Notes under the pieces: model-generated
Seen by the model: only the letters and a program-made list of their open reading frames with translations
What the model was told of the DNA's origin: nothing
Databases searched by the model: none
Assembly (NCBI GenBank): GCA_963716745.1
Contig: OY970320.1
Location: 1,527,865 to 1,591,864 of the forward strand
Length of the DNA stretch: 64,000 nt
Source of the DNA: an uncultured Gemmatimonadaceae bacterium
GTDB lineage: Bacteria; Gemmatimonadota; Gemmatimonadetes; Gemmatimonadales; Gemmatimonadaceae
Direction of reading: 5' to 3'
Program-made: the position numbers and the translations under genes
In this document: positions 1 through 64,000 of the stretch, one piece after another
Position numbering within the stretch: the first letter of the stretch is position 1
How the letters are laid out: the number at the start of each line of letters is the position of its first letter

Positions 1-246
1 GTAGCGCTCGCGGCGCCACGCGGCCGGCCAGTCGCGCCACGGGCCCTGTTCGATGTTGTGCGTGATGGCGGTGGGCACGCCGCTCTTCGGCACGTACACG
101 AAGATGCGGCGCGACACCATGCCTTTGAGTTCGAGCACGCCGGCGGTCACCGGATTCACGCCGCGGAAATCGTACAGGAGCCAGCCGTCCACGCCGCTGT
201 CGGCGATCGCGCGCTGGAGCGCGGGAAGGTTGTCGGTCGTGAGCAT
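1..246 (-). CDS. M24B / Xaa-Pro aminopeptidase-like protein, N-terminal 82 codons only (gene runs off the window start)
   Basis: Not in the ORF track because it is truncated. The reverse-strand ATG at 246-244 gives MLTTDNLPALQRAIADSGVDGWLLYDFRGVNPVTAGVLELKGMVSRRIFVYVPKSGVPTAITHNIEQ. This resembles creatinase/prolidase N-terminal domains; the call rests on pattern memory only. Confidence 0.4.
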   Translation of the reverse strand, partial: MLTTDNLPALQRAIADSGVDGWLLYDFRGVNPVTAGVLELKGMVSRRIFVYVPKSGVPTAITHNIEQGPWRDWPAAWRRERY

Positions 247-286
247 CGTGGAAATAGAACGCCCGCCCCGCGCGGCGGGAAGTGCG

Positions 287-913
287 TCAGGCCGCGCTGA
301 GATTCCGCCAGTCGACCCGCCATTCGCAGCGCCCTTCGTTGCGCGCGGCGCAGCGCACGTGGTCCACGCGGCCGCTGGTGGCGCCGAGCAGCCGCAGCAA
401 TTCGTGCAGCGATTCCTCGTAGTACGTGCAGCCGAGGGAGTTCGGCGCGCTGTCCACCGTCACCGAGCTCTCCACCTCCAGGATGAGGTGCGCGCCGGAG
501 CGGCGCACGACGCCGCCCCAGTATCGCTCCGCGATCTTGCGGGTCTGCGCGAGCGCCATGGGACGTGAGAGGAGCGATGGCAGTACGGCGATCGCCTGGC
601 GCGTGATGACCGGGATGCGGGCATAGGTCTCGCGCGCCACATAGCGGCCGGCGGCGCGGAAGGCGGCCTCGGCGTCGGGGCGGCGGCCGATGAGCGTCGC
701 GAGCGCGACCGCTTCCTCCTGCGCGGGTCGAATGCCGCGCTTCACCATGTCGCCGTAGCGGCGGATCTGCGCGTACACCGTGTCGCTGAGCCCGAAGCGC
801 TTGGTGCGAAGTTCGGCGACGAACTCGGCCTCGAGATCGCCATCGGGACTGTCGACGCTGCGAACGGCTTCGAGGAAGGAGAGCGGGATGAGGGCGTCGA
901 CCGTGGCGTTCAT
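287..913 (-). CDS. V4R-domain (4-vinyl-reductase-like) small-molecule-binding protein
   Basis: ORF 287..1057, trimmed to the ATG at 913 (MNATVDALIPLSF). The C-terminal LGCTYYEESLHELLRLLG...VRCAARNEGRCEW fits the Cys-spaced V4R signature. Confidence 0.5.
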   Translation of the reverse strand: MNATVDALIPLSFLEAVRSVDSPDGDLEAEFVAELRTKRFGLSDTVYAQIRRYGDMVKRGIRPAQEEAVALATLIGRRPDAEAAFRAAGRYVARETYARIPVITRQAIAVLPSLLSRPMALAQTRKIAERYWGGVVRRSGAHLILEVESSVTVDSAPNSLGCTYYEESLHELLRLLGATSGRVDHVRCAARNEGRCEWRVDWRNLSAA

Positions 914-1092
914 TGCGTGGCAAAGGTAATCGCGCGGGGTGACGCAAACAACGCCGCCGCGGCGCGGGCGTTCGCTTGCGGGGCGGCGGCCGCGCGCGGC
1001 ACTATACAGCACCATGAACATCTTCTTGATAACGGACGACGGATTCGCGCTGCGCATGCTCGTGGGCGCCGCGATCGCTGATCGTCATCGCC

Positions 1093-1876
1093 GTGATCGC
1101 GCTGCGGCGCGGCTCGCTCACCAAGTCGGGCGCCATCACCGCGGCGGCCGTGGGCACCGTGAGCGTGAGTGCGGGGTATGGATGGGGAGCGATGCTCATC
1201 GCGTTCTTCGTGAGCGCTACCGCGCTCACGCACTATCGCGAAGCGGAGCGGGCGCAGCGCACGGCGGGCGTGCTGGAGAAGGAGGGCGCGCGCGATGCGC
1301 TGCAGGTGCTGGCGAACGGGGCGTTGTTCGCCATCGCGGCGGCGGCGATCAAGGCACGATGGGGACTCAAGTACGGGACGATGGACACGCTGCCGGCGTG
1401 GACATGGCTCTGGACGGCGATCGGCGGCGGAGCGATCGCGACGGCGTGCGCGGACACGTGGAGCACCGAGATCGGCACGCTGTCCGATGCGCCGCCGCGG
1501 TCGATCGCGACGTTCAAGATCGTGCCGGCGGGAACGTCGGGGGGCGTAACAGCGCGAGGATCGGCGGCGGCGGTGGCGGGCGCGTGCTTCATGGGCGCTG
1601 TCGCGTGGGCGGTGCGCTGGCCGGCGATGCTCGCGGCGGCGACGGCGGCGGGGGGAATAATCGGCGCGTTCGCGGATTCTCTCATTGGGGCGACGCTGCA
1701 GGGACGGCGTCAGTGCCCCAAGTGCGGCGTCGCAACCGGAGCAGCTGGTGCACGATTGCGGCACGGAAACGGTGGCGGCGGGAGGTCTCGAGTGGCTCGA
1801 CAACGATCTGGTGAATCTGCTCAGCACCGGCTTGGGCGCCCTGGCGGCGGCCGCGATCGCTTCCGCGTTCGTCTGA
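1093..1876 (+). pseudogene. DUF92/TMEM19 (COG1836, VTE6 phytyl-phosphate-kinase-like) membrane protein, frame broken
   Basis: ORF 1093..1887 has LTKSGAITAAAVG and ADTWSTEIG. The conserved C-terminus EQLVHDCGTETVAAGGLEWLDNDLVNLLS lies in the +1 frame (ORF 1685..1876), with the join near 1735-1740. A second break is possible near 1078 (MLVGAAIA from the ATG at 1056). Confidence 0.6.
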
Positions 1877-1883
1877 GCGCGGC

Positions 1884-3332
1884 ATGACCGCGCTCGCCGC
1901 CGGTTCTGCGCCGCGCGTGCTCCTCGTGAGCACGAACCGCGAACGCCAGCCGATGCCGGTGGTACCGAACGGCATCGCCTGTGTCGCGGGCGCGCTCAAG
2001 GCAGCGGGGCACCAGACGCGCGTGCTCGATCTCGCGTTCTCGCGCGACCCGCACGCCGCGGCCGGCGCCGCCGCGCGCGAGTTCGCGCCCGACGTCATCG
2101 GTGTCTCGATGCGGAACATCGACAACAGCGATCTCATCGCGCTCCGGCATTACACGCCCGAGGCCACCGCGCTCCTCGCGACGCTGCGGGCCGCCGCGCC
2201 GCGCGCCCGCGTGATCGCGGGCGGTGCCGCGTTCGGGGTCGCGCCCGAGGCGCTCTTCGACACGCTTGGCGTCGACTACGCGGTGGCCGGCGATGGCGAG
2301 CGCGCCACGGTCGCGCTGCTCGACTCGCTCGCCGCCGGCCGCGCGCCCGGCGCGATCCCCGGCGTCGTACAGCGCGGCGACAGCGGGACGAAGCTCACGC
2401 CGCCCGGCGGCGACGCCGATCTCGATTCGCTGCCCGCGGCACACATGCACAAGTGGCTCGACCTCGCCGCGTACGAGCGCCGCGGCGGCACGGTGCCCAT
2501 CCAGACGAAGCGCGGCTGCGTGTTCAAGTGCATCTACTGCACATATCTCAACGTGGAAGGTTGGGGCTACCGCCTGCGCGACCCCGATCTCGTCGCGCTC
2601 GAGATGGAAGAGCTGCATCGCGAGGCCGGCGTCACGCACTTCGAGTTCGTGGATTCCACCTTCAATGCACCACCGCGCCACGCGATGGATGTGTGCGATG
2701 CGATCCTGCGCCGGCGCCTGCGCGTGCATCTCGACACCACGAACTTCACGCCCGCCACCGCGCCCGCGGAGCTGCTCGCGCTCATGCGTCGCGCCGGCTT
2801 CCGCTGGCTCGGCATCACCGCCGAGAGCGCGAGCGACTCGGTGCTCGAGCGGCTGCAGAAGGGTTTCGACGCCGCGCAGGTGCGCGCCGTCGCGGAGCGC
2901 GTGGAACAGGCGGGCATCGGCGTGTTGTGGATCTTCCTCGTGGGTGGGCCGGGCGAGACGCGCGAGACACTCGAAGAGACGCTACGCTTCGCCGCCTGGC
3001 GACTGGGCCGCGGCGACGCCGTGTACCTCACCGTCGGCCTGCGCATCTACCCGGGCACCACGCTCCACAATATCGCGCGGGACGAGGGCGTGGTCGCCAC
3101 CGGCGATCCACTCCTCGTGCCGCGATTCTACTTCACGAGTTCTCTCGATTTCGAGAGCACGGTCGCGCGCCTGCGCGCCTTCGCGTCCGCACATCCGCGC
3201 TTCATGTTCTCCGCCGACTCGCGTTCGCCGCTGCTGCCGCACCTCACGCGGCTCGCCGGCGTACTGCGGCTGCCCCGTCCGCATTGGCGCTACATGGGCT
3301 TGTTCCAGCGCATCGCGCGCGCCGTGTCATGA
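1884..3332 (+). CDS. B12-binding-domain radical SAM protein (lipid-cluster type)
   Basis: 482-aa ORF. The N-terminal cobalamin-binding-like region (RVLLVSTNRE...PDVIGVSMRN) is followed by the radical SAM motif CVFKCIYC (CxxxCxxC). Its stop overlaps the next start (ATGA at 3329-3332). Confidence 0.8.
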   Translation: MTALAAGSAPRVLLVSTNRERQPMPVVPNGIACVAGALKAAGHQTRVLDLAFSRDPHAAAGAAAREFAPDVIGVSMRNIDNSDLIALRHYTPEATALLATLRAAAPRARVIAGGAAFGVAPEALFDTLGVDYAVAGDGERATVALLDSLAAGRAPGAIPGVVQRGDSGTKLTPPGGDADLDSLPAAHMHKWLDLAAYERRGGTVPIQTKRGCVFKCIYCTYLNVEGWGYRLRDPDLVALEMEELHREAGVTHFEFVDSTFNAPPRHAMDVCDAILRRRLRVHLDTTNFTPATAPAELLALMRRAGFRWLGITAESASDSVLERLQKGFDAAQVRAVAERVEQAGIGVLWIFLVGGPGETRETLEETLRFAAWRLGRGDAVYLTVGLRIYPGTTLHNIARDEGVVATGDPLLVPRFYFTSSLDFESTVARLRAFASAHPRFMFSADSRSPLLPHLTRLAGVLRLPRPHWRYMGLFQRIARAVS

Positions 3333-4604
3333 CCGAACGCATCGATGTGATCGTCGTAGGCGGCGGACCGGCGGGCAGCTCCGCCGCCTGGCATCTCGCG
3401 CGCGGCGGCGCGCGCGTCGTGCTGCTCGATCGTGCCCGCTTCCCGCGCGACAAGCCGTGCGCCGAATACCTGAGCCCCGAAGCCTCGCGGATCCTCGAAT
3501 CGATGGGCGTGCTCGGCGCGTGCGAGCGCGCGGGCGCGGCGGCGCTGGCGGGCATGATCGTGCGCTCGCCCGCCGGCACGGTCGCGCAGGGCGCGTTCAC
3601 GGCGGCGCACGGATTCCGTCCGTTCCGCGACCGCGGACTCGGCCTGCGTCGCACCGCGCTCGACGCGCTCGTGCTCGGAGCAGCGCGGGATGCGGGCGTG
3701 AACGTGATCGAGGGGGAGCAGGTGACTGATGTGATCCGCGACGAGCGCGGCGTGGCGACCGGCGTGCGCACGCTCGAGAACGGCGCGGCGCGCGAGCGGC
3801 GCGCGGCGCTTGTCGTGGGCGCCGACGGCCTGCGTTCCGTGGTCGGGCGCCGGCTCGGCCTCACACGCTTCGCACGCGTGCCGCGCCGGCTCGCATTCGT
3901 GACGCACTACCGGGGCATACGCGGCATGTCAGGCTTCGGCGAGATGCACGTCGAGCGTGACGGCTACTTCGGCCTCGCCCCGGTGGAAGACGGATTGACC
4001 AACGTCGCGATCGTCGCGCCGGTGAGCGTCGCGCGCGCCGCGCGCGGACGCGCCGGACCGTTCTTCGATGCGTGGATCGCGTCGCGGCCGCAACTCGCCC
4101 CGCGGTTCGCCGGCGCGGAGCGCGTGGGCGCGGTGAGCGCCACCGGTCCGTTCGCGCAACGCGCGCGCCGCGCGTGGTCGCCGGGAGCGGCGCTAGTCGG
4201 GGATGCCGCCGATTTCTTCGACCCGTTCACCGGCGAGGGCATCTATGCCGCGTTGCTGGGCGGGGAGCTGTTGGCGCCGTTCGCGCTCGCGGCGCTCGGT
4301 GCATCCACCGCGAAGATCGCCGCGGAGTCGCTCGCCGGCTACGATCGCGCGCGGCGCCGCGCGTTCGGAGGGAAATGGGTGGTCGAGCGGTTCGTCGGAC
4401 TCGCGGTGGCGAGTCCCATCGCTCATGGACCGCATCACGCGATCGTTGGCGGCCTCACCCGACATGGCGGATCTCGTGGTGGGCGTCGGCGGCGACTTCG
4501 TACCGACGAGTGCCGTGCTTACGCCGCGGTTCCTCGCACGCTTGCTGTTCGGCATGCCTCGCGTCAGGCCGGCGGCCGTCCAGCCGCTCACCCGGGCGCG
4601 GTGA
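3329..4604 (+). CDS. FAD-dependent oxidoreductase, geranylgeranyl-reductase family (one frame break)
   Basis: MTERIDVIVVGGGPAGSSAA dinucleotide-binding motif; GADGLRSVVGRRLG; VGDAADFFDPFTGEGI. The C-terminus LAASPDMADLVVGVGGDFVPTSAVL is in the +1 frame (ORF 4203..4604), with the join near 4410-4420. Confidence 0.75.
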
Positions 4605-4606
4605 CC

Positions 4607-5080
4607 ATGATCGATCCCGATCTCTTCCGCAGCGTGCTCGGCCGCTTCACGAGCGGCGTGACCGTCGCCACGGCGCGCGATGCGTCCGGAGAGGACCACG
4701 GCATGACCGTGAGCTCGTTCTGCTCGCTGAGCCTCTCGCCGCCGCTCGTGCTCATCTGCGTGGAGCAGAGCACCGAATTACACCGCGTGCTCGCGACTGC
4801 GCGCGCGTTCGCGGTGAACGTGCTGGCCGACGACCAGGAGATGATCTCGCGGCGGTTCGCCGAGCCCGACGCGGGGCGTTTCGAGGGGCTCGCCTTCACG
4901 CGCGGCGTGAGCGGCTGCGCACTGCTCGCCGGCACGCTGGCGTCCATCGAGTGCACGGTGCGCGCCCGGCACCCGGAGGGCGACCATACGATCGTCGTCG
5001 GCGAGGTCACGGCCGCGGCAGCGCGCGATGGCCGGCCGCTGCTCTACTACCGCGGCGGCTATACCGTGATGGAGCGCTAG
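4607..5080 (+). CDS. Flavin reductase (HpaC/NADH:FMN oxidoreductase-like) family protein
   Basis: MIDPDLFRSVLGRFTSGVTVATA...GMTVSSFCSLSLSPPLVLICV...LLYYRGGY is a classic flavin reductase domain pattern. The ATG lies 2 nt after the upstream stop. Confidence 0.8.
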   Translation: MIDPDLFRSVLGRFTSGVTVATARDASGEDHGMTVSSFCSLSLSPPLVLICVEQSTELHRVLATARAFAVNVLADDQEMISRRFAEPDAGRFEGLAFTRGVSGCALLAGTLASIECTVRARHPEGDHTIVVGEVTAAAARDGRPLLYYRGGYTVMER

Positions 5081-5081
5081 C

Positions 5082-5790
5082 GTGGCGTCGCCCCTCACCC
5101 CGCGGCGCCGGCGCGGTATCGAGATCCTCGACGATCCGACGCTTGCCCCCGAGTTGCGATTGCGCTCGCTCGCGGATGTCGAGCCGCGCCAACGCGCTCT
5201 TCGGCGGCACGCGCGCGGTGCTGGCCGAGCTGGAGATCGCGCTCGACGCATCGCCGGCGCGCGAGGCGACGCTGCTCGATGTCGGTACCGGGCTGGGCGA
5301 TATCCCGCGGCGCGCCGTCGCGATGGCGCGCGCGCGTGGACGCACCCTGCACGCGGCCGGCGTCGAACTCGCCGAGCCGCTCGCGCGCGGCGCGCGTGGC
5401 GACGAGTTCCCGGTGGCCTGTGCCGACGCGCGCGCGCTCCCCTTCGCCGACCGGAGCTTCGATTTCGTCACCTGTTCGCAACTGCTGCATCACTTCGACG
5501 GCGACGCGGCGCTCGCGCTGCTGCGCGAGCTGCACCGCGTGGCGCGGCGTCTCGTGATCGTGAGCGAACTACGCCGCAGCTGGTTGGCGGCCGCAGGGAT
5601 ATGGCTCGTGTCGTACCCGCTGCGCTTCCATCCGGTGAGCCGGCACGACGGAGTCGTGTCGGTGTTCCGCGGTTTCCGCCGCGGCGAACTGCGCGAACTC
5701 GTGCGCGAAGCGGTGTCGCGCGATGCCGACGTCCGCGACCGGCTCGGCTTCCGCACCACGGCCGCCTGGATCCCGGTGGAGGTCGCGTGA
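5082..5790 (+). CDS. Class I SAM-dependent methyltransferase (one frame break)
   Basis: The GTG at 5082 gives ASPLTPRRRRGIEILDDPTLAPELRLRSLADV. The +1 frame then gives RANALFGGTRAVL...LLDVGTGLGDIPR...FDFVTCSQLLHHF. The join is near 5175-5185. Confidence 0.7.
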
Positions 5791-6332
5791 CCGAGCTCGA
5801 GCTGGCGCCTCCGTACGAATTGGGCGCGATGCCCGGCGGCCGTCTCATGGAGACCGTCGATGAACGCCTCGTACGCGCTCCCGTCGGCGCCATGTTCGAG
5901 CTCGCGCGCGACGTGGAGCGCTGGCCCGACCACCTCGCCCACTACCGCTGGGTGCGGTTCCACGAGCGCGCCGCCGACGGCGGTGGCATCGTCGAGATGG
6001 CGGCGTGGCGCCCGTTCGGCATTTTCGGCATCCGCACCTGGTGGATGTCGGAGATGCAGGTGGACGACGCGCGGCCGGCGATACGGTTCCGTCACATCAT
6101 GGGTGTCACCAAGCGGATGGACGTGGAATGGAGCTTCACGCCGGCCGACGGCGGGACGCACGTGCGCATCGTGCACGTATGGGACGGCCCGCGCTGGCCG
6201 CTGATCGGCGGCTTCGCCGCCACACGCGTGATCGGCCCCGTATTCGTGCACGGGATCGCCTCGCGCACGCTCGCCGGACTCGCGGCCGCGGCGGAACGCG
6301 GCTCGAATGGCACTCTCACGGGTAGTGACTGA
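5787..6332 (+). CDS. SRPBCC (START / polyketide cyclase-dehydrase-like) family protein
   Basis: The GTG at 5787 overlaps the upstream stop (GTGA). VRAPVGAMFELARDVERWPDHLAHY...VEWSFTPADGGTHVRIVHVW is typical of the SRPBCC fold. Confidence 0.65.
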   Translation: MTELELAPPYELGAMPGGRLMETVDERLVRAPVGAMFELARDVERWPDHLAHYRWVRFHERAADGGGIVEMAAWRPFGIFGIRTWWMSEMQVDDARPAIRFRHIMGVTKRMDVEWSFTPADGGTHVRIVHVWDGPRWPLIGGFAATRVIGPVFVHGIASRTLAGLAAAAERGSNGTLTGSD

Positions 6333-6333
6333 G

Positions 6334-7577
6334 ATGAAACGACGCGTCGCGATCACCGGCATCGGCGCCATCACGCCGATCGGCACCAGTTCCTCGGGAT
6401 TGTGGGACGGGCTTCGCGCGCAGCGCAGCGCCGTGCGGGAGCTCACGCGCTTCGATCCGTCGATCTTCCGCAGCCACATCGCGGCCGAGGTGAACGACTT
6501 CGTCCCCACGGATCATCTGGAAGCAGAAGCGCGCCAAGCGTCTCGACCGATTCGGGCAATTCAGCGTCGCCACCGCGCGCCTCGCGATCGAGGACTCCGG
6601 CATCGATCTCGCCGTCGAGGACAAGGAGCGCGATCGGCGCGATGATGGGCACGGCACTCGGCGGCGTGGGCTACGCCGAGGAACAGTGCGGCGTGTTCTA
6701 CCGCGGGAGCGTGAAGCGATGTGGATCCGATGCTCGCGCTCACGGTGTTCGGCGGCGCCTCGAGCTGCAACATGGCCATCGAGTTCGGCGTGCAAGGTCC
6801 GAACAGCACTAACGCGATGAGCTGCGCGAGCGGCACCATCGCGATCGGCGATGCTTTCCGGCAGATCCGCGATGGCTACGCCGACGTGATGATCGCGGGC
6901 GGCGCCGAAGCGCCGCTCTGGCCGCTCTGTTACGGCGCGTTCGCGCTCATCCGCGCCATGAGCACGCGCAACGACGATCCGTCGGCGCGCGTCGCGTCCG
7001 TTCGACAAGGATCGCGACGGGTTCGTGATGGGCGAGGGCGCGGCGGTGCTCATGCTCGAGGAGATGAGCGCGGGCGAAGGCGCGCGGCGCGCGCATCTAC
7101 GGCGAGGTGTGCGGCTACGGGATGAGCAACGACGCGTATCACATGACCGCACCGCGCCCCGATGGTTCGCAGGCGGCGCGCAGCATGCAGCGCGCGCTCG
7201 ACGACGCGGGCCTCGCCCCCACCGAGATCGGCTATGTGAACGCCCACGGCAGCTCCACACCGCTCAACGATTCCACCGAGACCCTCGCGATCCGCCGCGT
7301 GTTCGGCGACCACGCCGCCGCGCTGCCGGTGAGCGGCACCAAGGGCTATTACGGTCACGCGCTGGGTGCGAGCGGCGCGATCGAGGCCGCGATCTGCGCC
7401 CTCGCGATGGAGCAGGCGTGGCTGCCGCCCACGGTGAATCTCGATTCGCCGGATGCGGCATGCGCGCTGGATCACGTGCCGCGCGCGGGGCTGCAGGGCA
7501 GGCCCGAACACATCCTGTCGAACAGTTTCGGATTCGGCGGCATCAATGCCGCCCTGGTGCTCCGCCGCGCCGACTGA
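6334..7577 (+). pseudogene. Beta-ketoacyl-ACP synthase I/II (FabF/FabB-like), at least 5 frame breaks
   Basis: MKRRVAITGIGAITPIG start; KRAKRLDRFGQFSVATARLAIEDSG; IGAMMGTALGG; NSTNAMSCASGTIAIGDA (active-site Cys); RPFDKDRDGFVMGEGAAVL; YVNAHGSSTPLND; GHALGASGAIEA; SNSFGFGGINAALV. These pieces lie successively in frames 1,2,3,1,2,3, with joins near 6525, 6632, 6718, 6987 and 7078. Confidence 0.8.
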
Positions 7578-7595
7578 CTTGTCCGGTTCGCGCGC

Positions 7596-7601
7596 TATCT
7601 T
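7596..7601 (+). promoter_or_regulatory. -10-like hexamer TATCTT, 7 nt upstream of the ATG at 7609 (leaderless-type arrangement)
   Basis: cgaCTGACTtgtccggttcgcgcgcTATCTTactgggcATG. No Shine-Dalgarno sequence lies between the hexamer and the start. Confidence 0.3.
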
Positions 7602-7608
7602 ACTGGGC

Positions 7609-8118
7609 ATGCTGAATCGTTCGTTGGGCTGCGCCGCACTCGTGCTGGTCGCGCTCGCCGCGTGCAACGGGCCGGAACGCGGCCCCGACGCCGAGAAGAT
7701 CGTCTCGCATTTCGTGCGCGCCGATACGCTCGGCAGCTGGGACGAGGCGATCTCGCTCGTTGCGCCGTGCGACACGAGCGCAACCGCACCGCCGATCCGC
7801 GTCACGCGATCCGTGTCCGTGGGCGGCGCGCAACAAGGCAAAGGCAAGGACAGCATCCTCGTCGCCGCGTACTATCAGGTCGCGGGCACGGCGGTATCGG
7901 GCGAGACGCTGGGGAACGGCGTCACGGTGTGGCACTTTACCCCGGCCGCCGCCACCGACACTGTCACCTTCCGCCTCGGCCCCGACAGCTTCGGCCGCCT
8001 CATGATCGCCTGCGGCCCGCTTCCGGTTCATCGTGCGCCCATGGAGATGCCCGATCAAGTCACGCAGATGGACTCGGCATCGCGCGCCGCGTTCGACGCG
8101 GCGGTCGCAAGACGCTAG
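7609..8118 (+). CDS. Lipoprotein, function unknown
   Basis: ORF 7453..8118 trimmed to the ATG at 7609. MLNRSLGCAALVLVALAACNG is a signal peptide plus lipobox (LAAC). Confidence 0.6.
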   Translation: MLNRSLGCAALVLVALAACNGPERGPDAEKIVSHFVRADTLGSWDEAISLVAPCDTSATAPPIRVTRSVSVGGAQQGKGKDSILVAAYYQVAGTAVSGETLGNGVTVWHFTPAAATDTVTFRLGPDSFGRLMIACGPLPVHRAPMEMPDQVTQMDSASRAAFDAAVARR

Positions 8119-8167
8119 ACGCATGCAGTTGCCGTCTAACGTCTAAGTCTAGAGTCCAAGTCTGTAG

Positions 8168-8734
8168 TTACGGCGTCGCCGTCATGAACTTCGCCGCGTA
8201 CCGGTCGATGCCTTCGCGAATGACCGTCATCGCGACATCGCTCTTCCCCCACCCCACGGTCTGCACCCGCTTCCCCTCGAGATCCTTGTAGATGTGGAAG
8301 AAGTGCTCGACCTCTTTCAGCACGTGCTGCGGGATGTCCGCGATGTCGAAATACTCGCCGAAGAAGGGGTCGTTGATCGGCACCGCGAGGATCTTGTCGT
8401 CGGGCTCGCCGCGGTCGGTCATCTTCAGCACGCCAATGGGGCGCGCGTCGATCTGGCATCCCGGGAACGTCGGCTCGTTCACCATCACGAGGATGTCGCA
8501 CGGATCGTGATCCTCCGCCAGCGTGCGCGGGATGAACCCGTAGTCGCCCGGATAGTGCACGGCCGAGTACAGCACGCGATCGAGACGCAGGAGCCCCGAC
8601 TCCTTGTCGAGCTCGTACTTGTTGCGGCTCCCGGTGGGGATCTCCACGAGCGCGGTCACCTCTTCCGGCGGGTGCCGCCCTGGGGGCAGGTGGTGCCACG
8701 GGTGGAGCAAGCGCGCCTCACGCGAAGTGTGCAC
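8168..8734 (-). CDS. ppa: Inorganic pyrophosphatase (family I)
   Basis: VEIPTGSRNKYELDKESG...YPGDYGFIPRTLAEDHDPCDILV...DDKILAV are the canonical family I PPase motifs. Confidence 0.9.
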   Translation of the reverse strand: MHTSREARLLHPWHHLPPGRHPPEEVTALVEIPTGSRNKYELDKESGLLRLDRVLYSAVHYPGDYGFIPRTLAEDHDPCDILVMVNEPTFPGCQIDARPIGVLKMTDRGEPDDKILAVPINDPFFGEYFDIADIPQHVLKEVEHFFHIYKDLEGKRVQTVGWGKSDVAMTVIREGIDRYAAKFMTATP

Positions 8735-8784
8735 CGGAATTGTAGCGCGCCCGGCGCTCGACTGACAGCCGCGGCGGGCGTATC

Positions 8785-9966
8785 ATGTTCACGACCCCAA
8801 CCGCCGGACTCTCGCTGACCCCTTCACGCTCGGCCGCGCGCCCGCGCATCGTGCTCCTCGGCTGCTCTTTCGCCGGGCTCGAATTCCTGTTGCGGTACGC
8901 GCGGCGCACTCGTGCCTTCCGGCCGGGCGAAGTGACAGTGGTGGATCCGCGCACGAGTCATTCGTACGTTCCGCTCGCGCACGAGGTGGCGAGCGGCGCG
9001 CGCGAGGCCGCGGAGCTCGTCTTCGAGACGCCGGCGTTCGTCACCGCGCTCGGCGCTGAGTGGGTGACGAGCGGCGCGCGCTCGGTGGATCCCGCGGCGA
9101 AGACCGTACTGCTCGAGAACGGCCGCGTCCTCGCCTACGATCGCTGCATCGTGGCGGTGGGATCGGTGCCGGCGGTGCCGGCGGAACTCGACGGCAAGGC
9201 GGGCGTCATCGCCGCGAAGTGGATACCGGATGCCGCCGCGCTCAACGCGCGCCTGCACGTGCTGCGCGCGACGGGCGCGCGCATGATGCGCGTGGTGGTC
9301 GCCGGCGGCGGACTCACCGCCGTGGAGTGGAGCGCGGAGCTGGCGAGCGCGCGCGTGGAGGGCACGCGGATCGCGGTGACGCTCATCGGTTCGGAGCCCC
9401 GGCTGCTGCCGGCGTTCGCGCCGCATATCGCGCGCCGCGCGAGCCGCGCGCTGGAGTCGGTGGGCGTCGGAATGGTGTTCGGCCGCCGCGTGGCCGGCTT
9501 CGCGGGCGACCGCGCGCTGCTCGCGGACGGCGCGGCCTTCCCTGGCGACGTGCTGCTGTGGGCGGGCGGCGTACGCGCGAACCCGGTGCTCGCCGAGTTC
9601 GGCGCACCGCTCGGCGAGGACGGCCGCATCGTGGTGACGCCGCGCCTCGAGGTGAACGGGTGCGACGGACTGCACGTGATCGGCGATGCCGCGCAGATCG
9701 TGGAGGACGGGAACCCGTGGCCCACGATGCGGCGCGCGATCGAGGCGATCTGGCAGGGCGCGCTGCTCGCGCGGCGGATCGCCGGACACTATGCCGTTGG
9801 CTCCGGACCATCGCACCGCCTGCGCACCGATTTCTGGTACGGCCTCTCGCTCGGCGCGAAGAAGAGCGCCATTGTGCGTGGCGGGCGACTGGATGAACGA
9901 TCGGTGTATGTCGCGGCGCGCCGCGGGCTGCAATGGGCGTACTACCGCCGGTTCCCGGTTCGATAA
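8785..9966 (+). CDS. NAD(P)/FAD-dependent oxidoreductase, type II NADH dehydrogenase-like
   Basis: RIVLLGCSFAGLEF, VVVAGGGLTAVEWSAELA and GLHVIGDAA give a two-Rossmann pyridine-nucleotide-disulfide oxidoreductase layout. Confidence 0.65.
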   Translation: MFTTPTAGLSLTPSRSAARPRIVLLGCSFAGLEFLLRYARRTRAFRPGEVTVVDPRTSHSYVPLAHEVASGAREAAELVFETPAFVTALGAEWVTSGARSVDPAAKTVLLENGRVLAYDRCIVAVGSVPAVPAELDGKAGVIAAKWIPDAAALNARLHVLRATGARMMRVVVAGGGLTAVEWSAELASARVEGTRIAVTLIGSEPRLLPAFAPHIARRASRALESVGVGMVFGRRVAGFAGDRALLADGAAFPGDVLLWAGGVRANPVLAEFGAPLGEDGRIVVTPRLEVNGCDGLHVIGDAAQIVEDGNPWPTMRRAIEAIWQGALLARRIAGHYAVGSGPSHRLRTDFWYGLSLGAKKSAIVRGGRLDERSVYVAARRGLQWAYYRRFPVR

Positions 9967-9967
9967 G

Positions 9968-10061
9968 AACTACTTTGACAGGATTAACATGATCGACATC
10001 ATGATGGACAACGGGCGTCGTTCATCATGATGTCGATCATGTTAATCCTGTCAAAGCAGTT
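9968..10061. repeat. Family-1 palindromic element, copy A (about 38-bp arms, GACAGGATTAACATGAT core at the outer ends)
   Basis: cTTTGACAGGATTAACATGATCGACATCATGATG (9973-10006) pairs with CATCATGATGTCGATCATGTTAATCCTGTCAAAg (10023-10056). The stem extends with AACG/CGTT and flanking AAC/GTT. It lies between the ndh-like stop and the acs start. Confidence 0.85.
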
Positions 10062-10094
10062 GTCATGAATCTGGCGACGGCCCCGTCGCGCATC

Positions 10095-10100
10095 TAGAAT
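10095..10100 (+). promoter_or_regulatory. -10-like hexamer TAGAAT, 7 nt upstream of the ATG at 10108 of acs
   Basis: gcgcatcTAGAATgtgtcccATGtctgac. No SD sequence. This supports 10108 rather than 10099 as the start. Confidence 0.3.
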
Positions 10101-10107
10101 GTGTCCC

Positions 10108-12071
10108 ATGTCTGACGATATCGACGTCCTCCTCCACGAGCACCGGAAATTCCCGCCGCCCGCGAATTTCGCGAAAGGGGCGCACGTCAATTCCACCGCA
10201 ATGCACGAGCGCGCCGCGAAGGACTACGAAGCGTTCTGGGCGGAGATGGCGCATGAGCTCGAGTGGTCGAAGCCCTGGAGCAGAGTGCTCGAGTGGGATC
10301 CGCCGTGGGCGAAGTGGTTCACCGGCGGCACGCTGAACGCGAGCGTGAATTGTCTCGACCGCCATGTGCGCGGCGCGCGTCGCAACAAGGCGGCGCTCGT
10401 GTGGGAGGGCGAGCCGGGCGATACGCGGACGCTCACATACTGGGACCTGTACCGCGAGGTGAACAAGTTCGCGAACGTGCTCGACTCGCTGGGCGTGAAG
10501 CGCGGCGATCGCGTGGCGATCTACCTGCCGCTCATCCCCGAGGTCGTGATCGCGATGCTCGCGTGCGCGCGCATCGGCGCGCCGCACTCGGTGGTGTTCG
10601 GCGGCTTCTCGAGCGACAGTCTGCGCGACCGGATCAACGATGCGCAGTGCAAAGTGCTCGTCACCGCCGACGGCGGCTACCGGCGCGGCACGATGCTGCC
10701 GCTCAAGCGCAACGCCGATAAGGCGCTCGAGGAGACGCCGTCGATCAAGCACGTGGTAGTGGTGAAGCGCACCGGCGATGGCAGCGAGAGCCACGCCGAG
10801 ATGACGGAGGGGCGCGACCACTGGTGGCACCGCCTCATGAAGAACGCGGCGGCGTACCGCGAACCGGAGCAGATGGGCGCCGAAGATGTGCTCTACATCC
10901 TGTATACGAGCGGCACCACCGGGATCGCCCAAGGGCATCGTGCACACCACCGGCGGCTACATGACCGTTGCGCACGCCACCACGAAACTGGTGTTCGACC
11001 TGAAGGAGGACGACGTCTACTGGTGCACCGCCGATGTCGGCTGGGTCACCGGACACACATATCTCGTGTACGGGCCGCTCTCCAACGGCGCGACGTGTGT
11101 GATGTACGAAGGCGCCCCCGACTGGCCCGAGAAGGATCGCTTCTGGGAGATCTGCGAGAAGTTCGGCGTCACGATCTTCTACACCGCGCCCACCGCGATC
11201 CGCGCGTTCATGAAGTGGGGGAAGGAGCACGTGCTCAAGCACGATCTCTCCCGCCTCCGTCTGCTCGGCTCCGTGGGCGAGCCGATCAATCCGGAAGCGT
11301 GGATCTGGTACCACGAGAACGTCGGCAAGGAGCGCTGCCCCATCGTGGACACGTGGTGGCAGACGGAGACCGGCAGCATCCTGATATCGCCGCTCCCGGG
11401 CGTGACGCAGGACCAAACCCGGCAGCGCGACCATGCCGTTCCCGGGGATCTTCGCCGATCTGCTCGACGCGAACGCGAGACCCATCGCGGTGGGCGGCGG
11501 CTTGCTCGCGATCACCAAGCCGTGGCCTTCGATGCTTCGCACGATCTGGGGCGACCCCGACCGCTACGTGCAGACGTACTTCTCGAAGTGGAAGGACCGC
11601 CCCGATCTGTACTTCCCTGGCGACGGCGCGAAGCGCGACGACGAGGGCTATTTCTGGATCCTGGGCCGCGTGGATGATGTGCTCAACGTCGCAGGCCATC
11701 GCATCGGCACCATGGAGGTGGAGAGCGCGCTCGTCTCGCATCCCGCGGTGGCCGAGGCGGCGGTGGTGGGCAAAGCGCATGAGCTGAAGGGACAGGCGAT
11801 CGCGGCGTTCGTGACGCTGCGCGAAGGGCAGAGAGCCTCGCCCGCCCTGCGCGACGACCTGCGCGAGCACGTCGCGCAGAAGATCGGCGCGCTCGCCCGC
11901 CCCGACGACATCCTCTTCTCGGCCGACCTGCCGAAGACGCGCTCCGGAAAGATCATGCGCCGGCTGCTGCGCGACATCGCCGAAGGACGCGCGCTGGGCG
12001 ACGTGACGACCCTCGCCGATCCCGCGGTCGTCGCGAAGCTGAAGGATCAGTACGAGGCGACGGAGTCCTGA
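10108..12071 (+). pseudogene. acs: Acetyl-CoA synthetase (AMP-forming), two frame breaks
   Basis: Three consecutive frames carry full-length Acs: ...[10 protein letters not shown] | [13 protein letters not shown]...[18 protein letters not shown] | [12 protein letters not shown]...[15 protein letters not shown]. The joins are at about 10924 and about 11415. An alternative start is at 10099. Confidence 0.9.
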
Positions 12072-12164
12072 ACGAACTGCTTGACAGGATTAACAAGATG
12101 GACAGGATGAACAACAAGCGTTGTTCATCCTGTCCATCTTGTTAATCCTGTCAAGCAGTTCGTT
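12071..12164. repeat. Family-1 palindromic element, copy B (perfect 45-bp arms, 4-nt loop)
   Basis: AACGAACTGCTTGACAGGATTAACAAGATGGACAGGATGAACAAC aagc GTTGTTCATCCTGTCCATCTTGTTAATCCTGTCAAGCAGTTCGTT. It starts at the last base of the acs stop codon and covers the last 14 nt of the convergent VKOR gene. Confidence 0.9.
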
Positions 12165-12576
12165 GAGATCGCAGATCCGCGATGGACGTCATGAGAATCC
12201 CGAGCATGATGCACGCCGACGTCACGCACCAGATGCAGATCGCGTGGATCACGAAGAGTTCGAGGTACGTGAGCCACATCGAGAACAGCACGCTCCAACC
12301 CGAGATCGCGACCATCATGTAGGAGATCGCGCGCGACTCGGAGCCGCGCTCGGAGAGTCCCGCGATCGCGAGCACGAAGAGCACGACGTATGTCGCGAGC
12401 CCCCATGCCGCCACCGGCAAGCCGAGGAAGGTGGCCCAGCGGCTCGTGTTCACCGTCTCGCACTCGCCCACCGAGCAGGCGAGCTCGCCGATCACCCCCA
12501 CCTTGTAGAGCGTGAGGTAGAGCGCGACGAACGCGCCCGCCAGCGCGAGGACGGCGATGACCTGCCGCGTCCTCAC
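12151..12576 (-). CDS. Vitamin K epoxide reductase (VKOR) family membrane protein
   Basis: 141 aa with 4 TM segments. It has loop Cys residues (ACSVGEC) and CIWC in the last helix. It is 4-nt coupled to the upstream DsbA-like gene. Confidence 0.75.
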   Translation of the reverse strand: MRTRQVIAVLALAGAFVALYLTLYKVGVIGELACSVGECETVNTSRWATFLGLPVAAWGLATYVVLFVLAIAGLSERGSESRAISYMMVAISGWSVLFSMWLTYLELFVIHAICIWCVTSACIMLGILMTSIADLRSQRTA

Positions 12577-13337
12577 GGCTTCTTGGCGGTCTTCGGTCCT
12601 GCGGGTGCCGCGGCGGGCGGCTGGGTCGCGGCGCTGTCCACGTACGATTTGAACTCATCGTAGCCGATCGCGCCCGCCACCTTCCTCCGCCCGATCACGA
12701 ACGTGGGCGTCTGCGAGACGCCAATGCGGTCGCCTTCCTTGCGGTTGCCGTAGATGCGCGTGAGGTGCTGCTGTTCCTCGAAGCACTTCTTCCAGTCGGC
12801 CACGTTCAGACCGATCTGCTTGGCGTACTCGGCGAAGAACTTGCCCGGGTTGTTCGTCGCCTCGGTGGACCACTCGGGCTGATTGAAGAAGAGCGCGTCA
12901 TGCATCTCCCAGAATTTCTTCTGGTCGTCGGCGCACGCCGCCGCGATGGATGCGCGCAGCGAGTTCTGGTGCTGCGGCAGCGGGAAATCGTAGTAGTGGT
13001 AGCTCACGAGACCGGCCTGCACGAGGCGGCGGCGCACGTCGGGCTCGGTGACGAGCGAGAACTGCCCGCACGCCGGACACTCGTAGTCCGCGAACTCCAG
13101 CACTTGCACGGGCGCGTTGGGATTGCCGAGCAGATAGCCCTGCGCCGCAGCCGCGGTGACGTCCACTTCCTGTACGGGCGCCGATTTGGGGCGGGAAGCG
13201 ACCGAGAGCAGCCATGCGCCGCCGGCGATGATGACGATCGCGATCAGGATCCAGAAGCCGCGCGAATTCTTCGCCGGCTTCTTCTTCTTCACCACTCCCG
13301 GTCGCTGTCCCTTTCCCTCTTTTCGTCCGGCTGCCAT
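12573..13337 (-). CDS. DsbA-family thiol:disulfide oxidoreductase (membrane-anchored)
   Basis: N-terminal TM segment (FWILIAIVIIAGGAWLL) and thioredoxin-fold active site YECPACGQF. Confidence 0.8.
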   Translation of the reverse strand: MAAGRKEGKGQRPGVVKKKKPAKNSRGFWILIAIVIIAGGAWLLSVASRPKSAPVQEVDVTAAAAQGYLLGNPNAPVQVLEFADYECPACGQFSLVTEPDVRRRLVQAGLVSYHYYDFPLPQHQNSLRASIAAACADDQKKFWEMHDALFFNQPEWSTEATNNPGKFFAEYAKQIGLNVADWKKCFEEQQHLTRIYGNRKEGDRIGVSQTPTFVIGRRKVAGAIGYDEFKSYVDSAATQPPAAAPAGPKTAKKP

Positions 13338-13603
13338 GTGGTCGGCTCCCAGTGTGGTTCGTTGGCTTGGCTTTCGCTCACGATACGCCGGCTCTCCGCG
13401 ATCTCGGGCGTGTCGTACGTCGCGCGCACTTCGTAATGGAAGAGCTCGCTGCGGATGTCGCCGATGAGTTTCATGAGTTCGCCGGCATGCGCCAGCAGCT
13501 CGCCGCGCTCATCGAGAGCGACGATCCGTGCCGCCAACGACCTGAGCAGGGCCTGGAGCGCCCGCGCGCGGCCGTCGCCGTAGGTCTCTTCCGGCTCCGT
13601 CAT
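13289..13603 (-). CDS. Hypothetical protein
   Basis: ORF 13289..13639 trimmed to the ATG at 13603 (MTEPEETYGDG). Charged and helical-looking, with no recognisable family. Confidence 0.4.
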   Translation of the reverse strand: MTEPEETYGDGRARALQALLRSLAARIVALDERGELLAHAGELMKLIGDIRSELFHYEVRATYDTPEIAESRRIVSESQANEPHWEPTTWQPDEKRERDSDREW

Positions 13604-13709
13604 TCGAGGAAAGCTAGGGCCTGCGACAGACCCCGGCAATTCGCCGGACGCACTACACCGGGAGGCGATCTTCGATTAGATTCATGGGTCCTCATACCGT
13701 GCAGGGAGA

Positions 13710-13991
13710 ATGGCCAAGGATAGGAATCGCCAGCGCGAGAAGAGCGTGAGTACGCCCTTCGAGCAGGCGCGCGACGAGATGTTCCAACAGATCATCCAGT
13801 GCGGCGTGCTTCAGTCGTCGCCCGAGCACCAGATAGAGTGGCTCGACGATACGATGTCGTACCTCGCGGACCGATACCACGAACTCCAGCCCCGCGACGT
13901 CACCGAACTCAAGACCCTCGGCGTTCGTTTCTGCCAGCCGCCCAAGGCGCGCGTGGCGGATGAGCCGGCGGACGAGAATGTCGCGGCGTAA
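13710..13991 (+). CDS. Hypothetical protein (93 aa)
   Basis: The ATG is preceded by AGGGAGA. The composition looks protein-like (FEQARDEMFQQIIQCGVL). It is followed by a strong intrinsic terminator. Confidence 0.5.
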   Translation: MAKDRNRQREKSVSTPFEQARDEMFQQIIQCGVLQSSPEHQIEWLDDTMSYLADRYHELQPRDVTELKTLGVRFCQPPKARVADEPADENVAA

Positions 13992-14032
13992 ACAGCAACG
14001 GCGTGTGTGGCGTCTGGCGTATGGTACGACTG

Positions 14033-14064
14033 AAAAGCCCCTGCGTTCGCGCGGGGGCTTTGTG
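14033..14064 (+). terminator. Intrinsic terminator (9-bp GC stem, UUCG tetraloop, T-run)
   Basis: aaaaGCCCCTGCG-ttcg-CGCGGGGCtttgtg. The stem 14037-14045 pairs with 14050-14058, with one G-U pair. Confidence 0.7.
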
Positions 14065-14083
14065 CATCCCGTGGTCGGCGCGC

Positions 14084-14089
14084 TATACT
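14084..14089 (+). promoter_or_regulatory. -10-like hexamer TATACT, 7 nt upstream of the GTG at 14097
   Basis: ggcgcgcTATACTcagcagcGTGcac. Confidence 0.3.
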
Positions 14090-14096
14090 CAGCAGC

Positions 14097-14942
14097 GTGC
14101 ACTCCAACAGGAACCGGTATCGAATGACGGGACATGCCTCGGCTCGCGCGCACCGCTCGGCGGCGGCGCTAATTGCGGCGTTCGCCACGTTGGGGGCCGT
14201 CGGCGCCTGTGGCGGGCATGTCGCCGCCACCGATGAGACCCCGTCGCCCCATGAGGCGCACGCCGCGTGGAGCTACAGCGGAGCGAAGGGCCCCAAGCAC
14301 TGGGCCTCGCTCGACACGGCGTACAAGCTCTGTTCCGACAGCAATAACCAATCGCCGATCAATATCGACAGCGCCAAGCTGGTGGACGCCGAGAACATCG
14401 AGTTCCACTATGAGCCGAGCAAGATCAACATCGTGAACAACGGGCACACGATCGAGGTCGAGTACGAGCCGGGGAGCTACGTCACGCTCGTGGGCGTGCG
14501 CTACGATCTGGTGCAGTTCCACTTCCACATGCCAGGCGAGCACAAGACGAAGGGCAAGCTGCGCGACGGCGAGCTGCATCTCGTGCACAAGAGCGCCGAT
14601 GGCCATATCCTCGTCATCGGGGTGATCCTCTACCACACGCAGACCGACAATGCCGCGTTCGCGTCGGTGTGGGAGAACATCCCGAAGAAGCCGGGCGAGA
14701 TGCAGCATCTCAATGCGCAGACCAACGCGAGTCTGTTCCTGCCGGCCAGCCGCGCGACGTACCGCTACGACGGATCGCTCACGACCCCGCCGTGCACCGA
14801 GGGCGTGCTCTGGAACGTCATGGTCGACTCGGTGGCCATGTCGCAGGGCCAGATGCTCGACTTCATGCACATCGTTGGCGACAACTACCGGCCAGTGCAG
14901 CCGCTGGGCGGGCGGCCGCTGCTCAAGGACGCGACGCCCTAG
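14097..14942 (+). CDS. Alpha-class carbonic anhydrase, secreted
   Basis: WSYSGAKGPKHW, QSPINI, NNGHTIEV, QFHFHMPGEH, ELHLVHK, YRYDGSLTTPPCTEGV. Signal peptide/lipobox-like AAFATLGAVGAC. An alternative start is the ATG at 14124. Confidence 0.9.
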   Translation: MHSNRNRYRMTGHASARAHRSAAALIAAFATLGAVGACGGHVAATDETPSPHEAHAAWSYSGAKGPKHWASLDTAYKLCSDSNNQSPINIDSAKLVDAENIEFHYEPSKINIVNNGHTIEVEYEPGSYVTLVGVRYDLVQFHFHMPGEHKTKGKLRDGELHLVHKSADGHILVIGVILYHTQTDNAAFASVWENIPKKPGEMQHLNAQTNASLFLPASRATYRYDGSLTTPPCTEGVLWNVMVDSVAMSQGQMLDFMHIVGDNYRPVQPLGGRPLLKDATP

Positions 14943-14955
14943 TGGGCCTCTGCCA

Positions 14956-15861
14956 TCAGTGCGCGCCGCAGGACGAGACCGGCAGGGTGGAGTAGGCCAT
15001 TCCTTCCGGCGCGATCTCCACGCGCACAGCGAATCGCTGCGCGCCCGGCGGCTGATCCTTCACGTTCGAGCCCACGATCATCGCGAGCCGGCGCACCGCG
15101 GAATCGGGAATGGTCGACCGGGTGATCGCGAGCGGATACATGCCGCCGGTGGAGTCGAAGGCGAGCTCGAAGATCGCGTTGCCGGCCGGCAGCGGCGGCG
15201 TCGCGCCGGTCACCATCATGCTGACCACGCCGGTGTCGAGCACCTCGGCGATCTTGGGCGGCGCCGCGGGCGCTTTCGCACAATTCGGATCGATGACCTT
15301 ATTGCCCACGGATCCGGGGAACTGGACCGTCCAGAACAACTGGCGAAGCGGCAGCAGATCGGACTGGTACTGCGCGACGATCGCGACGTCCACGACGCCG
15401 ATCCCGTCGCTGGCGAGCCACTCCGCGAACAGCGTGACGCTCGCGGTGCTCGTGGGGATGGCAGAGATGTCGTGTCGGGCCATCGACTCGGCGTTCAGCG
15501 ACGAGACCGCGCTGAGGCTCGCGGGAATGGTATAGAGCGTGATCGTGGCGGGGCGTCCCCCGAGCATGACATGGCACGTTTTCAGGCTCTGCATGTTCGG
15601 CTGCCGAGGCATCCTGTGGCCAACCCACAGATGAACCGTCACCTTGCCCGTCGAGTACGTCTGATAGTAGCTGGTCGACGCGGAGACCGCGAAGCTCGAC
15701 GGGACTTGCATCGTGACTCCGCTGACAGTCACCTGCATCGAACCCGCGGCGGCCGGCGGTGGCGCGCCACACAAGTCGTCGGCTGAACCGTTCGCGGCCG
15801 GTGGGGCGATCGGCGTGCGAGCCAAGATGCCCGAGATGACGAGCGCGATTGCGATGCTCAT
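14956..15861 (-). CDS. Hypothetical exported protein
   Basis: ORF 14956..15900 trimmed to the ATG at 15861 (MSIAIALVISGILA, N-terminal hydrophobic segment). No family recognised. Confidence 0.45.
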   Translation of the reverse strand: MSIAIALVISGILARTPIAPPAANGSADDLCGAPPPAAAGSMQVTVSGVTMQVPSSFAVSASTSYYQTYSTGKVTVHLWVGHRMPRQPNMQSLKTCHVMLGGRPATITLYTIPASLSAVSSLNAESMARHDISAIPTSTASVTLFAEWLASDGIGVVDVAIVAQYQSDLLPLRQLFWTVQFPGSVGNKVIDPNCAKAPAAPPKIAEVLDTGVVSMMVTGATPPLPAGNAIFELAFDSTGGMYPLAITRSTIPDSAVRRLAMIVGSNVKDQPPGAQRFAVRVEIAPEGMAYSTLPVSSCGAH

Positions 15862-15982
15862 TGCTAGGTCCTCCGGCGTGACTGGAGGCGCAGGGATCAA
15901 CGCCCCCTGTCGACACTACGCGCCACTCGGCGCCATCGCTAGGCTCGATTCGACGTGACGATTGGAATGCTCCAATCCGGCG

Positions 15983-16474
15983 CTACCGCCCGCGCACCGT
16001 CGCGCGCCGGAGTCCGAGTCCGATCTGTACGCCACCGCCGTATCCGGCCTCCACGAACGGAGTCCACGATCCCCACTTCGGGCCCTCGAGTCCGACGAGC
16101 GCCACGAGCGCGCCGCGCCACGATGGCGCCGCTTCATAGCGGAGACTCAGGCCGCCGGTGCCGTAGAGCGCCCACTGCTCTTTGCGATCCGGATCGAGCA
16201 CGTAGCGCCCCAGCAGGTCGAAGCGCGCGCTGAATTCACCCACGCCGCTCGCGAGAGTGCTGCCCGCGCCGCCGAGCGCAACGAGCCGGAAGCTCGGGTC
16301 GAGGAAGAACGCCACCGCCGCCGCGCCCTGCACCGTGGTCGTGCTCGCGAGGAACACATCGGCGCGCCCCTCCCACTGCGGGCCTGGCACACTCTGCGCC
16401 GCGCTCGACGTCGCCGCGAACGCGACCGCCGCGATGACCGAGCGGTAGCGCCACGCACAACTCTTGTTCCTCAC
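15983..16474 (-). CDS. Hypothetical small outer-membrane beta-barrel-like protein
   Basis: Signal peptide (VIAAVAFAATSSAAQ), Gly/aromatic-rich alternating segments, and a C-terminal aromatic-containing strand. Confidence 0.4.
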   Translation of the reverse strand: MRNKSCAWRYRSVIAAVAFAATSSAAQSVPGPQWEGRADVFLASTTTVQGAAAVAFFLDPSFRLVALGGAGSTLASGVGEFSARFDLLGRYVLDPDRKEQWALYGTGGLSLRYEAAPSWRGALVALVGLEGPKWGSWTPFVEAGYGGGVQIGLGLRRATVRGR

Positions 16475-16995
16475 GCTTTTCGCCGTGTGCGTGAGAGGTA
16501 CATCGTATAATCAATGATCGCCCACGCCGAGCACCCCGCCACGACCCAGATGTACCACGCGAGCCACGCGGGCTCGAGCAGGATCACGAACAGCGCGGCG
16601 ATCTGGAGCGTGGTGAGCACTTTGCCGGAGAGCCGCGCCTTGAAATCGCTGACCTCGAGACCCGGCAGATAGTGCGCGACGAGGAGCCCCACCGCCGTCG
16701 CGAGGTCGCGGGAGATGATGATGAAATAGTCGCGGGTGGTGAGCGAGCCGTCGAACAGGAATGCCGAGAGCGCGAGGAGCACGAATGTCTTGTCGGCGAT
16801 CGGGTCGAGCAGCGCGCCCACGCGCGTGCTGGCGCCCTGACGCGCGAGCCAGCCGTCCAACAGATCGGTAAGCGCGGCTGCACTGATGAGCGCGAGACGC
16901 GCGGTAGTGCCGTGCACCGCCACGAACGCCGCGGCCAGCGGGATGCGCGCGAAGGACAGCAGGTTCGGAACGGTGAACACGCGGTTCTGCTGCAC
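16471..16995 (-). CDS. CDP-alcohol phosphatidyltransferase (PgsA-like)
   Basis: VPNLLSFARIPLA...DLLDGWLARQGASTRVGALLDPIADK is the D-G-x2-A-R-x8-G-x3-D-x3-D signature. Confidence 0.8.
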   Translation of the reverse strand: MQQNRVFTVPNLLSFARIPLAAAFVAVHGTTARLALISAAALTDLLDGWLARQGASTRVGALLDPIADKTFVLLALSAFLFDGSLTTRDYFIIISRDLATAVGLLVAHYLPGLEVSDFKARLSGKVLTTLQIAALFVILLEPAWLAWYIWVVAGCSAWAIIDYTMYLSRTRRKA

Positions 16996-17053
16996 GCCGC
17001 AAGCTAGATGGACCGCTCCGCGCTTGCCAGCGCGGGGCGTTGGACGCTATTTC

Positions 17054-17524
17054 ATGGATATGTCCGCCACCATCGAGATCCTCAAGACGATCAACATCTT
17101 CAAGGACCTCACGCCCGAGGAACTCGGCCGCGTCTCGGAACTCTGCGAGGAGCGGAAATACGAGTCGGGGGTGTACGTGTTCCATGAAGGCGAGCCGGGC
17201 AACCGGCTGTTCATCATCGTCGAGGGCGCGGTGCGGATCTCGCGCCAGATCCCGGGCGCCGGTGAAGAGGCGCTCGCCGTGCTCAAGAAGGGCGCGCTCT
17301 TCGGAGAGATGGCGGTATTCGACAAGAGCGAGCGCTCCACCGACGCGATCGCCGACGGCGGTGTGACCGTGCTCACGATCTCGCGCCCCGAATTCGAGAT
17401 GCTCCTCGAATTCAACAAGGAGCTGGGCACGAAGATGCTCTGGGCCGTGATCCGGATGCTCTCCATGCGACTCCGCAGCACGAACGACTCGCTCAAATCG
17501 TTCCTGGCGATGAGTATGTTCTAA
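17054..17524 (+). CDS. Cyclic-nucleotide-binding domain protein (stand-alone cNMP/Crp-type sensor domain)
   Basis: ORF 16886..17524 trimmed to the ATG at 17054. FKDLTPEEL...GEPGNRLFIIVEGAVRI...GALFGEMAVFD...RSTDAIA. Confidence 0.75.
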   Translation: MDMSATIEILKTINIFKDLTPEELGRVSELCEERKYESGVYVFHEGEPGNRLFIIVEGAVRISRQIPGAGEEALAVLKKGALFGEMAVFDKSERSTDAIADGGVTVLTISRPEFEMLLEFNKELGTKMLWAVIRMLSMRLRSTNDSLKSFLAMSMF

Positions 17525-17575
17525 CTGCGGACGACGGGCTGTTACGCTTCTACCGCTCCAGGCATCTAGTACTAA

Positions 17576-17941
17576 ATGCCCGCGACCATCCCGCCTCCCG
17601 CCTTGTCCGCGTTCACGCACGTCGCCGCCGATCTCATCGGGGTGACGGGCGACGCGCTGCGCGATGTCTCGGCGCTCGGCGGGCTGCTTATCGCGGCGGC
17701 GGGCGCGGCGGGCTACGGCACGATCGGGGCGCCGGTGGTGAAGCAGTTGCCGGGCGGCGACGTCGCCGGGGTGCTGCTGCTCGACGGCTGCCACATCGCG
17801 CTGCATTCGTTCCCCGAGCGCGAATTGCTCCTCCTCGACATCCTCGCCCCCGCCTCGCGCGACGCGCGGAAGGCGCTGGACGTATTCGCGAAGCGTCTGG
17901 TTCCGCGGCAGATCAGGAGCGAGGCCCGGCCGAGGGGTTAG
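17576..17941 (+). CDS. S-adenosylmethionine decarboxylase-related (SpeH-fold) protein, atypical cleavage site
   Basis: AGVLLLDGCHIALHSFPERELLLLDILA aligns with SpeH [25 protein letters not shown]. The H-x-[FW]-PE motif is present, but the self-processing Glu-Ser is replaced by Gly-Cys. Confidence 0.5.
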   Translation: MPATIPPPALSAFTHVAADLIGVTGDALRDVSALGGLLIAAAGAAGYGTIGAPVVKQLPGGDVAGVLLLDGCHIALHSFPERELLLLDILAPASRDARKALDVFAKRLVPRQIRSEARPRG

Positions 17942-20578
17942 TCGCTCCCTTGGCGTTCCCTCGCACGACGGCCTGTACGAGTCGCGATTCGTCGAAGTAC
18001 TTCCTCGCGAGTTCTCGCATTGCGCCCGCCGTCACCGCCGCGCACGCGCGCATCGTGCTCGTCGAGCTCGCGAGTCCGCGTCCCATCATCCATGCGTCGA
18101 CGATCTCCCCGAGCACGCTGCCGCCGCTCTGCTGGCGGATCGCGTGCGTGCCGATCGCGTATTCCTGCGCCAGCTCCAGTTCGCGCGCGGTGACCTCGCC
18201 CTCGCGCAGCCGCGCGAACTCGCGCAGGAGTCCGCGGCGCGCCGTCTCCTCCTGCGCTGGCGACGTCGCGATGTAACTCACGAACATGCCCGCGCGACGG
18301 CGCTCGCTCGAGTGCGCGTGCACGGTGTAGGCGAGCGACTTCTTGTCGCGCAGCTCCTCGAAGAACCGGCCGCCGAGTCCGCTCGCGACACCGGCGATCA
18401 TCTCGGCCGCCCAGCGATCGTCGTCCCACCGGTCGGGCGCGGGGAACGCGAGCGCGAGTGCCGTCTGCGCCTTGTCGCGGTCCTCGCTCACCGACACCGG
18501 CCGCGCGCCGGCCACGCCGGTGCGTCCAACGCACCCGGCCGGCCCGCGCCGAGGCCTGCGAAGAGCACCGCGGCGCGCGCGGCCGCGTCGTCGGCGTCCA
18601 CGTCGCCCACGATCGCGATCGCCGTCGCACCGCTGATCACGCGCACGCGGTGCCAGGCACGCAGCCGCCCTGCATCCAGCGCGGCGAGTGTGTGCTCATA
18701 GCCGCTCGAAGGAATGCCGTATGGGTGCCCCGCGAACGCCGCCGAGACGAGCAGGCGCATCGGCCAGCGGTACATGTCATCGCGCATCAGCGCGAGGTCG
18801 GCGATCGCCACGGCGCGCTCGGTCTCCAGCGCGCCCGCCGGGAAATTCGCGTTCAGCACGACATCGGCGAGCAGCGCCATCGCCGCCGCGCCATGCTGCG
18901 ATGGCACGGAGATCGACCAGCCCAGTTGCTCGGCGCCGGCATGCGCGCTCACGCTCCCGCCGAGCGATTCCGCCTCTTCCGCGATCTGCTCGGCGCGGCG
19001 CTTGGCCGTGCCCTTCACCGCCGTGCGCGTCATGAGCGACGTGAGCCCCGCGCTCTCTTCGTTCTCATCGCTGGCGCCGCCCGCCGCGAATACGCCCACG
19101 TGCATGAGCGGCGATCCCGCGCGCCGCTTCACGAGCACTGGCACGCCCGCCGCCGTGCGATAGATGCGCACACCCGCCTCCTCGCGGTCGAGCGCGACCG
19201 GCGAGAGCACGAGCGCGGGCGACTCCGGCGCCGGCGACGGCGCGACGAAGGGCTGGGCGCGCCCTCCTTCCAGGATCGCGCGCAGCGCACCGGTGTCCGC
19301 GGCGACGGGCGGCGAATTCCGCGGCCGGTAGAACAGCACGCCCGCGCGCTCCGCCGTGAGGTGCCGGCGCATCGCCGCGGTCACTTGCTCGCCGTCGGCG
19401 CCAAGCAGTCCCGCGAGGTATGCACCGCCAAGCGTCCAGGCGCCGAGCGCTTCCCACCCGGCGAGATAGGTCGCCTGGCCCTCCATGGTCTCCAGCCGGC
19501 GCAGCCACTGCGATTCGATCACGCGGCGCGCGCGCTCAAGCTCGGCCGGGTGCACGCCCACATCGCGCATTGCCGCGAGCTGCGCCCACGCTTCGGCGGT
19601 CGCATCCGCGGCCGATGAGGGTGGCCCCTCCGCGTGGATGGTGAACACGCCGAGCTGGGTCGGCGTGTAGTTCGACGCTCCGATGGAGGCGACGAGCCGG
19701 CGCTCGCGCACCGCGCGATAGAGTCGCGACGCGCGGCCCGCGCCGAGCATCGTCGCGGCGAGATCGAGCAGCACCGTGTCGGCGTCGAGCGTGCCCGGCG
19801 TTCGCCAGCCGATCGCGATCTGCGTCTGCGCGATGTCGCCTGCCAGTTCGTGGAAACGGAGTCCGTCGTGCTCCGGCTCCGCCGGTCCGGCCGCATGCTC
19901 CACCGGAGCATCTTTGAGCGTGCCGTACAGGCGCTCCACTTCGCGCACCGCGATCTTCAGGTCAATGTCGCCCACGATCGAAAGGATCGTATTGCCGGGG
20001 CGGTAGTGATTGCGGTAGAAGCGCGTGACATCCGCGCGCGTGAACCGCCGCAGCATGTCCTCGCGGCCGATGCGCCAGCGTCGCATCCGATGCCGGTCGT
20101 GCAGCAACGCGTACAGCGACTCGACCGCCACGGCGGAGGGATTGTCCTCCTTCCGTTTGGCTTCCTGGATGATGACCGCGAGCTCGCGCGCGAGCTCATC
20201 CGCATCGATGAGCGAATTCGCGAACGCATCGAATTGGATCTCGAGTCCGCGCACGAACGCCGCGGACGGGAGTACGGTGTAATAGCTGGTCTGGTCGTAG
20301 ATCGTGCCGGCGTTCAGGTAGCCGCCGGCGGCCTTCGTCGCACGCGGGATCTCGCCCACGCCGCGCGTGGGCGTCCCCTTGAAGTACATGTGCTCGAGCA
20401 CGTGGGAGATGCCCTGCACGTCGTCCGTCTCATCGAAGTAGCCGGCTCTCACGTGCGTGACGATCGCGACGACCGGCGCACTGGCGTCGCGGCGGAGGAG
20501 AACGGTGAGCCCGTTCTCCAACCGCACGCGCCTGACGGAATCGACTGGAAGGAGCGGCGAAGCGCCGCCGCCGCTCAC
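17913..20578 (-). CDS. Tandem M16 (pitrilysin-family) zinc peptidase, two fused M16 units (one frame break)
   Basis: The GTG at 20578 overlaps the upstream stop. HVLEHMYFKGT is the HxxEH zinc motif. The second unit starts near AGVRIYRTAAGVPVLV. The last 200 aa are in another frame (ORF 17913..18515), with the join near 18490-18515. Confidence 0.8.
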
Positions 20579-21714
20579 TGCACGATGCGCAGCAGTCCCG
20601 CGTCGGCGCTGCCGCGGATGAAACTCTCCGCGTCGTGCGTCGGGATCTTCACGCCGGTGAGGGAATAGCCGCGGCGCGCCTCGGTGGCCATGAATTCCTG
20701 CACCGAGCGTCCGGTCATCATGGTGTTCGCCTCTTTCATCGCGCGCACGATGCGGTCCCACGAGCCGCGGAACTCGGTGCCGTCATCGATCAGCACGCTG
20801 TGCTCCGAACTCTCCTCATCGCGGCGGCGCTCGGCGAGATCGGCGAGCAGCGTGGAGAACAGCTCGAGCTGCGCGCGGTCGCGCGATTCCGCTTCCTCGG
20901 CCGCCCGCGTCTCGATCTCGGAGAGCATGTCGTCGATCGGGTCGCTCTCCCCGGCGAGTTCGCCCAGCCGGTTGCGCCATTCCACGAATTCGGGATCGGC
21001 ATCGCTCGCGCGCTTGAGCTTCTTCGTGAGATCGATGTAGCGCCAGATGCCGAGTTCATCCCAGTGGTCCTCGGCGGACGTGCGCTCGAGATGCCGGAGC
21101 GAGCGCTCGTATTCGCCGCGATCGTACAGGATGTTCGCGAGGTAGATGCGCGCCTCGGTGTGCTCGTCATCCAGTTCGAGCGCGCGCTCGAGATGTGCGA
21201 TCGCTTCGTCGTCCTTGCCGAGCCGGTGCTGCGCGTAGCCGAGGCACGCCTGGGCCTCGGCGAGCTCCGGGCTCTCGCGCACCGCGGTCTCGAAGAATTC
21301 GCGCGACTCCTCGAGCATCTCCTCGCGGAAGAGCGCGCGCCCTACCTGCAGCACGAGATCGAGGTCGTCCTCGTAGCCGAGCTCGAGGATGCGGCGGAAG
21401 CTGGTGAGCGCGGCGTCGCGCTGGCCGAGTTTCAGCAGCGTCTCGCCGAGCCCGGCGAGACCGTCCTCGTGATTCCCGTCGAGCACGAGCCCCATCTCGA
21501 AGCTCTGGCGCGCCCACGCGTACTCTTCACGCGCGAGCCGGGCGTAGCCCACGCCCACGTGCAGTTCCACCGAGCCCGGGTAGAGCGCGAGTCCTTCGCG
21601 CAGCACTTCGAGCGCCTCCTCGTACTGGCCTTCGTTGTAGAGTTGGTGGGCGCGTTCGTCGTACTCTTCGGAACTCAGGAATGGGTTCGACATCGGCTCC
21701 GGCGCCTCCGGCAC
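20575..21714 (-). CDS. TPR-repeat protein
   Basis: Repeated A-x3-Y/F-x2-A-L TPR-like units (YNEGQYEEALEVLREGLALYPG, etc.) and an acidic C-terminal half. Confidence 0.7.
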   Translation of the reverse strand: MPEAPEPMSNPFLSSEEYDERAHQLYNEGQYEEALEVLREGLALYPGSVELHVGVGYARLAREEYAWARQSFEMGLVLDGNHEDGLAGLGETLLKLGQRDAALTSFRRILELGYEDDLDLVLQVGRALFREEMLEESREFFETAVRESPELAEAQACLGYAQHRLGKDDEAIAHLERALELDDEHTEARIYLANILYDRGEYERSLRHLERTSAEDHWDELGIWRYIDLTKKLKRASDADPEFVEWRNRLGELAGESDPIDDMLSEIETRAAEEAESRDRAQLELFSTLLADLAERRRDEESSEHSVLIDDGTEFRGSWDRIVRAMKEANTMMTGRSVQEFMATEARRGYSLTGVKIPTHDAESFIRGSADAGLLRIVQ

Positions 21715-21753
21715 TGAGGGACATCGTAACGTAGCATACCGTGACCGCGAAGT

Positions 21754-22683
21754 TCAACCGCCTGCCGTGCCCTGCATCGCACTCAGACTCCTGGCGATCG
21801 CCGCCGCGAGCGCGGCGTTCGCTTCCAGCAGGGCGAGGTTCGCCGCGCGCGCGCGGCCTTTCGTCGCCTTGTCCACCGCGGCCAGCAGGAAAGGTGTGAG
21901 GGCTGCGCCTCCCACCTTCTTGAGAGACGCCGACCGCTGCGCCCCCTGCACAGCCCGCTTCACCGTGGCGGCGCTCAGCGCGTGCTCCTCCGCCACCGGT
22001 TGCATCACGACCATGCCCTCATTCCGTGCGAGCGCGCGGTGCAATCGCCACATACTCGCGACATCCAGCGGCGCATCGGCGCGCGCCGCGAGCGGGATCC
22101 CGCTCGAGCGCGAGTAGAACGCCGGCATCTCATCCGTGCCGTAACCGATCACCGGCACGCCCAACGATTCCAGCCGTTCGTTCGTGGCGGCGAGGTCGAG
22201 GATCGACTTCGCCCCCGCGCACACCACCAGCACCGGCGTTCGCGAGAGCTCCATCAGGTCCGCACTCTCGTCGAACTTGGGACTCTTGTGCACGCCGCCA
22301 ATGCCACCGGTGGCGAATACCTCGACTCCCGCCGCACGCGCCAGCATGATCGCCGCCGCCACGGTCGTCGCGCCGTCCACGCCTTTCGCCATCGCGAGCG
22401 GCACGTCGCGCGCCGAGATCTTCCGAATGCCTTCACGCCGGAGGAACCGCTCCAGCTCATCCCGTTCGAGTCCCACCGCGGCGACCCCGCGCACGACCGC
22501 GGTGATCGCCGGCACCGCGCCGGCCGCGCGCACCGCGGCGATCATGCGCGCCGCCGCTTCGCGATTCGCCGGTTCGGGCAAACCCTGCGCGAACACACTG
22601 CTTTCTAGGGCGACGACAGGCGCGCGCGACCGCAACGCGGCCGCGATCTCCGGCAGCACGCGCACCGGAACGGGCGCGTTCAT
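21754..22683 (-). CDS. psuG: Pseudouridine-5'-phosphate glycosidase
   Basis: ORF trimmed to the ATG at 22683 (MNAPVPVRV). VVALESSVFAQGLP, GATTVAAAIMLA, VFATGGIGGVH, LVVCAGAKSILD. Confidence 0.8.
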   Translation of the reverse strand: MNAPVPVRVLPEIAAALRSRAPVVALESSVFAQGLPEPANREAAARMIAAVRAAGAVPAITAVVRGVAAVGLERDELERFLRREGIRKISARDVPLAMAKGVDGATTVAAAIMLARAAGVEVFATGGIGGVHKSPKFDESADLMELSRTPVLVVCAGAKSILDLAATNERLESLGVPVIGYGTDEMPAFYSRSSGIPLAARADAPLDVASMWRLHRALARNEGMVVMQPVAEEHALSAATVKRAVQGAQRSASLKKVGGAALTPFLLAAVDKATKGRARAANLALLEANAALAAAIARSLSAMQGTAGG

Positions 22684-22708
22684 GCCATCACGCGCCGGCG
22701 GACTACCG

Positions 22709-24364
22709 TCATTTCTTCGGACCGCCGGTGGAATCGCGCATCGCCTTGAACTCCGCGCCCGCGCTCCATTCCGGCACCACGGGCGAGTTCCCGAGCGCGC
22801 GGCCGAATATGAGCACGATGTCGGCGAGCTGCGTCGCGCCGGAAAGATCGAAGTCCGGCCGATACTCATCGGATGGCTGGTGATAGCGGTGCGCCGTATA
22901 GTCCGCCTGCTGCGCTTCGCCCCAACCCTTCGGCCGTCCGACGTACGTGAGTCCCGCGCCGATCGAGATCGCGGGGACGCCCGCCTTGGCGAACGAGAAG
23001 TGGTCGCTGCGATAGAAGTGACCCGCCTCCGGATGCGGGTCGGGCACGAGCGACATCCCCTTGGTCTGCAGGAGATGCGCGAACATCGTGCCGAGCGAGC
23101 TCTTGTTGGAGCCGATCACCACGTAGTCCTTCATCTTCCCGTCGAGCGGCACGACGTCGAGGTTCAGATCGGCGACGATCTGGTTCACAGGCACGGTGGG
23201 GTGCGTCGCGAACCAGGCGGAGCCGAGGAGTCCCGATTCTTCCGCCGTGACGAACACGAACAGCTGCGTGCGCCGCGTGGGCGCGAGCTTCGCGGCCGCG
23301 CGCGCGATGCCGAGCACCGCCGCGGTGCCCGACGCGTTGTCGGCCGCGCCGTTGTAGATGGAGTCGCCGTTCACCGCGGGGCCGATGCCGAGATGGTCCC
23401 AGTGCGCGCTGTACACGACGTACTGCTCCTTGTAGCCGGCCGCGTTGCCGTTCACGACGCCCACCACGTTCTCGCTCTCCATGTGCGACATGTGGTTCTT
23501 CATCGTCATGTCCATCATGATGCCGGTGTGCACCGGCTTGAACGCGCGCGTTGCCGCCTGCGCGCGCAGGTCGCCCATGTTAAGTCCAGCCTGCGCGAGC
23601 AGCGCGCTCGCCGCGCTGTCGGTGATCCATCCGTTCACGCCGTTGGGCGACGGGCCGTTGGGATCGCGCGGCAGCATGCGGATCTCCTTCGCCCACGATC
23701 CCACCACCGTGTGCCACGGATAGCTCGCCGCCTCGGTGGTGTGCACGATGAGCACGCCCGCGGCGCCGAGGCGTTCGCCTTCCTCGTACTTGTAGGTCCA
23801 GCGGCCGTAGTAGGTCATCGCTTTGCCGCCGAAGAATCCCGGCTCGCTCGCCGTGGCCGGCGGATCGTTCACGAGCACCAAGAGGATCTTCCCCTTCATG
23901 CTCTCGCCCTTGAAGTCGTCCCACTTGTACTCGGGCGCCTGCGCGCCGTAGCCGACGAACACGAGCTCGCCGCGCGCGACGCTCGAGTCCGTCGCGCTGC
24001 CCGGCGCGACCACGACATCGTTCGGGTAGTTGAGCGTCGCCTTCGCCTTGCCGCTCGCCGTGACGCGGATGGTGGACGCGATGGCGCCCACGACGTCGAT
24101 CGGCACCTTCTGGAAGTACGATCCCTTCACGCCCGGCAGCACTCCCGCGATCTGCAGCTGCGACGCGATGTACGCCGCCGTGAGCTGCCCGCCGCGCGTC
24201 GCCGGCGCGCGTCCCTCGAGCAGGTCGCTCGAGAGGAACTTGAGGTCGGCGTCATACGCCGACGCCGTGATCTTCGCCGCGCAGGAACATGGCGTGGCGC
24301 TCTGAGCGTTGATCGACGCCGGCGCGGCCACGGCAAGAGACAGGATGACAAGAGTTCGCTTCAT
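22709..24364 (-). CDS. M28-family aminopeptidase with PA domain, secreted
   Basis: ATG at 24364 (MKRTLVILSLAVAAPA). LEGRAPATRGG, NVVGVVNG, YSAHWDHLG, GAADNASG, FVTAEESGLLGS, YHQPSDE. Confidence 0.8.
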   Translation of the reverse strand: MKRTLVILSLAVAAPASINAQSATPCSCAAKITASAYDADLKFLSSDLLEGRAPATRGGQLTAAYIASQLQIAGVLPGVKGSYFQKVPIDVVGAIASTIRVTASGKAKATLNYPNDVVVAPGSATDSSVARGELVFVGYGAQAPEYKWDDFKGESMKGKILLVLVNDPPATASEPGFFGGKAMTYYGRWTYKYEEGERLGAAGVLIVHTTEAASYPWHTVVGSWAKEIRMLPRDPNGPSPNGVNGWITDSAASALLAQAGLNMGDLRAQAATRAFKPVHTGIMMDMTMKNHMSHMESENVVGVVNGNAAGYKEQYVVYSAHWDHLGIGPAVNGDSIYNGAADNASGTAAVLGIARAAAKLAPTRRTQLFVFVTAEESGLLGSAWFATHPTVPVNQIVADLNLDVVPLDGKMKDYVVIGSNKSSLGTMFAHLLQTKGMSLVPDPHPEAGHFYRSDHFSFAKAGVPAISIGAGLTYVGRPKGWGEAQQADYTAHRYHQPSDEYRPDFDLSGATQLADIVLIFGRALGNSPVVPEWSAGAEFKAMRDSTGGPKK

Positions 24365-24408
24365 CAGATTGACTTGAGAAAAGTGAGAGGTGGTGTTGCA
24401 GTTCAAAG

Positions 24409-24490
24409 CATGTGAATCATGTTAATCCTGTCCAATGCTCTTCCTAGAATCCGCGATAACTGCTTTGACAGGATTAACATGATTTACATG
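24409..24490. repeat. Family-1 palindromic element, copy C (24-bp arms, 34-nt spacer, GACAGG ends facing inward)
   Basis: CATGTGAATCATGTTAATCCTGTC (24409-24432) pairs with GACAGGATTAACATGATTTACATG (24467-24490), with 1 mismatch. The spacer contains CTAGAAT. Confidence 0.85.
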
Positions 24491-24506
24491 ATTGGGCACG
24501 GAACGC

Positions 24507-24512
24507 TAAGTT
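24507..24512 (+). promoter_or_regulatory. -10-like hexamer TAAGTT, 7 nt upstream of the ATG at 24520; -35-like TTTACA lies inside the repeat arm
   Basis: gaTTTACAtgattgggcacggaacgcTAAGTTtgcagtcATG, with 18-nt spacing between the -35-like and -10-like elements. Confidence 0.3.
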
Positions 24513-24519
24513 TGCAGTC

Positions 24520-24681
24520 ATGACCGACACGCCCGCACCGGAAACGCCCGCCGCCGAGAATCCCGTCGTCGATACGTCGCCCGCCGCGCCCGAGCGCACC
24601 GCCGTCACCTACGGGATCCTGTTCATGGTGCTCGCCGCGCTCGTCGTGTACTTCGTGCTGCACGCGGTGCGCCGCCACTAG
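24520..24681 (+). CDS. Small membrane protein (53 aa), hypothetical
   Basis: Below the ORF-track size cutoff. MTDTPAPETPAAENPVVDTSPAAPERTAVTYGILFMVLAALVVYFVLHAVRRH has one clear TM helix. Its TAG stop overlaps the stop of the convergent gene within CTAG. Confidence 0.35.
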   Translation: MTDTPAPETPAAENPVVDTSPAAPERTAVTYGILFMVLAALVVYFVLHAVRRH

Positions 24682-25610
24682 TCCTGTTCGACGGCCGCCT
24701 TCGGTGGCACGCCGACGGCTCGCGCGATCTCGGCGCCCATGCGGCCCATCAATCGCTCCGGCTCATTGTCGATGATCCAGCGCTGGTCCACGTTCGCGCG
24801 CGTGAGCACGCACACCACCACTCGCGTCCGCAGATAGTACAGCCCGCATTCGGTGCGGATGTCGTCATCCTTGCCGGACTTGTGCGCCGCCCGCACGCCC
24901 ACGAGCATGCGCGTGAGCAACTCCGTCTCGTCGTTGGTCTCGAGCATCGCGAGCATCGCGGAGTCGGCCTTGGCACCCACGGCCTTCCCCTGCGCCAGCA
25001 ATACGAAGAGCTGCGCCATCTCGTTGGGCGTGGTCTTCCCGAGGCCGTACTTCTCGGAACTGTCCCGCGCGATGGTCGTGATCGCGCGCTGCATCACGAG
25101 ATGGTGCACGCGCGTGTTCGCGAGATGCAGCGAGTCGAGCCGCGCGTTGACGCGCGCGAGCGTGATCTTCTGCAGCAGCAGGTTGGTCGCGGTGTTGTCG
25201 CTGGTCTCGATCATCAGCTGCGCCGCGTCGCGAACGGTGATCGTGAGTCCGGAGTGCAGGTACTGTAGCACGCCGCTGCCGCCCGCCTTGTCCAGCTCGA
25301 GCAGCACCAGCGGATCGTTCAGGGAGATCTGCCCGTGCTCAACGAGGTCGTAGAGCGTCACCAGCACGCCAACCTTGATCAGGCTCGCGGTGGGGAAGGT
25401 CGAATCGCCGCGCAGCGAGAGACGCCATCCCGCATCCACGTCGCGCACCGCGTAGCCGACCACCCCATGATGCGCCGCCGCGAGCGAATCGAGCGTGCGG
25501 TGCAGCTTGGCGGTGTCGACTCTCTGAGCTGCGGCGACACCGGCCGCCGCCGCGAGGATCGCTCCCGCGATGCCGAGCGCCGAGAGCCGAGCGCCGAGGC
25601 CTGCCGTCAC
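24678..25610 (-). CDS. Class A beta-lactamase-related serine hydrolase, exported
   Basis: ASLIK (S-x-x-K), ETSDNTATN (SDN), HKSGKD (K-S/T-G); signal peptide. Confidence 0.7.
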   Translation of the reverse strand: MTAGLGARLSALGIAGAILAAAAGVAAAQRVDTAKLHRTLDSLAAAHHGVVGYAVRDVDAGWRLSLRGDSTFPTASLIKVGVLVTLYDLVEHGQISLNDPLVLLELDKAGGSGVLQYLHSGLTITVRDAAQLMIETSDNTATNLLLQKITLARVNARLDSLHLANTRVHHLVMQRAITTIARDSSEKYGLGKTTPNEMAQLFVLLAQGKAVGAKADSAMLAMLETNDETELLTRMLVGVRAAHKSGKDDDIRTECGLYYLRTRVVVCVLTRANVDQRWIIDNEPERLMGRMGAEIARAVGVPPKAAVEQD

Positions 25611-25614
25611 GTTG

Positions 25615-25842
25615 CTACGCGTCCGTGAACGTCCCCGCGTTCCGCGTCTCGACGAGCTCGCGCTCCTTGGACGTCGGATCGTACATCGCCAGCACCTTCA
25701 CGTGCTCGCCCGAGTAGCAGTCGAACACCTTGCCCTGCCCCTTCCTGATCTCGATCTCGTGGCCGTCCTCGAACCGGAGCACGACGGCCGGATACTTGGT
25801 GTTCTCGTATTTCTTGCGGAGCTTTTTCGGAGGAGTCGGCAT
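25615..25842 (-). CDS. Hypothetical small protein (75 aa)
   Basis: Protein-like composition (KYPAVVLRFEDGHEIEIRKGQGKVFDCYSGEHVKVLAMY). It lies 4 nt upstream of the beta-lactamase-like gene. Confidence 0.45.
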   Translation of the reverse strand: MPTPPKKLRKKYENTKYPAVVLRFEDGHEIEIRKGQGKVFDCYSGEHVKVLAMYDPTSKERELVETRNAGTFTDA

Positions 25843-25900
25843 AGCCCTGGGGATGAGAGTCTCCCGAACTTACGGCGCGCGCACGGGGGCTACAAGGCGC

Positions 25901-27091
25901 TCACGTCACGACGGCGCGCGCGCCTTCGAACCGCTTCCAATCGCCGTTCGCGAGGATCGCGTCGATCGCCGCCACCACCGCCTCCACTTCATCGTCGTGC
26001 GTGTAGAAATGCGGCGCTACGCGAATGCCCGCATCGGGGCGGAAGTCCACGATGATGTCGCGCGCGAGCAGCGCCTGGCTCACTTCGTACGCGTGCGGCA
26101 CACGGAACGCCACGGTGCCACCGCGGCGCTCCGCATCGCGCGGCGCGTGCACTTCGTAGCCCCGCTCGTCGGCGAGCGCGATGAGCCGCGCCGTTTGCCG
26201 CATGCTCTTCGCGCGCACCCGCTCGATCCCCGCGCGCCGCACGATCTTCGGACCCTCGGCCGCCGCGTAGAGCGCGGGGATCACCGGCGTCCCGTTCAGC
26301 CAGCGCCAGGCTCCGTGCGCGGGCTGGAGCTCCGGCTCGAACGCGAACGGACGCGCGTGCGCTTGCCAGCCCGTGAGCGCCGGCGTGAGGGTGTCGCGGA
26401 TGTTCGGCGCACAGTAGAGGAACGCGCCGCCCGGTCCGCCGCATAGCCACTTGAGCACGCCGCCGGTGAGGAAATCGGCGCCGATCTTCTTCACGTCCAC
26501 CGGGATCACGCCCACGGAATGGAACGCGTCGAGCATCACGAGCGCGCCCACTTCGTGTGCGCGCGCGACGATCGCATGCGCGTCCATGATGTACGCCGAC
26601 CGGAAGAGCACGTGCGACACCGCCACCAGCCGTGTGCGCTCGTCGATCGCCGCCAGTAGCCGCTCGAGATCGATCCCGATCCCGTCGTCGCTCGGCACGT
26701 TCACTACTCGCGCGCCGAAGCGCCCGGCGAGACCCTCCACGGCGTAGCGCACGCTCGGGAAATCGAGCGCCGTCATCACGATCGCGTTCCGCTCCGGCGG
26801 GAAGTCCAGCGCCGACAGCACCGCCGCGTGCGCGAGGCTCACGTTCGCGAGCATCGCGATCTCGCCGGCGCTCGCGCCGATGAGCGGCGCGATCTCATCG
26901 CCGACCGTCACCGGCATGTTCCACCACCCGTCGGCCCACGCGCGCACGCCGCGCTCGCTCCACGTGCGCGCGTACTCCGCGAGGCGGTCGCCCGCCGCGC
27001 GCGGCATAGCACCCAGCGAGTTCGAGACGAGATAGTTCGTGCGCGCGAGGATCGGGAACTCGGGGCGGAACGCCAGGAGCGGGTCGATCAT
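25901..27091 (-). CDS. kynU: Kynureninase-like class V PLP-dependent enzyme
   Basis: NYLVSNSLGAMP, WSERGVRAWADGWW, DFLTGGVLKWLCGGPGGAFLY (PLP Lys context). The length of 396 aa fits. Confidence 0.6.
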   Translation of the reverse strand: MIDPLLAFRPEFPILARTNYLVSNSLGAMPRAAGDRLAEYARTWSERGVRAWADGWWNMPVTVGDEIAPLIGASAGEIAMLANVSLAHAAVLSALDFPPERNAIVMTALDFPSVRYAVEGLAGRFGARVVNVPSDDGIGIDLERLLAAIDERTRLVAVSHVLFRSAYIMDAHAIVARAHEVGALVMLDAFHSVGVIPVDVKKIGADFLTGGVLKWLCGGPGGAFLYCAPNIRDTLTPALTGWQAHARPFAFEPELQPAHGAWRWLNGTPVIPALYAAAEGPKIVRRAGIERVRAKSMRQTARLIALADERGYEVHAPRDAERRGGTVAFRVPHAYEVSQALLARDIIVDFRPDAGIRVAPHFYTHDDEVEAVVAAIDAILANGDWKRFEGARAVVT

Positions 27092-28419
27092 CCGCCGGCC
27101 GGCACCCTCGGGCGCCAGAGATAGGAGAGGAAGTGGAGCGCGGCCGCGGCAGCGAGCGTGATGCCCGTCGCGATGAATTCCTGCGTGGTCGCGGAGAACA
27201 GCAGAACGCCGATCACGCCGACCGCGAGCAGCGGCACGAACGGTCCGCCCGGCACGACGAACGGCTCACCGTCGCCGCGCACATTCTTGCGTCGCAGTTG
27301 CAGCACGCCGAACGCGACGATGGCGTACATGAGCAATACTGCAACGTTTGCCACCACGATCAACGATACGAAACTCCCGGTCGCCGCAAGCGTGAGCAGC
27401 AACACCGCGTGCACGACGATCGCGCGGTACGGCGTGCGCAACCTGGGATGGATCTTTGAGAGCCACGGTGGAAGCTCGCCTCGCTCGGAGAGCGCGAACA
27501 GCGCGCGCGGCGATGTGAGCGCGTCACCCGTGAGATAACCGAGCGTCGAGATGAGCGTGCCGAGAAGGATGATGTTGCTGCCCACGCTCCCGAACACGAC
27601 GCCGGCGACGGCCGCAAGCGGCGCAGCCGTCTCGGTCGCGAGCCGCGGGCCGAGCACGCCAGCGGCCACCATCTGGATGGTCAGATACAACACCGTCACG
27701 ATCGCGAGCGCGAACAGGACCCCGCGCGGCACGGTGCGGTGCGGATCCTTCACCTCTCCGCTCGGGTTGAGCGAATTCTCGAATCCCAAGAAGGCGAAGA
27801 TCAACACGACACACGCGCGCGTCATCGTGCTCGCGGGCGGCATCGCGGGGATCGCGAGGTTCGCCGGGTGCATGAAGAAGATCCCGACCCCGGCAAGCGC
27901 GAACAGCGGCAGCAGTTTGCCGAGCGAGAAGATCTCCATCGTGCGCACACCCGGCCGCGCGCCGCGGATGTTCACCGTCGCGAGGACCCCATACGTAAGG
28001 ATCATGAGCGCCACACGCGGCACGGTGCCGCCGAGCGCGGGGAAGATCACCGCGAGCGTGCCGACGAACGCGTTCATCACCGCCGCGCCGGCGAGCACGC
28101 CCGCGCCCACATAGAGCAGAGCGCCGGTCATGATGCCCACCAGGGGACCGAACGCCGCCGTCGCGTACGCGTAGCCGCCGCCCGTGCTGTGCACGCGGCT
28201 CCCCGCTTCCGCGAAGCAGAGCACGACGAGCGCCATGGCGAATGCGCAGATCACATAGGCCATCGGCGCCGCACCGCCGATCGCCGCATACACCGCGGCC
28301 GGCAGGAGGAAGATCCCCGAGCCCACGGTCATGTTCACAGACGACGCGGTGAGCGCGCGGACGCCCATCACGCGCTCGAGCTGCGCGTCGGGCGGTGTAC
28401 CGGCGGGAGTGGGCATCAA
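27088..28419 (-). CDS. APC-superfamily amino acid permease
   Basis: 443 aa with about 12 TM segments. The N-terminal GSGIFLLPA motif is present. It is 4-nt coupled to the kynureninase-like gene. Confidence 0.75.
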   Translation of the reverse strand: MMPTPAGTPPDAQLERVMGVRALTASSVNMTVGSGIFLLPAAVYAAIGGAAPMAYVICAFAMALVVLCFAEAGSRVHSTGGGYAYATAAFGPLVGIMTGALLYVGAGVLAGAAVMNAFVGTLAVIFPALGGTVPRVALMILTYGVLATVNIRGARPGVRTMEIFSLGKLLPLFALAGVGIFFMHPANLAIPAMPPASTMTRACVVLIFAFLGFENSLNPSGEVKDPHRTVPRGVLFALAIVTVLYLTIQMVAAGVLGPRLATETAAPLAAVAGVVFGSVGSNIILLGTLISTLGYLTGDALTSPRALFALSERGELPPWLSKIHPRLRTPYRAIVVHAVLLLTLAATGSFVSLIVVANVAVLLMYAIVAFGVLQLRRKNVRGDGEPFVVPGGPFVPLLAVGVIGVLLFSATTQEFIATGITLAAAAALHFLSYLWRPRVPAGG

Positions 28420-28447
28420 TCCATTTACCCCGCAGGCCGCCGCTCCG

Positions 28448-30199
<1,752 letters not shown>

Positions 30200-30320
30200 T
30201 CCGAAGGAGGACAGGTGGGGGTCCGCGGCCGCAACGAAGCGCGCGCGCCGCTCGCATCGGCGGGCGCGGCGCATAAGTTAACCGCGGTGGCATTCGGGCC
30301 ACGCGCAAGTTACCCAATCC

Positions 30321-31442
30321 GTGATCATGGCCTCGTCAGCATTTCCCTCACGCGTGGCCGTCGTGCTCGGCGGCGGCGGACTCAAGGGATTCTCGCATAT
30401 CGGCGTGCTGCGCGCGCTCAAGCAGCGCGGCATCCGGCCGTCACTCTACGCGGGCACCAGCATCGGCGCGCTCATCGCCGCCGCGCGCGCCGCCGGCATC
30501 AGCCTCGACGAGATGGAAGCGCGCGCGCGCGCGCTGCAGAAGACGGATCTCTTCCGGATCAATCATCTCGCGATGCTGCTCGAGCGCATGAAGAGCCCAT
30601 CGCTCTATCACGAAGAGCCGCTGCGCGAACTCTGCCGGCTCAACGCGCCGGCCGGCACCTTCGAAGACCTCAAAGTGCCGCTCCTCGTGAACACGGTGGA
30701 CGTCGAGCGCGGCACGCGCGTGGTCTGGGGGCTGCCCGGACTCCGCAATGTGTCGGTCGCGGATGCCATCTACGCGTCGTGCGCACTACCCGGTTTCTTC
30801 CCGCCCGGCATCATCGGTGGCCGCCCGTGCATCGACGGCGGCACGGTGGACAACCTTCCTGCCGCCATCGCCGGACTCGGCGCCGAGATGGTGATCGCCG
30901 TGGACGTCGGGACGACGAGCCTCGGCCTCGCGCGGCTCATCCGCCGCCAGGGATTCGCCGCGATCTACATGCGCGCCGCGTCGATCATGATGCACGCGCT
31001 GCAGTTGCAGCCGCTGGCCGAGTGGTCGGGGCCGCCGATGCTGCTCATCCGGCCGGACGTCGCGCATCGCGACATGTTCAGCTTCGTGCACACCGAGGAG
31101 CTGATCGAGGCGGGGTACAGCGCCACGATCGCGGCGCTCGACCAGGTGGCCGACCAGGAGCTGAAGCACGGCGTGATCTATCCGCGCCGCCGCGTGAACG
31201 TGCTCGTGGACCGCGAGAAATGCACCGGCTGCGGGATCTGCGTGTCGCTCGCGCCCGACCGGATCGTGCTCGACATGGAGAACAAGGCCGTGATCGCGAA
31301 CCCGGTGATGGAATGGAGCCCGGCGGACGGTGACTTCGTGCAGCAATGTCCGTTCGAGGCGATATCCGTGCACTCGCTGGACGGCACGCGGCGGACGACG
31401 AAGCCGATCACGCAGCCGATGGCGGTGGCAGCGGAGGACTAG
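30321..31442 (+). CDS. Patatin-like phospholipase fused to a C-terminal single-cluster ferredoxin-like domain
   Basis: GGGGLKGFSHIG (oxyanion hole), GTSIG (nucleophile elbow), DGGTVDN (catalytic Asp). The C-terminus has CTGCGICVSLAP...QQCPFEAI, i.e. CxxCxxC...CP. Confidence 0.75.
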   Translation: MIMASSAFPSRVAVVLGGGGLKGFSHIGVLRALKQRGIRPSLYAGTSIGALIAAARAAGISLDEMEARARALQKTDLFRINHLAMLLERMKSPSLYHEEPLRELCRLNAPAGTFEDLKVPLLVNTVDVERGTRVVWGLPGLRNVSVADAIYASCALPGFFPPGIIGGRPCIDGGTVDNLPAAIAGLGAEMVIAVDVGTTSLGLARLIRRQGFAAIYMRAASIMMHALQLQPLAEWSGPPMLLIRPDVAHRDMFSFVHTEELIEAGYSATIAALDQVADQELKHGVIYPRRRVNVLVDREKCTGCGICVSLAPDRIVLDMENKAVIANPVMEWSPADGDFVQQCPFEAISVHSLDGTRRTTKPITQPMAVAAED

Positions 31443-31453
31443 AACTGCGCGTT

Positions 31454-31571
31454 GGAACCGCTGACGGCGGGACTGGTACCGCTAGGGGCGGGATTGGCGT
31501 TGGATGAAGCCGTTGTGGTATCCAACGCCAATCCCGCCGTCAGCGGTGCCAGTTCCGCCGTCAGCGGTTCC
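31454..31571. repeat. Family-2 long imperfect palindrome, copy 1 (51-nt arms)
   Basis: GGAACCGCTGACGGCGGGACTGGTACCGCTAGGGGCGGGATTGGCGTTGGA pairs with TCCAACGCCAATCCCGCCGTCAGCGGTGCCAGTTCCGCCGTCAGCGGTTCC, with about 5 mismatches. Each arm is itself a roughly 22-nt tandem duplication. It lies between the patatin stop and the acnA start. Confidence 0.8.
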
Positions 31572-31611
31572 AGTCCCTAATTAGCTTTCAGTCATACCCA
31601 CCGGACATGAC

Positions 31612-34281
<2,670 letters not shown>

Positions 34282-34296
34282 AGTCTTAACTGCAAG

Positions 34297-34398
34297 CCGG
34301 GAACCGATTGCCGGGAACCGATGAGGAACAAAAAATGATTCCCTTACGACAGGGAATAGGTGGTCATGCCTCACCGGTTCCCGGCAACCGGTTCCCGG
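34297..34398. repeat. Composite hairpin between convergent acnA and the CDP-alcohol transferase gene
   Basis: CCGGGAACCGATTGCCGGGAACCGATGAGG pairs with CCTCACCGGTTCCCGGCAACCGGTTCCCGG, with 2 mismatches. Each arm is a tandem CCGGGAACCG unit. The AT-rich 42-nt spacer has an inner 7-bp hairpin ATTCCCT/AGGGAAT. Confidence 0.75.
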
Positions 34399-34402
34399 TA
34401 GT

Positions 34403-35161
34403 TCAGCTCTTGGACTTCCCGTTCCTCGCGCGTAGCTCCGCCGCGATTACCCAGCTGCGCCACACGGCCGTTCCCACGCTCGCGGCGCCGATCACGGTCA
34501 CGGCGGCGATGAGGACCGACGACTCCGGCCAGCCGAAGTACTCGCACACCGGGTTGTCCAGCATCGACGCGATCGCGAGCAGCACGAGGCGCTCCGCGCG
34601 CTGCATCACGCCGCCCTTGCAATCCACGCCCACGGCCGCGCCCTTCGCGCGCGAGTAGCTCACCATCATCGCGCCGCCGAGCGCCACGACGGTGCTCAGC
34701 ATCGCCCAGCGGGAGGGCTCGAAGTAGAGCGCGAGTCCCATGAACACGAACATCTCCGAGAACCGGTCGATGATCGAGTCGAGGAATTCGCCGTAATCGC
34801 TCCCCACGCCACGGGCGCGCGCGACGCGGCCGTCGAGCACGTCGGCGAGTCCGCCGAGCAGCACGAAGGTGCCGCCGAGCGCGATCGCGCCCTGCGAATA
34901 CGCAACGCCGGCGGCGAGGCCCAGCGCGCCGCCGCCGAAGTTCAGCAGGTCGGGCGACACGTTCACGCGCACGAGCGCGCGTTCGACCGGGGTGATCACC
35001 CACATCAGCCAGTCGCGCACCCGAATGCCCAGCAGGAGAGTCGAGGGACGCCTCGCCACGTCGGCGTCCACCGGACGTCCGCGCGCGACGACGGCGTACA
35101 CCGGCATCGTGAGCAGGAAGGCGAACGCGAGAGAAACGGCAATGTAGGTGCTCGGCGTCAT
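34403..35161 (-). CDS. CDP-alcohol phosphatidyltransferase family protein (PIP-synthase-like)
   Basis: GGLADVLDGRVARARGVGSDYGEFLDSIIDRFSE is the D-x2-D-G-x2-A-R-x8-G-x3-D-x3-D motif. KGGVMQRAERLVLL follows. About 6 TM segments. Confidence 0.8.
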   Translation of the reverse strand: MTPSTYIAVSLAFAFLLTMPVYAVVARGRPVDADVARRPSTLLLGIRVRDWLMWVITPVERALVRVNVSPDLLNFGGGALGLAAGVAYSQGAIALGGTFVLLGGLADVLDGRVARARGVGSDYGEFLDSIIDRFSEMFVFMGLALYFEPSRWAMLSTVVALGGAMMVSYSRAKGAAVGVDCKGGVMQRAERLVLLAIASMLDNPVCEYFGWPESSVLIAAVTVIGAASVGTAVWRSWVIAAELRARNGKSKS

Positions 35162-36165
35162 GTAGAGCGACGGCGTTGAGGTCTCGTGCGAAGATAGCGG
35201 AATACGCGCGGCCAGAGGAATATGAGCGGCCAGCGACGCTCGCGCAATGTGAGTTGCACCATGGTTCCGGACCGGCGCTCTACCTTCTGGACGACGTACT
35301 CGAGCCAGTCGTCATAGAGCAGTACGTACTTCACCCAGCGGAGCGTTGCCCGGCGCTTGCTGCGCGCGAAATAGCGGACCCATGCGCGCCGTTCGCGCGC
35401 TGGAACGGGCGTCAAAAGACGGTAGACTTTTCCCTCTTTTTTGATTATCTTTAAATGCTCAAGCCGTTGCAGCAGTTCGCGATAGACCGGCGCCAGCGAC
35501 TCCCGTTGTGCGCCGGTCAGCGTTTCGATCCGGTCGGCGGTCTCGGGCCGGATCTCGGCGGCGAACGAACGCGCGAGCGACGCACGAATGTAGTCGGCGC
35601 TGTCGAAGGCGGCGGGCAGGAAGGAGAGGCTCCAATCGCTCGTGCGCGCACGGGCGGCGGCCAGCGAAGCGATCACGGCGTCCCGGTCTTCGGGCGCGGC
35701 GGTCCATGCGAGCTGGACGTGCTGGAAGAGGCGCCCCTGCGCGAAGTGGTCCTGCGCGCCCGCCGAAGTGGCGAGGGCGAGGGCCTCCCGGGAGAGCACG
35801 GCGCACTTGGCGAGAGCCGGCGGCGTGAGTTCCGGGAAGGCAATGGCGATGACGTTGGGCGCGAGCACGCGATTGAGGCGTGCGGCGCTGGAAGGTTTGA
35901 GTTTGGTGCCGCGCGAGGCGGCGAGCGCGGTGTACGCCGCATCGTAGTCTCGCACGATGATGAAGAAGTCGAACGCGCTTTCCGCTTTCGCGCCGGATCG
36001 TTGGGCGTGCGAGCCGTAGTGGATGATGGCCGAACAGGCGGTGCCGAACGACTCGGCGAGCGCTCGCGCGATGCGCGCGGCGGCGGGGTCGGGCGGTTCG
36101 AAGATGTCGGATGTGAACGCGGCGGTCGCGCCGGGCTCGGCGAGCATGGTGTCGGCGAGCGTCAC
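35158..36165 (-). CDS. Hypothetical protein, weak resemblance to Tam41/Mmp37-type nucleotidyltransferase (CTP:phosphatidate cytidylyltransferase)
   Basis: IIHYGSHAQRSGAKAESAFDFFIIVRDYD compares with the Tam41 YGSGVF.Q......DfI..V.d pattern; KCAVLS; FAQGRLFQHVQLA compares with GRLQKPV. It is 4-nt coupled on both sides. The call rests on similarity by eye only. Confidence 0.35.
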   Translation of the reverse strand: MTLADTMLAEPGATAAFTSDIFEPPDPAAARIARALAESFGTACSAIIHYGSHAQRSGAKAESAFDFFIIVRDYDAAYTALAASRGTKLKPSSAARLNRVLAPNVIAIAFPELTPPALAKCAVLSREALALATSAGAQDHFAQGRLFQHVQLAWTAAPEDRDAVIASLAAARARTSDWSLSFLPAAFDSADYIRASLARSFAAEIRPETADRIETLTGAQRESLAPVYRELLQRLEHLKIIKKEGKVYRLLTPVPARERRAWVRYFARSKRRATLRWVKYVLLYDDWLEYVVQKVERRSGTMVQLTLRERRWPLIFLWPRVFRYLRTRPQRRRST

Positions 36166-36992
36166 GCGGCAGCGCCGGAACGGATGCGCTCGAGCGTCGT
36201 CACCATGTTCGAGCGCAGCATGTCGAGGAATGCGTCGGCATCTTCGGGAGCGGGCGGTTGGAACGGGCCCGAGACGACGACGTGGATGTGGCAGTTGGCG
36301 ATGGATTCGAGGGCATCGGTGAATGTTCGGGCCCCCCAGAGTCCGTCGGCAACTATGGTATATACTGGCTGTTGTGCGTGTGTCACGATGAGGCGGGGAC
36401 CTTGCCGCATGAAGCGGCCGATCTGGCCGTCGCGTGTGCGATGACCCTCGGCGTAAATGAGCAGCGAGTTCCAGCCTTTCGCGACGCGTGAGGCGGCTTC
36501 ACTCAGTGAATCGAGATCCTGCTGGATCGCCGATGGTTTCTGCGTGATGAAGGGGAAGCGCCCCATGCGCAACGTCGGCGAGATGAACGGGATCTTCCAT
36601 TTGTAGCGGTCGCGGGTAGGAAAGAGCGGCGAGTGATCGCCGAAGAGCACCACCGCGACGGGGATGTCGAAGATGGACTGGTGGTTCATGATCGCGACGA
36701 CGGGCGCATCGGGGAGTTTCCCCTCGACCGTGATGCGAACGCCGGCCGCGTAGCGGGCGACGAAGAGCAGAGGCACGCATTGCAGGCGCAGCCAGCGCCC
36801 GTACCATCTGGCTCGGCGCTCGGGTGACGGAGCGAGCGTGAGCAGCGGCCAGACGATGAGACGCTGCACGATCGCACAGAGGCCGCAGAGGTAGGGCAGG
36901 AATATGATGAAGAAGAGCGAGCCGCGGACCGCGCGGATCGCCCGCTCCAGGCGGCTCTTCGCCCGGGGTGATGCTATCGGTACTGAAGTCAT
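36162..36992 (-). CDS. PlsC/LPLAT-family acyltransferase
   Basis: NHQSIFD (H-x4-D), YAEGHRTRDG (EG-x-R), N-terminal TM segment. Confidence 0.75.
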   Translation of the reverse strand: MTSVPIASPRAKSRLERAIRAVRGSLFFIIFLPYLCGLCAIVQRLIVWPLLTLAPSPERRARWYGRWLRLQCVPLLFVARYAAGVRITVEGKLPDAPVVAIMNHQSIFDIPVAVVLFGDHSPLFPTRDRYKWKIPFISPTLRMGRFPFITQKPSAIQQDLDSLSEAASRVAKGWNSLLIYAEGHRTRDGQIGRFMRQGPRLIVTHAQQPVYTIVADGLWGARTFTDALESIANCHIHVVVSGPFQPPAPEDADAFLDMLRSNMVTTLERIRSGAAA

Positions 36993-37020
36993 GCCGCAGT
37001 GAATAATTGGAGGTCACATC

Positions 37021-38301
37021 ATGGCGATCCGCATGGAACCGCAAACGGCGATGAACCCGCTCGACTACGACTATAGCAGTTTCTTCTATTCGTCGAGCGA
37101 CGATCCGTTCGCGATCCTCGAACCGTATAACGAATGGTACAACCGCGCCGTGCCGGAGGGCTACTACCTCTTCGGCCAGCCGATCTCGACGCCGCCCGGC
37201 GGGCACGTGATGCTCACCGAGATGCGCGACCAGAAGACGCTGCAGCTGCTCAACCTCAGCTCGTACAACTACCTCGGCCTGTCGTCGCGCGCGGAAGTGA
37301 TCGCGGCCGCGAAGGCCGCGCTCGACCAGTACGGCCTCGGCGCCGCCGGCTCGCCCATCCTCAGCGGCACGATGGATGTGCACATGCAGCTCGAGGAAGC
37401 GCTGGCCAAGTTCAAGCGGAAGGAAGCCGTCATGGTCTTCCCCACCGGTTACAGCACGAACATCGGATTGATCTCGGGCCTCATGCGCCCGGGCGATTGG
37501 GTGATCGCCGACCAGAACTCGCACGCGAGCATCGTGGACGGAGCCATCCTCTCGAAGGCGGACGTGCGCTTCTTTAGGCACAACAATCCGGTGGACCTCG
37601 AGAAGAAGCTGCAGAAGGTGAAGGGAAAGAAGGTGCTCGTCGCCATCGAAGGCGTGTACTCAATGGACGGCGATGTCTGTCCGCTCCCCGAGCTCGTGGC
37701 CGTCGCCAAGAAGTACGGCGCGCGCATCCTGCTCGACGAAGCGCACTCCGCGTTCGTGTACGGTGAGAACGGCCGCGGTGTGGCCGAGCAGTACGGGCTG
37801 GAGGACGAGGTCGACATGCACGTCGGCACGTTCTCGAAGGCGCTCGGCGGACAGGGCGGCTACGTCGCCGGTTCGAAGAATCTCTACAACTACCTGAAGG
37901 GCTTCGCGCGTTCGCGCGTGTTCTCCTGTGCGCTGTCGCCGGTGGTCGCGGCGGGCGTGCTCAAGAGTCTCGAGATCGCGCAGGCCGAGCCGCAGCTGAG
38001 AGCGCAGCTCTGGAAGAACGTGGCACATATCCGCGGCCGTCTCGAAGAGGCGGGCGTGGACATCGGCGACTCCACGTCGCAGGTGATCCCGATCATGGTG
38101 AAGAACGACCGCCGCGTGTTCGAGCTGGGGCACAAGCTCCTCCGCGCCGGCCTGTACCTGCAGCCGATCATCTATCCCGCAGTGGCAAAGCACCGGTCGC
38201 GGTTCCGGGTCTCCATCTCGGCCTCGCATACCACCGACCAGCTCGACGAGGGCGTCGCGATCCTCGTCAAGGTTCTCCGCGAAGAGGGCATTCTCGTATG
38301 A
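37021..38301 (+). CDS. Alpha-oxoamine synthase family PLP enzyme (serine palmitoyltransferase / KBL / BioF-like)
   Basis: GGAGG lies 8 nt upstream of the ATG. NLSSYNYLGLS, GYSTNIGLISGL, DEAHSAFVYGENGRG, GTFSKALGGQGGY (PLP Lys). It has an N-terminal extension of about 60 aa relative to BioF. Confidence 0.8.
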   Translation: MAIRMEPQTAMNPLDYDYSSFFYSSSDDPFAILEPYNEWYNRAVPEGYYLFGQPISTPPGGHVMLTEMRDQKTLQLLNLSSYNYLGLSSRAEVIAAAKAALDQYGLGAAGSPILSGTMDVHMQLEEALAKFKRKEAVMVFPTGYSTNIGLISGLMRPGDWVIADQNSHASIVDGAILSKADVRFFRHNNPVDLEKKLQKVKGKKVLVAIEGVYSMDGDVCPLPELVAVAKKYGARILLDEAHSAFVYGENGRGVAEQYGLEDEVDMHVGTFSKALGGQGGYVAGSKNLYNYLKGFARSRVFSCALSPVVAAGVLKSLEIAQAEPQLRAQLWKNVAHIRGRLEEAGVDIGDSTSQVIPIMVKNDRRVFELGHKLLRAGLYLQPIIYPAVAKHRSRFRVSISASHTTDQLDEGVAILVKVLREEGILV

Positions 38302-38993
38302 GCACGAGCAAAGAGGGTTACGTCCAGTATCACTACCGCAATGCCATCGGCGGTTTCTTCGAATTCCCCACGGAGAACGCGAGGGCCATCCTGCCGCCCG
38401 AGCTGCAGCCGATCGAGCCGCACCACGGCTCGAGCGTGCTCTCGGTCATGGCGTTCGACTTCACCAACAGCCCGGTGGGCGACTACGGCGAGCTGATCCT
38501 GTCGATCCTCGTCGCGCCGCGCATCGAGCCGGGGCAACCAATGCCGCGGAGCGCGTTCTACCCGTTCCGCCTCGGCACCACGACGCGTGAGTCGCGCGAG
38601 CACGCCATCGAGCGCTGGCACCTGCCGCACTACATGCAGGACATCGGCATCCGCTGGGTGCGCGGCAATGGGCACATCACCATCCATGCTACGGATCGCG
38701 GCCAGCCGATCGTCGACATGACGATCACCGAGCATGAGTGGTCGAACGTGGAGCATCGCTATCAGGCGTTCATGAACGACGAGGAGGGCGCGTACACCTC
38801 CACGATCATCATGGCGAGCCAGTTCAGCGAGAACGAGGAGGAGCGTGGCGGCATCACGATCCACTCGCAGGCGATGACCGACCTGCTCGCCGACTGGGAT
38901 GTGGACTTCAAGCCGTTCCGTGAGCTCTGGATGAAGAACGGCCTGCAGACCTTCCACCCGCTCCAGACGCTGGCGAGTTACGCGAAGCGATGA
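38298..38993 (+). CDS. Hypothetical protein (possible acetoacetate-decarboxylase-like beta-cone fold)
   Basis: 231 aa, 4-nt coupled on both sides. ARAILPPELQPIEP...VGDYGELILSILV...TTTRESREHAIERWHLPHYM loosely recalls ADC-family GRE.wG.PK. Confidence 0.3.
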   Translation: MSTSKEGYVQYHYRNAIGGFFEFPTENARAILPPELQPIEPHHGSSVLSVMAFDFTNSPVGDYGELILSILVAPRIEPGQPMPRSAFYPFRLGTTTRESREHAIERWHLPHYMQDIGIRWVRGNGHITIHATDRGQPIVDMTITEHEWSNVEHRYQAFMNDEEGAYTSTIIMASQFSENEEERGGITIHSQAMTDLLADWDVDFKPFRELWMKNGLQTFHPLQTLASYAKR

Positions 38994-39886
38994 GCGGCCG
39001 CGTCGCCGTCATCGTCAACCCCGCCTCCGGTAGGGGGCGGGGGGCGAGGACGGCGGAGCGGATCCACCGCGCATTCGCGGATGTGGGCGTCACCGACATC
39101 CGGTTCACCACGGCGCCTGGGCAGGAGCGAGAGCTCGCGGCCCAGGCGCTTCGCGATGGGGCCACGACCATCGTGGCCTGCGGCGGCGACGGCACGTGGA
39201 GCAATGCGGCGAACGCCATCGTGGCGGCGAAGAGCTCGTGCCGCCTCGCGATCGTGGCGGCCGGCACCGGCAACGATTTCGCGAAATCGCTCAAGATACC
39301 GGCCACCGACATCGAGCAGATGGCGCGACTCGCGGTGGATGGTCCCGACACGCCGATCGACGTGGGCCGCATCGAGGACCGCTACTTCCTGAACATCACG
39401 GGCTTCGGATTCGACATCGCCGTGCTCGAGGACATCGAGAGCATCTGGTGGCTGCGCGGCTACCTGCTCTACAAGTACTCCGCACTCAAGCAGCTGCTCA
39501 GCTACAAGGGGCTGATGGTGGACATCGCGAGTCCCGCCAAGCCGCGCGGCATGAAGCAGCATCTCATGGTGATCGTGGCGAACGCGCGGTATTTCGGCGG
39601 AACCTTCGTGATCGCGCCGAACGCCGATCTCGCCGACGGGAAGCTCGATCTCATCGCCATCCACGACGCGTCGCCGATCCAGCGCGCCAACTTGTTCGGC
39701 GCCGTGGGCAAGGGCACGCACATGACGCACCCCAGCGTGGATGCGGAACAGTCGTCATCGTTCACGATGCGTTTCGCCGAACCGCCGGCGTACGAGACCG
39801 ACGGCGAGTACAACCGCGCGAAGAGCGCCGTGCTCGAGATCACGACCGTGCCCCGCGCGCTGCGGCTCGTGGTGCCGGCGAAATGA
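38990..39886 (+). CDS. Lipid kinase, DAGK catalytic domain family (YegS / sphingosine-ceramide kinase-like)
   Basis: VAVIVNPASGRGRG, VACGGDGTWSNAANA (GGDGT), GTGNDFAKSL, C-terminal DGE. Confidence 0.8.
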   Translation: MSGRVAVIVNPASGRGRGARTAERIHRAFADVGVTDIRFTTAPGQERELAAQALRDGATTIVACGGDGTWSNAANAIVAAKSSCRLAIVAAGTGNDFAKSLKIPATDIEQMARLAVDGPDTPIDVGRIEDRYFLNITGFGFDIAVLEDIESIWWLRGYLLYKYSALKQLLSYKGLMVDIASPAKPRGMKQHLMVIVANARYFGGTFVIAPNADLADGKLDLIAIHDASPIQRANLFGAVGKGTHMTHPSVDAEQSSSFTMRFAEPPAYETDGEYNRAKSAVLEITTVPRALRLVVPAK

Positions 39887-41100
39887 AGGCGATCTCCTTC
39901 GCGGCGCCGATCCCGACGTACCTCGCGACGCTCGCCGCCGGCAAGATCTCCGACCGGTTCTATGTGGGCCCGTACGCCTGCACCACCTATGGCGACCGCG
40001 AAGCGCCCGCGCTGCCAAGCGACCGCTGGGTGCGGCTCCGTACGCGCATGGGCGGCATCTGCGGCAGCGACATCAACGTCGTCACGCTCGGCGCGAGTCC
40101 ATCCAATTCGCCCTTCTCGAGCTTCCCCTTCGTGCTCGGGCACGAGTTGGTGGGCGAGGTGATCGAGTGCGGTGCGGCGGTGAGCAGCGTGCGCGCGGGC
40201 GATCGTGTGGCGGCGAATCCGCTGCTCTGCTGCGAAGCGCGCGGGATCGCGCCGGTATGCGCCGCGTGCGCGGACGGGCAGCATGGGCGCTGCGTGAACT
40301 TCACGACCGGGCCGCTGCCGGCGGGCGTGCTCATCGGGACCACACGCGGGCTCGGCGGCGGCTGGGGCGAGCAGTTCGTGGCGCACGAGTCGCAGCTGCT
40401 CAAGCTCTCGCTGGACATGAAGGACGAGGACGCCGTGCTCATCGAGCCGTTCGCGTGCTCGGTGCGGGCCGTGCGCTCCAATCTGCCGGCGCCGGGCGCG
40501 CGAGTGCTGGTGATCGGCGCCGGCTCGATCGGACTGCTCACCACCGCGGCCGTTCGCGCGCTCGCGCCGGCGGCGCGCGTGACCGTGCTCGCGCGTTACG
40601 ATTTCCAGGCGGAGCACGCGACACGATTCGGCGCCGCGAACGTGATCAAGGCGCGCGGGAATTATCTCAAGGCCCTCGCCGACGTCGCGGGCACGAAGCT
40701 GCTGCAGCCGATCCTCGGCAAACCGATCGGCATCGGCGGCTTCGACATCACATTCGTGTGCGTGAGCGGCGCGCGCGGCATGGACGACGCAATGCGCTTC
40801 ACGACCGCGGGCGGCACGATCGTACTGCTCGGCAACTCGAGCACCATGCGGGGACTCGATTGGACGCCGCTGTGGGTGAAGGAACTCTCCGTGCGCGGAT
40901 CCGTGTTCCACGGAGGGCACGCGCACGCCGCGTCCGATCGCGACGATTTCCATGAGGCCGCGACGTTGATTTCTTCGGGCAAGGCCAATGTGCGCCCGTT
41001 GCTGACGCACACGTTCCCGCTCGCCGAGTACCGCGCCGCTCTCGCCGCCGCCATCGACAAGCGAGGAGAAGGCAGCGTGAAGGTGGCGTTCAAGTACTGA
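39883..41100 (+). CDS. Zn-dependent medium-chain dehydrogenase/reductase (MDR)
   Basis: GICGSDINVV, GHELVGEVIE, structural-Zn Cys cluster (CCEARGIAPVCAACADGQHGRC), VLVIGAGSIGLL. At 405 aa it is longer than Tdh. Confidence 0.8.
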   Translation: MKAISFAAPIPTYLATLAAGKISDRFYVGPYACTTYGDREAPALPSDRWVRLRTRMGGICGSDINVVTLGASPSNSPFSSFPFVLGHELVGEVIECGAAVSSVRAGDRVAANPLLCCEARGIAPVCAACADGQHGRCVNFTTGPLPAGVLIGTTRGLGGGWGEQFVAHESQLLKLSLDMKDEDAVLIEPFACSVRAVRSNLPAPGARVLVIGAGSIGLLTTAAVRALAPAARVTVLARYDFQAEHATRFGAANVIKARGNYLKALADVAGTKLLQPILGKPIGIGGFDITFVCVSGARGMDDAMRFTTAGGTIVLLGNSSTMRGLDWTPLWVKELSVRGSVFHGGHAHAASDRDDFHEAATLISSGKANVRPLLTHTFPLAEYRAALAAAIDKRGEGSVKVAFKY

Positions 41101-41110
41101 TTCGCAGTTC

Positions 41111-41188
41111 CATCATGTGAATCATGTTAATCCTGTCAACGTAGTTTTTGAAAACTACTTTGACAGGATTAACATGATTCGCATGATT
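41111..41188. repeat. Family-1 palindromic element, copy D (26-bp arms plus inner stem)
   Basis: CATGTGAATCATGTTAATCCTGTCAA (41114-41139) pairs with TTGACAGGATTAACATGATTCGCATG (41160-41185), with 1 mismatch. The inner stem is GTAGTTT-ttga-AAACTAC. Confidence 0.85.
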
Positions 41189-41254
41189 GGGACTGCCCCG
41201 TTCCGCTCTGGAGTGCCGAGACCTACATTCAACTCGTTCCCCATCGGAGGCTCC

Positions 41255-41801
41255 ATGCAGAGATCCCGTCTCCTCGCGATAGTCGCCATCGCCGCGTGCG
41301 CCGCTCGTCGCCGCGGGCCAAGCGGTCGTCGCCGACACCGGCTCCGTCGCCCCCAATTTCTCGGCGCCAGGCGCGAACATGGCCGGGCTGATCCCGTCGG
41401 TGAGTCTCGCCGCGTACAAGGGCAAGACCGTCGTGCTCGCCTTCTTCTACAAGGCGCGGACCAAGGGCTGAACGATCCAAATGGAGGCGTACCGTGATCA
41501 GTACGCCACGCTCTTCAACAACGGCAAGAATGTCGTCGTCCTCGGCATCAGCGTCGATGCCGACACCACGCTGCAAAGCTGGGCGCACGACGCCAAGTTC
41601 CCGATGACGTTCGTCAGCGACACCGGCCACGTGATCGGCTCCGCGTACGGCGTGTACAGCGAGAAGAACGCGATGGACTCGCGCGTCGTTTTCGTGATCG
41701 CGCCGAATGGCAAGATCACCTACAAAGCGCCCTTCAATGTGATGTCGGCCGACGCCTACACGACGCTCGGCAACGAGGTGAAGAAGGCGTCTGGACCATA
41801 G
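41255..41801 (+). CDS. Peroxiredoxin (AhpC/TSA-BCP-like) lipoprotein with in-frame TGA at the peroxidatic Cys position (selenocysteine candidate); also one N-terminal frame break
   Basis: The signal/lipobox MQRSRLLAIVAIAAC starts at the ATG at 41255, preceded by GGAGG. The +1 frame from about 41303 reads PLVAAGQAVVADTGSVAPNFSAPG...YKGKTVVLAFFYKARTKG-TGA-TIQMEAYRDQY...VVVLGISVD...DSRVVFVIAPNGKI. The TGA is at 41469-41471. Confidence 0.65.
41486..41507 (+). promoter_or_regulatory. SECIS-like hairpin downstream of the in-frame UGA
   Basis: GGCGTAC-cgtgatca-GTACGCC is a perfect 7-bp stem with an 8-nt loop containing GU. The stem starts 14 nt after the UGA, and the loop starts 24 nt from the U of UGA. 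Confidence 0.45.
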
Positions 41802-41813
41802 TTCATCGTGCAT

Positions 41814-41911
41814 CGCGCATCGTGCCTCGTGCATCGGCCATCGTGACCGCTTCGAGCGGTCGCGATGCCCGAATCCCCCGCCGAGGCACGATGCACGAGG
41901 CACGATGCGCG
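41814..41911. repeat. Composite hairpin downstream of the peroxiredoxin gene
   Basis: CGCGCATCGTGCCTCGTGCATCG (41814-41836) pairs perfectly with CGATGCACGAGGCACGATGCGCG (41889-41911). The arms are made of CATCGTGC-type sub-repeats. The inner hairpin is GACCGC-ttcga-GCGGTC, and a T-run lies about 20 nt downstream. Confidence 0.75.
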
Positions 41912-41961
41912 CCCTTTCCGCCGTGAGATATTTTTTCTCTCGCGAATCTCGAGTGGACGCG

Positions 41962-41967
41962 TAAGTT
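41962..41967 (+). promoter_or_regulatory. -10-like hexamer TAAGTT, 7 nt upstream of the ATG at 41975
   Basis: gcgTAAGTTtccgttcATG. This is nearly identical to the arrangement at 24507 (cgcTAAGTTtgcagtcATG). Confidence 0.3.
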
Positions 41968-41974
41968 TCCGTTC

Positions 41975-43430
41975 ATGAAGACTCCCAGTCAGCCGATGTG
42001 GGCGGTCGCACCCGATGCGCCGATGGATGCGCGCACGACGCTCATCCAGCTGTACTGGGCGGCGATCCGATCGGCGGCGCCGGCGCCCGCGTTGCGCGCG
42101 GCGCTCGACAAGATCCCGCCGGAGAAGGAGCGCCGCCGCGTCTGGATCTTCGCGGTGGGCAAGGCCGCGAACCCGATGGCGATCGCCGCGGTGGAATGGC
42201 TCAAGGAGCACGGCGCCGAGCCGGCCGGTGGCGTCATCGTCGCGCCGCGACAGGTGCCCACGCCGCATGCGAGTCTCGAGATGATCGTCGGTGACCATCC
42301 GCAGCCCGGGCTTCGTTCGCTCACGGCCGCGCGCATGATCGAGAATGACCGCGGCCAGAGTGCGCCCCGAGGACGACGCGTGGGTGCTGCTCTCCGGCGG
42401 CTCCACGAGCCTCATAGCCGCGCCGGACGCGGCGCTCAAACCAGAAGAGATGGTGCAGCTCTTCGAGTTGCTGCACGGCTCCGGTCTCGACATCGCGACG
42501 ATGAATCTCATCCGCAAACGCTTCACGCGATGGGGCGCGGGCCGTCTCGCCGCCGCGCTCAAGGCGCACAAGGTGCGCAATTTCATCATCTCGGATGTCG
42601 TGGGCGATGACCTCGCGGCGATCGGCTCCGGTCCGTGCGTCCCGGACCCGAGCACGGCGAGCCAGGTACGTTCGATCCTCGTGGCATACAAGCTTTGGGA
42701 CCTCGTGCCGATCACGCTGCGCCGCTACCTGCACGCGGTCGAACGCGATCCGGGTCTCGAGACGCCGAAGGCCGGCGATCCCGTGTTCGAGAACGTCGAG
42801 CGCCGCATCATCGCGAGCAACCGCACCGCACTCGACGCGATCGCATCGAAGGCGAAGGAGCTCGGCTACGATCCGCGCATCATGAGCACCACGCTCTCCG
42901 GCGACGCGGCTTCCGCCGGCAAGCGCGTGGCCGCGTCGCTGGCCGGCACCTGCGGGTCCGCGACGCCCACCATCGCCGGCCGCGCCGGCCGTGCGTGCCT
43001 CATCTGGGGCGGCGAGACCACGGTGGCCCTTCGCGAAGGACCGCACGGCGCTGGCGGCCGTTGTCAGGAGCTCGCGCTCTCCGCCGCGCGCGAGCTCGCG
43101 CAGGTGAAGAGCGCGCGCGGCTCCACGCTCCTCGCGTGCGGCACCAATGGCCGCGACGGCGCCACCGACGCCGCCGGCGCGGTGGTGAATCGCGAGACAT
43201 GGAACGACATCGCGCGCGCCGGACGCGATCCCGAGAAGGATCTCGCCGGACACGATTCATACCCGTCGCTCGACGCGGCCGGCGCCCTGCTCCGCACCGA
43301 TCTCACCTCCACGAACGTCATGGATGTCGTGATCGGCGTCTGCGGCCCGCCCACCGCCGAGATGATGGAGCGGAAGACACCCGGTGCGCTCGCCCGGATC
43401 TCGGGTAGCTTTAGGCGGATCACCCAGTAA
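41975..43430 (+). CDS. Glycerate 2-kinase / hydroxypyruvate reductase-like (DUF4147 + MOFRL), one frame break
   Basis: VWIFAVGKAANPMA and VGDHPQPG are in the first frame. The +1 frame carries WVLLSGGSTSL, ISDVVGDDLAAIGSGP, LIWGGETTV, GGRCQELALSAA, GTNGRDGATDAAGA. The join is near 42345. Confidence 0.75.
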
Positions 43431-43481
43431 TTTCCCGCCGGCGGCGCGCTCCGCCGCCCTGGTCCTCCGCTGCGAGTTCAC

Positions 43482-44384
43482 GTGCCCTTCTCCGTCGCGC
43501 TCATCCAGCAACCCGTGCCCACCGACGCGAAGGCGGCGGTGGAGCAGTCCATCGCGAAGATCCGCGAGGCCGCCGCGCTCGGCGCGAACATCGTGTGCCT
43601 GCAGGAACTGTTCAACGCGCCGTACTTCTGCAAAGTGACGGACGCCGAGCGGTTCGATCTCGCCGAGCCGATCCCCGGGCCCACGGTCGAGCGCATGCAG
43701 GCGCTCGCCAAGGAACTCGGCATTGTGCTCATCGTGCCGATCTTCGAGCGGCGCGGCGCCGGCGTCTACCACAATTCCGCCGCGATCGTCGACGCGGACG
43801 GCGCACTGCTCGGCGTCTACCGCAAGATGCACATCCCCGACGATCCGCTCTATCACGAGAAGTACTACTTCACGCCGGGCGAGATCTACCAGCACGACGA
43901 GAGCCGCCCGGCCGCCGGCTTCCGCGTCTTCAAGACGAAGTTCGCCACCATCGGCGTGCTCATCTGCTGGGACCAGTGGTATCCCGAGGCGGCGCGCATC
44001 ACCGCGCTCATGGGCGCGCAGGTGCTGTTCTATCCGACCGCGATCGGCTGGCATCCGAAGGAGAAGGCCGAGTGGGGCGCGGCGCAGGCCGATGCGTGGC
44101 GCACCGCGCAGCGCGCGCATGCCATCGCGAACGGCGTGTTCGTCGCCGCGGCGAATCGCGTGGGCTTCGAGGCGGAGCCCGGCACCGACGGCCTGGAATT
44201 CTTCGGCCATTCCTTCATCGCCGATCCGTTCGGGCGTCTCATCGCCGAGGCCGGCACCGATCCCGCGATCGTGCTCGCCTCGATCGACCCGGAGCTGATC
44301 GAGTACACGCGGCGCAACTGGCCCTTCTTCCGCGACCGGCGGATCGACGCCTACGGACCGATCCTGAACCGGTGGATCGGGTGA
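43482..44384 (+). CDS. aguB: N-carbamoylputrescine amidase (CN-hydrolase family)
   Basis: VCLQELF, YRKMHIPDDP.YHEKYYFTPG, IGVLICWDQWYPEAAR (catalytic Cys), NRVG.E. Confidence 0.85.
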   Translation: MPFSVALIQQPVPTDAKAAVEQSIAKIREAAALGANIVCLQELFNAPYFCKVTDAERFDLAEPIPGPTVERMQALAKELGIVLIVPIFERRGAGVYHNSAAIVDADGALLGVYRKMHIPDDPLYHEKYYFTPGEIYQHDESRPAAGFRVFKTKFATIGVLICWDQWYPEAARITALMGAQVLFYPTAIGWHPKEKAEWGAAQADAWRTAQRAHAIANGVFVAAANRVGFEAEPGTDGLEFFGHSFIADPFGRLIAEAGTDPAIVLASIDPELIEYTRRNWPFFRDRRIDAYGPILNRWIG

Positions 44385-45425
44385 AGCCGTCGAGCGTTCG
44401 CTGGCCCGCGGAGTGGGAGCCGCACACGGCGACGTGGTTGAGCTGGCCGCACAACAAAGAGGATTGGCCCGGAAAGTTCGCGCCGATCCCGTGGGTGTAC
44501 GTCGAGATCGTGCGCGCGCTGCACACGCACGAGCGGGTGGAGATCCTGTGTCACAGCGCCGCGGTGAAGCGCAGCGCCGAGTCGGCGCTCAAGGCGCACG
44601 GTGTGGATCTCGCGCGGGTGGGCCGGCACATCGTGCCGAGCGACCGCGTGTGGACGCGCGACTCCGGCCCGACCGGAGTGCTCGACAGCGGCGGCGCGCT
44701 GCAGTGGGCCGGCTGGCGGTTCAACGGCTGGGCGAAGTACAAGAACTTCAAGGAGGATGTGAAAGTCGGCGCCGCGATCGCGAAGCTGAGCGGCGCGCCG
44801 CTCACCGCCGCCGTGCGCGATGACACGGGCAAGCCGCTCGTGCTCGAGGGCGGCGGCATCGAGACCGATGGTGCGGGCACGATGCTCGTCACCGAGGAGT
44901 GGCTGCTGTCCAAGGTGCAGGTGCGGAATCCCGGCATGGACCGCGCAGGCGTACGAGCGCGCGTTCGCGCAGTGGCTGGGCATCAAGCGCACGGTCTGGC
45001 TGGGTGAAGGCTGCGTCGGCGACGACACGCACGGGCATGTGGACGACATCGCGCGGTTCGCGGACGCGCACACCGTTGCGCTCGCGTACGAGCCCGACCC
45101 GCGCGACGAGAATCATGCGCGGAGCAAGGACAACGCACGGAGGCTCGAACTCGCGGGGGGACTGCGCGTCGTGAAGCTGCCGTACCCGCGCGCGGTGGTC
45201 ATGGATGGCCAGCGGCTGCCGGCGAGCTACGCGAACTTCTACATCGCGAACGGAGTGGTGCTGGTGCCCACGTTCAACGATCCCAACGACCGCGCCGCGC
45301 TGAATATTCTCGCGCAACTATTCCCGGGGCGAGAGGTAGTCGGGATCCACGCGGGGGATTTAGTGTGGGGACTGGGGACGATCCACTGCCTGACCCAGCA
45401 GCAGCCGGCGGCTAAGCGCCGCTAA
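44381..45425 (+). CDS. aguA: Agmatine deiminase, one frame break
   Basis: The GTG at 44381 overlaps the aguB stop. WPAEWEPHTATWLSWPH, VWTRDSGP, LEGGGIETDGAGT. The +1 frame carries DDTHGHVDDIARF, ASYANFYIANG, GLGTIHCLTQQQP. The join is near 44940. Confidence 0.85.
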
Positions 45426-45435
45426 CGGCGTGAGT

Positions 45436-45560
45436 CGCACCGCAACGGGCGGGACTGGTACCGCTTGGTGCGGGATTAGCGTTGGGGATTGGATAGTGCG
45501 GGTCTCCATTCCAACGCCAATCCCGCCGCTCGCGGTACCAGTCCCGCCGTCAGCGGTGCC
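45436..45560. repeat. Family-2 long imperfect palindrome, copy 2
   Basis: It shares GGCGGGACTGGTACCGCT.GG.GCGGGATT.GCGTTGG and CCAACGCCAATCCCGCCG...GTACCAGTCCCGCCGTCAGCGGTGCC with copy 1. It fills the gap between the convergent aguA and SPFH genes. Confidence 0.8.
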
Positions 45561-45562
45561 AA

Positions 45563-46468
45563 TCACGCTCCTATGGCTTCCCCGCCATTGGCAGTTGAAT
45601 GAGCGGCATCGCCCCTCCCGATACCTGCGGCATTCTGACCGTTCCACTTCATCGCCAGTTCGTACTGCACCAGCGTCGGCGTGATGCTCTCGGCGAGCAG
45701 CCGGTTCGCGCGCGCCTGCGCTTCGGCTTCGGCGATGATCGCCTTCGCGCGGCCCATCGCCTTGATCGAGTCGCCCTGCGCCTGGAACTTGTTCTTCTGC
45801 AGCTCGTTCTCGGCGGTGAGCGCCTGCTGCTGCATCACGTTCTTCTGGTTGATCGCCTCGATCACCGCCGGCGGGGCGCGGAGCTCGTTGATCGTGAACT
45901 GCTCCACGAGAATGCCGTAATCCTGCAGGCGCTTCTCGAGCAGCGCGAACACGCGCGACGTCGCCTCGGCCTTCTTGGGGCCGATCACATCCGCAATGGG
46001 TTCGTTGCCCACGACTTCCTGCAGCGCCTGGCGCACCGCCTGCTTCACGTAGCTGTGCTCGATCGCCACCACGTCCGTCCGGAACGTCGTGTACAGGAAC
46101 GGCACCTTCAGCGGATCGAGCTTGAACGACATGGAGATGTCGAGCGAGAGCGGTTGGCCCTCCACGCTGTTCACGTTGATCTCTTCGTTGTACCGCTCCC
46201 CTTCATTCGACGTCCGCGTCAGCACCAGCGTCTGCATGAAGGTGGGGTACTCCATGATCCCCGTCGTCAGCGGATTGCGCAGGTGCAGCCCCGGATTCAG
46301 CGCCACCGGGTTCACCCCGCCGGCGGTGCGGTTGATCACGATGCCGACGTGCCCCGGACTGATGTACACGACCATCGTCTTCAGCAGCATGAAGAGCGCG
46401 AGCACGCCCACGCCGATCGCCACCATCCTGAAGCGCCCCGCCCCGTACGCGCTGTGTTCCGATTCCAT
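45563..46468 (-). CDS. SPFH/band-7 (prohibitin/HflC-like) membrane protein
   Basis: N-terminal TM segment, YISPGHVGIVINR, the SPFH core, and a coiled AEAEAQARANRLLAES tail. Confidence 0.8.
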   Translation of the reverse strand: MESEHSAYGAGRFRMVAIGVGVLALFMLLKTMVVYISPGHVGIVINRTAGGVNPVALNPGLHLRNPLTTGIMEYPTFMQTLVLTRTSNEGERYNEEINVNSVEGQPLSLDISMSFKLDPLKVPFLYTTFRTDVVAIEHSYVKQAVRQALQEVVGNEPIADVIGPKKAEATSRVFALLEKRLQDYGILVEQFTINELRAPPAVIEAINQKNVMQQQALTAENELQKNKFQAQGDSIKAMGRAKAIIAEAEAQARANRLLAESITPTLVQYELAMKWNGQNAAGIGRGDAAHSTANGGEAIGA

Positions 46469-46492
46469 GGATCCCGTCCTCCGGTTCGTTCG

Positions 46493-46756
46493 CTATCCGA
46501 GTGTGTCCCGCACCGCTTCCCTGAAGCAGTCGGGACAGATGCGTTCGCCGCTTGCGAGGCGGACGAGCTCGTGTTCTTCGTGCCGGCCGTGAATGGCGCA
46601 AACCGTCGCAGCTTCGCGTTCGATCCGCTTCCGGTTCTCCCGCTGCTGCAAACTGAGACCGAGGGGCGTGTACTTCTTGAGGCCGATGAAAAAGAGGCCG
46701 GCGATCGCCGCGATCGCCGCGACGAACATTCCGACCTCTGCAAGAATTGCCAACAT
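46493..46756 (-). CDS. Small membrane-anchored protein with C-terminal Cys/His (zinc-ribbon-like) motif
   Basis: 87 aa. TM segment MFVAAIAAIAGLFFIG, then C..H...(x18)...CPDC. It lies directly upstream of, and co-directional with, the SPFH gene. Confidence 0.5.
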   Translation of the reverse strand: MLAILAEVGMFVAAIAAIAGLFFIGLKKYTPLGLSLQQRENRKRIEREAATVCAIHGRHEEHELVRLASGERICPDCFREAVRDTLG

Positions 46757-46883
46757 GATGACTAAACATAACGCTTTTCACGCCCGGCCGTTCTGACATG
46801 CCGGAAGTCTATGCGGATCAACGCGTTAGAATGTTGATTCGCGCAAAGATTAGGATTGACCAGGCCCGGCCCCCGGCCTATTT

Positions 46884-46889
46884 TCTAAT
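46884..46889 (+). promoter_or_regulatory. -10-like hexamer TCTAAT, 6 nt upstream of the ATG at 46896
   Basis: ggcctatttTCTAATcaactcATG, inside an unusually AT-rich 139-nt spacer. Confidence 0.25.
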
Positions 46890-46895
46890 CAACTC

Positions 46896-47483
46896 ATGGG
46901 CACCTACCGGGCACGTCCCTTCGCGCTGGCCTGCGCTTGCGTCACTCTCGCTGTCGCGATGGTGCCCGCGGTAGCGCGTGCGCAGAAGGAGAGCGAGGAG
47001 ACCTCTGCCTTCGTTTCGGCCGCCCCGGTCCCTGCCACGTCCGCGCTGCGCGACTCGCTCATCGCTCGCACCCGCGCTCTGCTCGGCAAGAAGTACCGCC
47101 GCGGCGGCGAGACGCCGAAGCGCGGCTTCGATTGTTCGGGGCTAGTGGCCTACGTACTCACGGGTCTTAATCTGAACGTGCCGAGAACCGCCGCCGCGCA
47201 GGCGACGGTGGGCACCGAGATCGTAAAGGACACCGCACAGCTCCTTCCCGGTGATCTCCTCACGTTCGGGAAAGGCAAGAAAGTGACGCATATCGGGATC
47301 TACATCGGCGCCGGCCGGTTCATTCAGGCCAGCTCGAAAGCGCGTAAGGTGATCGAGACGAACCTGCTGCGCGCGCCGGCGCCCGGGATTCGCCCGTGGC
47401 TCGGTGTGCGGCGGATCGTACCGGGCGATGAGAGCGCACTATCGCTCGTTCTTCCGTCGTCGACGACCACGTCGAGCGAGTAA
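46896..47483 (+). CDS. NlpC/P60-family peptidoglycan endopeptidase
   Basis: Signal peptide; GFDCSGLVAYVL (catalytic Cys); HIGIYIGAGRFIQAS (His). Confidence 0.85.
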   Translation: MGTYRARPFALACACVTLAVAMVPAVARAQKESEETSAFVSAAPVPATSALRDSLIARTRALLGKKYRRGGETPKRGFDCSGLVAYVLTGLNLNVPRTAAAQATVGTEIVKDTAQLLPGDLLTFGKGKKVTHIGIYIGAGRFIQASSKARKVIETNLLRAPAPGIRPWLGVRRIVPGDESALSLVLPSSTTTSSE

Positions 47484-47484
47484 G

Positions 47485-48564
47485 CTAGGGGACCCAGATC
47501 CCTTCGATGCGAAGTTTCAGCGTCGAGTCCCGAAAATCGAGATGGCTCAGCGAGTCCATGAGTACGAGCGTTCTTCCGGAGATATCCGGGGAAACGATTC
47601 CCTGCTCTCGCTGGCGAGTCGGGCGTAGCGTCGCTCCCAGCACGGCCTTCTTCGAAACATCCGCGCACACGATCATCCCCCGGTCATTCGGCGCGTGCAT
47701 CGAGAACGGGCCGGCGTTCACCAGATTCCCCAGCGAATAGAACACCAGCGCTCCGGCGCCCATGCGCTGCATTCCGCGCACGACGTGCGGACCATGCCCG
47801 ATCACCAGCAGCGCGCCGCTCTCCACCGCGGCTCGCGCGAACGCCACCGGATCGCCGCGCTCCTCCCCCACGAACTTCTCGTTCGCGTCGAGCGTGCGCT
47901 GCGCCGTCGGACCCTCGGCGCCCAAATGCATCGTCACCACCACGCGCGGCGTGATGTCCGCCGCGCGTGCCACCAGCCGGCGCACGAGATCGAGGTCGCG
48001 CACATCCATCGGCGGCGACGCGGCGAAACCGAGGATCGCCACGGTGTCGCCCTGCGGCGTCACGACGATCGTGGGTGCGCTGTCGGCGCCGGTCACGCGC
48101 ACCCCCGCCGAATCCAGCCGCCGCAGCGTCTCGGCGAACCCGTCGTCGCCGGCGTCGTGCGCATGATTGTTCGCGACGTTCGCCACCACGGTTGCTCTCG
48201 CATTCACGCCGCGCAGCGCCTGCGCCGCCGCCGCGGGCATGCGGAGACCGAAACAGTTCTTCTCGCCCGGCGCGCATTTCGTGGCGGGGCCGTCGCCGAT
48301 GGCACCCTCCGCATTGAGCAGCACCACGTCGGCGTCGGCGAAGAGTGGCACGAGCGGCGCAATGAGTATTTCTGGAGCCGGCCACACATGCGGCGGGATG
48401 CGCTTCCCCTTCTTGATCATGGTGTCGCCGTTGACGCCGAGCGTCACATCGCCGCCGGCGCAGATGCGCATGACGGTCGACGAGTCCTGCCATCCCTGCT
48501 GCGTGCGCGCGCCCGCCGCGAGAACGCAGATCGCGAGCGCCGCGATCGCGGGCGCGCGACTCAC
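47485..48564 (-). CDS. CapA-family (PGA-synthesis-type metallophosphatase) protein, exported
   Basis: GGDVTLG, VLLNAEG, NVANNHAHDAG, VVVTMHLGAEG, VIGHGPHVV. Confidence 0.7.
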   Translation of the reverse strand: MSRAPAIAALAICVLAAGARTQQGWQDSSTVMRICAGGDVTLGVNGDTMIKKGKRIPPHVWPAPEILIAPLVPLFADADVVLLNAEGAIGDGPATKCAPGEKNCFGLRMPAAAAQALRGVNARATVVANVANNHAHDAGDDGFAETLRRLDSAGVRVTGADSAPTIVVTPQGDTVAILGFAASPPMDVRDLDLVRRLVARAADITPRVVVTMHLGAEGPTAQRTLDANEKFVGEERGDPVAFARAAVESGALLVIGHGPHVVRGMQRMGAGALVFYSLGNLVNAGPFSMHAPNDRGMIVCADVSKKAVLGATLRPTRQREQGIVSPDISGRTLVLMDSLSHLDFRDSTLKLRIEGIWVP

Positions 48565-49223
48565 GAAGCGCCGCCTTCCGCCGCGGGGCGGGGCTCTTCG
48601 AGCGCACGGCGCGCCATCGCGCCGGCCGGCGTGTCCGCGAATCGCTCGGCGAACCGGCGGAGTTCCGTGCGCGCCCGGCCCTCATCGTTCAACGCACCAC
48701 GATACAGATCGATGAGCGCATTCGTCGCGCCGAACTCGTGCTGGCGGGTCGCGCCGGGGAGCTGCCTGATCTCACGGTACAATTCGGCGGCGCGCTCCGG
48801 TCTCTTGCCGCGCCCGGCAAACAGCGCCGCGGCGGCAAAGCGCACCGCCGCGTCGTCCGGCGATTCCCGGATCAACGCCTCGAAGCTCAGCACGGCGCCC
48901 TCGACGTCGCCGCGCATCTCGAGCGCGTGCTGGTACGAGAACACGCGCTCGTACGGAGTGGTGGAGCCGGTGGGCATGTAGAGCATGCTCGTTACCGTCG
49001 CCGAGCGGCGCAGCATCGTGATGATGAACAGGGAGGCCCCCGCGCCGGTCGCCGCGCCGCCGGGCAGCGCCGCCAGGAAGAGCGGCACGAGGCCGATCCC
49101 CCATAGGTGATAGCCCTCGTACATGAGCAGCGGCACCATGAGCACGGCGATCGCCGCGCCCGCCGCGATCGCCCGGCTTTCGTGGATGTCCCGGCCGGTT
49201 CGCGGCGGGATGGGCGCGGACAT
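48561..49223 (-). CDS. Membrane protein with C-terminal TPR-like helical domain
   Basis: ORF trimmed to the ATG at 49223 (MSAPIPPRTG). Two or three TM segments, then helical repeats (YQHALEMRGDVEGAVLSFEALIRESPDD...). Confidence 0.45.
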   Translation of the reverse strand: MSAPIPPRTGRDIHESRAIAAGAAIAVLMVPLLMYEGYHLWGIGLVPLFLAALPGGAATGAGASLFIITMLRRSATVTSMLYMPTGSTTPYERVFSYQHALEMRGDVEGAVLSFEALIRESPDDAAVRFAAAALFAGRGKRPERAAELYREIRQLPGATRQHEFGATNALIDLYRGALNDEGRARTELRRFAERFADTPAGAMARRALEEPRPAAEGGAS

Positions 49224-49230
49224 CACGCGA

Positions 49231-49803
49231 TCAGCGCGGCCAGAGCCAGCCGAACGCGCCGGCGGTGAGGCAGCCGTAGATGAGCGCATCGAACGTGTCC
49301 TTCCACGCGACGCTCCATGGGCGGCCCCAGAATATCGCGTAGATCGCGTGCGCGCCGCCGAACGCCAGGAACGCCACCGTTCCCGCCACGCGGAACACGG
49401 CGAGATATGCGGCGCCGGGCGCCATCGTGCGGCCCGCGAGATAGGCGACCACGATCTCGATCACCACGAGGTACGCGAACCATTGGCCGAGCATCGGTCC
49501 CATCCCGCCGCCGGTGTTCGCTCGAATGCTGATGAGCGCGAGCGGCCCGTCGGCCATCTTCTTCTGGAACTCCGGCGTCTTGCGCCCTTCCATTGTCGCG
49601 TGGTACGGGATGGCGTATTGGCCCGGGGCCAGCTTCTGCTTGCGCAGCGCGTCGGCGACCGCGGGCTCATCGGGCAGTCCCGCCAGATCGCTCTTGTGAT
49701 ATGGAAGCGCCATCCAGATGAGCGAACTCGCGAAGAACACGAGCACCGCGGAGAGCACGATCGGCATCCAGAGCTGCATGATGGTGACCATTCCCGCCTC
49801 CAA
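49231..49803 (-). CDS. Hypothetical integral membrane protein
   Basis: 190 aa with about 4 TM segments (MQLWMPIVLSAVLVFFASSLIW; WFAYLVVIEIVVAYLAG; etc.). Confidence 0.5.
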   Translation of the reverse strand: MEAGMVTIMQLWMPIVLSAVLVFFASSLIWMALPYHKSDLAGLPDEPAVADALRKQKLAPGQYAIPYHATMEGRKTPEFQKKMADGPLALISIRANTGGGMGPMLGQWFAYLVVIEIVVAYLAGRTMAPGAAYLAVFRVAGTVAFLAFGGAHAIYAIFWGRPWSVAWKDTFDALIYGCLTAGAFGWLWPR

Positions 49804-49943
49804 TGCGGCAAGGGATGTGTGCGAACGGGGAACTGCGCCGCGTCCATTCTATGGCGGCCGGGGCGTGCGGGACAGGGCCGGCTTCTGGCGCCGGGTGGGC
49901 CATGGGGTATAGTTCGAATAGCGGTTCCATCAGGACGGTGCTC

Positions 49944-51116
49944 ATGCGACAGCCACTTCCCCGATCATTCGCCGCCGCGCTCCTCGCGGGCATGCTCGCC
50001 CTCGCGCCGGCCGCGGCGGCGCAAGTCGTGCACGGCGATGTGACGGACGCCTCAACGCACGCGCCGATCCTCGGCGCGATCGTGATCGTGACCGACACGT
50101 CGGGCGCGCGCGTAGCCGGCGCGATCACGGACGATTCGGGCCGATTCTCGCTCCGCCTCGGCGCGGCCGGCAATTACCGTCTGCGCGCCGAACGCATCGG
50201 GTACGCCGCGAACAAATTCGATACGATCTCGATCGCGGCGGGTGCGTCGCTGATCGCGCACCTGAGCGCGACATCCGTCGCGGTGATACTGCCCACGGTG
50301 TTCGTGAGCGCCGAGTCGCGCTGCGTGATCCGGCCGACGGAAGGCGCCGAGACGGCCATCGTATGGGAGGAGGCGCGGAAGGCGCTGGATGCGACCGAGA
50401 TCGCGATCGATGGGAAAACTGTGTTCGCGGTGCGAAAGCGCTATACGCGGGATCTCGACGGCACGAGCCTCAGCATTCGCAAAGAGCAGACGCTCGTCGA
50501 TTCCGTGATGCTCGAGCATCCGTGGCAAACGGCGGTGTCGCCGGAAGACCTCGCGCGCCACGGCTACCGCGTGATGTACGCCGGCGCGCCACTGCCCGGA
50601 TTCCTGCAGCCCGGCGACTCGGTGCTCGCCGTGCCCGACGCGGATGTGCTGCTCTCCGACGCGTTCGCGCGCACGCATTGTTTCCGGGTGCGGCACGATT
50701 CCACCGACGACGAGCATCCCGGGCTCATCGGGCTCATGTTCACTCCGGTGATCAAGCGGAGCGCGCCGGATGTGACCGGAACGCTCTGGCTCGACTCGGC
50801 CACGGCGCATCTGCGCTATATGGAGTTCCGCCATACGAACATGTTCGCCGAGGTATCGCCGCGCCGCTACGGTGGACGCATGGACTTCGAGTTGCTGCCG
50901 GGCGGCCTCTGGGTCGTACGCCGCTGGACGGTTCGTCTTCCCGTGCTCACGACGGCGAGCACGAACGCCGCCGGCATGGGTGACGCGCGGTACTTGACCG
51001 GCGGCCGCCACATCGCGTTCTACCATGATGATGGCGGAGAGTTATTGAGCGCGACGGTCATCAAGTCGCCGGCCGCGGCCGCGCCGATCCCGAAGCCTCC
51101 CTCCGCAACGCCGTGA
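49944..51116 (+). CDS. Carboxypeptidase-regulatory-like domain protein, exported
   Basis: ATG at 49944 (MRQPLPRSFAAALLAGMLALAPAAAAQ). VHGDVTDASTHAPILGAIVIVTDTSGARVAGAITDDSGRFSLRL is a CarbopepD_reg-like pattern. Confidence 0.55.
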   Translation: MRQPLPRSFAAALLAGMLALAPAAAAQVVHGDVTDASTHAPILGAIVIVTDTSGARVAGAITDDSGRFSLRLGAAGNYRLRAERIGYAANKFDTISIAAGASLIAHLSATSVAVILPTVFVSAESRCVIRPTEGAETAIVWEEARKALDATEIAIDGKTVFAVRKRYTRDLDGTSLSIRKEQTLVDSVMLEHPWQTAVSPEDLARHGYRVMYAGAPLPGFLQPGDSVLAVPDADVLLSDAFARTHCFRVRHDSTDDEHPGLIGLMFTPVIKRSAPDVTGTLWLDSATAHLRYMEFRHTNMFAEVSPRRYGGRMDFELLPGGLWVVRRWTVRLPVLTTASTNAAGMGDARYLTGGRHIAFYHDDGGELLSATVIKSPAAAAPIPKPPSATP

Positions 51117-51120
51117 TGCG

Positions 51121-51912
51121 GTGACGCCGGTGCTGCTTTCACCCGGCGCCCCGCTCGTGATCGGCCACCGCGGCGCGGCGGCGCGTGCGCCGGAGAACAC
51201 GATGATGTCGTTCGAGCTCGCGGCATCGGCGGGCGTCGACGCGCTCGAGTTCGACGTCCACCTCTCGGCCGACGGGCGCGTCGTGGTGATCCACGATGCC
51301 GACCTCGGACGTACCACGGACCGCTCGGGAGCGGTGGGATCGCTTACGCTCGCCGAGATCCAGAACGCCGATGCCGGCGCGCGGTTCTCGCGCGACGGCC
51401 GCAGCTTCCCGCATCGCGGCGGCGGCGTTCGCGTTCCGGCGATCGAGGAAGTGCTCGCGCGGTTCCCGGCGATGCCGCTGTTGATCGAACTGAAGACGGC
51501 CGCCGCGAGCGCGGAGCTCCGTCGCGTACTCGCGGCGCACCGCGCGGAGGACCGGTGCGTGATCGGCTCGTTCGATCACGCCGCCCTCGCGCTGTTCCGC
51601 GAACCGCCGTGGCATGCGTCCGGCTCGCAGTCGGATGTGCAGCGTGAGATCGCACATGTCTTGTTCGGCCTGCCGGCCGGAGCGCGCCGCTACGAGGCGC
51701 TCTCGATCCCGCCGTCGTGGCGCGGGATCCCGCTGCCGGTGCGCGCGCTCGCGCGCGATGCGCTCACGCGCGCGATCCCCGTGCATGTGTGGACCGTGGA
51801 CCGTGCCGAGGATGCGCGGCGTCTCTGGGACGCGGGCGTGACGGGGATCATCAGCAACGATCCGGCGGCGATCATCGACGCGCGGCGGGAGGCAACCCAA
51901 CGGCCGAGTTGA
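51121..51912 (+). CDS. Glycerophosphodiester phosphodiesterase
   Basis: VIGHRGAAARAPENT, LEFDVHLSADGRVVVIHD, LIELK, VHVWTVD. Confidence 0.85.
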   Translation: MTPVLLSPGAPLVIGHRGAAARAPENTMMSFELAASAGVDALEFDVHLSADGRVVVIHDADLGRTTDRSGAVGSLTLAEIQNADAGARFSRDGRSFPHRGGGVRVPAIEEVLARFPAMPLLIELKTAAASAELRRVLAAHRAEDRCVIGSFDHAALALFREPPWHASGSQSDVQREIAHVLFGLPAGARRYEALSIPPSWRGIPLPVRALARDALTRAIPVHVWTVDRAEDARRLWDAGVTGIISNDPAAIIDARREATQRPS

Positions 51913-52585
51913 GCCACCGCACGAGCGGGAGGATGGCGGCGTATTCGCGCGCCACGCGCGTCGCGAGATCGGGGCGGATCGCCTCGGAATCCGTCATGGA
52001 TCGCCCGGCGGTGAACGACTGGTACCGCAGCCATCGCGCGGCGGGGTGCGGCTCGGCGAACCCGCGCGGCAAACGGGTGAGCATGTAGTCGGTGGAGATC
52101 CCGCCATAGCGCCGGCGCATCGATGTCGAGTCGGCCACGCGCGCGAACCCTTTCGGGTCGGCCACGATCGCGTCGCGCAGTTTCGTCAGCACGTCGCGGC
52201 CCGGCCGCCAGAGACCTCCGCCGATCTCGCCGCCGCCGGGTTCGAGATGGAAATAGAAACCGGCACCGCCGCCATCGTGTCCGACCTTCGCGTCGGAATC
52301 GCGATGGAAGAACCAGCAGGCGGCGTGCGTCTTGTACGGACGCTTGTCGGAGGAGAAGCGCACGTCGCGATAGATGCGAAAGATCGACCGGCGCGCATCG
52401 CCGCAGATCTCGGGGGCGAAGCGCGCCAGTCGATCGTCCATCTCCTCCACGAACTCGCGCATGGGGCCGAGCACTTCCTGCTCCCATGTGGCGCGATGGG
52501 CCTCGAACCACGCTCGCTCATTGTGGCGCTTGAGCGAGCGGAGATACTTCAGCGCAGCCGGACGAAATCCAGCGAATGCGCCCAA
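51872..52585 (-). CDS. DUF2461 (TIGR02453) family protein
   Basis: FLRSLKRHNERAWFEAH..., IFRIYRDVRFSSDKRPYKTH, FYFHLEPGG. Confidence 0.7.
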   Translation of the reverse strand: MGAFAGFRPAALKYLRSLKRHNERAWFEAHRATWEQEVLGPMREFVEEMDDRLARFAPEICGDARRSIFRIYRDVRFSSDKRPYKTHAACWFFHRDSDAKVGHDGGGAGFYFHLEPGGGEIGGGLWRPGRDVLTKLRDAIVADPKGFARVADSTSMRRRYGGISTDYMLTRLPRGFAEPHPAARWLRYQSFTAGRSMTDSEAIRPDLATRVAREYAAILPLVRWLNSAVGLPPAARR

Positions 52586-52591
52586 CGGCCG

Positions 52592-54067
52592 TTAGGGAAC
52601 GCGATGTCCCATGCCGCCGCCTCCGCCGCCACCGCTCGGATGCGCGGCCGGAGCTCCACCACCGCCGTGAGGCGCCGAGGGGCCGCCGTAGTGCGGTGCC
52701 GGTGCGCCGCCGCCTCGCGGTGCGGACGCCGGACCCGATGGACCGCCGCGTTGCGCGGTCATCGGCCCGCCACCGCCACGCGGCGCCGGGGCATTGCGGC
52801 CCGGCTCATAGCGAGGCGGACCCTGATAGCGCTGCGGACGCTGCGCCGACTGCGGCGAACCATTCTGCCCGTTGCCGGAGGTATTGCGACGTCCGAGGTA
52901 CGGCGCGTCCATGTGGCGCGGTTCCGACGTCGGCGTGTGCAGCGCGGGGCCGCGGCCGCCGAGCGTGAAGCCCGCGTGCGTGGCAGTCACCTGCCCACCA
53001 TGCGTGCCGACGGCGGGCCCGAGGAATCCAGCGGGCGTGCCGGTGGTCTGCGGACGGTAGGGCGTACCCATGGTCGTGCCCGTGTGGCCGAAGCCGCTCG
53101 ATCCAGGCGTAGTAGTGAGTGGCGGCCGATAGCCGATGCCTGTGCCGCCCGTGCCCATCGGATTGCCCGGCTTGAAGCCATAGTGCGGACCGTAGCCGTT
53201 GCCAGGATATCCATAGTACGGATAGCCATAGCCCGGGTGGTAACCGTAGCCATAGTACGGATAGCCGTAGCCGTAGTAGGGATAGCCGTAGCCGTATCCC
53301 GGATAGCCGCCGTAGCCGCAGCAGCCGAATCCAAAGCTGAAGCCGAACGACCAACCGCCGTAGCCGTAGCCGAAGTACGCGCCGGGATAGCCATAGCCGT
53401 ATGGGCCATAGCCATAAAGCAACGGACCGCCGTAGCAGAACGGGCTATAGATCCCCCAGCACGGCGAGCCGCCGTACACCGTCGTCGGTCCCGCGTATGC
53501 GGTCGACGCCGACGCGTACGAGTCATGCGCGATCACTTCATAGCGATAGATATCGTAATCGAAATGGCCCGTGCTCATCTTGTTCACGAGCACGGTGAAG
53601 CCATTCTCGAAATCGCTGTCGAGACTCTTGTCGTAGAGCGCGCCGTAGTCCCAATGATCGTTCTGCGCGAAATCATTGAAGCGGAAGGGGACGCTCGAGA
53701 TCGCGGCGTAGACCATGCCCTGCCCGCCGGGGCCGTCCACGTAGAACGTGCCCTTGCCGTTCCGGCCGGCGAGTTTGAAGTCCTTGCCGCCGCGCACGAA
53801 GTCGTCGTCGCCCGGATCGAGCGGGAAGATCACGCGCACGCGTCCATCCACATCGGCTTGCATCACGATGAGGTACCCGTCTTCGCGCGTCCGCACATGG
53901 ACGTCGGCGTTGTCGCCGCGCGAGTACTGATCCCAGTCGGTCCAGACCTTGATGACGGGATCCCCGGAGCGCATGTGACGATCGGCGCTGGCCACGGGTG
54001 CGGCCGGCGCGGCGCTGTTCGGGAGCGTGACCGCGGTGAGCAGGGTGAACAGGACGGAGTGCATCAT
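52592..54067 (-). CDS. Exported protein: DUF4384-like N-terminal domain plus extreme Gly/Tyr/Pro low-complexity C-terminal half
   Basis: Signal peptide; VWTDWDQYSRGDNADVHVRTREDGYLIVMQADVDGRVRVIFP (DUF4384-like). This is followed by YGYGPYGYGYPGAYFGYGYGGWSFGFSFGFGCCGYGGYPGYGYGYPYYGYGYPYYGYGYHPGYGYPYYGYPGNGYGPHYG and a Gly/Pro/Arg-rich tail. Confidence 0.6.
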   Translation of the reverse strand: MMHSVLFTLLTAVTLPNSAAPAAPVASADRHMRSGDPVIKVWTDWDQYSRGDNADVHVRTREDGYLIVMQADVDGRVRVIFPLDPGDDDFVRGGKDFKLAGRNGKGTFYVDGPGGQGMVYAAISSVPFRFNDFAQNDHWDYGALYDKSLDSDFENGFTVLVNKMSTGHFDYDIYRYEVIAHDSYASASTAYAGPTTVYGGSPCWGIYSPFCYGGPLLYGYGPYGYGYPGAYFGYGYGGWSFGFSFGFGCCGYGGYPGYGYGYPYYGYGYPYYGYGYHPGYGYPYYGYPGNGYGPHYGFKPGNPMGTGGTGIGYRPPLTTTPGSSGFGHTGTTMGTPYRPQTTGTPAGFLGPAVGTHGGQVTATHAGFTLGGRGPALHTPTSEPRHMDAPYLGRRNTSGNGQNGSPQSAQRPQRYQGPPRYEPGRNAPAPRGGGGPMTAQRGGPSGPASAPRGGGAPAPHYGGPSAPHGGGGAPAAHPSGGGGGGGMGHRVP

Positions 54068-54243
54068 ATGACCTCCGGAACGCGACGCAACGCTCGAGCG
54101 GCATGTGCCACCCGCACCTTGTACTTATGCGACTTGCATGCCGTCCGTCAAGTTACTTCCGGGCAAGGACTTGGCTTTTCTGCTGCCACAGAAAGTGTCC
54201 ATAAAACGGACGGTGGGTGAGATACGATTGGACACCGGTGAAG

Positions 54244-54355
54244 TACGCGGGAAGCGGGAAGCGGGAATCGCCGCGGGAAGCGAGAACGGCGCGATGGGCA
54301 CCATCGCGCAGTTCTCGCGTCACCGCGGCGAGTCCCGCGTCCCGCTTCCCGCGTA
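54244..54355. repeat. Composite hairpin abutting the stop of the DUF62 gene
   Basis: TACGCGGGAAGCGGGAAGCGGGAATCGCCGCGGGAAGCGAGAAC pairs with GTTCTCGCGTCACCGCGGCGAGTCCCGCGTCCCGCTTCCCGCGTA, with a few mismatches and one indel. The arms are built of GCGGGAA repeats, and the loop is itself palindromic (GCGCGATGG/CCATCGCGC). Confidence 0.8.
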
Positions 54356-54356
54356 G

Positions 54357-55286
54357 TTATTGCTTGCTGATCTCGAGGCTCCACTCCGTGCCCGCGCCGA
54401 TCGAGTAGCGCTTCGCGAAGTTCCCCTCGTTCAGCGCCAACGCCATGCGATCGAGACTGTTCACGTAGAGCAGCGGCTTCGAGACGGGGACGTCGCCGAA
54501 GGTGCGCGCGATCGGCACGATGTCGGACCAGACCGCCGTCGAGCCCTTCATGATGCGCACGCGCACGCGGTCGCCCGTCTTCAAGCCAAGCGCGTGCACC
54601 GCCGTCGTGTCGATGTTGGTCCAGAGATTCCCGTACGGCTGATCGAGCGCGATGATCGTGCCGGTCACGGAATGGGCGGCGATCTGCGGCGGCGGCACGG
54701 GGAGCGCCACGTACTGCGTGCCGCGGCTCGGGCCCACCTGCGCGAACGTGATCACGCCCGACGCGAGCCGCGCCGCGGTGTACATGTACACGTCGCGGCC
54801 ATGGAAGGTGGCGCTCCACTCGGATCCGGGGCGCCGGTTCACGGTCTCGTCGATCTCGCGCACTTCGTCCACGCCGAGCAATTCCGCGACGAAGGTGAGC
54901 GTCCCGTTGTCCGGCGTGACGAAGTACTGCCCGGTCTTCGTACGCATCACGACGGAGAGGCGCTTCGTACCGACGCCCGGATCGACGATCGACACGAACA
55001 CGGTGCCGGCCGGCCAGAACGGTGCGACCTGTCGCAGCCGGTACGAGGCGTCGAGGATGTCGAAGGGCGGGATGAGCTGCGTGAGATCCTCCACGCGCAG
55101 CGCCGGGCTCACGGTATACGCAACGCCCTTGAGCGCGGCGACCGCTCCGTCCTGCAGACCGAAGTCGGACTGAATCAGAATAACGGGCGCCGGTGCAGCC
55201 GGCGGCGCGCCGGCCTGCGCTCCCGCACCCGCCCCAACGAGGGCGAGTGCGGCGAGCGAGGCTGCTGCGCGAACGACCGCCGTCAA
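54357..55286 (-). CDS. SAM hydroxide adenosyltransferase / DUF62 (fluorinase-chlorinase superfamily) protein with N-terminal signal-like peptide
   Basis: ILIQSDFGLQDGAVAALKGV, IVDPGVGTKR, FVTPDNGTLTFV. The N-terminus is MTAVVRAAASLAALALVGAGAGAQA. Confidence 0.7.
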   Translation of the reverse strand: MTAVVRAAASLAALALVGAGAGAQAGAPPAAPAPVILIQSDFGLQDGAVAALKGVAYTVSPALRVEDLTQLIPPFDILDASYRLRQVAPFWPAGTVFVSIVDPGVGTKRLSVVMRTKTGQYFVTPDNGTLTFVAELLGVDEVREIDETVNRRPGSEWSATFHGRDVYMYTAARLASGVITFAQVGPSRGTQYVALPVPPPQIAAHSVTGTIIALDQPYGNLWTNIDTTAVHALGLKTGDRVRVRIMKGSTAVWSDIVPIARTFGDVPVSKPLLYVNSLDRMALALNEGNFAKRYSIGAGTEWSLEISKQ

Positions 55287-55287
55287 A

Positions 55288-55746
55288 CTACTTCGGCGTC
55301 TGGTACTGGACGATGGAGTTCACGTCGAGCGACCACTGCACGAAGCGCAGCGTGGGCGTGAGGTTGAACGGCTGCGACGGTATTTCCGCGCCGCCGTTCC
55401 CCTGCGCGACGAGCCGGTAGCTGCCGTTCAGATTCCCGGCCTTGAACGTGAACGCCTTGGTGGCGTTGATCGGAACATCGCCGAGGAGGATACGGCCGAC
55501 GGACGGGCCGATAACCCACACGGTGACCACGGCGGGCGGGATCCGGCTGTTGATCACGTTCACCAGGATCTCGGTGGACACCACGGTGTCGCCGCCGCTC
55601 GATGCGACGGCGCCGGCACTCGCACCGGCAGCGGGCGCCGCCGCCGGAGCGGGCGCGGGCGCATTCGTCGTGGACGAACCGCCGCTGCTGCACGCGGCGA
55701 AGGCGAGCGCCATCGCGGAGAGGGCAACGAGTTTCTGAGTACGCAT
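55288..55746 (-). CDS. Lipoprotein, function unknown
   Basis: ATG at 55746 (MRTQKLVALSAMALAFAACSSG, lipobox FAAC). Its stop lies 1 nt before the DUF62 start, so they are probably co-transcribed. Confidence 0.55.
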   Translation of the reverse strand: MRTQKLVALSAMALAFAACSSGGSSTTNAPAPAPAAAPAAGASAGAVASSGGDTVVSTEILVNVINSRIPPAVVTVWVIGPSVGRILLGDVPINATKAFTFKAGNLNGSYRLVAQGNGGAEIPSQPFNLTPTLRFVQWSLDVNSIVQYQTPK

Positions 55747-55884
55747 GACGGTCCTCCGGTTGTAGTGAGCATGCGACAGGAGAGCGACGCACCGGCTGCG
55801 CCGCCCGGCAAAACAATGGTACGGCGCCATGGCGCATCGCACAAGTGGACTTTGGGGTGCGTGCAGCAGCCGCTCCGAGCGCTC

Positions 55885-59028
<3,144 letters not shown>

Positions 59029-59113
59029 GCGCGACCTCGTTGCACCGGTATACCCGGGAAGTCATTGCCTGCTCCATGACACTACGACGCGGTGCGCCGC
59101 GGAGTGTCGCGGC

Positions 59114-61456
<2,343 letters not shown>

Positions 61457-61539
61457 CGCGGAGTCCTCGGTAGAGCAGTGTCCAGCGTGAAGATAGAGGC
61501 GGCATGCCCACCCTGAAAGGCGCGTGTGGGCCTTGGTAC

Positions 61540-61672
61540 CGCTGAAGGGGCGCGTTTGGCAACGGAGCGTATGGTACCACAGGGCGTCCGTAGCCACGAC
61601 GCACTGTTCTCGTCGTGCCAATTCACGCCGGGTGGTACCATACGCTCCGTTGCCAGACGCGCCGTTTCAGCG
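61540..61672. repeat. Composite hairpin in a divergent promoter region
   Basis: CGCTGAAGGGGCGCGTTTGGCAACGGAGCGTATGGTACCAC pairs with GTGGTACCATACGCTCCGTTGCCAGACGCGCCGTTTCAGCG (41-nt arms, 3 mismatches). The 51-nt spacer has an inner hairpin CACGACG/CGTCGTG. Confidence 0.8.
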
Positions 61673-61761
61673 CTACTAAGGCCTACACGCGTTCGTAGGA
61701 TGCTTCCCGTGGAGAAGTCGCCGCTGCATAATTGCCTTCCATCTCCAATCCGGATCTCCCA

Positions 61762-62547
61762 ATGCGAGTCGTATTCGTAGTCGTCGCTACTATGCTCACG
61801 GCCTCGACGAAGCTCCAGTCGCAGTGCCCGACCCTGCCCTCGCCCATCGTCACGGCGTATGAGCAGCATTCCATGGACCGCCCGCAGCCGCCGGTCGTGA
61901 AACCCGCACCGGGCGGCGCGCCGGTCGCGCCGCCGAGCGATGCGATCGTGCTCTTCGATGGGAAAGACCTCTCGCAATGGGCGAGCGGCGACAGCGCGGG
62001 CAAGCCCGCGAAGTGGAAGGTGAGAGACGGCTACATGGAAGTGGTCGCGCACACGGGCGACATCCAGACCAAGCAGAGCTTCGGCGATGTGCAGCTCCAC
62101 GTCGAGTGGCGTACGCCATTGCCCGTGAGCGGCGAGGGGCAGGAGCGCGGCAATAGCGGCGTCTATCTCATGGCCGCGTTCGAGGTGCAGGTGCTCGACT
62201 CGTACGACAACCCGACCTACGCCGACGGCGCCGCGGGCTCCGTGTTCGGCCAGTATCCGCCCCTCGTGAACGCGAGCCGCAAGCCCGGCGAGTGGCAGAC
62301 GTACGACATCATCTTCCACCGTCCGCGATTCAATCAGGATGGCACGCTGCAGTGCGCCGCGCGCGTCACGGTGATCCAGAATGGCGTGGTGGTGCAGAGC
62401 GACGCCGTGCTCACCGGGCCCACCGCCTACAAGCGGCGTCCGCCGTACGCGCCAATGCCCGACAAGCTGCCGATCCTCCTTCAGGATCACAGCTTCCCGG
62501 TGCGCTACCGGAACATCTGGGTGCGCCAGCTGCCCGACGCGAACTGA
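61762..62547 (+). CDS. DUF1080 (3-keto-disaccharide hydrolase / LamG-like) domain protein, exported
   Basis: ATG at 61762 (MRVVFVVVATMLTAS). LFDGKDLSQW, WKVRDGYMEV, QLHVEWR, GNSGVYL, YEVQVLD-type motif (FEVQVLDSYDN), RNIWVRQL. Confidence 0.75.
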   Translation: MRVVFVVVATMLTASTKLQSQCPTLPSPIVTAYEQHSMDRPQPPVVKPAPGGAPVAPPSDAIVLFDGKDLSQWASGDSAGKPAKWKVRDGYMEVVAHTGDIQTKQSFGDVQLHVEWRTPLPVSGEGQERGNSGVYLMAAFEVQVLDSYDNPTYADGAAGSVFGQYPPLVNASRKPGEWQTYDIIFHRPRFNQDGTLQCAARVTVIQNGVVVQSDAVLTGPTAYKRRPPYAPMPDKLPILLQDHSFPVRYRNIWVRQLPDAN

Positions 62548-62555
62548 GCGCCGCG

Positions 62556-64000
62556 ATGAAGGCTGATGACATGTATGACGTGTGCATCGTCGGCTCGGGC
62601 GCCGGCGGCGGGATGGCGGCGTACACGCTCACGAAGGCCGGCGCGCGTGTGCTGCTGCTCGAAGCTGGCCCCGCGTGGTACGCGACCAAAGATTCGAAGA
62701 TGCTCGTGCCGGAATATTCCTCGCCGCGGCGCGGCGGCAGTACGAAGACGAAACCGTTCGGCGAGTTCGACGGCTGCATCGGCGGATGGGAGATCGCGGG
62801 CGAGCCCTACACGCGCGCGCCCGGCACCACCTTCGACTGGTGGCGCGCCCGGATGCTCGGCGGGCGCACGAGCCACTGGGGGCGGATCTCGCTTCGCTTC
62901 GGGCCCGACGATTTTCGCGGCAAGAGCCGCGATGGACTCGGCGACGATTGGCCGATCGGCTACGACGATCTCGCGCCGTACTACGACAAAGTCGATGAGC
63001 TCATCGGCGTCTTCGGCAGCGTCGAGGGACTGCCGAACCATCCCGACGGGAAATTCCTGCCGCCGCCCAAGCCGCGCTGCTACGAGCTGATGATCAAGCA
63101 GGCGTGCGACGACTCTGAGCGTCACGTGCATCCCGTCGCGGCTTTCGATCCTCACGAAGTCCATCCACGGCCGCGCGGCGTGCCACTACTGCGGCCAATG
63201 CGGACGCGGCTGCGGCACCGCGTCGAACTTCTCGAGCCCCGATGTGCTCATCGCGCCGGCGCTCAAGACGGGCAAGCTCACGCTCGTGACCAACGCGATG
63301 GCGCGCGAAGTCACCGTAGGGAAGGATGGCCTCGCCGAAGGCGTGACGTACATCGACAAGACCACGGGCACGGAGCGTCACGCGCGCGCGCGGGTGATCG
63401 TGCTCGCGGCGAGCGCGTGCGAGTCGGCGCGCATCCTGCTCAACTCGCGCTCGATCGCTCTTCCCGCAGGGGCTCGCGAATTCGAGCGGCGTGGTGGGCA
63501 AGTATCTCACCGACACCACCGGCGCCGGCGTGAGCGGGTTCATCCCGAAGATGATGGACCACGTGCCGCACAACGAAGATGGCGTCGGCGGCGCGCACAT
63601 CTATTCGCCCTGGTGGCTCGACAACGCGAAGCTCGATTTCCCGCGCGGCTACCACATCGAGATGGGCGGCGGGCTCGACTCGCCGGGCTACGGATTCATG
63701 GGCGGCATCCAGAGCTATCCGCCCGGCGGCGGCTACGGCAAGCAGCTGAAGGATGACTATCGCCGCTACTACGGCGCGTCCGTCGGATTCTCCGGCCGCG
63801 GCGAGATGATCCCCAACGCCGACTGCTACTGCGAACTCGATCCCGACGTCGTGGACAAGTACGGCATTCCGGTGCTCCGCTTCCACTGGAAATGGAGCGA
63901 TCACGAGCTGAACCAGGTGAAGCACATGCAGGAGACCTTCCGCGCGCTCATCGCCGAGATGGGCGGCACGGTATTCGATGCGATGCCCACGAGAGAACAA
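62556..64000 (+). pseudogene. GMC-family FAD oxidoreductase (gluconate-2-dehydrogenase flavoprotein-like), two frame breaks; continues beyond the window end
   Basis: YDVCIVGSGAGGGMAAYTL, GGRTSHWG. The +1 frame carries VTCIPSRLSIL...CHYCGQCGRGCGTASNFSS...VIVLAASACESARILLNS. The next +1 frame carries FPQGLANSSGVVGKYLTDTTG... The joins are near 63110 and 63460. Confidence 0.75.

Follow-up and report, generated by a model that had tools for sequence, protein, structure and literature searches.

The likely product of the operon described here is a small polyketide-type lipid, which its enzymes would both assemble and tailor. Judging from its enzymes and from the company that they keep in other phyla, we tentatively read it as a possible pathway for a methylated alkyl-phenolic or quinone-type (membrane) lipid, rather than one that modifies membrane-spanning lipid tails.

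A conserved seven-gene operon

Pfam and NCBIfam searches of the window (the whole 64,000-nucleotide stretch analysed, from an uncultured Gemmatimonadaceae bacterium) identified seven genes on the + strand at about 1014–7577, each matching the family named in the original prediction. They are given here with their divergently transcribed neighbour:

296–916, − strand: hyp207, conserved hypothetical protein, 207 aa, divergently transcribed (tblastn, 66% identity to the L002 orthologue)
1014–1876, + strand: DUF92 (COG1836/TIGR00297-like) integral membrane protein (Pfam DUF92, 2.9e-51)
1884–3332, + strand: B12-binding radical SAM enzyme, an intact protein of 482 aa and the hallmark of the operon (PF02310 and PF04055)
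3329–4604, + strand: GGR-type FAD flavoprotein, about 425 aa (FAD_binding_3, 9.4e-25; GG-red-SF)
4607–5080, + strand: HpaC/StyB-type NAD(P)H-flavin reductase, intact (Flavin_Reduct, 6.7e-43)
5082–5790, + strand: class I SAM methyltransferase (MT), PRK06202-like, UbiE/MenG-related (Methyltransf_11/25; NF004851, 113 bits)
5787–6332, + strand: SRPBCC protein akin to type II PKS aromatase/cyclases, intact (Polyketide_cyc, 7.8e-14)
6334–7577, + strand: FabF-type beta-ketoacyl-ACP synthase II (KS; ketoacyl-synt N and C domains)

The co-directional structure proposed earlier was upheld, and every reported junction was recovered when read directly from the sequence: an ATGA overlap between the radical SAM and flavoprotein genes (3329–3332), TGA-CC-ATG between flavoprotein and flavin reductase (4602–4609; the median spacing here across loci is −28 nt, so that the two genes overlap), TAG-C-GTG between flavin reductase and MT (5078–5084), a GTGA overlap between MT and SRPBCC (5787–5790), TGA-G-ATG between SRPBCC and KS (6330–6336), and the KS stop codon at 7575–7577. 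The six genes from the radical SAM enzyme to the KS are shown to be translationally coupled, with DUF92 upstream of them. The DUF92 gene itself had been correctly predicted, but its coordinates are most likely from an ATG at 1014 to 1876 instead of 1093–1887. As originally stated, the cluster holds no ACP gene, and there is no room for one because the genes abut one another.

All seven genes are found in unchanged order, with overlapping or short junctions, in 37 of the 40 Gemmatimonadota loci with enough flank, and 30 of these 40 carry a fully intact operon (L002 is an example), so neither a gene order conserved in no relative nor a decayed array lacking any intact orthologous cluster, both raised with the original prediction, describes this locus. 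DUF92 precedes the radical SAM gene in 56 Gemmatimonadota loci (median gap 40 nt), a lipoprotein gene sits between the two in 18 loci, and among the loci examined DUF92 is absent from all versions outside the phylum. Because its linkage to the cluster is confined to Gemmatimonadota, DUF92 may be a syntenic neighbour instead of a pathway member. The protein encoded by hyp207, which lies upstream in nearly all Gemmatimonadota loci and has a weak V4R match (E 0.005, below threshold), is a syntenic neighbour whose position does not imply membership of the pathway.

In the window the operon carries at least eight 1-nt indels over 6.5 kb. DUF92 is split between two frames by one certain frameshift (about 1730–1773, from tblastn with the L002 and L001 orthologues), and a second is probable at about 1078; a frameshift at about 4416 makes the flavoprotein ORF read into the flavin reductase gene; MT is split between two frames at about 5180 (tblastn); and five 1-nt insertions in the KS gene (about 6525, 6631, 6714, 6986 and 7063, from DNA alignment with L002 and L001) leave its N and C domains in separate frames. 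Such a density of breaks, above all in the KS, could speak for a decayed pseudogene array in the source organism, which we find scarcely credible: 1-nt frameshifts of this kind occur elsewhere in the window in acetyl-CoA synthetase, glycerate kinase, GMC oxidoreductase and M16 peptidase, all frame segments have high GC3, 47–78% amino-acid identity to intact orthologues and no internal stops, and L001, a second long-read-style assembly, has indels in the same gene, but different ones. Since the housekeeping genes of the window are broken in the same manner, the breaks are assembly (sequencing) errors spread across the whole window, not decay. We take the operon to be intact and vertically inherited in Gemmatimonadaceae.

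Synteny alone is weak evidence for a functional unit, as an M24 peptidase and hyp207 upstream are equally syntenic in Gemmatimonadaceae, and the intact L002 KS orthologue scores above the equivalog cutoff of TIGR03150 fabF (519 against 493.75). Both points would favour a housekeeping fabF and unrelated neighbours, joined only by within-family synteny. This is nevertheless very improbable, since radical SAM–MT–SRPBCC–KS is found again in unrelated lineages (L062, L089), there too as an operon of its own whose junctions overlap and in different surroundings, the KS gene overlaps the radical SAM gene in L090, the two lie side by side in L061, and acpP is adjacent in no case.

The radical SAM clade and its exchangeable condensing enzymes

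The radical SAM enzyme has an invariant CxxxCxxC motif (C212/C216/C219), and its orthologues across Gemmatimonadaceae are 66–92% identical. The best-scoring curated NCBIfam family is TIGR04072 (Kuste2803-type, 'lipid biosynthesis B12-binding/radical SAM protein'), aligned over the full length at 310 bits, where the cutoff is 360. Because four other lineages, an anammox genome among them, have relatives that likewise fall below this cutoff (305–346), the scores place the enzyme in an undescribed sister clade of TIGR04072; the predicted tie to this ladderane-associated family thus stood as relatedness but failed as membership. The enzyme reaches the cutoff of no family and so does not fall in one of known non-lipid function. 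Clusters of the TIGR04072 type likewise include FabF-like ketosynthases and flavoproteins, and we agree that no product has been assigned to them; their further partners are ACP, FabZ and phytoene-desaturase-like genes, whereas the clade described here is joined by MT, SRPBCC and KS, or by a type III PKS. The BzaD model gives 218 bits, and the nearest solved structure is TsrM (6wte). TsrM and BzaD, the nearest characterised relatives, methylate aromatic carbons.

Outside Gemmatimonadota the core of the clade consists of the radical SAM enzyme, a methyltransferase and a condensing enzyme, the last being either a FabF-type KS, in some cases with an ARO/CYC-like SRPBCC, or a single type III PKS; a frequent addition is a flavoprotein hydroxylase/reductase or a MenA-like prenyltransferase. 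Among the loci examined across phyla, six have a UbiE-like MT with the radical SAM enzyme, and a condensing enzyme accompanies it almost always. The arrangement in L089 and L062, where the SRPBCC is ARO/CYC-like, is radical SAM–MT–SRPBCC–KS; in L061 and L090 it is KS–radical SAM, with no SRPBCC detected in L061 and L090 too short to judge its presence; and in L087/88 it is type III PKS–MT–radical SAM. Another fifteen loci carry radical SAM–type III PKS; they belong to anammox bacteria, Nitrospirota, Thermodesulfovibrionales, Desulfobulbaceae and two MAGs that are classified less closely. The cultured Desulfuromonas versatilis has UbiH-type FAD hydroxylase–MT–radical SAM–type III PKS. The UbiA proteins adjoining the radical SAM enzyme in L063 and L084 are MenA-like, and in L063 a true GGR is also present. 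We interpret KS plus SRPBCC and the type III PKS as non-orthologous replacements at the condensing position. The neighbour-joining tree of the radical SAM enzyme is star-like, so the history of partner switching is not readable from it, and this would count against the aromatic reading.

The clade keeps company with type III PKS, ARO/CYC-like SRPBCC, UbiE-like MT, flavoproteins of the UbiH or GGR type and MenA-like prenyltransferases. This is a context of head-group or aromatic polyketide chemistry, and it lends no support to the earlier suggestion that tails of membrane-spanning or branched lipids are methylated or joined by C-C coupling. In that suggestion, which we regard as unlikely, the radical SAM enzyme, MT and GGR-type reductase would work within FAS II, giving acyl-ACP or the tails of membrane lipids methyl branches or C-C links, while a dedicated FabF paralogue elongates the modified chain and the SRPBCC is a lipid-binding helper. 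The FabF-like KS would fit, and so would the nearest named family, TIGR04072, which occurs in FAS-type ladderane clusters (PMC2649909; PMC13459092), a setting that also speaks against aromatic chemistry. Left unexplained are the repeated swap of KS and SRPBCC for a type III PKS and the UbiH-type hydroxylase, MenA-like prenyltransferases and UbiE-like MT of the sister clusters. Further, KR, DH, ER and ACP genes are all missing from the operon, its radical SAM enzyme resembles none of those known to act on lipid tails (Tes, Mss, Gms, Grs and Gmm, reviewed in PMC13459092), and HpnJ and HpnR reach only 78–101 bits against it in NCBIfam.

Putative tailoring enzymes

A profile of 26 SRPBCC orthologues matched BexL best among PDB structures (6.3e-13), followed by WhiE ORFVI, ZhuI and TcmN (3e-7 to 8e-6) and more weakly by the Coq10-like 1t17 (8e-4); by this measure the nearest group is the type II PKS aromatase/cyclases, whose W-x-S motif is conserved. 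Arg69 is the essential catalytic residue of TcmN-type cyclases. Here Met replaces it, which would weigh against the aromatic reading and for acyl-tail tailoring, and the operon differs from type II PKS in lacking the KS-alpha/CLF/ACP minimal set. Its single KS, with the FabF score given above, resembles an ordinary elongating KAS II more than a KS-alpha/CLF pair, and no ACP, CLF or thioesterase gene is present in the operon, both apparent points against aromatic chemistry. MT matches UbiE/MenG/MpqE models; the same family adjoins the radical SAM gene in L062, L089, L087/88 and L073, while the MT of L093 shares only ~26% identity with it (E 2e-11).

The flavoprotein shares the fold of the geranylgeranyl reductase family (archaeal DGGGPL reductase, ChlP/BchP, MenJ), and PDB alignments show that it keeps both the 'TGEGI' motif and the conserved Cys close to the flavin ('KPC'), has Leu in place of the halogenase catalytic Lys and lacks WxWxIP. 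It differs from that family in a degenerate YxWxFP (GYxGxxP/D), in a GG-red-SF score just below the cutoff (154.9 against 158.8, L002 orthologue) and in its pairing with a dedicated HpaC-type flavin reductase (1e-37 to 1e-41 to the HsaB, HpaC and FerA models). Such partners are typical of two-component monooxygenases and halogenases. Motifs of GGR rather than UbiH type appear to fit a C=C reductase, which again favours acyl-tail tailoring over aromatic chemistry.

The near-cutoff GG-red-SF score would also favour a prenyl-quinone or isoprenoid pathway, in which the MenJ/GGR-type reductase, served by the flavin reductase, would saturate the prenyl chain, methylation of the quinone ring would fall to the UbiE/MenG-like MT and the B12-radical SAM enzyme, the SRPBCC would act as a Coq10-like quinone chaperone and DUF92 would recycle prenyl phosphate. 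The DUF92 family includes the prenyl-phosphate kinase VTE6, the 1t17 match and the L063 neighbours would agree, and the Leptospirillum methyl-plastoquinone cluster has a putative cobalamin radical SAM methyltransferase (PMC11874023; LFE_2124, likened by description). We consider this distinctly unlikely, as it does not explain the ever-present KS or type III PKS, the L002 flavoprotein reaches only 83 of the 700 bits that the MenJ model requires, the SRPBCC is nearer to ARO/CYC than to Coq10, and the DUF92 linkage is confined to one phylum. The Gemmatimonadaceae operon also contains no prenyltransferase, which counts against the alkyl-phenolic or quinone-type reading.

Proposed pathway and precedents

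Aromatic chemistry, as part of the alkyl-phenolic or quinone-type reading that we prefer, appears to be supported by the SRPBCC profile, the MT matches, the MenA-like neighbours in L063 and L084 and the kinship with TsrM and BzaD. In such a pathway the KS would take an acyl-ACP from fatty-acid synthesis and extend it with malonyl-ACP, and the SRPBCC would fold, dehydrate or cyclise the beta-keto intermediate, both jobs falling to one type III PKS in the sister clusters. MT would place a methyl group on a nucleophilic O or C, and the cobalamin radical SAM enzyme on a carbon beyond ordinary methyltransferases, whether at a ring C-H or in the side chain. Reduced flavin for the GGR-type flavoprotein would come from the flavin reductase at the expense of NAD(P)H, and the flavoprotein would saturate a side-chain C=C or hydroxylate the ring; DUF92 may supply a prenyl side chain or be a mere neighbour.

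Two known systems share parts of this logic. The srsABC operons of Streptomyces griseus (type III PKS, MT and monooxygenase) produce methylated, hydroxylated alkylresorcinols (PMC6669644) and likewise combine a ring-forming condensing enzyme, a methyltransferase and a flavoprotein. They differ in having an ICMT-type methyltransferase (SrsB) where the operon MT is UbiE-like, and no radical SAM enzyme; Gemmatimonadaceae have FabF-type KS and SRPBCC for the type III PKS and a GGR-type flavoprotein with a separate flavin reductase. The D. versatilis cluster has the srsABC layout plus the radical SAM enzyme. In the Leptospirillum cluster (mpqA UbiA, mpqC, LFE_2124, mpqE) a B12-radical SAM enzyme lies by a UbiE-like MT and UbiA in a benzoquinone pathway; its ring comes from 4-hydroxybenzoate without a condensing enzyme, and LFE_2124 is a putative methyltransferase, likened here by cluster context. 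L063 and L084 resemble this cluster in pairing the radical SAM enzyme with a MenA-like UbiA.

Layout of the operon and its frame breaks

Third-position GC and ORF tiling mark a coding run at ~1014–7577 on the + strand of the window, whose G+C content is ~70%. Profile searches find in it the families DUF92, B12-binding plus Radical_SAM, FAD_binding_3/GG-red-SF, Flavin_Reduct, class I methyltransferase (PRK06202-like), Polyketide_cyc (SRPBCC) and beta-ketoacyl synthase (N and C domains). The seven genes and domain calls of the original prediction are thereby borne out, with every family that it named confirmed, and the gene junctions it reported can all be read in the sequence:

3329–3332, + strand, ATGA: radical SAM gene/FAD gene
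4602–4609, + strand, TGA-CC-ATG: FAD gene/flavin reductase gene
5078–5084, + strand, TAG-C-GTG: flavin reductase gene/methyltransferase gene
5787–5790, + strand, GTGA: methyltransferase gene/SRPBCC gene
6330–6336, + strand, TGA-G-ATG: SRPBCC gene/ketosynthase gene

An ACP gene was said to be missing, and indeed there is no space for one between the operon genes. A scan for promoters and terminators within the operon and at both its ends gave nothing usable. Directly after the ketosynthase gene lies a small predicted lipoprotein (7597–8118, + strand; signal peptide ending in LAAC) with no family match; unannotated ORFs of similar size occupy this position in L001, a second long-read-style assembly, and are absent in L002, the intact Gemmatimonadaceae reference locus. 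Because L002 lacks such an ORF there, the lipoprotein is probably outside the operon. A VKOR (vitamin K epoxide reductase family) gene adjoins a DsbA-like thioredoxin gene 5 kb downstream of the operon (12172–12591 and 12621–13295, - strand), and the two form a quinone-linked disulfide-bond system.

Comparison with the intact L002 proteins places the following breaks in the operon:

~1730–1773, probably also ~1078, + strand: DUF92 gene
~4416, + strand: FAD gene
~5180, + strand: methyltransferase gene
five 1-nt insertions, + strand: ketosynthase gene

The true start of the DUF92 gene is likely the ATG at 1014 and its true stop 1876. The FAD gene is broken at ~4416 and therefore one ORF appears to span this gene and the flavin reductase gene. 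All the frame segments of the operon have high GC3, show 47–78% identity to the intact orthologue and contain no internal stops. The same ketosynthase also carries indels in L001, but different ones, and genes of the window outside the operon are split as well:

10114–12065: acetyl-CoA synthetase, three frames
17949–20545: M16 peptidase, two frames
41939–43376: glycerate kinase, two frames
62544–63985: GMC oxidoreductase, three frames

Because non-operon genes are split too, the segments are conserved without stops and the L001 indels differ, the breaks in the operon are, judging by the sequence, indel errors of the assembly, and the operon is predicted to be functional in the organism. On the question raised earlier, whether the breaks are real, the comparison points to errors, as the housekeeping genes of the window break alike. 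Single-nucleotide indels are frequent in this assembly, so that ORF-based readings of it need care.

Conservation in Gemmatimonadota

Close homologues of the radical SAM protein number in the hundreds, and the named ones are nearly all from Gemmatimonadaceae. Hits in genomes come to at least 588. The seven L002 proteins were mapped onto 82 loci, comprising 80 from a scan with one genome per species plus L001 and L002. Gemmatimonadota account for 63 of the 82, with sufficient flank for testing in 40; all seven genes are present in 37 of these 40, in constant order, so the conservation of gene order that had been proposed as a check is found. Median junction gaps in the Gemmatimonadota loci range from -28 to +40 nt. 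Intact orthologous clusters are common, as every gene gives a single near-full-length match in 30 of the 40 testable loci. A pseudogene array is rejected on account of these common intact orthologues together with the like frameshifts in housekeeping genes of the window.

Upstream, the gene of an M24 peptidase and that of a hypothetical protein of 207 aa, the latter on the opposite strand, are equally syntenic, while the genes downstream of the ketosynthase vary among loci, and therefore the unit ends at the ketosynthase. Gemmatimonadaceae belong to the bacteria that are common in soil. Since nearly all sampled members of the family have the operon at one and the same place on the chromosome, its product is suggested to be a core physiological one and not a sporadic secondary metabolite. 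The 207-aa protein (296–916, - strand) is divergently transcribed relative to the operon and conserved family-wide, and its L002 orthologue has a below-threshold match to the V4R domain (E = 0.005). Since small hydrophobic molecules are the ligands of V4R domains, the protein may have a sensory or regulatory role.

DUF92 itself, of the COG1836 family to which the phytyl-phosphate kinase VTE6 belongs, passes its Pfam membership test with 174.7 bits (cutoff 27.5) and scores 101–107 on TIGR00297, where the cutoff is 205.85. A lipoprotein gene of ~150 aa separates DUF92 from the radical SAM gene in 18 Gemmatimonadaceae loci (for example L006:9500–9990 and L013:9520–9957), and DUF92 is absent beside the radical SAM gene in every relative examined outside Gemmatimonadota. 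For both these reasons the membership of DUF92 in the pathway is uncertain. The inserted lipoprotein matches Lipocalin_4 weakly, and its signal peptide contains a lipobox.

Two of the loci call for separate mention. L003 (JADGRS010000289.1), filed as a Burkholderiales MAG, is 78–96% identical to the L002 cluster (radical SAM protein 92%, 207-aa protein 96%) and is probably a binning contaminant. In L052 (CAVYNV010000003.1, Gemmatimonadales) the radical SAM and methyltransferase genes alone are seen, with genes for a multicopper oxidase, chromate transporter and histidine kinase around them; its assembly is error-prone, and the locus may be an artefact of this or a reduced form of the operon.

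A radical SAM clade next to the ladderane family

The radical SAM protein contains an N-terminal B12-binding domain (PF02310, 1.3e-16) and a radical SAM core (PF04055, 2.8e-23), with the CxxxCxxC motif at C212, C216 and C219 invariant among 24 diverse homologues. With both these features it is a predicted class B (cobalamin-dependent) radical SAM enzyme. Cobalamin radical SAM enzymes act on unreactive carbons and, to our knowledge, few of those that modify lipids have assigned products. The nearest solved structure is that of TsrM, a tryptophan C2-methyltransferase.

The best family is TIGR04072 (‘lipid biosynthesis B12-binding/radical SAM protein’), on which the protein scores 310.4 bits, under the curated NCBIfam equivalog cutoff of 360 bits; the second best, BzaD, follows at 218 bits. 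The protein is thus not placed in a known family unrelated to lipids. Its relatives from Jettenia, Nitrospirota, Armatimonadota and KSB1 reach 305–346 bits on TIGR04072, all under the cutoff as well. Membership is ruled out by score, so of the link to this family proposed earlier the relatedness stands and the membership (310 vs 360 bits) falls; the clade is best placed as a sister of the ladderane-cluster family. TIGR04072 genes are typically surrounded by ACP, FabZ, FabF paralogues and phytoene-desaturase-like genes (PMC2649909, PMC13459092). In contrast, the present operon shares only the FabF-type ketosynthase with this context and has no ACP, FabZ or phytoene-desaturase-like genes.

When 50%-identity representatives were searched exhaustively, 1008 lay below 1e-30, among them a single Gemmatimonadaceae cluster at 73% identity, after which the next full-length relatives are at ~38–47%. 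A rough neighbour-joining tree of the radical SAM proteins is star-like, with ketosynthase, type III PKS and UbiA contexts interleaved. The Leptospirillum radical SAM protein LFE_2124 was not found among the homologues of P0123.

The orphan status of the cluster is upheld in the literature that we searched: the operon is not described in work on DUF92, Gemmatimonas, type III PKS or alkylresorcinol with radical SAM, and neither is a radical SAM–type III PKS pair. Soil BGC surveys report ‘ladderane’ clusters in Verrucomicrobia and do not mention the present operon. Radical SAM enzymes that modify lipids were reviewed in 2026; the review covers Tes, Mss, Gms, GrsA/B, Gmm, Cds, HpnH/J/P/R, Jaw5 and an unassigned ladderane enzyme, and describes no operon resembling this one (PMC13459092).

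Flavoprotein, SRPBCC protein and ketosynthase

In PDB the flavoprotein matches halogenases best and next the geranylgeranyl reductase (GGR) of Thermoplasma. At the motifs of CndH/CmlS/PltA-type halogenases, the catalytic Lys is replaced by Leu and WxWxIP by GYAGFAD or GYFGLAP; a halogenase formed by the FAD protein and flavin reductase is ruled out by these losses. Two marks of the GGR family, a conserved Cys close to FAD and the xTGEGI motif, are present in the flavoprotein: KPCAEYL aligns with the Cys of the Thermoplasma enzyme and DPFTGEGI with DPITGGGI. On GG-red-SF (TIGR02032, cutoff 158.8 bits) the L002 orthologue, which is intact, comes close with 154.9, and the frameshifted copy of the window has 145. 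By its motifs the flavoprotein is thus a putative GGR-type enzyme and not a halogenase, with a role in either reduction or hydroxylation. Since its gene overlaps that of the HpaC-type flavin reductase, a two-component system is suggested.

When a profile of 26 SRPBCC orthologues was matched to PDB, the best matches were type II PKS aromatase/cyclases (ARO/CYC): BexL (6.3e-13), WhiE (3.2e-7), ZhuI (1.8e-6) and TcmN (4.6e-6), the last three spanning an E range of 3e-7 to 8e-6 for this profile; Coq10-like 1t17 matched more weakly (8e-4). The consensus is W-x-S-E-M, a nearly invariant Met occupying the position of the catalytic Arg of ARO/CYC (W-x-S-x-R; R69 in TcmN). The ketosynthase has its Cys-His-His set intact, with motifs legible although the window copy is frameshifted. 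Its L002 orthologue (519.2) and the ketosynthases of L062 (539) and L089 (524) all pass the TIGR03150 FabF equivalog cutoff of 493.75, and acpP was never beside the ketosynthase in any locus seen.

Because the ketosynthase resembles a run-of-the-mill FabF, the SRPBCC protein lacks the cyclase Arg, the Gemmatimonadaceae flavoprotein resembles a reductase and no product has been assigned, two rivals of the reading favoured below stay live. Tailoring of acyl tails, as in the original prediction, appears unlikely to us, and modification of a prenyl quinone less likely still.

Gene context outside the phylum

Homologous loci from other lineages have the following gene orders:

L089 (lineage not assigned): radical SAM–methyltransferase–SRPBCC–ketosynthase; self-contained, junctions overlapping, flanks unrelated
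L062 (Armatimonadota): radical SAM–methyltransferase–SRPBCC–ketosynthase
L061 (Planctomycetia): ketosynthase–radical SAM–FAD protein
L090: ketosynthase–radical SAM, with a 4-nt overlap
15 loci (Scalindua, Jettenia, other anammox bacteria, Nitrospirota, Thermodesulfovibrionales, Desulfobulbaceae, two less closely classified MAGs): radical SAM, then type III PKS
L087/L088: type III PKS–methyltransferase–radical SAM, true GGR 2 kb away
L093:6973–11709 (Desulfuromonas versatilis, cultured; AP024355.1, ~1.597–1.616 Mb): UbiH-type FAD hydroxylase–methyltransferase–radical SAM–type III PKS
L063 (KSB1): MenA-like UbiA–GGR–radical SAM
L084: radical SAM–MenA-like UbiA–glycosyltransferase–cupredoxin

The type III PKS is immediately 3' of the radical SAM gene in all 15 loci except L070, where greedy ORF calling is ambiguous; in most of the radical SAM–type III PKS loci L065, L068 and L071–L082 the radical SAM gene is at ~10001–11430. 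A 75-aa ORF upstream of the Armatimonadota radical SAM gene was rejected as an ACP, having no Pfam match.

The recurrent core is a B12 radical SAM enzyme with a condensing enzyme, joined in six examined loci by a UbiE-like methyltransferase. The condensing part is either a FabF-type ketosynthase (with an ARO/CYC-like SRPBCC protein in L062 and L089) or a lone type III PKS, a single enzyme that both condenses and cyclises. The methyltransferase is of the same PRK06202/UbiE-like family in the scanned ketosynthase and type III PKS contexts, and those of D. versatilis and L073 are only ~26–28% identical to that of Gemmatimonadaceae. Genes that often accompany the core encode a GGR-type flavoprotein or a ring hydroxylase, and also an aromatic prenyltransferase of MenA-like type. 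This comparative context does not point to lipid tails that are branched or span the membrane.

Similar patterns are those of the srsABC-type operons for phenolic lipids (PMC6669644) and, in gene content, of the Leptospirillum methyl-plastoquinone cluster, where a cobalamin radical SAM methyltransferase adjoins a UbiE-like methyltransferase and UbiA (PMC11874023). Because of these likenesses we tentatively favour, at somewhat less than an even chance, a product that is a methylated polyketide lipid of alkyl-phenolic or quinone type, in which the radical SAM enzyme would methylate a carbon out of reach of SAM methyltransferases. It is possible, if rather doubtful, that the clade is the sign of a widespread pathway, so far overlooked, to C-methylated phenolic or quinone lipids of polyketide origin, in which a type III PKS and a FabF-type ketosynthase with an ARO/CYC-like SRPBCC protein would be interchangeable for the ring step. 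Such a pathway would range over Gemmatimonadota, Armatimonadota, Planctomycetota including anammox bacteria, Nitrospirota, Desulfobacterota and KSB1. If true, this would be a new route by which fatty-acid machinery gives a lipid its aromatic head group, and the compound made might be a new redox or membrane-protective lipid, core to Gemmatimonadaceae. The comparison offers a concrete hypothesis, that of one radical SAM–methyltransferase pair joined to either ketosynthase plus SRPBCC or type III PKS, and tractable systems in the stand-alone four-gene operon and the cultured host Desulfuromonas versatilis, which could reveal a new class of methylated lipids or quinones and possible biomarkers.

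Follow-up and report, generated by a model that had tools for sequence, protein, structure and literature searches.

What are the four pairs of inverted repeats that lie between the genes of a 64-kb stretch of DNA from a soil Gemmatimonadaceae (hereafter the window), and how did they come to be there? The preliminary description had reported eight copies of a 24-nt unit, all intergenic and arranged as four inverted pairs. This arrangement was confirmed, as the core GACAGGATTAACA has exactly eight matches in the window, at 9977/10040 (A), 12083/12140 (B), 24420/24467 (C), and 41125/41162 (D), where 0.19 would be expected by chance. Element B has two further inner copies of the core, with one mismatch each, and ten matches were reached in none of 100 shuffles. 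A profile built from the eight units retrieved only those eight with nhmmer (E 1e-10 to 1e-12), the next-best match in the window having an E of 0.34. The unit itself had to be redefined: instead of a single 24-nt repeat, it consists of three nonamers in tandem, GACAGGATT-AACAKGATn-nACAnnATG, with a flank specific to the lineage, AACTRCTTT, in front of them. Every element is extragenic. The two architectures described earlier were also recovered: the GACAGG ends are outermost, at the base of the hairpin, in A and B (head-to-head, or A-type) and point inwards in C and D (tail-to-tail, or D-type), where they are 34 nt and 24 nt apart, respectively. The elements and their units are as follows.

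Element A, 9963..10066, no strand: palindrome with 51-nt arms (9963-10013 and 10016-10066), 90% complementary; 1 nt after the Pyr_redox_2 stop (9966) and ~35 nt before the start of the acetyl-CoA synthetase (ACS) gene.
Unit A-left, 9966..10005, plus strand: AACTACTTT followed by GACAGGATT-AACATGATC-GACATCATG; nhmmer E 3.9e-12; sigma-70-like match at 9975-10002 (TTGACA-16-CATCAT, 10/12).
Unit A-right, 10024..10063, minus strand: nhmmer E 1.5e-12; promoter-like match at 10054-10027 (10/12).
Element B, 12068..12167, no strand: A-type palindrome with 48-nt arms (12068-12115 and 12120-12167), 98% complementary; nonamers GACAGGATT-AACAAGATG-GACAGGATG; between the convergent ACS (stop 12071) and VKOR genes.
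Unit B-left, 12072..12110, plus strand: nhmmer E 1.9e-10.
Unit B-right, 12125..12163, minus strand: nhmmer E 1.9e-10.
Element C, 24398..24498, no strand: two D-type units with a 34-nt spacer; on one side an M28 peptidase gene in divergent orientation (minus strand, ATG ~24366), on the other a small ORF (ATG 24520).
Unit C-left, 24405..24440, minus strand: first hexamer TTGGACA; nhmmer E 4.5e-10.
Unit C-right, 24456..24495, plus strand: nhmmer E 3.6e-12; promoter-like match at 24465-24492 (TTGACA-16-CATGAT, 10/12), 28 nt before the ATG at 24520.
Element D, 41104..41196, no strand: D-type, 24-nt spacer, 37-nt arms, 95% complementary, the pairing reaching into GCAGTTCC/GGGACTGC; after the Zn-ADH stop (41100) and upstream of an AhpC/TSA (peroxiredoxin) gene (41283-41801).
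Unit D-left, 41110..41148, minus strand: nhmmer E 2.8e-12; promoter-like match at 41139-41112 (10/12).
Unit D-right, 41151..41190, plus strand: nhmmer E 2.8e-12; promoter-like match at 41160-41187 (TTGACA-16-CATGAT, 10/12).

All four pairs are predicted to fold into hairpins of 37-48 bp, with free energies of -68.7 (A), -87.2 (B), -43.0 (C), and -67.0 kcal/mol (D) and z-scores of -12.6, -17.9, -7.9, and -14.9, respectively. Element B even supplies the last codons and the stop codon (12151-12153) of the VKOR gene. Such very stable hairpins, 1-10 nt past stop codons, might act once transcribed, as 3'-end stabilisers or terminators or as long double-stranded sites for RNase III. The idea of intrinsic terminators, raised in the preliminary description, is unsupported because T-tracts are absent: none of the four stems is followed by a T/U tract, and a terminator scan called none at the four sites.

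The units could also matter as DNA. The perfect TTGACA noted earlier is present in seven of the eight units, the eighth having TTGGACA, and five units hold the only matches in the 64 kb that reach 10/12 of the sigma-70 consensus (TTGACA-16-CATGAT/CATCAT). Each unit might thus be a portable promoter for the adjoining gene, the pairing being incidental or allowing bidirectional firing, and at A, C, and D one unit does face a gene start 28-107 nt downstream. We regard this reading as unlikely. Its case consists of consensus matches; any palindrome would also drive antisense transcription of the upstream gene, and element B, below the threshold score, lies between convergent genes.

Comparisons with close relatives show that the elements turn over. 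We used five syntenic Gemmatimonadaceae contigs, 77-96% identical, and found that relatives gain, lose, or replace elements at sites A and B. At the site orthologous to A, L211 and L212 carry an element and L213 and L214 have none. Element B is found in L103 and is missing in L211, where the flanking genes overlap by 47 nt, while other variants take its place in L212 and L214: the copies of L212 resemble each other and not those of the window, and that of L214 is a palindrome of CGCGGAT type. Presence and absence differ even among relatives that are 94-96% identical, which argues against an RNA-level function, and the emptiness of sites A and B in relatives with the same genes counts against promoters.

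Another candidate reading is that of ordinary MITEs, which would have arisen by deletion from a classical DDE insertion sequence (e.g., an IS630/Tc1-like one that targets TA) and be moved in trans by its transposase. In keeping with this, the internal sequence varies between terminal inverted repeats, insertions are polymorphic and can be nested (as in Thioalkalivibrio denitrificans), and the ends are often flanked by TA in AT-richer genomes. However, the flanking TA belongs to the palindrome itself, and the comparable filled and empty alleles of sites A and B revealed neither a target-site duplication nor another defined transposition footprint. The window lacks a transposase, and none turned up between the arms at ~200 loci, where PDDEXK_3 is the sole family enclosed. 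To our knowledge, arms of two to five tandem nonamers are atypical of the ends of known insertion sequences. We therefore consider MITEs very improbable. A redox regulon (NADH dehydrogenase-like oxidoreductase, VKOR/DsbA, peroxiredoxin) with the elements as operators for its transcription factor would account for the loose redox theme among the neighbouring genes and for palindromic sites with repeated half-sites. This reading, already disfavoured, seems to us the least probable of all: arms of 37-51 nt far exceed the length of an operator, element B lies at convergent 3' ends, the sites are missing in close relatives with the same genes, and more than 15 phyla have the same sequence beside unrelated genes.

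The two arms of an element evolve together. The inner arms of A differ from those of B, and within each element they are identical at 30 of 30 nt; between the window and L103, the flank of element B has undergone a compensatory T:A to G:C change. Among 54 elements without an enclosed gene (solos), arm identity is 0.49 within elements vs 0.36 between them, a value as high being obtained in none of 2,000 permutations. These results uphold the arm co-variation proposed in the preliminary description. The extragenic location extends beyond the window as well: long open frames contain 5 of the 54 elements vs 82% of random segments.

How far does this family extend? When 185,579 species genomes were scanned with GACAGGATTAACANGAT, at least 119 stretches matched, among which a lone 16-mer match may be due to chance (~280 expected by our own arithmetic). 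The matches listed come from Acidobacteriota, Verrucomicrobiota, Kiritimatiellia, Lentisphaerae, Planctomycetota, Chloroflexota, Bacteroidota, Nitrospirota, Gemmatimonadota, Armatimonadota, Pseudomonadota, Desulfobacterota, and a Methanosarcinaceae MAG. At most family loci an inverted partner lies 30-170 nt away, and palindromes of ACARGAT nonamers occur in more than 15 phyla, a very wide taxonomic range. Over 156 arms, the consensus reads tTT[a/t]GACAGGATT-AACARGATT-TACARGATT, and the nonamer differs by lineage (ACAGAAT, CGCGGAT, CACAGAGGA, and others). The family consensus favours TAGACA over TTGACA and has CAGGAT as its '-10', and variants such as CACAGAGGA and CGCGGAT are not promoter-like, two further arguments against portable promoters. 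Conservation of the nonamer across phyla is likewise not needed for a hairpin acting in RNA. No Rfam family matched, and our literature search found no description of these nonamer repeats. The palindrome family is thus very widespread and apparently uncatalogued.

Some copies have long loops, and these revealed an association with one gene family. Two of them (L020 and L001) enclose a PDDEXK_3 gene (E 7.5e-34 and 5e-41), and across ~200 loci GxxExxY/PDDEXK_3 was the sole gene family found between arms. GxxExxY proteins (Pfam PDDEXK_3, TIGR04256) are PD-(D/E)XK nucleases of ~130 aa found in many bacterial phyla, with 6,808 relatives at E<=1e-10. Their catalytic residues are conserved, the invariant positions being E18, D57, E67, K69, Q81, N84, and Y85; the structure model was poor (pLDDT 60) and had no informative structural neighbours. 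Next to 80 metagenomic GxxExxY genes, many of them orthologous (one group lies upstream of gyrA, another upstream of dxr), nonamer arrays reach 48 times the density found elsewhere on the same contigs (234 array seeds in 36.5 kb vs 17 in 130.8 kb, p = 3e-131). At 45 of the 80 loci, strict arrays stand on both sides.

The type of nonamer varies with the GxxExxY lineage, both being confounded with host phylogeny. Divergent proteins go with variant nonamers such as ACAGAAT, and the arrays are of type CGCGGAT in Gemmatirosa kalamazoonensis and three Gemmatimonadaceae MAGs, CACAGAGGA in Bacteroides finegoldii, CGCGAAG in Sphingomonas, ACACGGATT in Treponema, and ACAGAGA in Bernardetia. In two genomes, solos match the arrays around the nuclease gene. 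In B. finegoldii, three solos and one bracketed nuclease gene of the same nonamer type lie within 24.8 kb; on the Verrucomicrobiae chromosome OY970345.1, a solo (L041) lies 340 kb from a bracketed nuclease gene between gyrB and gyrA (L219) and shares the type of its arrays.

Gene-bracketing arrays also bear on the RNA-level reading, in whose RNase III version the sites would separate cistrons or free the mRNA of the enclosed gene, as in 23S rRNA intervening sequences. In its favour, the enclosed genes are co-oriented within host operons (fabD-X-fabG, gyrB-X-gyrA, radA-X), and aquifer metatranscriptome contigs cover a Brocadiaceae element (L082), many diverging at its borders, with a depth that is confounded by copy number and possible DNA carry-over. 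However, the linker bases of gene-bracketing arms differ and are non-complementary, sense-strand G.U pairs are not in excess (93 vs 128 A.C), and in Prevotella and a Fusobacteria plasmid the genes are flanked by direct rather than inverted arrays. What is conserved here is the nonamer motif rather than pairing. Taken together, hairpins working as RNA, RNase III sites included, are an unlikely explanation. The promoter reading finds some further support here, in several GxxExxY loci with an ATG 5-6 nt past the third nonamer, as would be expected of a leaderless transcript or of an AGGA ribosome-binding site.

Because similar lineage-specific nonamer arrays bracket GxxExxY genes, we read the copies of the window as non-autonomous partners of such genes. 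They would be gene-less members of a dispersed palindrome family belonging to a REP/RAYT-like (REPIN-like) GxxExxY system, an explanation to which we give about an even chance. The nonamer arrays would be recognition sites for a GxxExxY nuclease encoded elsewhere in the genome, which may bind them, possibly as extruded hairpin or cruciform DNA, and cut them; repair or copying would then disperse, replace, and homogenise the elements, thereby mobilising the solos, while intrastrand templating would keep the arms alike. In the lineage of the window, units could, as a side effect, act as outward- or inward-firing sigma-70-type promoters. The genome of the window would then carry a cognate gene. 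We found no GxxExxY gene in the window or in 20-kb stretches of four relatives, and the Gemmatimonadaceae GxxExxY genes that we found have CGCGGAT-type arrays, not the ACAKGAT type of the window. The same association could have other causes: hairpins that already existed could have been parasitised by the nuclease gene in a homing-type manner, or gene and arrays could both depend on a third factor.

The array/nuclease pair looks like a new REP/RAYT-style system, selfish or domesticated, with a PD-(D/E)XK nuclease in the place of the RAYT. Like REP/BIME and REPINs with their RAYTs in Proteobacteria, it has short extragenic palindromes in inverted pairs, head-to-head and tail-to-tail, with genome-specific variants, varying occupancy among close relatives, and many gene-less copies beside a few that bracket one small nuclease-type gene. 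The preliminary description had pointed to this organisation and to the absence of a RAYT or IS200-like gene from the window, both borne out here (a Pfam scan of 50 ORFs found housekeeping genes throughout); it had overlooked the division of the unit into nonamers, the spread of the family across phyla, and the association with GxxExxY genes. Unlike in REP/RAYT systems, the gene encodes a putative nuclease of the PDDEXK_3/GxxExxY family and not an HUH/Y1 transposase, and the arms are tandem nonamer arrays instead of a single imperfect palindrome with a GTAG head. REPs are, as far as known, species-specific, whereas the ACARGAT nonamer is common to more than 15 phyla.

Other systems share some of these traits. 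MITEs such as Correia, RUP, and Nezha are also small, non-coding, intergenic, and insertion-polymorphic, with terminal inverted repeats, and can nest and bear promoter-like sequences; our elements differ in lacking target-site duplications and a cognate DDE transposase, in ends that repeat with a 9-nt period, and in loops ranging from 2 nt to a whole gene. The ORF-containing 23S rRNA intervening sequences of Leptospira and Coxiella (S23p/four-helix-bundle ORFs) similarly place a small gene of unknown function in a long, stem-forming inverted repeat inserted into host transcription units, and TIGRFAM curators reportedly counted GxxExxY proteins, along with four-helix-bundle proteins, among such multi-copy families. 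In contrast, our elements lie outside rRNA, are mostly empty, and conserve the sequence of the arms and not just their pairing. Homing endonuclease genes, too, lie between would-be target halves, with empty targets (here, the solos) at many loci; from a homing-type point of view, the gene is always in the loop because it sits inside the nuclease's own target. The targets would here be palindromes dispersed in many copies, not one conserved host gene, the intron or intein context is missing, and cleavage is putative.

The window contains eight exact copies of the core GACAGGATTAACA, arranged in four inverted pairs, and two further copies with one mismatch lie inside element B. The number of core matches expected by chance is 0.19, and none of 100 shuffles reached 10. 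A profile made from the eight units recovers those eight alone in the window (E-values of 1e-10 to 1e-12; the next match has E 0.34).

Palindromic elements of the window, with the positions of their paired cores and their gene context
Element A, 9963-10066: cores at 9977 and 10040; 1 nt past the stop codon of a Pyr_redox_2 gene and upstream of an acetyl-CoA synthetase gene
Element B, 12068-12167: cores at 12083 and 12140; between the convergent acetyl-CoA synthetase and VKOR genes
Element C, 24398-24498: cores at 24420 and 24467; between a divergent M28 peptidase gene and a small ORF
Element D, 41104-41196: cores at 41125 and 41162; after a Zn-dependent dehydrogenase gene and before an AhpC/TSA peroxiredoxin gene

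The preliminary description had seen a 24-nt unit repeated in four inverted pairs. The pairs stand, but the 24-mer does not: all eight units consist of three tandem nonamers, GACAGGATT-AACAKGATn-nACAnnATG, preceded by the lineage flank AACTRCTTT. As had been noticed, all four elements and all eight units are extragenic in the 64 kb, and there are two architectures. A and B are head-to-head, with the GACAGG ends at the foot of the hairpin, whereas C and D are tail-to-tail, with flipped units whose GACAGG ends point inward across spacers of 34 nt (C) and 24 nt (D). A repeat finder gives arms of 51 nt for A (90% complementary), 48 nt for B (98%) and 37 nt for D (95%). The RNA folds of A, B, C and D have dG values of -68.7, -87.2, -43.0 and -67.0 kcal/mol, and z-scores of -12.6, -17.9, -7.9 and -14.9 relative to dinucleotide shuffles. 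The window has a G+C content of 67.8%, and the 50 ORFs scanned with Pfam are ordinary housekeeping genes. No RAYT/Y1 (REP-associated tyrosine transposase), DDE transposase or PDDEXK_3 domain was found among them; the absence of Y1_Tnp agrees with the earlier remark that no RAYT or IS200-like transposase is present.

The proposal that the hairpins act as intrinsic terminators or stabilisers of transcripts finds no support at the four sites: no terminator was called at any of them, and their A+T-rich stems are not followed by a run of T. RNase III processing of the long stems is possible. The units might also be sigma-70-type promoters, since five of them read TTGACA-16-CATGAT/CATCAT (10/12 consensus positions), which are the sole such matches in 64 kb, and one unit each at A, C and D aims at the downstream gene. 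However, B lies between convergent genes, relatives lacking an element keep the genes, and nothing promoter-like is seen in the nonamers of other lineages. Promoter activity is a plausible side effect in this lineage rather than the reason why the family exists. Because the 64 kb have no near-consensus sigma-70 promoters other than those in the elements, expression of the neighbouring genes is probably affected. Lying at gene ends, the elements of this organism also rewrite the C-terminus and stop codon of VKOR, whose stop codon (12151-12153) and last codons are element B sequence. Metatranscriptome contigs on a Brocadiaceae locus (L082) were confounded by copy number. There, metatranscriptome contigs cover 200 nt beside a nonamer hairpin (5772-5972) to a depth of 750-2600, whereas the neighbouring gene has 11-27; a further repeat or an abundant small RNA might explain this stretch.

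The taxonomic range of the core, a question raised by the preliminary description, proved very wide. We scanned one genome per species (185,579 species) with the 16-mer GACAGGATTAACANGAT and found at least 119 stretches. The matches listed include Acidobacteriota, Verrucomicrobiota, Kiritimatiellia, Lentisphaerae, Planctomycetota, Chloroflexota, Bacteroidota, Nitrospirota, Armatimonadota, Gemmatimonadota, several classes of Pseudomonadota, Desulfobacterota and a Methanosarcinaceae MAG. About 280 matches to a random 16-mer are expected in 2 x 596 Gb (our own arithmetic), and single matches therefore mean little. At most loci, an inverted partner lies 30-170 nt away. Over 156 arms the consensus reads tTT[a/t]GACAGGATT-AACARGATT-TACARGATT, with two to five nonamers per arm. 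Perfect complementarity between arms is often absent. Arm identity at variable positions is 0.49 within elements versus 0.36 between elements, a result reached by none of 2000 permutations. The gene-less palindromes, hereafter solos, are as a rule extragenic: 5 of 54 lie in open frames of at least 150 codons, versus 82% of random segments from the same loci. Copies are nested within copies in Thioalkalivibrio denitrificans. In a Planctomycetota chromosome (L069, 2100-2580), a nonamer hairpin is part of a 192-nt unit present in three tandem copies, together with a G+C-rich hairpin, and in a Lewinellaceae MAG (L039, 5380-5740) right arms alone recur with a 96-nt period.

Searches for an existing description of these repeats were negative. 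Rfam gave no match to the window at the gathering threshold and, at E<=1, gave only sub-threshold matches to miRNA-like hairpins for canonical copies and Bacteroides variants. Full-text open-access articles and preprints searched with the repeat strings (ACAGGAT and CACAGAGGA types) contained no description, the sole match being a primer overlap in a B. fragilis paper. The FopS sRNAs of Bacteroides are a different thing, namely 65-70-nt sRNAs with a 5' seed and a terminator. Among plasmids, element D had no BLAST match.

The sequence of the window was found in soil and rhizosphere DNA metagenomes only, and the soil contigs are too fragmented for empty-site alleles. Occupancy was compared among Gemmatimonadaceae relatives: a locus from a MAG (L103) that is 95.7% identical to the window over 11224-19045, and four syntenic contigs (L211-L214) picked via their Pyr_redox_2 orthologues (94, 86, 80 and 77% protein identity). 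Site A is filled in the window, in L211, where the copy has the same outer ends and a different interior, and in L212, where a G+C-rich palindrome is nested in the interior. L213, with 13 nt at this place, and L214, with a 42-nt spacer, have no copy at site A, and L103 does not cover it. Site B is filled in the window, in L103, in L212 by a copy resembling L212's own site-A copy, and in L214 by a palindrome of CGCGGAT nonamers. In L211 site B holds no element, and the acetyl-CoA synthetase and VKOR genes share 47 nt; L213 has no copy of the nonamer family there, with a CTCGGCG heptamer hairpin in its place. From these differences in occupancy it follows that the elements are gained, lost and replaced among close relatives, and homogenised within a genome. 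When filled alleles of sites A and B were set against empty ones, no clear target-site duplication was visible, at most a TGA on either side of B. The foot of B differs between the window and L103 by a compensatory change (gcTtGAC..GTCaAgc versus gcGtGAC..GTCaCgc), with about 0.02 such events expected by chance at 4% divergence (our own estimate). The view that the hairpin arms co-vary is borne out by this change and by the greater likeness of arms within an element. The hairpin of L213, a contig without element B, consists of tandem CTCGGCG heptamers in the spacer between the acetyl-CoA synthetase and VKOR genes (13150-13215), which suggests that more than one kind of tandem-repeat palindrome is drawn to this site.

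Two copies with long loops (L020 and L001) each enclose a gene of the PDDEXK_3/TIGR04256 family. These GxxExxY proteins, of about 130 aa, belong to the PD-(D/E)XK nuclease superfamily. A metagenome scan with this protein gave 80 loci with two layouts: either ..AGACAGGATTAACAGGATTTACAGGAT.. upstream and its reverse complement downstream, or a complete hairpin on either side of the gene. Within 200 nt of the gene, array seeds reach 48 times their density in the rest of the same contigs (234 in 36.5 kb versus 17 in 130.8 kb; p = 3e-131), and strict arrays occur on both sides in 45 of the 80 loci. In every locus with a gene between the arms, that gene is PDDEXK_3: no other bracketed family recurs, and no transposase lies between the arms in about 200 loci. 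Neither the solos nor the window yielded remnants of GxxExxY genes, and a profile of the protein had no match in the six-frame translation of the window. The lack of remnants in solos implies that these are not simply decayed gene-carrying copies.

The recurring core of the nonamers, or nonamer type, is ACAKGAT in the window (AACTGCTTTGACAGGATTAACA-type arms). ACAGGAT-type arrays lie beside the genes of L001, L020, L219 and about 58 of the 80 metagenomic loci, and the ACATGAT variant is found in the arms of three loci (L147, L142 and L156). A group of loci upstream of dxr has ACAGAAT. Gemmatirosa kalamazoonensis and three Gemmatimonadaceae MAGs have CGCGGAT, with three or four nonamers per arm; the sole CGCGGAT array in a 40-kb stretch of Gemmatirosa comes 20 nt after the GxxExxY gene. 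The Gemmatimonadaceae GxxExxY genes that we found are associated with CGCGGAT arrays, unlike the nonamer type of the window. Other types are CACAGAGGA in Bacteroides finegoldii, CGCGAAG in Sphingomonas, ACACGGATT in Treponema, ACAGAGA in Bernardetia and, as direct arrays, ACAAATnGA in Prevotella, where a small gene beside the GxxExxY gene had no informative Pfam match. Judging from these sequences, the nonamer differs with the lineage of the GxxExxY protein. Solos and bracketed genes can share a type within a genome: a 24.8-kb record of B. finegoldii has three solos and one bracketed gene, and in a Verrucomicrobiae chromosome (OY970345.1) a solo lies at a distance of 340 kb from a bracketed gene that is situated between gyrB and gyrA. 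Single small GxxExxY insertions amid co-oriented housekeeping genes (fabD-X-fabG, radA-X, ade-X and gyrB-X-gyrA in L202, L205, L207 and L219) suggest that the genes are transcribed with host operons.

The GxxExxY protein keeps the PD-(D/E)XK catalytic set (E18, D57, E67 and K69), as well as Q81, N84 and Y85, and has 6,808 relatives at E<=1e-10. An AF2 model of the nuclease with 29 close homologues was poor (pLDDT 59.9), and Foldseek with this poor model found no PDB match at E<0.1; sequence and profile searches of the PDB also found nothing. A survey of the superfamily in 2012 gave the function of PDDEXK_3 as 'unknown' and noted multiple horizontal transfers (PMC3424549). Other literature gave no more than 'function unknown' and an incidental mention.

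How do these elements relate to known ones? REP/RAYT systems combine a small number of copies that bracket a small nuclease gene with many gene-less ones; their variants are genome-specific and occupancy turns over. The elements described here resemble REP/BIME-REPIN in being short extragenic palindromes with inverted pairs both head-to-head (A and B) and tail-to-tail (C and D), and to this extent the earlier comparison was right. It does not extend to the GTAG foot and the cognate RAYT. The family-wide consensus flank is plain T/A-rich, with no conserved GTAG foot, and the Gemmatimonadaceae flank is AACTAC/AACTGC (GTAG or GCAG on the other strand). The bracketed gene is a RAYT (Y1/HUH, IS200/IS605-like TnpA) there and PDDEXK_3 here. 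MITEs share the terminal inverted repeats, but sites A and B show no clear target-site duplication and no autonomous IS with the same ends was found; a classical MITE is unlikely on the former ground and on the absence of transposases between arms in the roughly 200 loci. Also unlikely is a redox-regulon operator, with size, turnover and cross-phylum spread all against it. GxxExxY and the four-helix-bundle '23S rRNA IVS' proteins are both said by TIGRFAM curators to be multi-copy families; in contrast to 23S rRNA intervening sequences, the elements lie between protein genes in a window without rRNA. The window elements are best classed with REP-like extragenic palindromes that have an associated nuclease. 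New relative to REP/RAYT are the different superfamily of the bracketed nuclease and the arms made of tandem nonamers common to many phyla.

What reads the repeat can be approached from the arms around GxxExxY genes, which differ at linker bases and keep the nonamer core where pairing is not kept. There is no excess of G.U over A.C pairs on the sense strand (93 versus 128), and the arrays of two lineages are direct repeats; lag-9 autocorrelation over the 70-95-nt flanks was too diluted. Together, the conserved core, the lack of a G.U excess and the direct arrays point to recognition by a protein rather than to a required RNA hairpin. The GxxExxY protein, always travelling with nonamers, is the obvious candidate reader. 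Given the REP/RAYT-like architecture, we propose that a GxxExxY nuclease gene lies elsewhere in the genome and that the window elements are its non-autonomous partners; the nuclease would bind, cut and mobilise them. The chief weakness of this proposal is the mismatch between the window's nonamer type and the CGCGGAT arrays of the Gemmatimonadaceae GxxExxY genes found. A homing variant, in which the nuclease gene would invade empty palindromes, is equally compatible. We are highly confident in the descriptive parts taken jointly (family, turnover and association) and give the full mechanistic reading, elements plus nuclease, an even chance. More tentatively, nonamer palindromes and GxxExxY proteins may form an unrecognised class of elements in most bacterial phyla, in which a minimal PD-(D/E)XK nuclease would read lineage-specific 9-mer arrays and either home into them or disperse gene-less solos.

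GxxExxY/PDDEXK_3 is a very large orphan family, to which the nonamer arrays, present beside each gene examined and also as gene-less solos, offer a fixed and testable DNA partner. If true, the proposed partnership would provide the first function for PDDEXK_3/TIGR04256, and the REP/RAYT lifestyle would have been invented a second time by an independent mechanism. If the nuclease reads lineage-specific tandem 9-mers, nature may have diversified the family into a set of sequence-specific nucleases. For annotation, the elements account for many palindromes rich in AT and for many spurious small ORFs (DRINRI.., NPVNPV..) in Verrucomicrobiota, Acidobacteriota, Planctomycetota, Bacteroidota and Gemmatimonadota.

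The window has several other features. It differs from close relatives by single-base indels, which probably reflect errors of long-read assembly and not pseudogenes. An extra G at ~11410 splits the acetyl-CoA synthetase gene into 10099-11787 and 11433-12071, a 1-nt gap lies inside VKOR at ~12277, soil contigs lack 1 nt at 41295, and a DUF4147/MOFRL glycerate-kinase-like gene is split at 41975-43427. Two related G+C-rich palindromes with units like CCGCTGACGGCGGGACTGGTACCGC and arms of 53-58 nt lie at 31453-31572 and 45428-45568. Three more long inverted repeats are found at 34297-34398, 54241-54358 and 61521-61691, one of which has 81-nt arms and lies upstream of a Ser/Thr kinase gene. Tandem paralogous genes for Ser/Thr protein kinase-TPR proteins (55885-59061 and 59114-61666, minus strand) share 73-79% identity in blocks of 300 nt. 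A 21-27-nt tandem repeat (TAGCCGTAGCCGTAGTA..) at 53241-53398, in a minus-strand DUF4384 gene, suggests from its reverse complement a predicted Gly/Tyr-rich protein repeat. Finally, the AhpC/TSA (Bcp-type) peroxiredoxin gene (41283-41801, plus strand) has an in-frame TGA (41469-41471) exactly at the peroxidatic cysteine of the T-x-x-C motif (..YKARTKG[TGA]TIQMEAYRDQY..), with a hairpin GGCGUAC-CGUGAUCA-GUACGCC about 17 nt downstream, and would seem to encode a selenocysteine peroxiredoxin, the hairpin being its bacterial SECIS element, rather than to be a pseudogene.

Follow-up and report, generated by a model that had tools for sequence, protein, structure and literature searches.

What does a bacterium make with an enzyme resembling serine palmitoyltransferase (SPT) that is encoded back to back with enzymes of phospholipid synthesis? 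This question is raised by seven intact open reading frames at 34403-41100 of the 64,000-nucleotide stretch of soil Gemmatimonadota DNA that we analyzed (hereafter, the window), each with a single terminal stop codon and together forming two divergent arms with 3 genes on the minus and 4 genes on the plus strand (Table 1).

Organization and conservation of the cluster

The original prediction had described a divergent seven-gene cluster with arms starting 28 nt apart and a 4-nt overlap at every internal junction, and all of this was borne out: The reading frames are where they had been claimed to be, the named motifs occur in them, the gap between the arms has the expected length, and all five internal junctions are start/stop overlaps (ATGA four times, GTGA once). 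The gap contains GGAGG 6 nt 5' of the ATG of the alpha-oxoamine synthase (AOS) gene and is no longer in relatives (L001, 13 nt; L002, 27 nt), so that the promoters of both arms must presumably fall within adjoining coding sequence. Beyond the minus arm, a consensus scan found ATTCCCTGTCGTAAGGGAAT followed by CATTTTTTGT, which is a pattern match only. The inverted repeat beyond the plus arm has arms that are 95% complementary around a loop of 2 nt, with related copies at 9966-10063 and 24456-24472 (5 matches vs 0.04 expected), and is likely a bidirectional terminator or REP-like element ending this arm.

Table 1. Features of the cluster and its borders (window coordinates)
Feature	Position	Strand	Basis or remark
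Terminator-like hairpin and T-run	34338..34357	-	immediately 3' of minus arm; consensus scan
CDP-alcohol phosphatidyltransferase, 252 aa	34403..35161	-	PF01066, 47.8 bits (cut-off 22)
Tam41/CpgC-family protein, putative CTP:lipid-phosphate cytidylyltransferase, 335 aa	35158..36165	-	fold and profile
PlsC/AGPAT-type acyltransferase, 276 aa	36162..36992	-	PF01553, 48.3 bits (cut-off 23)
Divergent intergenic region	36993..37020	.	28 nt, GCCGCAGTGAATAATTGGAGGTCACATC
Alpha-oxoamine synthase (AOS), 426 aa	37021..38301	+	PF00155, 203.8 bits
Acetoacetate-decarboxylase (ADC)-fold protein, 231 aa	38298..38993	+	PF06314, 29.8 bits; AF2/Foldseek
DAGK_cat/YegS/BmrU soluble lipid kinase, 298 aa	38990..39886	+	PF00781, PF19279
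Zn-dependent medium-chain dehydrogenase/reductase (MDR), 405 aa	39883..41100	+	PF08240, PF00107
AT-rich 37-nt inverted repeat	41112..41187	.	11 nt past MDR stop codon

Neighboring genes had been called frame-broken, as is indeed the case for a DUF4147/MOFRL gene that is split at about 42345-42610 and occurs undivided, with 491 aa, in a relative. Indel errors of long-read sequencing are a more plausible source of such breaks than gene decay, given that near-identical MAGs from the same project (L005 and L006) have interruptions within genes of the cluster.

Enough flanking sequence was available for 51 species-representative genomes; 44 of these have the complete set in identical order, 5 have six genes (MDR absent), and 2 have four. 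The gene-neighborhood comparison thus found the seven genes syntenic in three phyla (Gemmatimonadota, Candidatus Eisenbacteria, and Acidobacteriota), an arrangement conserved far beyond chance, and the six-gene core was found again in L092 at only 33% identity. The AOS gene is divergently paired with the PlsC-type gene in every case, and the arms remain 13-28 nt apart across the three phyla. The best explanation is a translationally coupled, conserved, biosynthetic cluster.

The window AOS is detectably related to CqsA (209 bits in NCBIfam, 121 bits in PDB), AOS enzymes are also the starting point of CAI-1-type autoinducers and a number of natural products, and P450, radical-SAM, and ketosynthase genes adjoin relatives of the Tam41-like gene. 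The product might be a specialized or secreted lipid-like metabolite such as an alpha-hydroxyketone or aminolipid signal or antibiotic instead of a bulk membrane lipid, but we consider this very improbable: The chromosomal site is fixed throughout Gemmatimonadaceae between the housekeeping genes for aconitase and AhpC with vertical-looking inheritance, the cluster holds no transporter, regulator, or tailoring genes, and five of the seven gene products are members of core families of phospholipid enzymes.

Enzymes of the plus arm

The AOS has a conserved acidic/aromatic N-terminal extension, and its orthologues share a median identity of 79%. Its best PDB match is the Sphingobacterium SPT 3a2b (1.9e-89, 304 bits), followed by Sphingomonas SPTs (e-76 to e-74) and then Kbl (e-70, best 240 bits), and the residues aligned with SPT include H168, the D/H of LDEAHS, K273 in the PLP-lysine motif GTFSK, and an equivalent of R390. 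In a 12-sequence neighbor-joining tree, on which the original prediction had been staked, the enzyme fell outside Kbl and grouped with SPTs against Kbl and BioF at 75% bootstrap support. These comparisons suggest that it is closest to SPTs rather than to Kbl or BioF. The enzyme is below every NCBIfam equivalog cut-off, with roughly equal scores of 350-366 bits for BioF, Kbl-related, and SPT models.

The MDR carries GHE and GAGSIG motifs and belongs to the polyol-dehydrogenase/Tdh clade, with best NCBIfam scores for IolM, idonate 5-dehydrogenase, and Tdh (106-120 bits, all far under cut-offs) and best PDB matches to ketose reductase and sorbitol dehydrogenase (e-22 to e-20). It is an accessory member of the cluster because one subclade (the 5 genomes above) keeps the other six genes without it.

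Kbl and Tdh are the textbook pair of an AOS and a Zn-dependent MDR, encoded by adjacent genes in E. coli, and both families are detectable as relatives of the window proteins. The idea that AOS and MDR are a plain kbl-tdh pair for threonine degradation beside unrelated lipid genes is effectively refuted and has next to no probability left: The AOS scores 351.6 bits with NF005394 (cut-off 460) and 297 bits with TIGR01822 (cut-off 493), the MDR lies outside Tdh as had been anticipated (106-107 bits vs cut-offs of 380 and 458), and 0.4% of bootstraps unite the AOS with the Kbl of E. coli. Moreover, two genes with overlapping stop/start codons separate AOS from MDR, the MDR is lost in some genomes where the AOS stays, and the constant partner of the AOS gene is the PlsC-type gene.

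The 231-aa protein, listed as "unknown" in the original prediction, could be assigned to the ADC superfamily. Its PF06314 score equals the Pfam cut-off exactly, and the best 24 Foldseek matches of its AF2 model (pLDDT 90.6) are all members of this superfamily (TM 0.6-0.7). No invariant lysine was found among 23 orthologues from three phyla and 35 database homologues, and the invariant residues include H43, E65, R100, H102, H111, E180, E182, R208, and E209, so that the protein pairs an ADC fold with the lack of the catalytic Schiff-base lysine. Its gene is the most conserved of the cluster (median identity 81%).

Profile search confirmed the kinase as a genuine lipid kinase of the YegS/BmrU family (TIGR00147, 144.6 bits, cut-off 118.65) with a GGDG motif at residue 65; its top PDB match is S. 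aureus DgkB (2.7e-21).

The minus arm and its likeness to the Caulobacter system

The minus arm starts with the gene of an acyltransferase that has an N-terminal membrane segment and the motifs HX4D (HQSIFD, residue 104) and EGxR (EGHR, residue 182) and that scores below the curated NCBIfam equivalog cut-offs of its nearest families. The last gene encodes a transferase with the full DxxDGxxARx8GxxxDxxxD motif from residue 107, whose best NCBIfam scores, although under the respective cut-offs, are 131 bits for AIP synthase and 112 bits for PIP synthase, compared to only 22-27 bits for PssA/PgsA models. Its top PDB match is M. tuberculosis PgsA1 (1.1e-19), and the PgsA1 acceptor-pocket residues R94, S132, K135, R137, R152, R155, and R195 (PMC6506517) correspond to the same or like-charged residues in the window enzyme, a PIP-/AIP-synthase-like transferase with an intact anionic acceptor pocket.

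A single-sequence search with the 335-aa protein encoded between them gave no Pfam, NCBIfam, or PDB match; its predicted likeness to Tam41 was upheld by fold and profile. The best five Foldseek PDB matches of its AF2 model (pLDDT 86.7) are all Tam41 (7ecd at 2.6e-7, then 6ig4/6ig2), the family profile matches Tam41 of S. pombe (5.7e-11) and of Firmicutes (3.2e-8), and the Tam41 motifs YGS, D66, K120, GR145, and SYxGE/DxR align in the family, of which P0127, P0174, and P0212 have Tam41 Pfam matches. The C-terminal region is basic and amphipathic. The protein is a true Tam41 relative of the same family as CpgC-type proteins, with 27.7% identity across 300 aa to the CpgC-like protein encoded in a Caulobacter-type locus and an hhalign probability of 100% (E 3e-60) between the window and CpgC-like subfamilies; this reference is a Pseudomonas plasmid protein that is CpgC-like by synteny, not the Caulobacter sequence itself. 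Relatives have Tam41-like domains fused to PlsC (P0121, P0127, P0128, P0129, and P0133) or to a CDP-OH transferase, and lipid kinase, Tam41-like gene, and CDP-OH transferase co-occur repeatedly in unrelated contexts. Some family members are solitary or in clusters without AOS, as in L091 (ADC, PlsC, Tam41-like, and CDP-OH genes) and L093 (the trio). L091 is full of IS elements, and its lack of an AOS may be secondary.

In Caulobacter, cpgABC beside spt already combine a DAGK-type ceramide kinase, CpgC, and a CDP-alcohol transferase. Deletion of cpgC leaves ceramide phosphate and abolishes the next lipid (PMC9393093), because of which the substrate of the Tam41/CpgC family may by analogy be placed at ceramide-1-phosphate. 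An NDP-activated ceramide as CpgC product was explicitly proposed by Olea-Ozuna et al. 2024 (PMC11324152), and papers of 2025-26 still call the step from ceramide-1-phosphate onward "unidentified". The window kinase and CDP-OH transferase differ from CpgB and CpgA in being non-orthologous (kinase vs a CpgB-like kinase of a Caulobacter-type locus: weak, 30% over 115 aa), and Caulobacter-type bCerS/CerR/ACP genes are absent from cluster and flanks, as had been predicted.

The two arms could instead be linked yet chemically separate modules, which we regard as unlikely though worth weighing. The minus arm would then make a glycerolipid, with less probability than not proceeding from phosphatidic acid (PlsC) over CDP-diacylglycerol (Tam41-like) to phosphatidylinositol phosphate (PIPS-like), and the plus arm a sphingoid base or the phosphate of such a base; any connection between the arms would depend on an enzyme encoded elsewhere, such as an AUR1-like inositol-phosphoceramide synthase as in Bacteroides, and would involve no CDP-ceramide, again an unlikely course. 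Characterized Tam41 proteins make CDP-diacylglycerol (PMC7018664), as used by the solved relatives closest to the transferase, the kinase is nearest to DgkB, inositol reaches Bacteroides ceramide by transfer from PI-DAG (PMC9246714), and L091 and L093 have Tam41-like gene sets without AOS. However, the CpgC branch acts genetically after ceramide phosphate, the arms stay back to back in three phyla, housekeeping PlsC and CdsA would be duplicated without evident reason, the cluster contains no AUR1-like gene, and the IS-riddled L091 is an ambiguous witness.

A candidate route to a CDP-activated ceramide

Bacteria normally own housekeeping PlsC, CdsA, and PgsA, so that a dedicated second set of PlsC, CTP-activating, and transferase enzymes would favor a non-glycerol substrate. 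We lean towards a phosphosphingolipid-type membrane lipid as product, made by a variant of the CDP-diacylglycerol (Kennedy) pathway for sphingoid substrates. The route that we somewhat prefer leads from a long-chain base via reduction, phosphorylation, and acylation to a CDP-activated ceramide-type lipid and on to head-group transfer. Condensation of serine and a long-chain acyl thioester by the SPT-like AOS would give a 3-keto long-chain base, whose 3-keto group the MDR may reduce; since the MDR gene is absent from one subclade, this step would be accessory or replaceable. The DAGK-type kinase would phosphorylate the C1 hydroxyl, and the PlsC-type acyltransferase would acylate the amino group to give ceramide-1-phosphate, acting either on the base-1-phosphate (an analogue of lysophosphatidic acid) or ahead of phosphorylation, although no enzyme of the PlsC family is known to be a ceramide synthase. 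The Tam41/CpgC-family enzyme would then use CTP to form CDP-activated ceramide, from which the PIP-synthase-like transferase would pass ceramide-phosphate to an anionic alcohol, for which inositol phosphate is the most likely candidate, with the lysine-less ADC-fold protein as a conserved partner.

Several observations count against a sphingolipid. PlsC-type, Tam41-like, and PIPS-like enzymes are classically glycerolipid enzymes and the kinase is nearest to DAG kinases; AOS, CDP-OH transferase, and acyltransferase are all under equivalog cut-offs; the SPT placement comes from 12 sequences at 75% support; kinase and CDP-OH transferase are not orthologues of CpgB and CpgA, with a CpgC-like reference defined by synteny; AOS-free or solitary Tam41-like family members exist; and no inositol-phosphate synthase was found in the 64-kb window or relatives' flanks.

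The alternative of a glycerophospholipid bearing a novel amino-alcohol as head group appears improbable. A Kbl-like AOS using short acyl-CoA and the MDR would, doubtfully, yield a small amino-alcohol or amino-polyol for phosphorylation by the kinase, and it is no likelier that the PIPS-like transferase couples this product to CDP-diacylglycerol from the PlsC and Tam41-like enzymes. The even NCBIfam scores of the AOS would agree with this, as would an MDR clade acting on small 2-amino-3-hydroxy or polyol substrates and a transferase pocket that fits a phosphorylated soluble alcohol. On the other hand, DAGK_cat/YegS-family kinases act on lipids rather than small molecules, PDB ranking and tree clearly place the AOS closer to SPTs than to Kbl, the MDR is dispensable, and the CpgC link indicates a sphingolipid substrate.

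The original prediction of a sphingo- or amino-phospholipid pathway thus holds for gene families and synteny, and gene content, motifs, and folds are likewise demonstrated; substrates, step order, liponucleotide intermediate, and head group are what we infer from them. Its claim of an undescribed route holds for the cluster variant itself but not for the concept, since the cpgABC trio and the NDP-ceramide proposal already exist for Caulobacter. With the sphingoid Kennedy-type pathway as preferred reading, the seven genes appear to represent a way of making a sphingolipid-type membrane phospholipid that has not been studied before, and they suggest how a step in bacterial sphingolipid synthesis that is still unsolved might work.

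Layout and conservation of the divergent cluster

The cluster comprises two divergent arms that encode a CDP-alcohol (CDP-OH) transferase, a 335-aa protein and a PlsC-type acyltransferase on the minus strand and an alpha-oxoamine synthase (AOS; 426 aa), a 231-aa protein, a DAGK-type kinase and a Zn-MDR on the plus strand. All seven open reading frames of the original prediction were found where it had placed them, with one terminal stop codon each; the five internal junctions are 4-nt overlaps as it described (ATGA in four cases and GTGA in one), the arms are indeed 28 nt apart, and all motifs that it named are present in the proteins. Profile searches in Pfam and NCBIfam upheld six of the seven gene assignments, namely the CDP-alcohol phosphatidyltransferase, the PlsC-type acyltransferase, the AOS-type class-II aminotransferase, the ADC-family protein of 231 aa (PF06314, 29.8 bits, a score exactly equal to the Pfam cut-off), the YegS/BmrU-type kinase and the Zn-MDR. 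Since the gap between the arms measures 28 nt here and 13 nt in the related locus L001, both promoters must sit inside the coding sequence of the opposite arm; a consensus sigma-70 scan found no promoter-like site in the divergent region itself. A GGAGG is located 6 nt 5' of the AOS start codon.

The window comes from a Gemmatimonadaceae bacterium, and contigs with homologues of the 335-aa protein carry the same genes in the same order. A locus scan with one genome per species and a narrow alignment query, whose reach is mostly Gemmatimonadota, returned 80 loci, most of them from Gemmatimonadaceae (the closest genomes being Microflora-Danica-type MAGs) and the remainder from Longimicrobiaceae, Ca. 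Eisenbacteria, Vicinamibacterales, Solibacteraceae and one MAG labelled Acidimicrobiia. Another carrier of the cluster is the MAG L011, labelled G. aurantiaca. Gene content was then determined by tblastn with the seven window proteins in the 51 genomes with enough flanking sequence, and the synteny expected by the original prediction was found in 44 of them, with all seven genes in order. Five genomes lack the MDR alone, and the other two (L069 and L071, both Gemmatimonadota) keep the genes for the Tam41-like 335-aa protein, the transferase, the kinase and the MDR, with a 555-aa ORF in place of the acyltransferase, AOS and ADC-fold genes. Because this ORF, which has no match in Pfam or NCBIfam, substitutes for the whole block, PlsC, AOS and ADC-fold protein together suggest one replaceable "backbone" module. 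Conservation is highest for the ADC-fold protein (median identity 81%) and the AOS (79%) and lowest for the PlsC-type enzyme (43%), and a six-gene version was found in locus L092 with a marker protein identity of just 33%. A search of the neighborhoods for additional genes conserved between phyla brought up just the seven genes with their shadow ORFs. The conservation of the cluster is far above chance.

Several repeats and hairpins surround the cluster. The MDR stop codon is closely followed by an AT-rich inverted repeat of 37 nt, whose arms are 95% complementary around a 2-nt loop. It has related copies elsewhere in the window, where its core motif is matched five times against 0.04 expected, and it resembles a palindromic element of the REP/MITE kind or a family of bidirectional terminators in this genome. 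More long hairpins lie on both sides of the cluster, one of them between the aconitase and CDP-OH transferase genes with a terminator-like site in it. In Rfam, the region gave just sub-threshold miRNA-precursor-like matches on the long hairpins, and we dismissed a miRNA reading of these as chance resemblance to the hairpin shape. The aconitase gene is adjoined by a gene for a patatin-like phospholipase fused to a 4Fe-4S ferredoxin domain, and this pair is also kept in the related genome L002. A glycerate-kinase-like DUF4147/MOFRL gene is split into two overlapping frames in the window; L002 has it as one gene of 491 aa, and in the near-identical MAGs L005 and L006 even genes of the lipid cluster are interrupted, so that the broken frames of the window probably reflect indel errors of long reads and not pseudogenes.

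Coordinates of the cluster, its flanking features and related loci
Feature	Sequence	Position	Strand
Seven-gene cluster	window	34403-41100	
335-aa Tam41/CpgC-family protein	window	35158-36165	-
231-aa ADC-fold protein	window	38298-38993	+
Divergent intergenic region (28 nt)	window	36993-37020	
Divergent intergenic region (13 nt)	L001	9130-9142	
N-terminal extension of the AOS (residues 1-47)	window	37021-37160	
AT-rich inverted repeat	window	41112-41187	
Related copies of the inverted repeat	window	9966-9982/10047-10063 and 24456-24472	
Hairpin region between aconitase and CDP-OH transferase genes	window	34290-34405	
Terminator-like site in this region	window	34338-34357	
Further long hairpin	window	41801-41910	
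DUF4147/MOFRL gene, split near 42345-42610	window	41975-43430	
Patatin-like phospholipase/ferredoxin fusion	window	30321-31442	
555-aa ORF (equivalent place in L071)	L069	8011-9678	-
ADC-fold gene divergent from PlsC-Tam41like-CDPOH	L091	8424-12989	
Region of the 1152-aa fusion	L093	195-8631	
Caulobacter-type sphingolipid locus on IncP plasmid pPNP1 (L086; Pseudomonas sp. JS425, activated sludge)	NZ_CP073662.1	about 65.7-86.1 kb	

The 335-aa protein and its kinship with Tam41 and CpgC

As a single sequence, the 335-aa protein has no Pfam match even at E<=10, and NCBIfam and PDB gave nothing useful. The Foldseek search proposed in the original prediction, run with an AF2 model (pLDDT 86.7) against PDB, nevertheless placed Tam41 structures on top (the top five matches, E 2.6e-7 to 4.6e-5, TMt 0.58-0.65), and the modeled fold of a nucleotidyltransferase domain, a winged-helix/helical domain and a basic C-terminal region is Tam41/Mmp37-like. 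A profile built from 88 diverse family members matches S. pombe Tam41 (5.7e-11) and one Tam41 from Firmicutes (3.2e-8), with which the motifs YGS ... D, K, GR and SYxG(D/E)xR align; G51, S52, D66, K120 and R145 are invariant among these 88 members, and R206 is nearly so. Some family members, namely P0127 (29 bits, cut-off 24), P0174 and P0212, even match PF09139 directly. Because the 335-aa protein misses this Pfam model while its family members and their profile match, it is a distant Tam41 relative that lies outside the model as drawn. Compared with Tam41/Mmp37, the mitochondrial and Firmicutes CDP-diacylglycerol synthase, it shares the fold, the basic C-terminus and the active-site motifs, but identity is just 10-14% and the window protein is found in sphingolipid-type clusters. 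Given this context and the position of its CpgC relatives after ceramide phosphate, its lipid substrate is probably not phosphatidic acid.

The family is large, with about 1100 representative clusters at 50% identity (E<=1e-3), and includes fusions to PlsC-type acyltransferases, a CDP-alcohol transferase, cytochrome P450 and an IspD-like cytidylyltransferase. Contexts without an AOS gene also occur. In L091, from a lineage at 39% identity, an ADC-fold gene is divergent from the acyltransferase, Tam41-like and CDP-OH transferase genes, followed by an Exo_endo_phos gene in a region rich in IS elements; the Exo_endo_phos family takes in sphingomyelinases and inositol-phosphate phosphatases. On the metagenome contig L093, a distant family member of 1152 aa joins an N-terminal part of no assigned family, a Tam41-like domain and cytochrome P450. 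Its neighbors are genes for a DAGK-type kinase, a CDP-OH transferase and a PEMT-type methyltransferase as well as two B12-radical-SAM genes, another lipid cluster around the trio of kinase, Tam41-like protein and CDP-OH transferase.

A tblastn search of plasmids found a homologue of the 335-aa protein on the Pseudomonas plasmid pPNP1, where it adjoins a DAGK-type kinase within a complete Caulobacter-type sphingolipid locus. This locus encodes Spt, an ACP, an epimerase-type (CerR-like) reductase, a fatty acyl-AMP ligase, CpgB- and CpgC-like proteins and a CpgA-like CDP-alcohol transferase as well as LptF/G paralogues, a metallophosphoesterase, two cytidylyltransferases and an ABC transporter, in agreement with the CC_1152-1168 set described in PMC11324152. 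The complete locus is carried by an IncP plasmid, has IS5 copies on both sides and adjoins a class 1 integron; the capacity for sphingolipid synthesis thus appears to move horizontally. Using the plasmid protein as CpgC reference, which is named CpgC-like from synteny and is not the Caulobacter sequence (CCNA_01219 / CC_1161), BLASTP aligned the 335-aa protein with 27.7% identity over 300 aa (E 3e-24), and hhalign joined the window-type and CpgC-type subfamily profiles end to end (probability 100%, E 3e-60, 308 columns). The CpgC-type profile by itself still finds Tam41 (2.9e-5). By this full-length homology, the 335-aa protein is assigned to the CpgC family, and in both the window type and the Caulobacter type its gene is clustered with those for an SPT-type enzyme (SPT, serine palmitoyltransferase), a CDP-alcohol transferase and a lipid kinase of the DAGK type.

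[quoted passage not shown] Olea-Ozuna et al. later noted an InterPro CDP-DAG-synthase signature on CpgC and proposed NDP-activated ceramide as a possible product (PMC11324152). In a JBC paper of 2025 and a preprint of 2026, CpgC is still said to convert ceramide-1-phosphate "via an unidentified mechanism". Like the Caulobacter crescentus spt-cpgC-cpgB-cpgA genes (CC_1159-1162 = CCNA_01217-01220; ceramide phosphoglycerate/CPG2), the window cluster encodes an SPT-type AOS, a DAGK_cat kinase, a CpgC-family (Tam41-like) protein and a CDP-alcohol phosphatidyltransferase. Unlike the Caulobacter locus, however, it lacks a GNAT-type bCerS, an epimerase-type CerR and a dedicated ACP or acyl-ACP synthetase, as well as the CpgD-type cytidylyltransferase, the metallophosphoesterase and the LptF/G paralogues; the PlsC-type acyltransferase, the ADC-fold protein and the Zn-MDR are present instead. 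The difference from the bCerS/CerR set that the original prediction had pointed out extends to the surroundings: No GNAT or NAD-epimerase gene, as expected for the bCerS and CerR of a Caulobacter/Bacteroides-type ceramide pathway, was found in the cluster, within +/-10 kb of it in three relatives, or among the scanned ORFs of the 64-kb window.

Enzymes of the putative lipid backbone

The best PDB match of the AOS is the Sphingobacterium SPT (1.9e-89), and the ranking of solved structures runs from SPTs, including those of Sphingomonas, at 304, 260 and 253 bits to Kbl (240), ALAS (231) and BioF (181). The catalytic His, Asp/His and PLP-Lys are present and aligned with SPT; the nearest relative, Sphingobacterium multivorum SPT (about 40% identity), shares with the window enzyme the absence of an equivalent of R378 of the Sphingomonas enzyme. 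For the phylogeny called for by the original prediction, we built an NJ tree (500 bootstraps) with a small reference set (the Spt of the plasmid, three SPTs of solved structure, and Kbl and BioF from E. coli), in which the AOS clade of the cluster is monophyletic (100%) and falls on the SPT side, against Kbl and BioF, in 75% of bootstraps. No SPT equivalog model was reached (SerpalmtaseCFB 360.9/640, BetaP 350.1/500 and AlphaP 295.3/670 bits). Judged from these comparisons, the AOS appears nearer to the characterized SPTs than to Kbl, BioF, ALAS or CqsA.

A plain kbl-tdh pair, named beforehand as one outcome that would speak against the predicted lipid pathway, was rejected. The AOS misses the Kbl models (351.6/460 and 297/493 bits) and joins Kbl of E. 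coli in just 0.4% of the bootstraps, the MDR belongs to the polyol-DH/Tdh clade yet is no Tdh (107/380 and 106/458 bits in the Tdh models), and two other genes lie between them. The N-terminal extension of the AOS carries a conserved acidic/aromatic motif, DYDYSSFFYSSSDDPF, that the solved SPTs lack and that persists from Gemmatimonadota through to Vicinamibacterales and Longimicrobiaceae; this segment could serve docking or membrane association.

The second Foldseek search proposed in the original prediction, run with the 231-aa protein, pointed to an ADC beta-cone fold for the model, as each of the top 24 matches was an ADC-superfamily chain (TM 0.6-0.7). All characterized members of this superfamily owe their chemistry to a Schiff-base lysine. 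The 231-aa protein resembles ADC, MppR and Sbi00515 in its predicted fold and borderline Pfam match, but neither 23 orthologues nor 35 database homologues revealed an invariant or near-invariant lysine, so it cannot use the Schiff-base chemistry of ADC, and a canonical ADC enzyme role was rejected. Instead, a different set of His, Glu and Arg residues is invariant in its family, which suggests a function differing from that of ADC.

The PlsC-type enzyme matches PF01553 with 48.3 bits against a cut-off of 23, has both the HX4D (HQSIFD) and EGxR (EGHR) motifs, and falls short of the 1-acyl-G3P acyltransferase subfamily model (29.5 bits against 102.95).

A predicted route through an activated lipid

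The kinase matches PF00781, PF19279 and TIGR00147 (144.6 bits against 118.65), has GGDG at residue 65 and is closest to DgkB. It is of the ordinary YegS/BmrU type, in contrast to the divergent CpgB type represented by the plasmid kinase (25.7 bits in TIGR00147), with which it shares just 30% identity over 115 aa (E 1.7e-5). Orthology to CpgB, which was also considered, therefore appears doubtful. The CDP-OH transferase matches PF01066 with 47.8 bits against a cut-off of 22, has a complete metal-binding motif (DxxDGxxARx8GxxxDxxxD from residue 107) and is closest to mycobacterial PIP synthases. Its best matches among solved structures and NCBIfam models are PIPS (M. tuberculosis PgsA1, Renibacterium PIPS) and archaetidylinositol-phosphate synthase, although it remains below the equivalog cut-offs for PIP and AIP synthases (111.8 bits against 170 and 131.4 against 180), has an extra N-terminal segment, and has a Tam41-like enzyme in place of CdsA as its partner. 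All seven pocket positions listed for PgsA1 (R94, S132, K135, R137, R152, R155 and R195; PMC6506517) align with the same or a like-charged residue; this is suggestive of a conserved inositol-phosphate pocket and not specific, because the first sulfate site is common to all solved CDP-alcohol transferases (PMC6506517). Orthology to CpgA was rejected, as BLASTP gave no alignment with the CpgA-like protein of pPNP1. Given this and the other differences from the Caulobacter locus, the head group is probably another than that of Caulobacter.

A sphingoid pathway has its weak points: We saw no inositol-phosphate synthase or PIP phosphatase gene near the cluster, several of the proteins miss their equivalog cut-offs, Tam41-like family members occur in contexts without an AOS, and the CpgC reference is a plasmid orthologue. 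In the main rival explanation, the minus arm would do no more than produce PI(P), starting from glycerolipid precursors. This rival is opposed by the CpgC relatives of the Tam41-like protein, which act after ceramide phosphate.

The simplest reading that uses every gene, and to us the most likely one from the combined sequence comparisons, is a sphingoid counterpart to the CDP-diacylglycerol pathway, in which the AOS would synthesize a sphingoid base, the MDR would reduce the ketone, the kinase would phosphorylate, the PlsC-type enzyme would N-acylate, the Tam41/CpgC-like enzyme would activate with CTP and the PIPS-like enzyme would transfer the head group. Frequent fusions of PlsC-type and Tam41-like proteins suggest that the product of the acyltransferase is the substrate of the cytidylyltransferase. 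PlsC enzymes usually act on a lyso-lipid phosphate, and we therefore favor the base-1-phosphate as the putative acylated species. Lipid kinase, Tam41-like gene and CDP-OH transferase recur together in unrelated contexts, and this supports a predicted generic order from lipid alcohol via lipid phosphate and CDP-lipid to head group. As in the inositol-sphingolipid pathway of Bacteroides, the end product may be inositol phosphoceramide, but there an AUR1-like synthase moves inositol phosphate from PI-DAG to dihydroceramide (PMC9246714), whereas the window cluster has no AUR1-like gene and its logic points to activation on the ceramide side.

For the CpgC/Tam41-like family as a whole, we tentatively propose, with a confidence that stays somewhat short of even, that its members are CTP:ceramide-1-phosphate (or sphingoid-base-phosphate-derived) cytidylyltransferases making CDP-ceramide, a liponucleotide that to our knowledge has never been observed. 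The cluster lends independent comparative support to the CDP-ceramide-like route of the original prediction; as a hypothesis, this route is not without precedent because NDP-activated ceramide had already been proposed for CpgC (PMC11324152). In the literature searched, we found no use of the term "CDP-ceramide", no prior description of the cluster, nothing relevant on sphingolipids, ceramide or unusual polar lipids in Gemmatimonadetes, and no report of sphingolipid-type lipids in Gemmatimonadota, Eisenbacteria or Acidobacteriota.

The cluster is best classed as real, widely conserved and belonging with the bacterial phosphosphingolipid clusters. Bacterial sphingolipid synthesis was elucidated just recently, and one of its steps is still open. 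The value of the cluster is that it links CpgC to Tam41 chemistry: Since the family is large, related to Tam41 and repeatedly fused or coupled to PlsC-type acyltransferases, lipid kinases and CDP-alcohol transferases, the vague proposal of NDP-ceramide becomes a directly testable mechanism. The cluster further predicts that the major soil phyla Gemmatimonadota, Eisenbacteria and Acidobacteriota contain sphingolipid-type lipids, whose synthesis would involve an acyltransferase and a reductase of non-canonical kinds as well as an ADC-fold protein. Gemmatimonadota, Eisenbacteria and Vicinamibacterales are abundant soil groups with few cultures. If the proposal of CDP-ceramide is true, the cluster would be a complete sphingolipid mirror of the CDP-diacylglycerol pathway, in which a PlsC-type enzyme would provide a third solution to the N-acylation of ceramide and might act on sphinganine-1-phosphate as a mimic of lysophosphatidate; the "unidentified mechanism" step of Caulobacter CPG synthesis would be solved, and these three groups would make phosphosphingolipids by a route unrelated to the known ceramide synthases.

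Follow-up and report, generated by a model that had tools for sequence, protein, structure and literature searches.

A predicted exported selenocysteine peroxiredoxin of Gemmatimonadaceae, with UGA at the peroxidatic codon and a putative SECIS element

In the window analysed here (the whole stretch of 64,000 nucleotides), positions 41255-41801 very probably form one gene for an exported, Bcp/AhpE-like peroxiredoxin (Prx) of about 181 aa, in which selenocysteine (Sec) occupies the peroxidatic residue through the UGA at 41469-41471 and whose frame break is an assembly indel. Observations on this gene and its relatives (Table 1) show that the TGA is in frame and conserved, that Cys codons stand in its place in some loci, and that the coding sequence is conserved to either side; they also show a frozen RNA element, signal peptides, a Prx fold and no resolving Cys. 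The TGA-type gene is no isolated case and is nearly universal in one large Gemmatimonadaceae clade.

Table 1. Features of the peroxiredoxin locus, in window positions
Feature	Position	Strand	Remarks
AT-rich palindromic repeat, dispersed, one copy	41112..41187	.	between Zn-ADH stop (41100) and Prx start; membership in the unit uncertain
Shine-Dalgarno (SD) GGAGG	41246..41250	+	4 nt 5' of ATG 41255
Start codon and type-I (A-x-A) signal peptide	41255..41324	+	corrected reading MQRSRLLAIVAIAAAPLVAAGQA/VV
Frame break	~41296..41298	+	one extra base vs all intact orthologues; alignment with L088, L089, L090, L001
Mature peroxiredoxin, N-terminal part	41325..41468	+	(P)xxxTxxU motif, YKARTKG; Tyr for the usual Pro
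Predicted selenocysteine codon	41469..41471	+	in-frame TGA, peroxidatic position
Peroxiredoxin, C-terminal part	41472..41801	+	conserved Arg codon 41682-41684; stop TAG 41799-41801
Constrained RNA element, putative SECIS	41478..41522	+	~45 nt, codons +3 to +17; nearly frozen synonymous sites
SECIS core hairpin (putative)	41486..41507	+	stem GGCGUAC/GUACGCC, 8-nt loop CGUGAUCA (G2, U3)

A conserved TGA at the catalytic codon

The TGA had been predicted to stand for the peroxidatic Cys of an AhpC/TSA domain, and phmmer alignments with the Bcp structures 2ywn and 2cx3 placed it at that Cys; 3hjp has Ser at the aligned residue. The codon lies in frame between ...VVLAFFYKARTKG and TIQMEAYRDQY..., and the claimed homology past it was borne out, as the domain continues for 109 codons up to the TAG and includes the conserved Arg. 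With U written as C, the ORF matched Pfam AhpC-TSA (PF00578) at E=2.4e-27 (95.7 bits, cut-off 26).

Across 165 fetched related loci, mostly from Gemmatimonadaceae soil MAGs, TGA was found in 160 and TGC/TGT in 5, so the orthologues were not uniformly TGC, and Cys codons were the only alternatives to TGA at the catalytic site. Such a pair at a catalytic codon is the classic Sec/Cys signature and therefore argues for the selenocysteine reading. A codon-wise analysis from codon -24 to codon +34 showed conserved amino acids with varying synonymous sites both upstream and downstream of the TGA. Upstream of the TGA, and in its frame, the orthologues have an ORF that begins with an SD-preceded Met and a signal peptide.

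UGA is an ordinary stop in these genomes, as 67 of 142 TGA-type genes also end in TGA and 24 of the 40 high-GC3 ORFs of the window terminate in it, indicating that its decoding here must be site-specific. The base 3' of the UGA was always A in the TGA-type genes, and A after UGA is not known as the strongest termination context. A general search for further high-GC3 ORFs with an internal TGA returned nothing beyond the Prx itself, the strand antisense to it and junctions between genes.

The hairpin and the constrained RNA element

The hairpin was found as originally described, with a 7-bp stem, GU in the loop and the first arm beginning 14 nt past the TGA (GGCGTAC 41486-41492, loop CGTGATCA 41493-41500, GTACGCC 41501-41507). 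The bacterial SECIS (bSECIS) model asks for a loop of 3-9 nt, a stem of 4-16 bp and G within the first two loop positions (PMC13188914), together with a spacing of 16-37 nt and an MFE of at most -7.5 kcal/mol (PMC13188914 Fig. 2). The claim of a SECIS-like distance and shape held on all four criteria of that model, the 8-nt loop with G2 and U3 closing a 7-bp stem at a UGA-to-loop spacing of 21 nt and an MFE of -10.3 kcal/mol. This energy is unexceptional (z = -0.81; 43 of 200 shuffles fold equally well) and alone is no evidence; the significance of the hairpin comes from its conservation.

Among 76 unique TGA-type sequences, synonymous entropy was 0 at codons +6 to +13 and below 0.65 at codons +3 to +17, compared with about 1-1.6 bits at the four-fold codons flanking the frozen stretch on either side. 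The frozen codons include the rare CGT (76/76) and the rare GAT (74/76), and median nucleotide identity was 0.956 in the element vs. 0.692 in the flanking coding sequence. Although the TGA-type proteins range from 56 to 100% in identity, 131 of the 136 unique sequences share one hairpin 22-mer, and the other five differ in the loop (three) or the outermost base pair (two). The hairpin was thus conserved where the TGA is, as expected of a SECIS: it is frozen in the TGA-type genes, whereas the synonymous sites vary in the Cys-type genes, which also have the AYRDQYA peptide with a weaker hairpin (-5 to -8.6 kcal/mol). The loci were gathered by the peptide patterns AYRDQYA[TK] and FPMTFVSD, by which amino-acid invariance across the hairpin is partly built in and codon invariance is not, and Sec-type relatives with another motif would be missed by this sampling.

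RNAalifold on the 136 unique sequences gave the 7-bp helix as the sole consensus helix, and no lower stem that would explain the wider frozen region. As the helix is invariant, it is without compensatory covariation in this set; the putative SECIS helix is supported by conservation and fit to the model, not by covariation. No SECIS-type family was matched in Rfam, either over the whole window at the gathering threshold or over 41430-41570 at E<=10, and the sole match, to mir-2290 on the opposite strand, was set aside as chance. A search of about 1.6 Mb for like hairpins (loop [CT]GTGA[TC]C[AG], at least 5 bp) past other in-frame TGAs yielded chance matches only.

Export signal and protein type

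The suspected frame break was confirmed, as the ATG at 41255 is out of frame with the TGA by the extra base. Of the "exported, lipobox-bearing" protein originally described, the export signal stood, as a predicted type-I signal peptide, and the lipobox did not: its Cys codon arises only in the ATG frame past the extra base, and the corrected signal peptide reads ...AIAAAPLVAAGQA. Similarly, the signal peptides of L089, L090, L001 and L002 are without Cys and have A-x-A-type ends. N-termini resembling signal peptides, typically ending in ...AQA/AQQ, were found in 92 of 101 orthologues; a Cys anywhere in the N-terminal part, counted irrespective of a lipobox, occurs in 22 of 101 family members. 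The SD context CGGAGGnnCCATG is common to the window and L001, L002, L088 and L089, and in 101 of 142 unique orthologues the upstream start follows a GGAG or GAGG.

The Prx active-site Thr is encoded at 41460-41462 and is present in 139 of 140 U-type proteins, while the Arg is invariant (R68 in A1). At the position of the motif Pro, the 140 U-type proteins have Phe (75), Tyr (42), Ile (15), Val (3), Ala (2) or Pro (3), and every Cys-type relative keeps the Pro. The mature protein is devoid of Cys in 154 of 155 U-type proteins, leaving no resolving Cys for a 2-Cys mechanism in these, and the Cys-type relatives have exactly one. The absence of any other Cys points to a 1-Sec/1-Cys mechanism.

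An AF2 model of the nested Cys-type relative P0021 (pLDDT 88.4) places Cys80 in helix 78-89, near its start, and its best Foldseek matches were Bcp4 3hjp (E=6e-14, TM 0.83) and the 1-Cys AhpE structures 1xxu/1xvw (TM 0.84-0.85); by sequence, the best match among structures was 2ywn (phmmer, E=3.8e-15). No NCBIfam model recognised the gene product at its cut-off: PrxU (NF040737) scored 65 bits vs. an equivalog cut-off of 270, and the E. coli-type Bcp model PRK09437 scored 71.8 bits vs. 140. The kind of protein first proposed, a Sec-containing peroxiredoxin with PrxU named as an example, was supported; the protein is classed as a Bcp/AhpE-like, 1-Cys-type Prx and not a PrxU orthologue.

Distribution, alternative explanations and relation to known systems

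Relatives occur in no fewer than 554 species-representative genomes and on at least 545 metagenome contigs. The TGA type is present in the MAGs L098 and L106, labelled G. aurantiaca, and lies on long contigs in CAVSYH01 (MFD05521.bin.2.4), CAVTUD01 (MFD04967.bin.2.109), CAVRWG01 (MFD06229.bin.2.4, a 2.9-Mb contig) and JBJMOW01 (a 1.58-Mb contig), whereas L115, L134 and Gemmatirosa are examples of Gemmatimonadaceae with Cys-type genes alone. Full-length relatives at a greater distance all read FFPxARTxGC, and the megaplasmid of Gemmatirosa kalamazoonensis in the plasmid collection holds only a distant Cys-type exported Prx. In the databases, the family appears in many clusters as a 103-106-aa "peroxiredoxin" ORF starting at the equivalent of ATG 41481, and as full-length proteins with Trp at the site (P0024 and P0052); the DNA of P0024 has TGA there, and the Trp is a code-4 gene-calling artefact.

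In the window, the gene is flanked by a Zn-ADH gene upstream and glycerate kinase downstream, and clustering of the gene neighbourhoods of the loci showed no universal neighbour. An operon of CcdA and an exported TlpA-like thioredoxin adjoins the gene convergently in 18 loci (~11%); the pair is absent from the window's own neighbourhood. The palindromic repeat listed in Table 1 has 13 matches at 4 sites of the window vs. 0.03 expected and contains TTGACA-16-CATGAT promoter-like hexamers on both strands (plus strand, 41160-41187).

Searches for Sec machinery covered the 64-kb window together with some 1.56 Mb flanking the orthologues, which falls short of whole genomes. ARAGORN found no tRNA-Sec in the window and 135 loci, E. 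coli SelA, SelB and SelD (NC_000913) gave no tblastn match in the window or any locus, and no sel gene was among the 28 window ORFs by Pfam. When E. coli SelA was searched against the plasmid collection, Gemmatirosa appeared neither among the 40 listed of 154 records nor in the top 10 genera. A literature search returned no statement on the Sec trait in Gemmatimonadota/Gemmatimonadetes.

Several other explanations were weighed against the selenoprotein reading. A sequencing error or ordinary nonsense mutation at a true TGC/TGT codon has next to no chance: the assembly is indel-prone, but its observed errors are indels rather than substitutions, the TGA recurs in 160 independent loci, assembled in many studies from Illumina or long reads, and the downstream synonymous freeze is specific to the TGA-type genes. 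The family could also be a genuine selenoprotein of which the window copy is a real pseudogene, its extra base uncoupling the signal peptide from the enzyme. The break is present in the sequence, and the 60-nt stretch that contains it is also broken in the nearest MAG (L085/L088); however, the signal-peptide indels of the two are not the same, the gene shows no damage elsewhere, and its C-terminal protein is 100% identical to that of L088. Relative to L002, the window has three frame breaks within 3.7 kb, two of which, near 42343-42354 and 44947, hit the housekeeping genes glycerate kinase and PAD_porph, while the sister MAG L085/L088 has a different set (aconitase, Band_7, GlyK) and the gene is intact in L089 (93.5% nucleotide identity) and L090. 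Long-read consensus errors give such a pattern; a pseudogene is rather unlikely, and the break is most likely an indel in a noisy long-read assembly and not biology, and is not evidence against the gene.

Translation could instead stop at the TGA to give an exported peptide of about 80 aa and start again at ATG 41481 for a cytoplasmic fragment of 106 aa, an arrangement in keeping with the short database ORFs and with the ATG that lies 9 nt past the TGA in most genes. This is very improbable, as the internal ATG is preceded by an SD-like motif in none of the 142 orthologues, and its Met belongs to the full-length Cys-type motif (CTVQMK) and is replaced in L047 and L059 by Leu or Thr. The fragment would also lack the first beta-strands, the Thr and the catalytic residue, and in 160 loci it is precisely the catalytic codon that is the stop. 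Recoding of the UGA to something other than Sec, by a suppressor or allo-tRNA or hairpin-stimulated near-cognate read-through giving Cys, Trp, Gly or Ser, or by a Cys-tRNA(Sec), would agree with the lack of Sec machinery in the window and flanks and with the constant A, a termination context short of the strongest, yet it is quite improbable. The site is the catalytic Cys position with Cys codons as its sole alternatives, the loop, spacing and energy of the element agree with the SelB-type bSECIS model, UGA otherwise ends genes normally, the same mRNAs included, Trp or Gly there would kill the enzyme although the whole domain is under purifying selection, and the database Trp is the artefact described above.

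For the favoured Sec reading, we infer SelB-dependent insertion, export, peroxidase chemistry and a reductant in the following way. At the UGA, the ribosome would have the hairpin 14 nt downstream (loop at 21 nt), which would recruit SelB-GTP-Sec-tRNA(Sec) so that Sec is inserted in place of termination. The pre-protein would be exported by the Sec translocon and cleaved after A-x-A by signal peptidase I, and the selenolate would reduce peroxides in the cell envelope. With no other Cys in the mature protein, it would act as a 1-Sec enzyme, whose selenenic acid an external thiol reductant would have to recycle; a TlpA-like thioredoxin fed by CcdA/DsbD is a plausible candidate. A broader proposal is made tentatively, that Gemmatimonadaceae, a major and largely aerobic soil lineage, may keep the whole Sec-decoding apparatus in hundreds of species mainly for one exported 1-Sec Prx, that the SECIS may have been exapted from a hairpin latent in the AYRDQYA coding sequence, and that the otherwise invariant active-site Pro may have become less necessary once Sec was gained (P to F, Y or I).

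Sec peroxiredoxins and bacterial SECIS elements are already established, and the mechanism is not new. New are the scale and setting, a very large and near-uniformly TGA-type clade in an abundant soil family, and an enzyme that is predicted to be exported and is without a resolving Cys. Its database entries are wrong, being either a 105-aa fragment named "peroxiredoxin" or a full-length sequence in which Trp is spurious, and recognition of the enzyme would correct annotation in hundreds of MAGs and flag as likely selenium users the Gemmatimonadaceae, which are not discussed as such in the selenoprotein literature searched. The family would offer a natural Sec/Cys series with correlated Pro loss, bearing on what Sec buys a peroxiredoxin, and a clean example of a SECIS evolving from pre-existing coding sequence. 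If the broader proposal is true, the protein would be among the most widespread soil selenoproteins, and the peroxide defence of the soil bacterial envelope would be tied to selenium availability.

Like the SECIS elements of E. coli fdhF and fdnG, the hairpin stands in the ORF just past the UGA and ends in a small apical loop in which U follows G. It differs from them in showing no sequence similarity and no evident bulged U; its 8-nt loop is longer than the commonest bSECIS pattern, N(0-1)G[G/U]N..., and the constrained region (~45 nt) exceeds the hairpin without predicted pairing. The protein shares the compact domain of about 155 aa, the Thr, catalytic residue and Arg at the same positions and the lack of a resolving Cys at +5 with the Bcp/PrxQ and AhpE enzymes (Bcp4 3hjp of S. 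solfataricus, 2ywn of S. tokodaii, 2cx3 of A. pernix and AhpE of M. tuberculosis), while differing in its predicted Sec, in the export signal and in falling below the PRK09437 cut-off (72 vs. 140 bits). To our knowledge, the Bcp/PrxQ and AhpE-type enzymes named are cytoplasmic and use Cys.

Some cell-envelope peroxiredoxins, such as Caulobacter PprX with ScsB, are reduced through DsbD/CcdA-type membrane electron transporters and are Cys-based. The predicted exported Prx would likewise need reducing power from across the membrane, and the CcdA/TlpA-like pair adjoins it in 18 loci; it differs from the PprX/ScsB-type systems in its predicted Sec, and the association with this putative partner is convergent and is seen in about 11% of loci. 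The 'Prx-like thiol:disulfide oxidoreductase' (UxxC/UxxU) and cd02970 UxxS families are also PF00578-related thioredoxin-fold selenoproteins predicted by comparative genomics, but they have Sec in those UxxC, UxxU or UxxS redox motifs, and the present motif reads TxxU-T-[IV]-Q and has no Cys or Ser partner.

A close description is that of the 'Prx, TxxU' selenoproteins, with UGA at the peroxidatic Cys, an in-ORF SECIS hairpin directly 3' and Cys homologues (PMC13188914, PMC1794560, PMC5029168). PrxU of Eubacterium acidaminophilum (NF040737) is alike in its AhpC/TSA fold, in the replacement of the (P)xxxTxxC Cys by UGA and in the hairpin within the coding sequence, whereas the present gene encodes a short, Bcp/AhpE-like protein with a signal peptide, no other Cys and usually Phe, Tyr or Ile in place of the Pro. 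The hosts are soil MAGs of Gemmatimonadaceae and not the anaerobes that make up most of the listed selenoprotein-rich organisms (PMC1794560). Five Cys-to-Sec conversions have been counted in peroxiredoxins (PMC1794560), and the gene described here is probably an independent one.

Peroxidatic TGA codon and distribution of the family

In the window sequence, the gene of the putatively exported peroxiredoxin (Prx) translates as ...GKTVVLAFFYKARTKG*TIQMEAYRDQYATLF... around an in-frame TGA, and the frame is open for 109 codons past it. With the TGA read as Cys, the frame matched Pfam AhpC-TSA (E=2.4e-27, 95.7 bits; cut-off 26), and phmmer aligned the TGA on the peroxidatic Cys of the solved Bcp structures 2ywn (E=3.8e-15) and 2cx3, confirming the original prediction that this codon replaces the catalytic Cys of an AhpC/TSA domain. 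The homologous reading it described past the TGA was likewise recovered, and the active-site Thr and the conserved Arg are both in place. UGA is a normal stop in these organisms: 67 of the 142 TGA-type genes (TGA at the peroxidatic codon) themselves terminate in TGA, and so do 24 of the 40 high-GC3 ORFs of the window. Any decoding of the catalytic TGA must therefore be specific to that site.

The closest 120 matches from a large protein database were then considered. Among these, the close relatives (72-91% identity) were each a 103-106-aa fragment starting at a Met three codons past the TGA; the full-length relatives (190-200 aa) were only 45-60% identical, and those with a named source were from Gemmatimonadota. 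On the contigs behind two of the fragments, the gene order was conserved: a Zn-dependent alcohol dehydrogenase, an 82-aa ORF ending in TGA, 9 nt, a 105-aa ORF and the DUF4147/MOFRL glycerate kinase. One scan each revealed at least 545 relatives in metagenome contigs and at least 554 in species-representative genomes, of which the best 80 of either set were fetched. The peroxidatic codon, which the original prediction had proposed to compare among orthologues, was TGA in 160 of the 165 fetched loci and TGC or TGT (Cys-type) in 5. Nearly all named genomes were Gemmatimonadaceae MAGs of soil surveys, e.g., MFD and SMAG, and two MFD MAGs shared 93-95% DNA identity with the window. One TGA-type locus (L140, JACMML010000384.1, 1569 bp) belongs to a MAG labelled Phycisphaerae; it is probably mis-binned, given the short contig (1.5 kb) and the Gemmatimonadaceae-type CcdA neighbour on it.

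Coordinates of the features in and around the peroxiredoxin gene
Feature	Position	Strand	Remark
Start ATG (preceded by GGAGG)	41255	+	frame differs from that of the TGA
Lost-Pro site, Tyr (TAC)	41448-41450	+	
Active-site Thr	41460-41462	+	
TGA, predicted Sec codon	41469-41471	+	
Hairpin 5′ arm	41486-41492	+	begins 14 nt after the TGA
Hairpin loop CGTGATCA	41493-41500	+	
Hairpin 3′ arm	41501-41507	+	
Active-site Arg	41682-41684	+	
Stop codon TAG	41799-41801	+	
Dispersed AT-rich palindromic repeat, core ATGTTAATCCTGTCAA	9975-10054, 12081-12154, 24410-24489, 41112-41187		always an inverted pair
VKOR homologue	12154-12654	-	
Eukaryotic-type (alpha) carbonic anhydrase	14034-14939	+	
SulP/STAS transporter	28451-30277	-	
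Two tandem Ser/Thr kinases with TPR repeats	55888-61666	-	
CcdA/TlpA-like operon of related loci	~+600 to ~+4500 relative to the predicted Sec codon	minus	L057, L062, L077, L078, L105, L125, L126, L135, L138, L140, L144, L145, L147, L150, L153, L155, L161, L082

Hairpin and synonymous-codon conservation

The hairpin was present exactly as originally described. The 62-nt stretch folds at an MFE of -14.3 kcal/mol, which is unremarkable against shuffles (z = -0.81), so the stability of the hairpin is ordinary by itself and a single sequence is unable to show that it has meaning. Codons -24 to +34, counted from the TGA, were compared among 76 unique TGA-type sequences. Synonymous entropy at four-fold codons was ~1-1.6 bits both upstream and downstream of the element, while it was <0.65 bits across codons +3 to +17 and 0 at codons +6 to +13 (GCG TAC CGT GAT CAG TAC GCC ACG). 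Among the frozen codons, CGT (76/76), GAT (74/76) and CAA (73/76) are otherwise seldom used in the gene. When genome loci were included, the hairpin 22-mer was identical in 131 of 136 unique sequences, and the variants were loop changes (GAT to GAC twice, CGT to CGG once) or a lost outermost pair (GAG to GAA, twice). The median nucleotide identity was 0.956 in the 45-nt element vs. 0.692 in the flanking coding sequence, and protein identity among the relatives went down to 56%. The synonymous positions that are frozen in TGA-type genes are variable in the five Cys-type loci (GAC, terminal GCG, TAT...TAT, GCT TAT CGC), where the stem is also weaker (-8.6 to -2 kcal/mol), so conservation of the hairpin beside the TGA, which the original prediction had asked for, was observed. 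As the loci were gathered by peptide patterns overlapping the hairpin, amino-acid invariance over it arises partly by construction, but codon invariance does not. Compensatory covariation was absent because the helix is invariant, and no pairing was found to account for the freeze extending past the helix.

Bacterial SECIS elements are well known to lie immediately 3′ of the UGA. The published model allows 3-9 nt in the loop and 4-16 bp in the stem, places the loop 16-37 nt from the UGA and limits the MFE to <= -7.5 kcal/mol; loop position 1 or 2 is a G, often with G or U next to it (PMC13188914). The hairpin, with an 8-nt loop opening C-G-U, a 7-bp stem, 21 nt from UGA to loop and an MFE of -10.3 kcal/mol, lies inside all four constraints, including the distance range originally claimed for it.

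Alternative readings, frame break and neighbourhood

Two separate genes in place of one polypeptide are very unlikely. The N-terminal ORF is in frame with the TGA in all orthologues, and GGAG or GAGG precedes the upstream start codon in 101 of the 142 unique genes, while an SD-like motif precedes the internal ATG in none of them. The internal Met also occurs in full-length Cys-type proteins (CTVQMK) and is Leu and Thr in the related loci L047 and L059, respectively, indicating that it is part of the enzyme and no restart codon. Three database "full-length" relatives lack Cys at the Sec position, P0024 and P0052 having Trp and P0026 Leu. Since the DNA of P0024 (L169 259-840) has TGA, its Trp is a gene-calling artefact: for this short contig the caller evidently changed to genetic code 4. 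The consistent database mis-annotation of the family is a further practical point.

As the start ATG lies out of the TGA frame, the frame break of the original prediction is real in the window sequence, and alignment to the intact loci L089, L090 and L001 placed one extra base at ~41296-41298 (GCG-T-GCG). That this base is a real mutation is unlikely, because two further breaks relative to the intact L002, in the glycerate kinase (DUF4147/MOFRL, ~42343-42354) and a PAD_porph deiminase (~44947-44949), and the differing breaks of the sister MAG (L085/L088) point to long-read consensus errors. The three breaks fall within 3.7 kb and none in the remaining ~16 kb of the syntenic region; the cluster probably reflects local low coverage or indel error of a long-read MAG. 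Besides its different break set, the sister MAG shows a number of small indels where the window has its signal-peptide break. With the extra base removed, the sequence becomes MQRSRLLAIVAIAAAPLVAAGQA|VVADTG..., without Cys. The proposed lipobox was thus not upheld: its Cys depends on reading the ATG frame beyond the insertion, and L089, L090, L001 and L002 have no signal-peptide Cys.

Gene neighbourhoods of the Prx loci were variable. At 18 loci a convergent operon abuts the Sec-Prx gene and encodes one or two HEAT-repeat proteins, CcdA/DsbD_TM and an exported TlpA-like thioredoxin (WCxNC; EFWATWCxNC); CcdA and the thioredoxin are a plausible candidate reductant route for an envelope peroxiredoxin. 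tRNA-Sec, SelA, SelB and SelD were not found in the window or in ~1.56 Mb of flanks, which sample one neighbourhood many times. Nor was a selenium-related function found among the VKOR, carbonic anhydrase, SulP/STAS and Ser/Thr kinase genes of the window. The AT-rich palindromic repeat gave 13 matches vs. 0.03 expected in this 68% GC genome. Its copy at 41112-41187 lies 68 nt ahead of the Prx start, has 37-nt arms (95% complementary) and bears promoter-like TTGACA-16-CATGAT hexamers on both strands. The repeat may be REP/MITE-like, act as a bidirectional terminator or serve as a promoter cassette. Right after the Prx stop, 26-30-nt inverted repeats of CATCGTGC-like units (41797-41843 and 41882-41911; 81-92% complementary, no T-run) may form a terminator region that is REP-like and specific to the lineage; in L001 this site is occupied by another repetitive sequence (CCATTCGACCAT...).

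Enzyme type and comparison with known Sec-peroxiredoxins

Most of the examined N-termini (92/101) resemble type-I signal peptides: a basic start leads into a hydrophobic core, and the end reads, e.g., ...AQA or AQQ. No Cys whatever occurs in 154 of 155 mature Sec-type proteins, and exactly one in Cys-type relatives, so the enzyme, having no resolving Cys, is of the 1-Sec/1-Cys type. Of 140 Sec-type proteins, 137 have F, Y, I, V or A where the PxxxTxxC motif has Pro (residue -7 from U/C), and every Cys-type relative examined retains this Pro. In a rough neighbour-joining tree the Cys forms were basal, and one large clade was nearly all Sec-type with few nested Cys forms (P0021, P0042/P0045, L134), which suggests that Cys was converted to Sec once, with occasional reversions later. 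The 1.1-Mb megaplasmid of the cultured Gemmatimonadaceae member Gemmatirosa kalamazoonensis (L168; plasmid 1, NZ_CP007129.1 469515-470984) encodes a more distantly related Cys-type paralogue (FYPKDRTSGCTAELTKFRDEYASLF), likewise with an export signal and with a Thr-rich linker after its signal peptide.

In the confident AlphaFold model of P0021 (Cys-type, nested in the Sec clade; pLDDT 88.4, pTM 0.80), the catalytic Cys begins helix 78-89, and the best structural matches are M. tuberculosis 1-Cys AhpE (1xxu, 1xvw; TM 0.84-0.85) and S. solfataricus Bcp4 (3hjp; TM 0.83). NCBIfam scores were sub-threshold for E. coli-type Bcp (72 of 140 bits) and PrxU (65 of 270 bits), indicating that the gene and the characterised Sec-peroxiredoxin PrxU are not orthologous.

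The gene agrees with the accepted bioinformatic criteria: it has a bSECIS, it belongs to a Sec/Cys pair, and many organisms have a homologue with TGA. The family is very probably a genuine selenoprotein. No mention of the Sec trait in Gemmatimonadota was found in the literature searched. TxxU Sec-peroxiredoxins are a selenoprotein family that has been verified by experiment and catalogued several times: 12 members, with five independent Cys-to-Sec conversions, were counted in 2006, and 91, from 78 organisms, in 2016 (PMC1794560, PMC5029168, PMC13188914). The window gene is probably alike in its mode of working and belongs to this known kind, not a new one, while the family differs from known members in lineage and habitat, export signal, prevalence, and a Bcp/AhpE-like architecture of the 1-Sec type in which the Pro has been lost.
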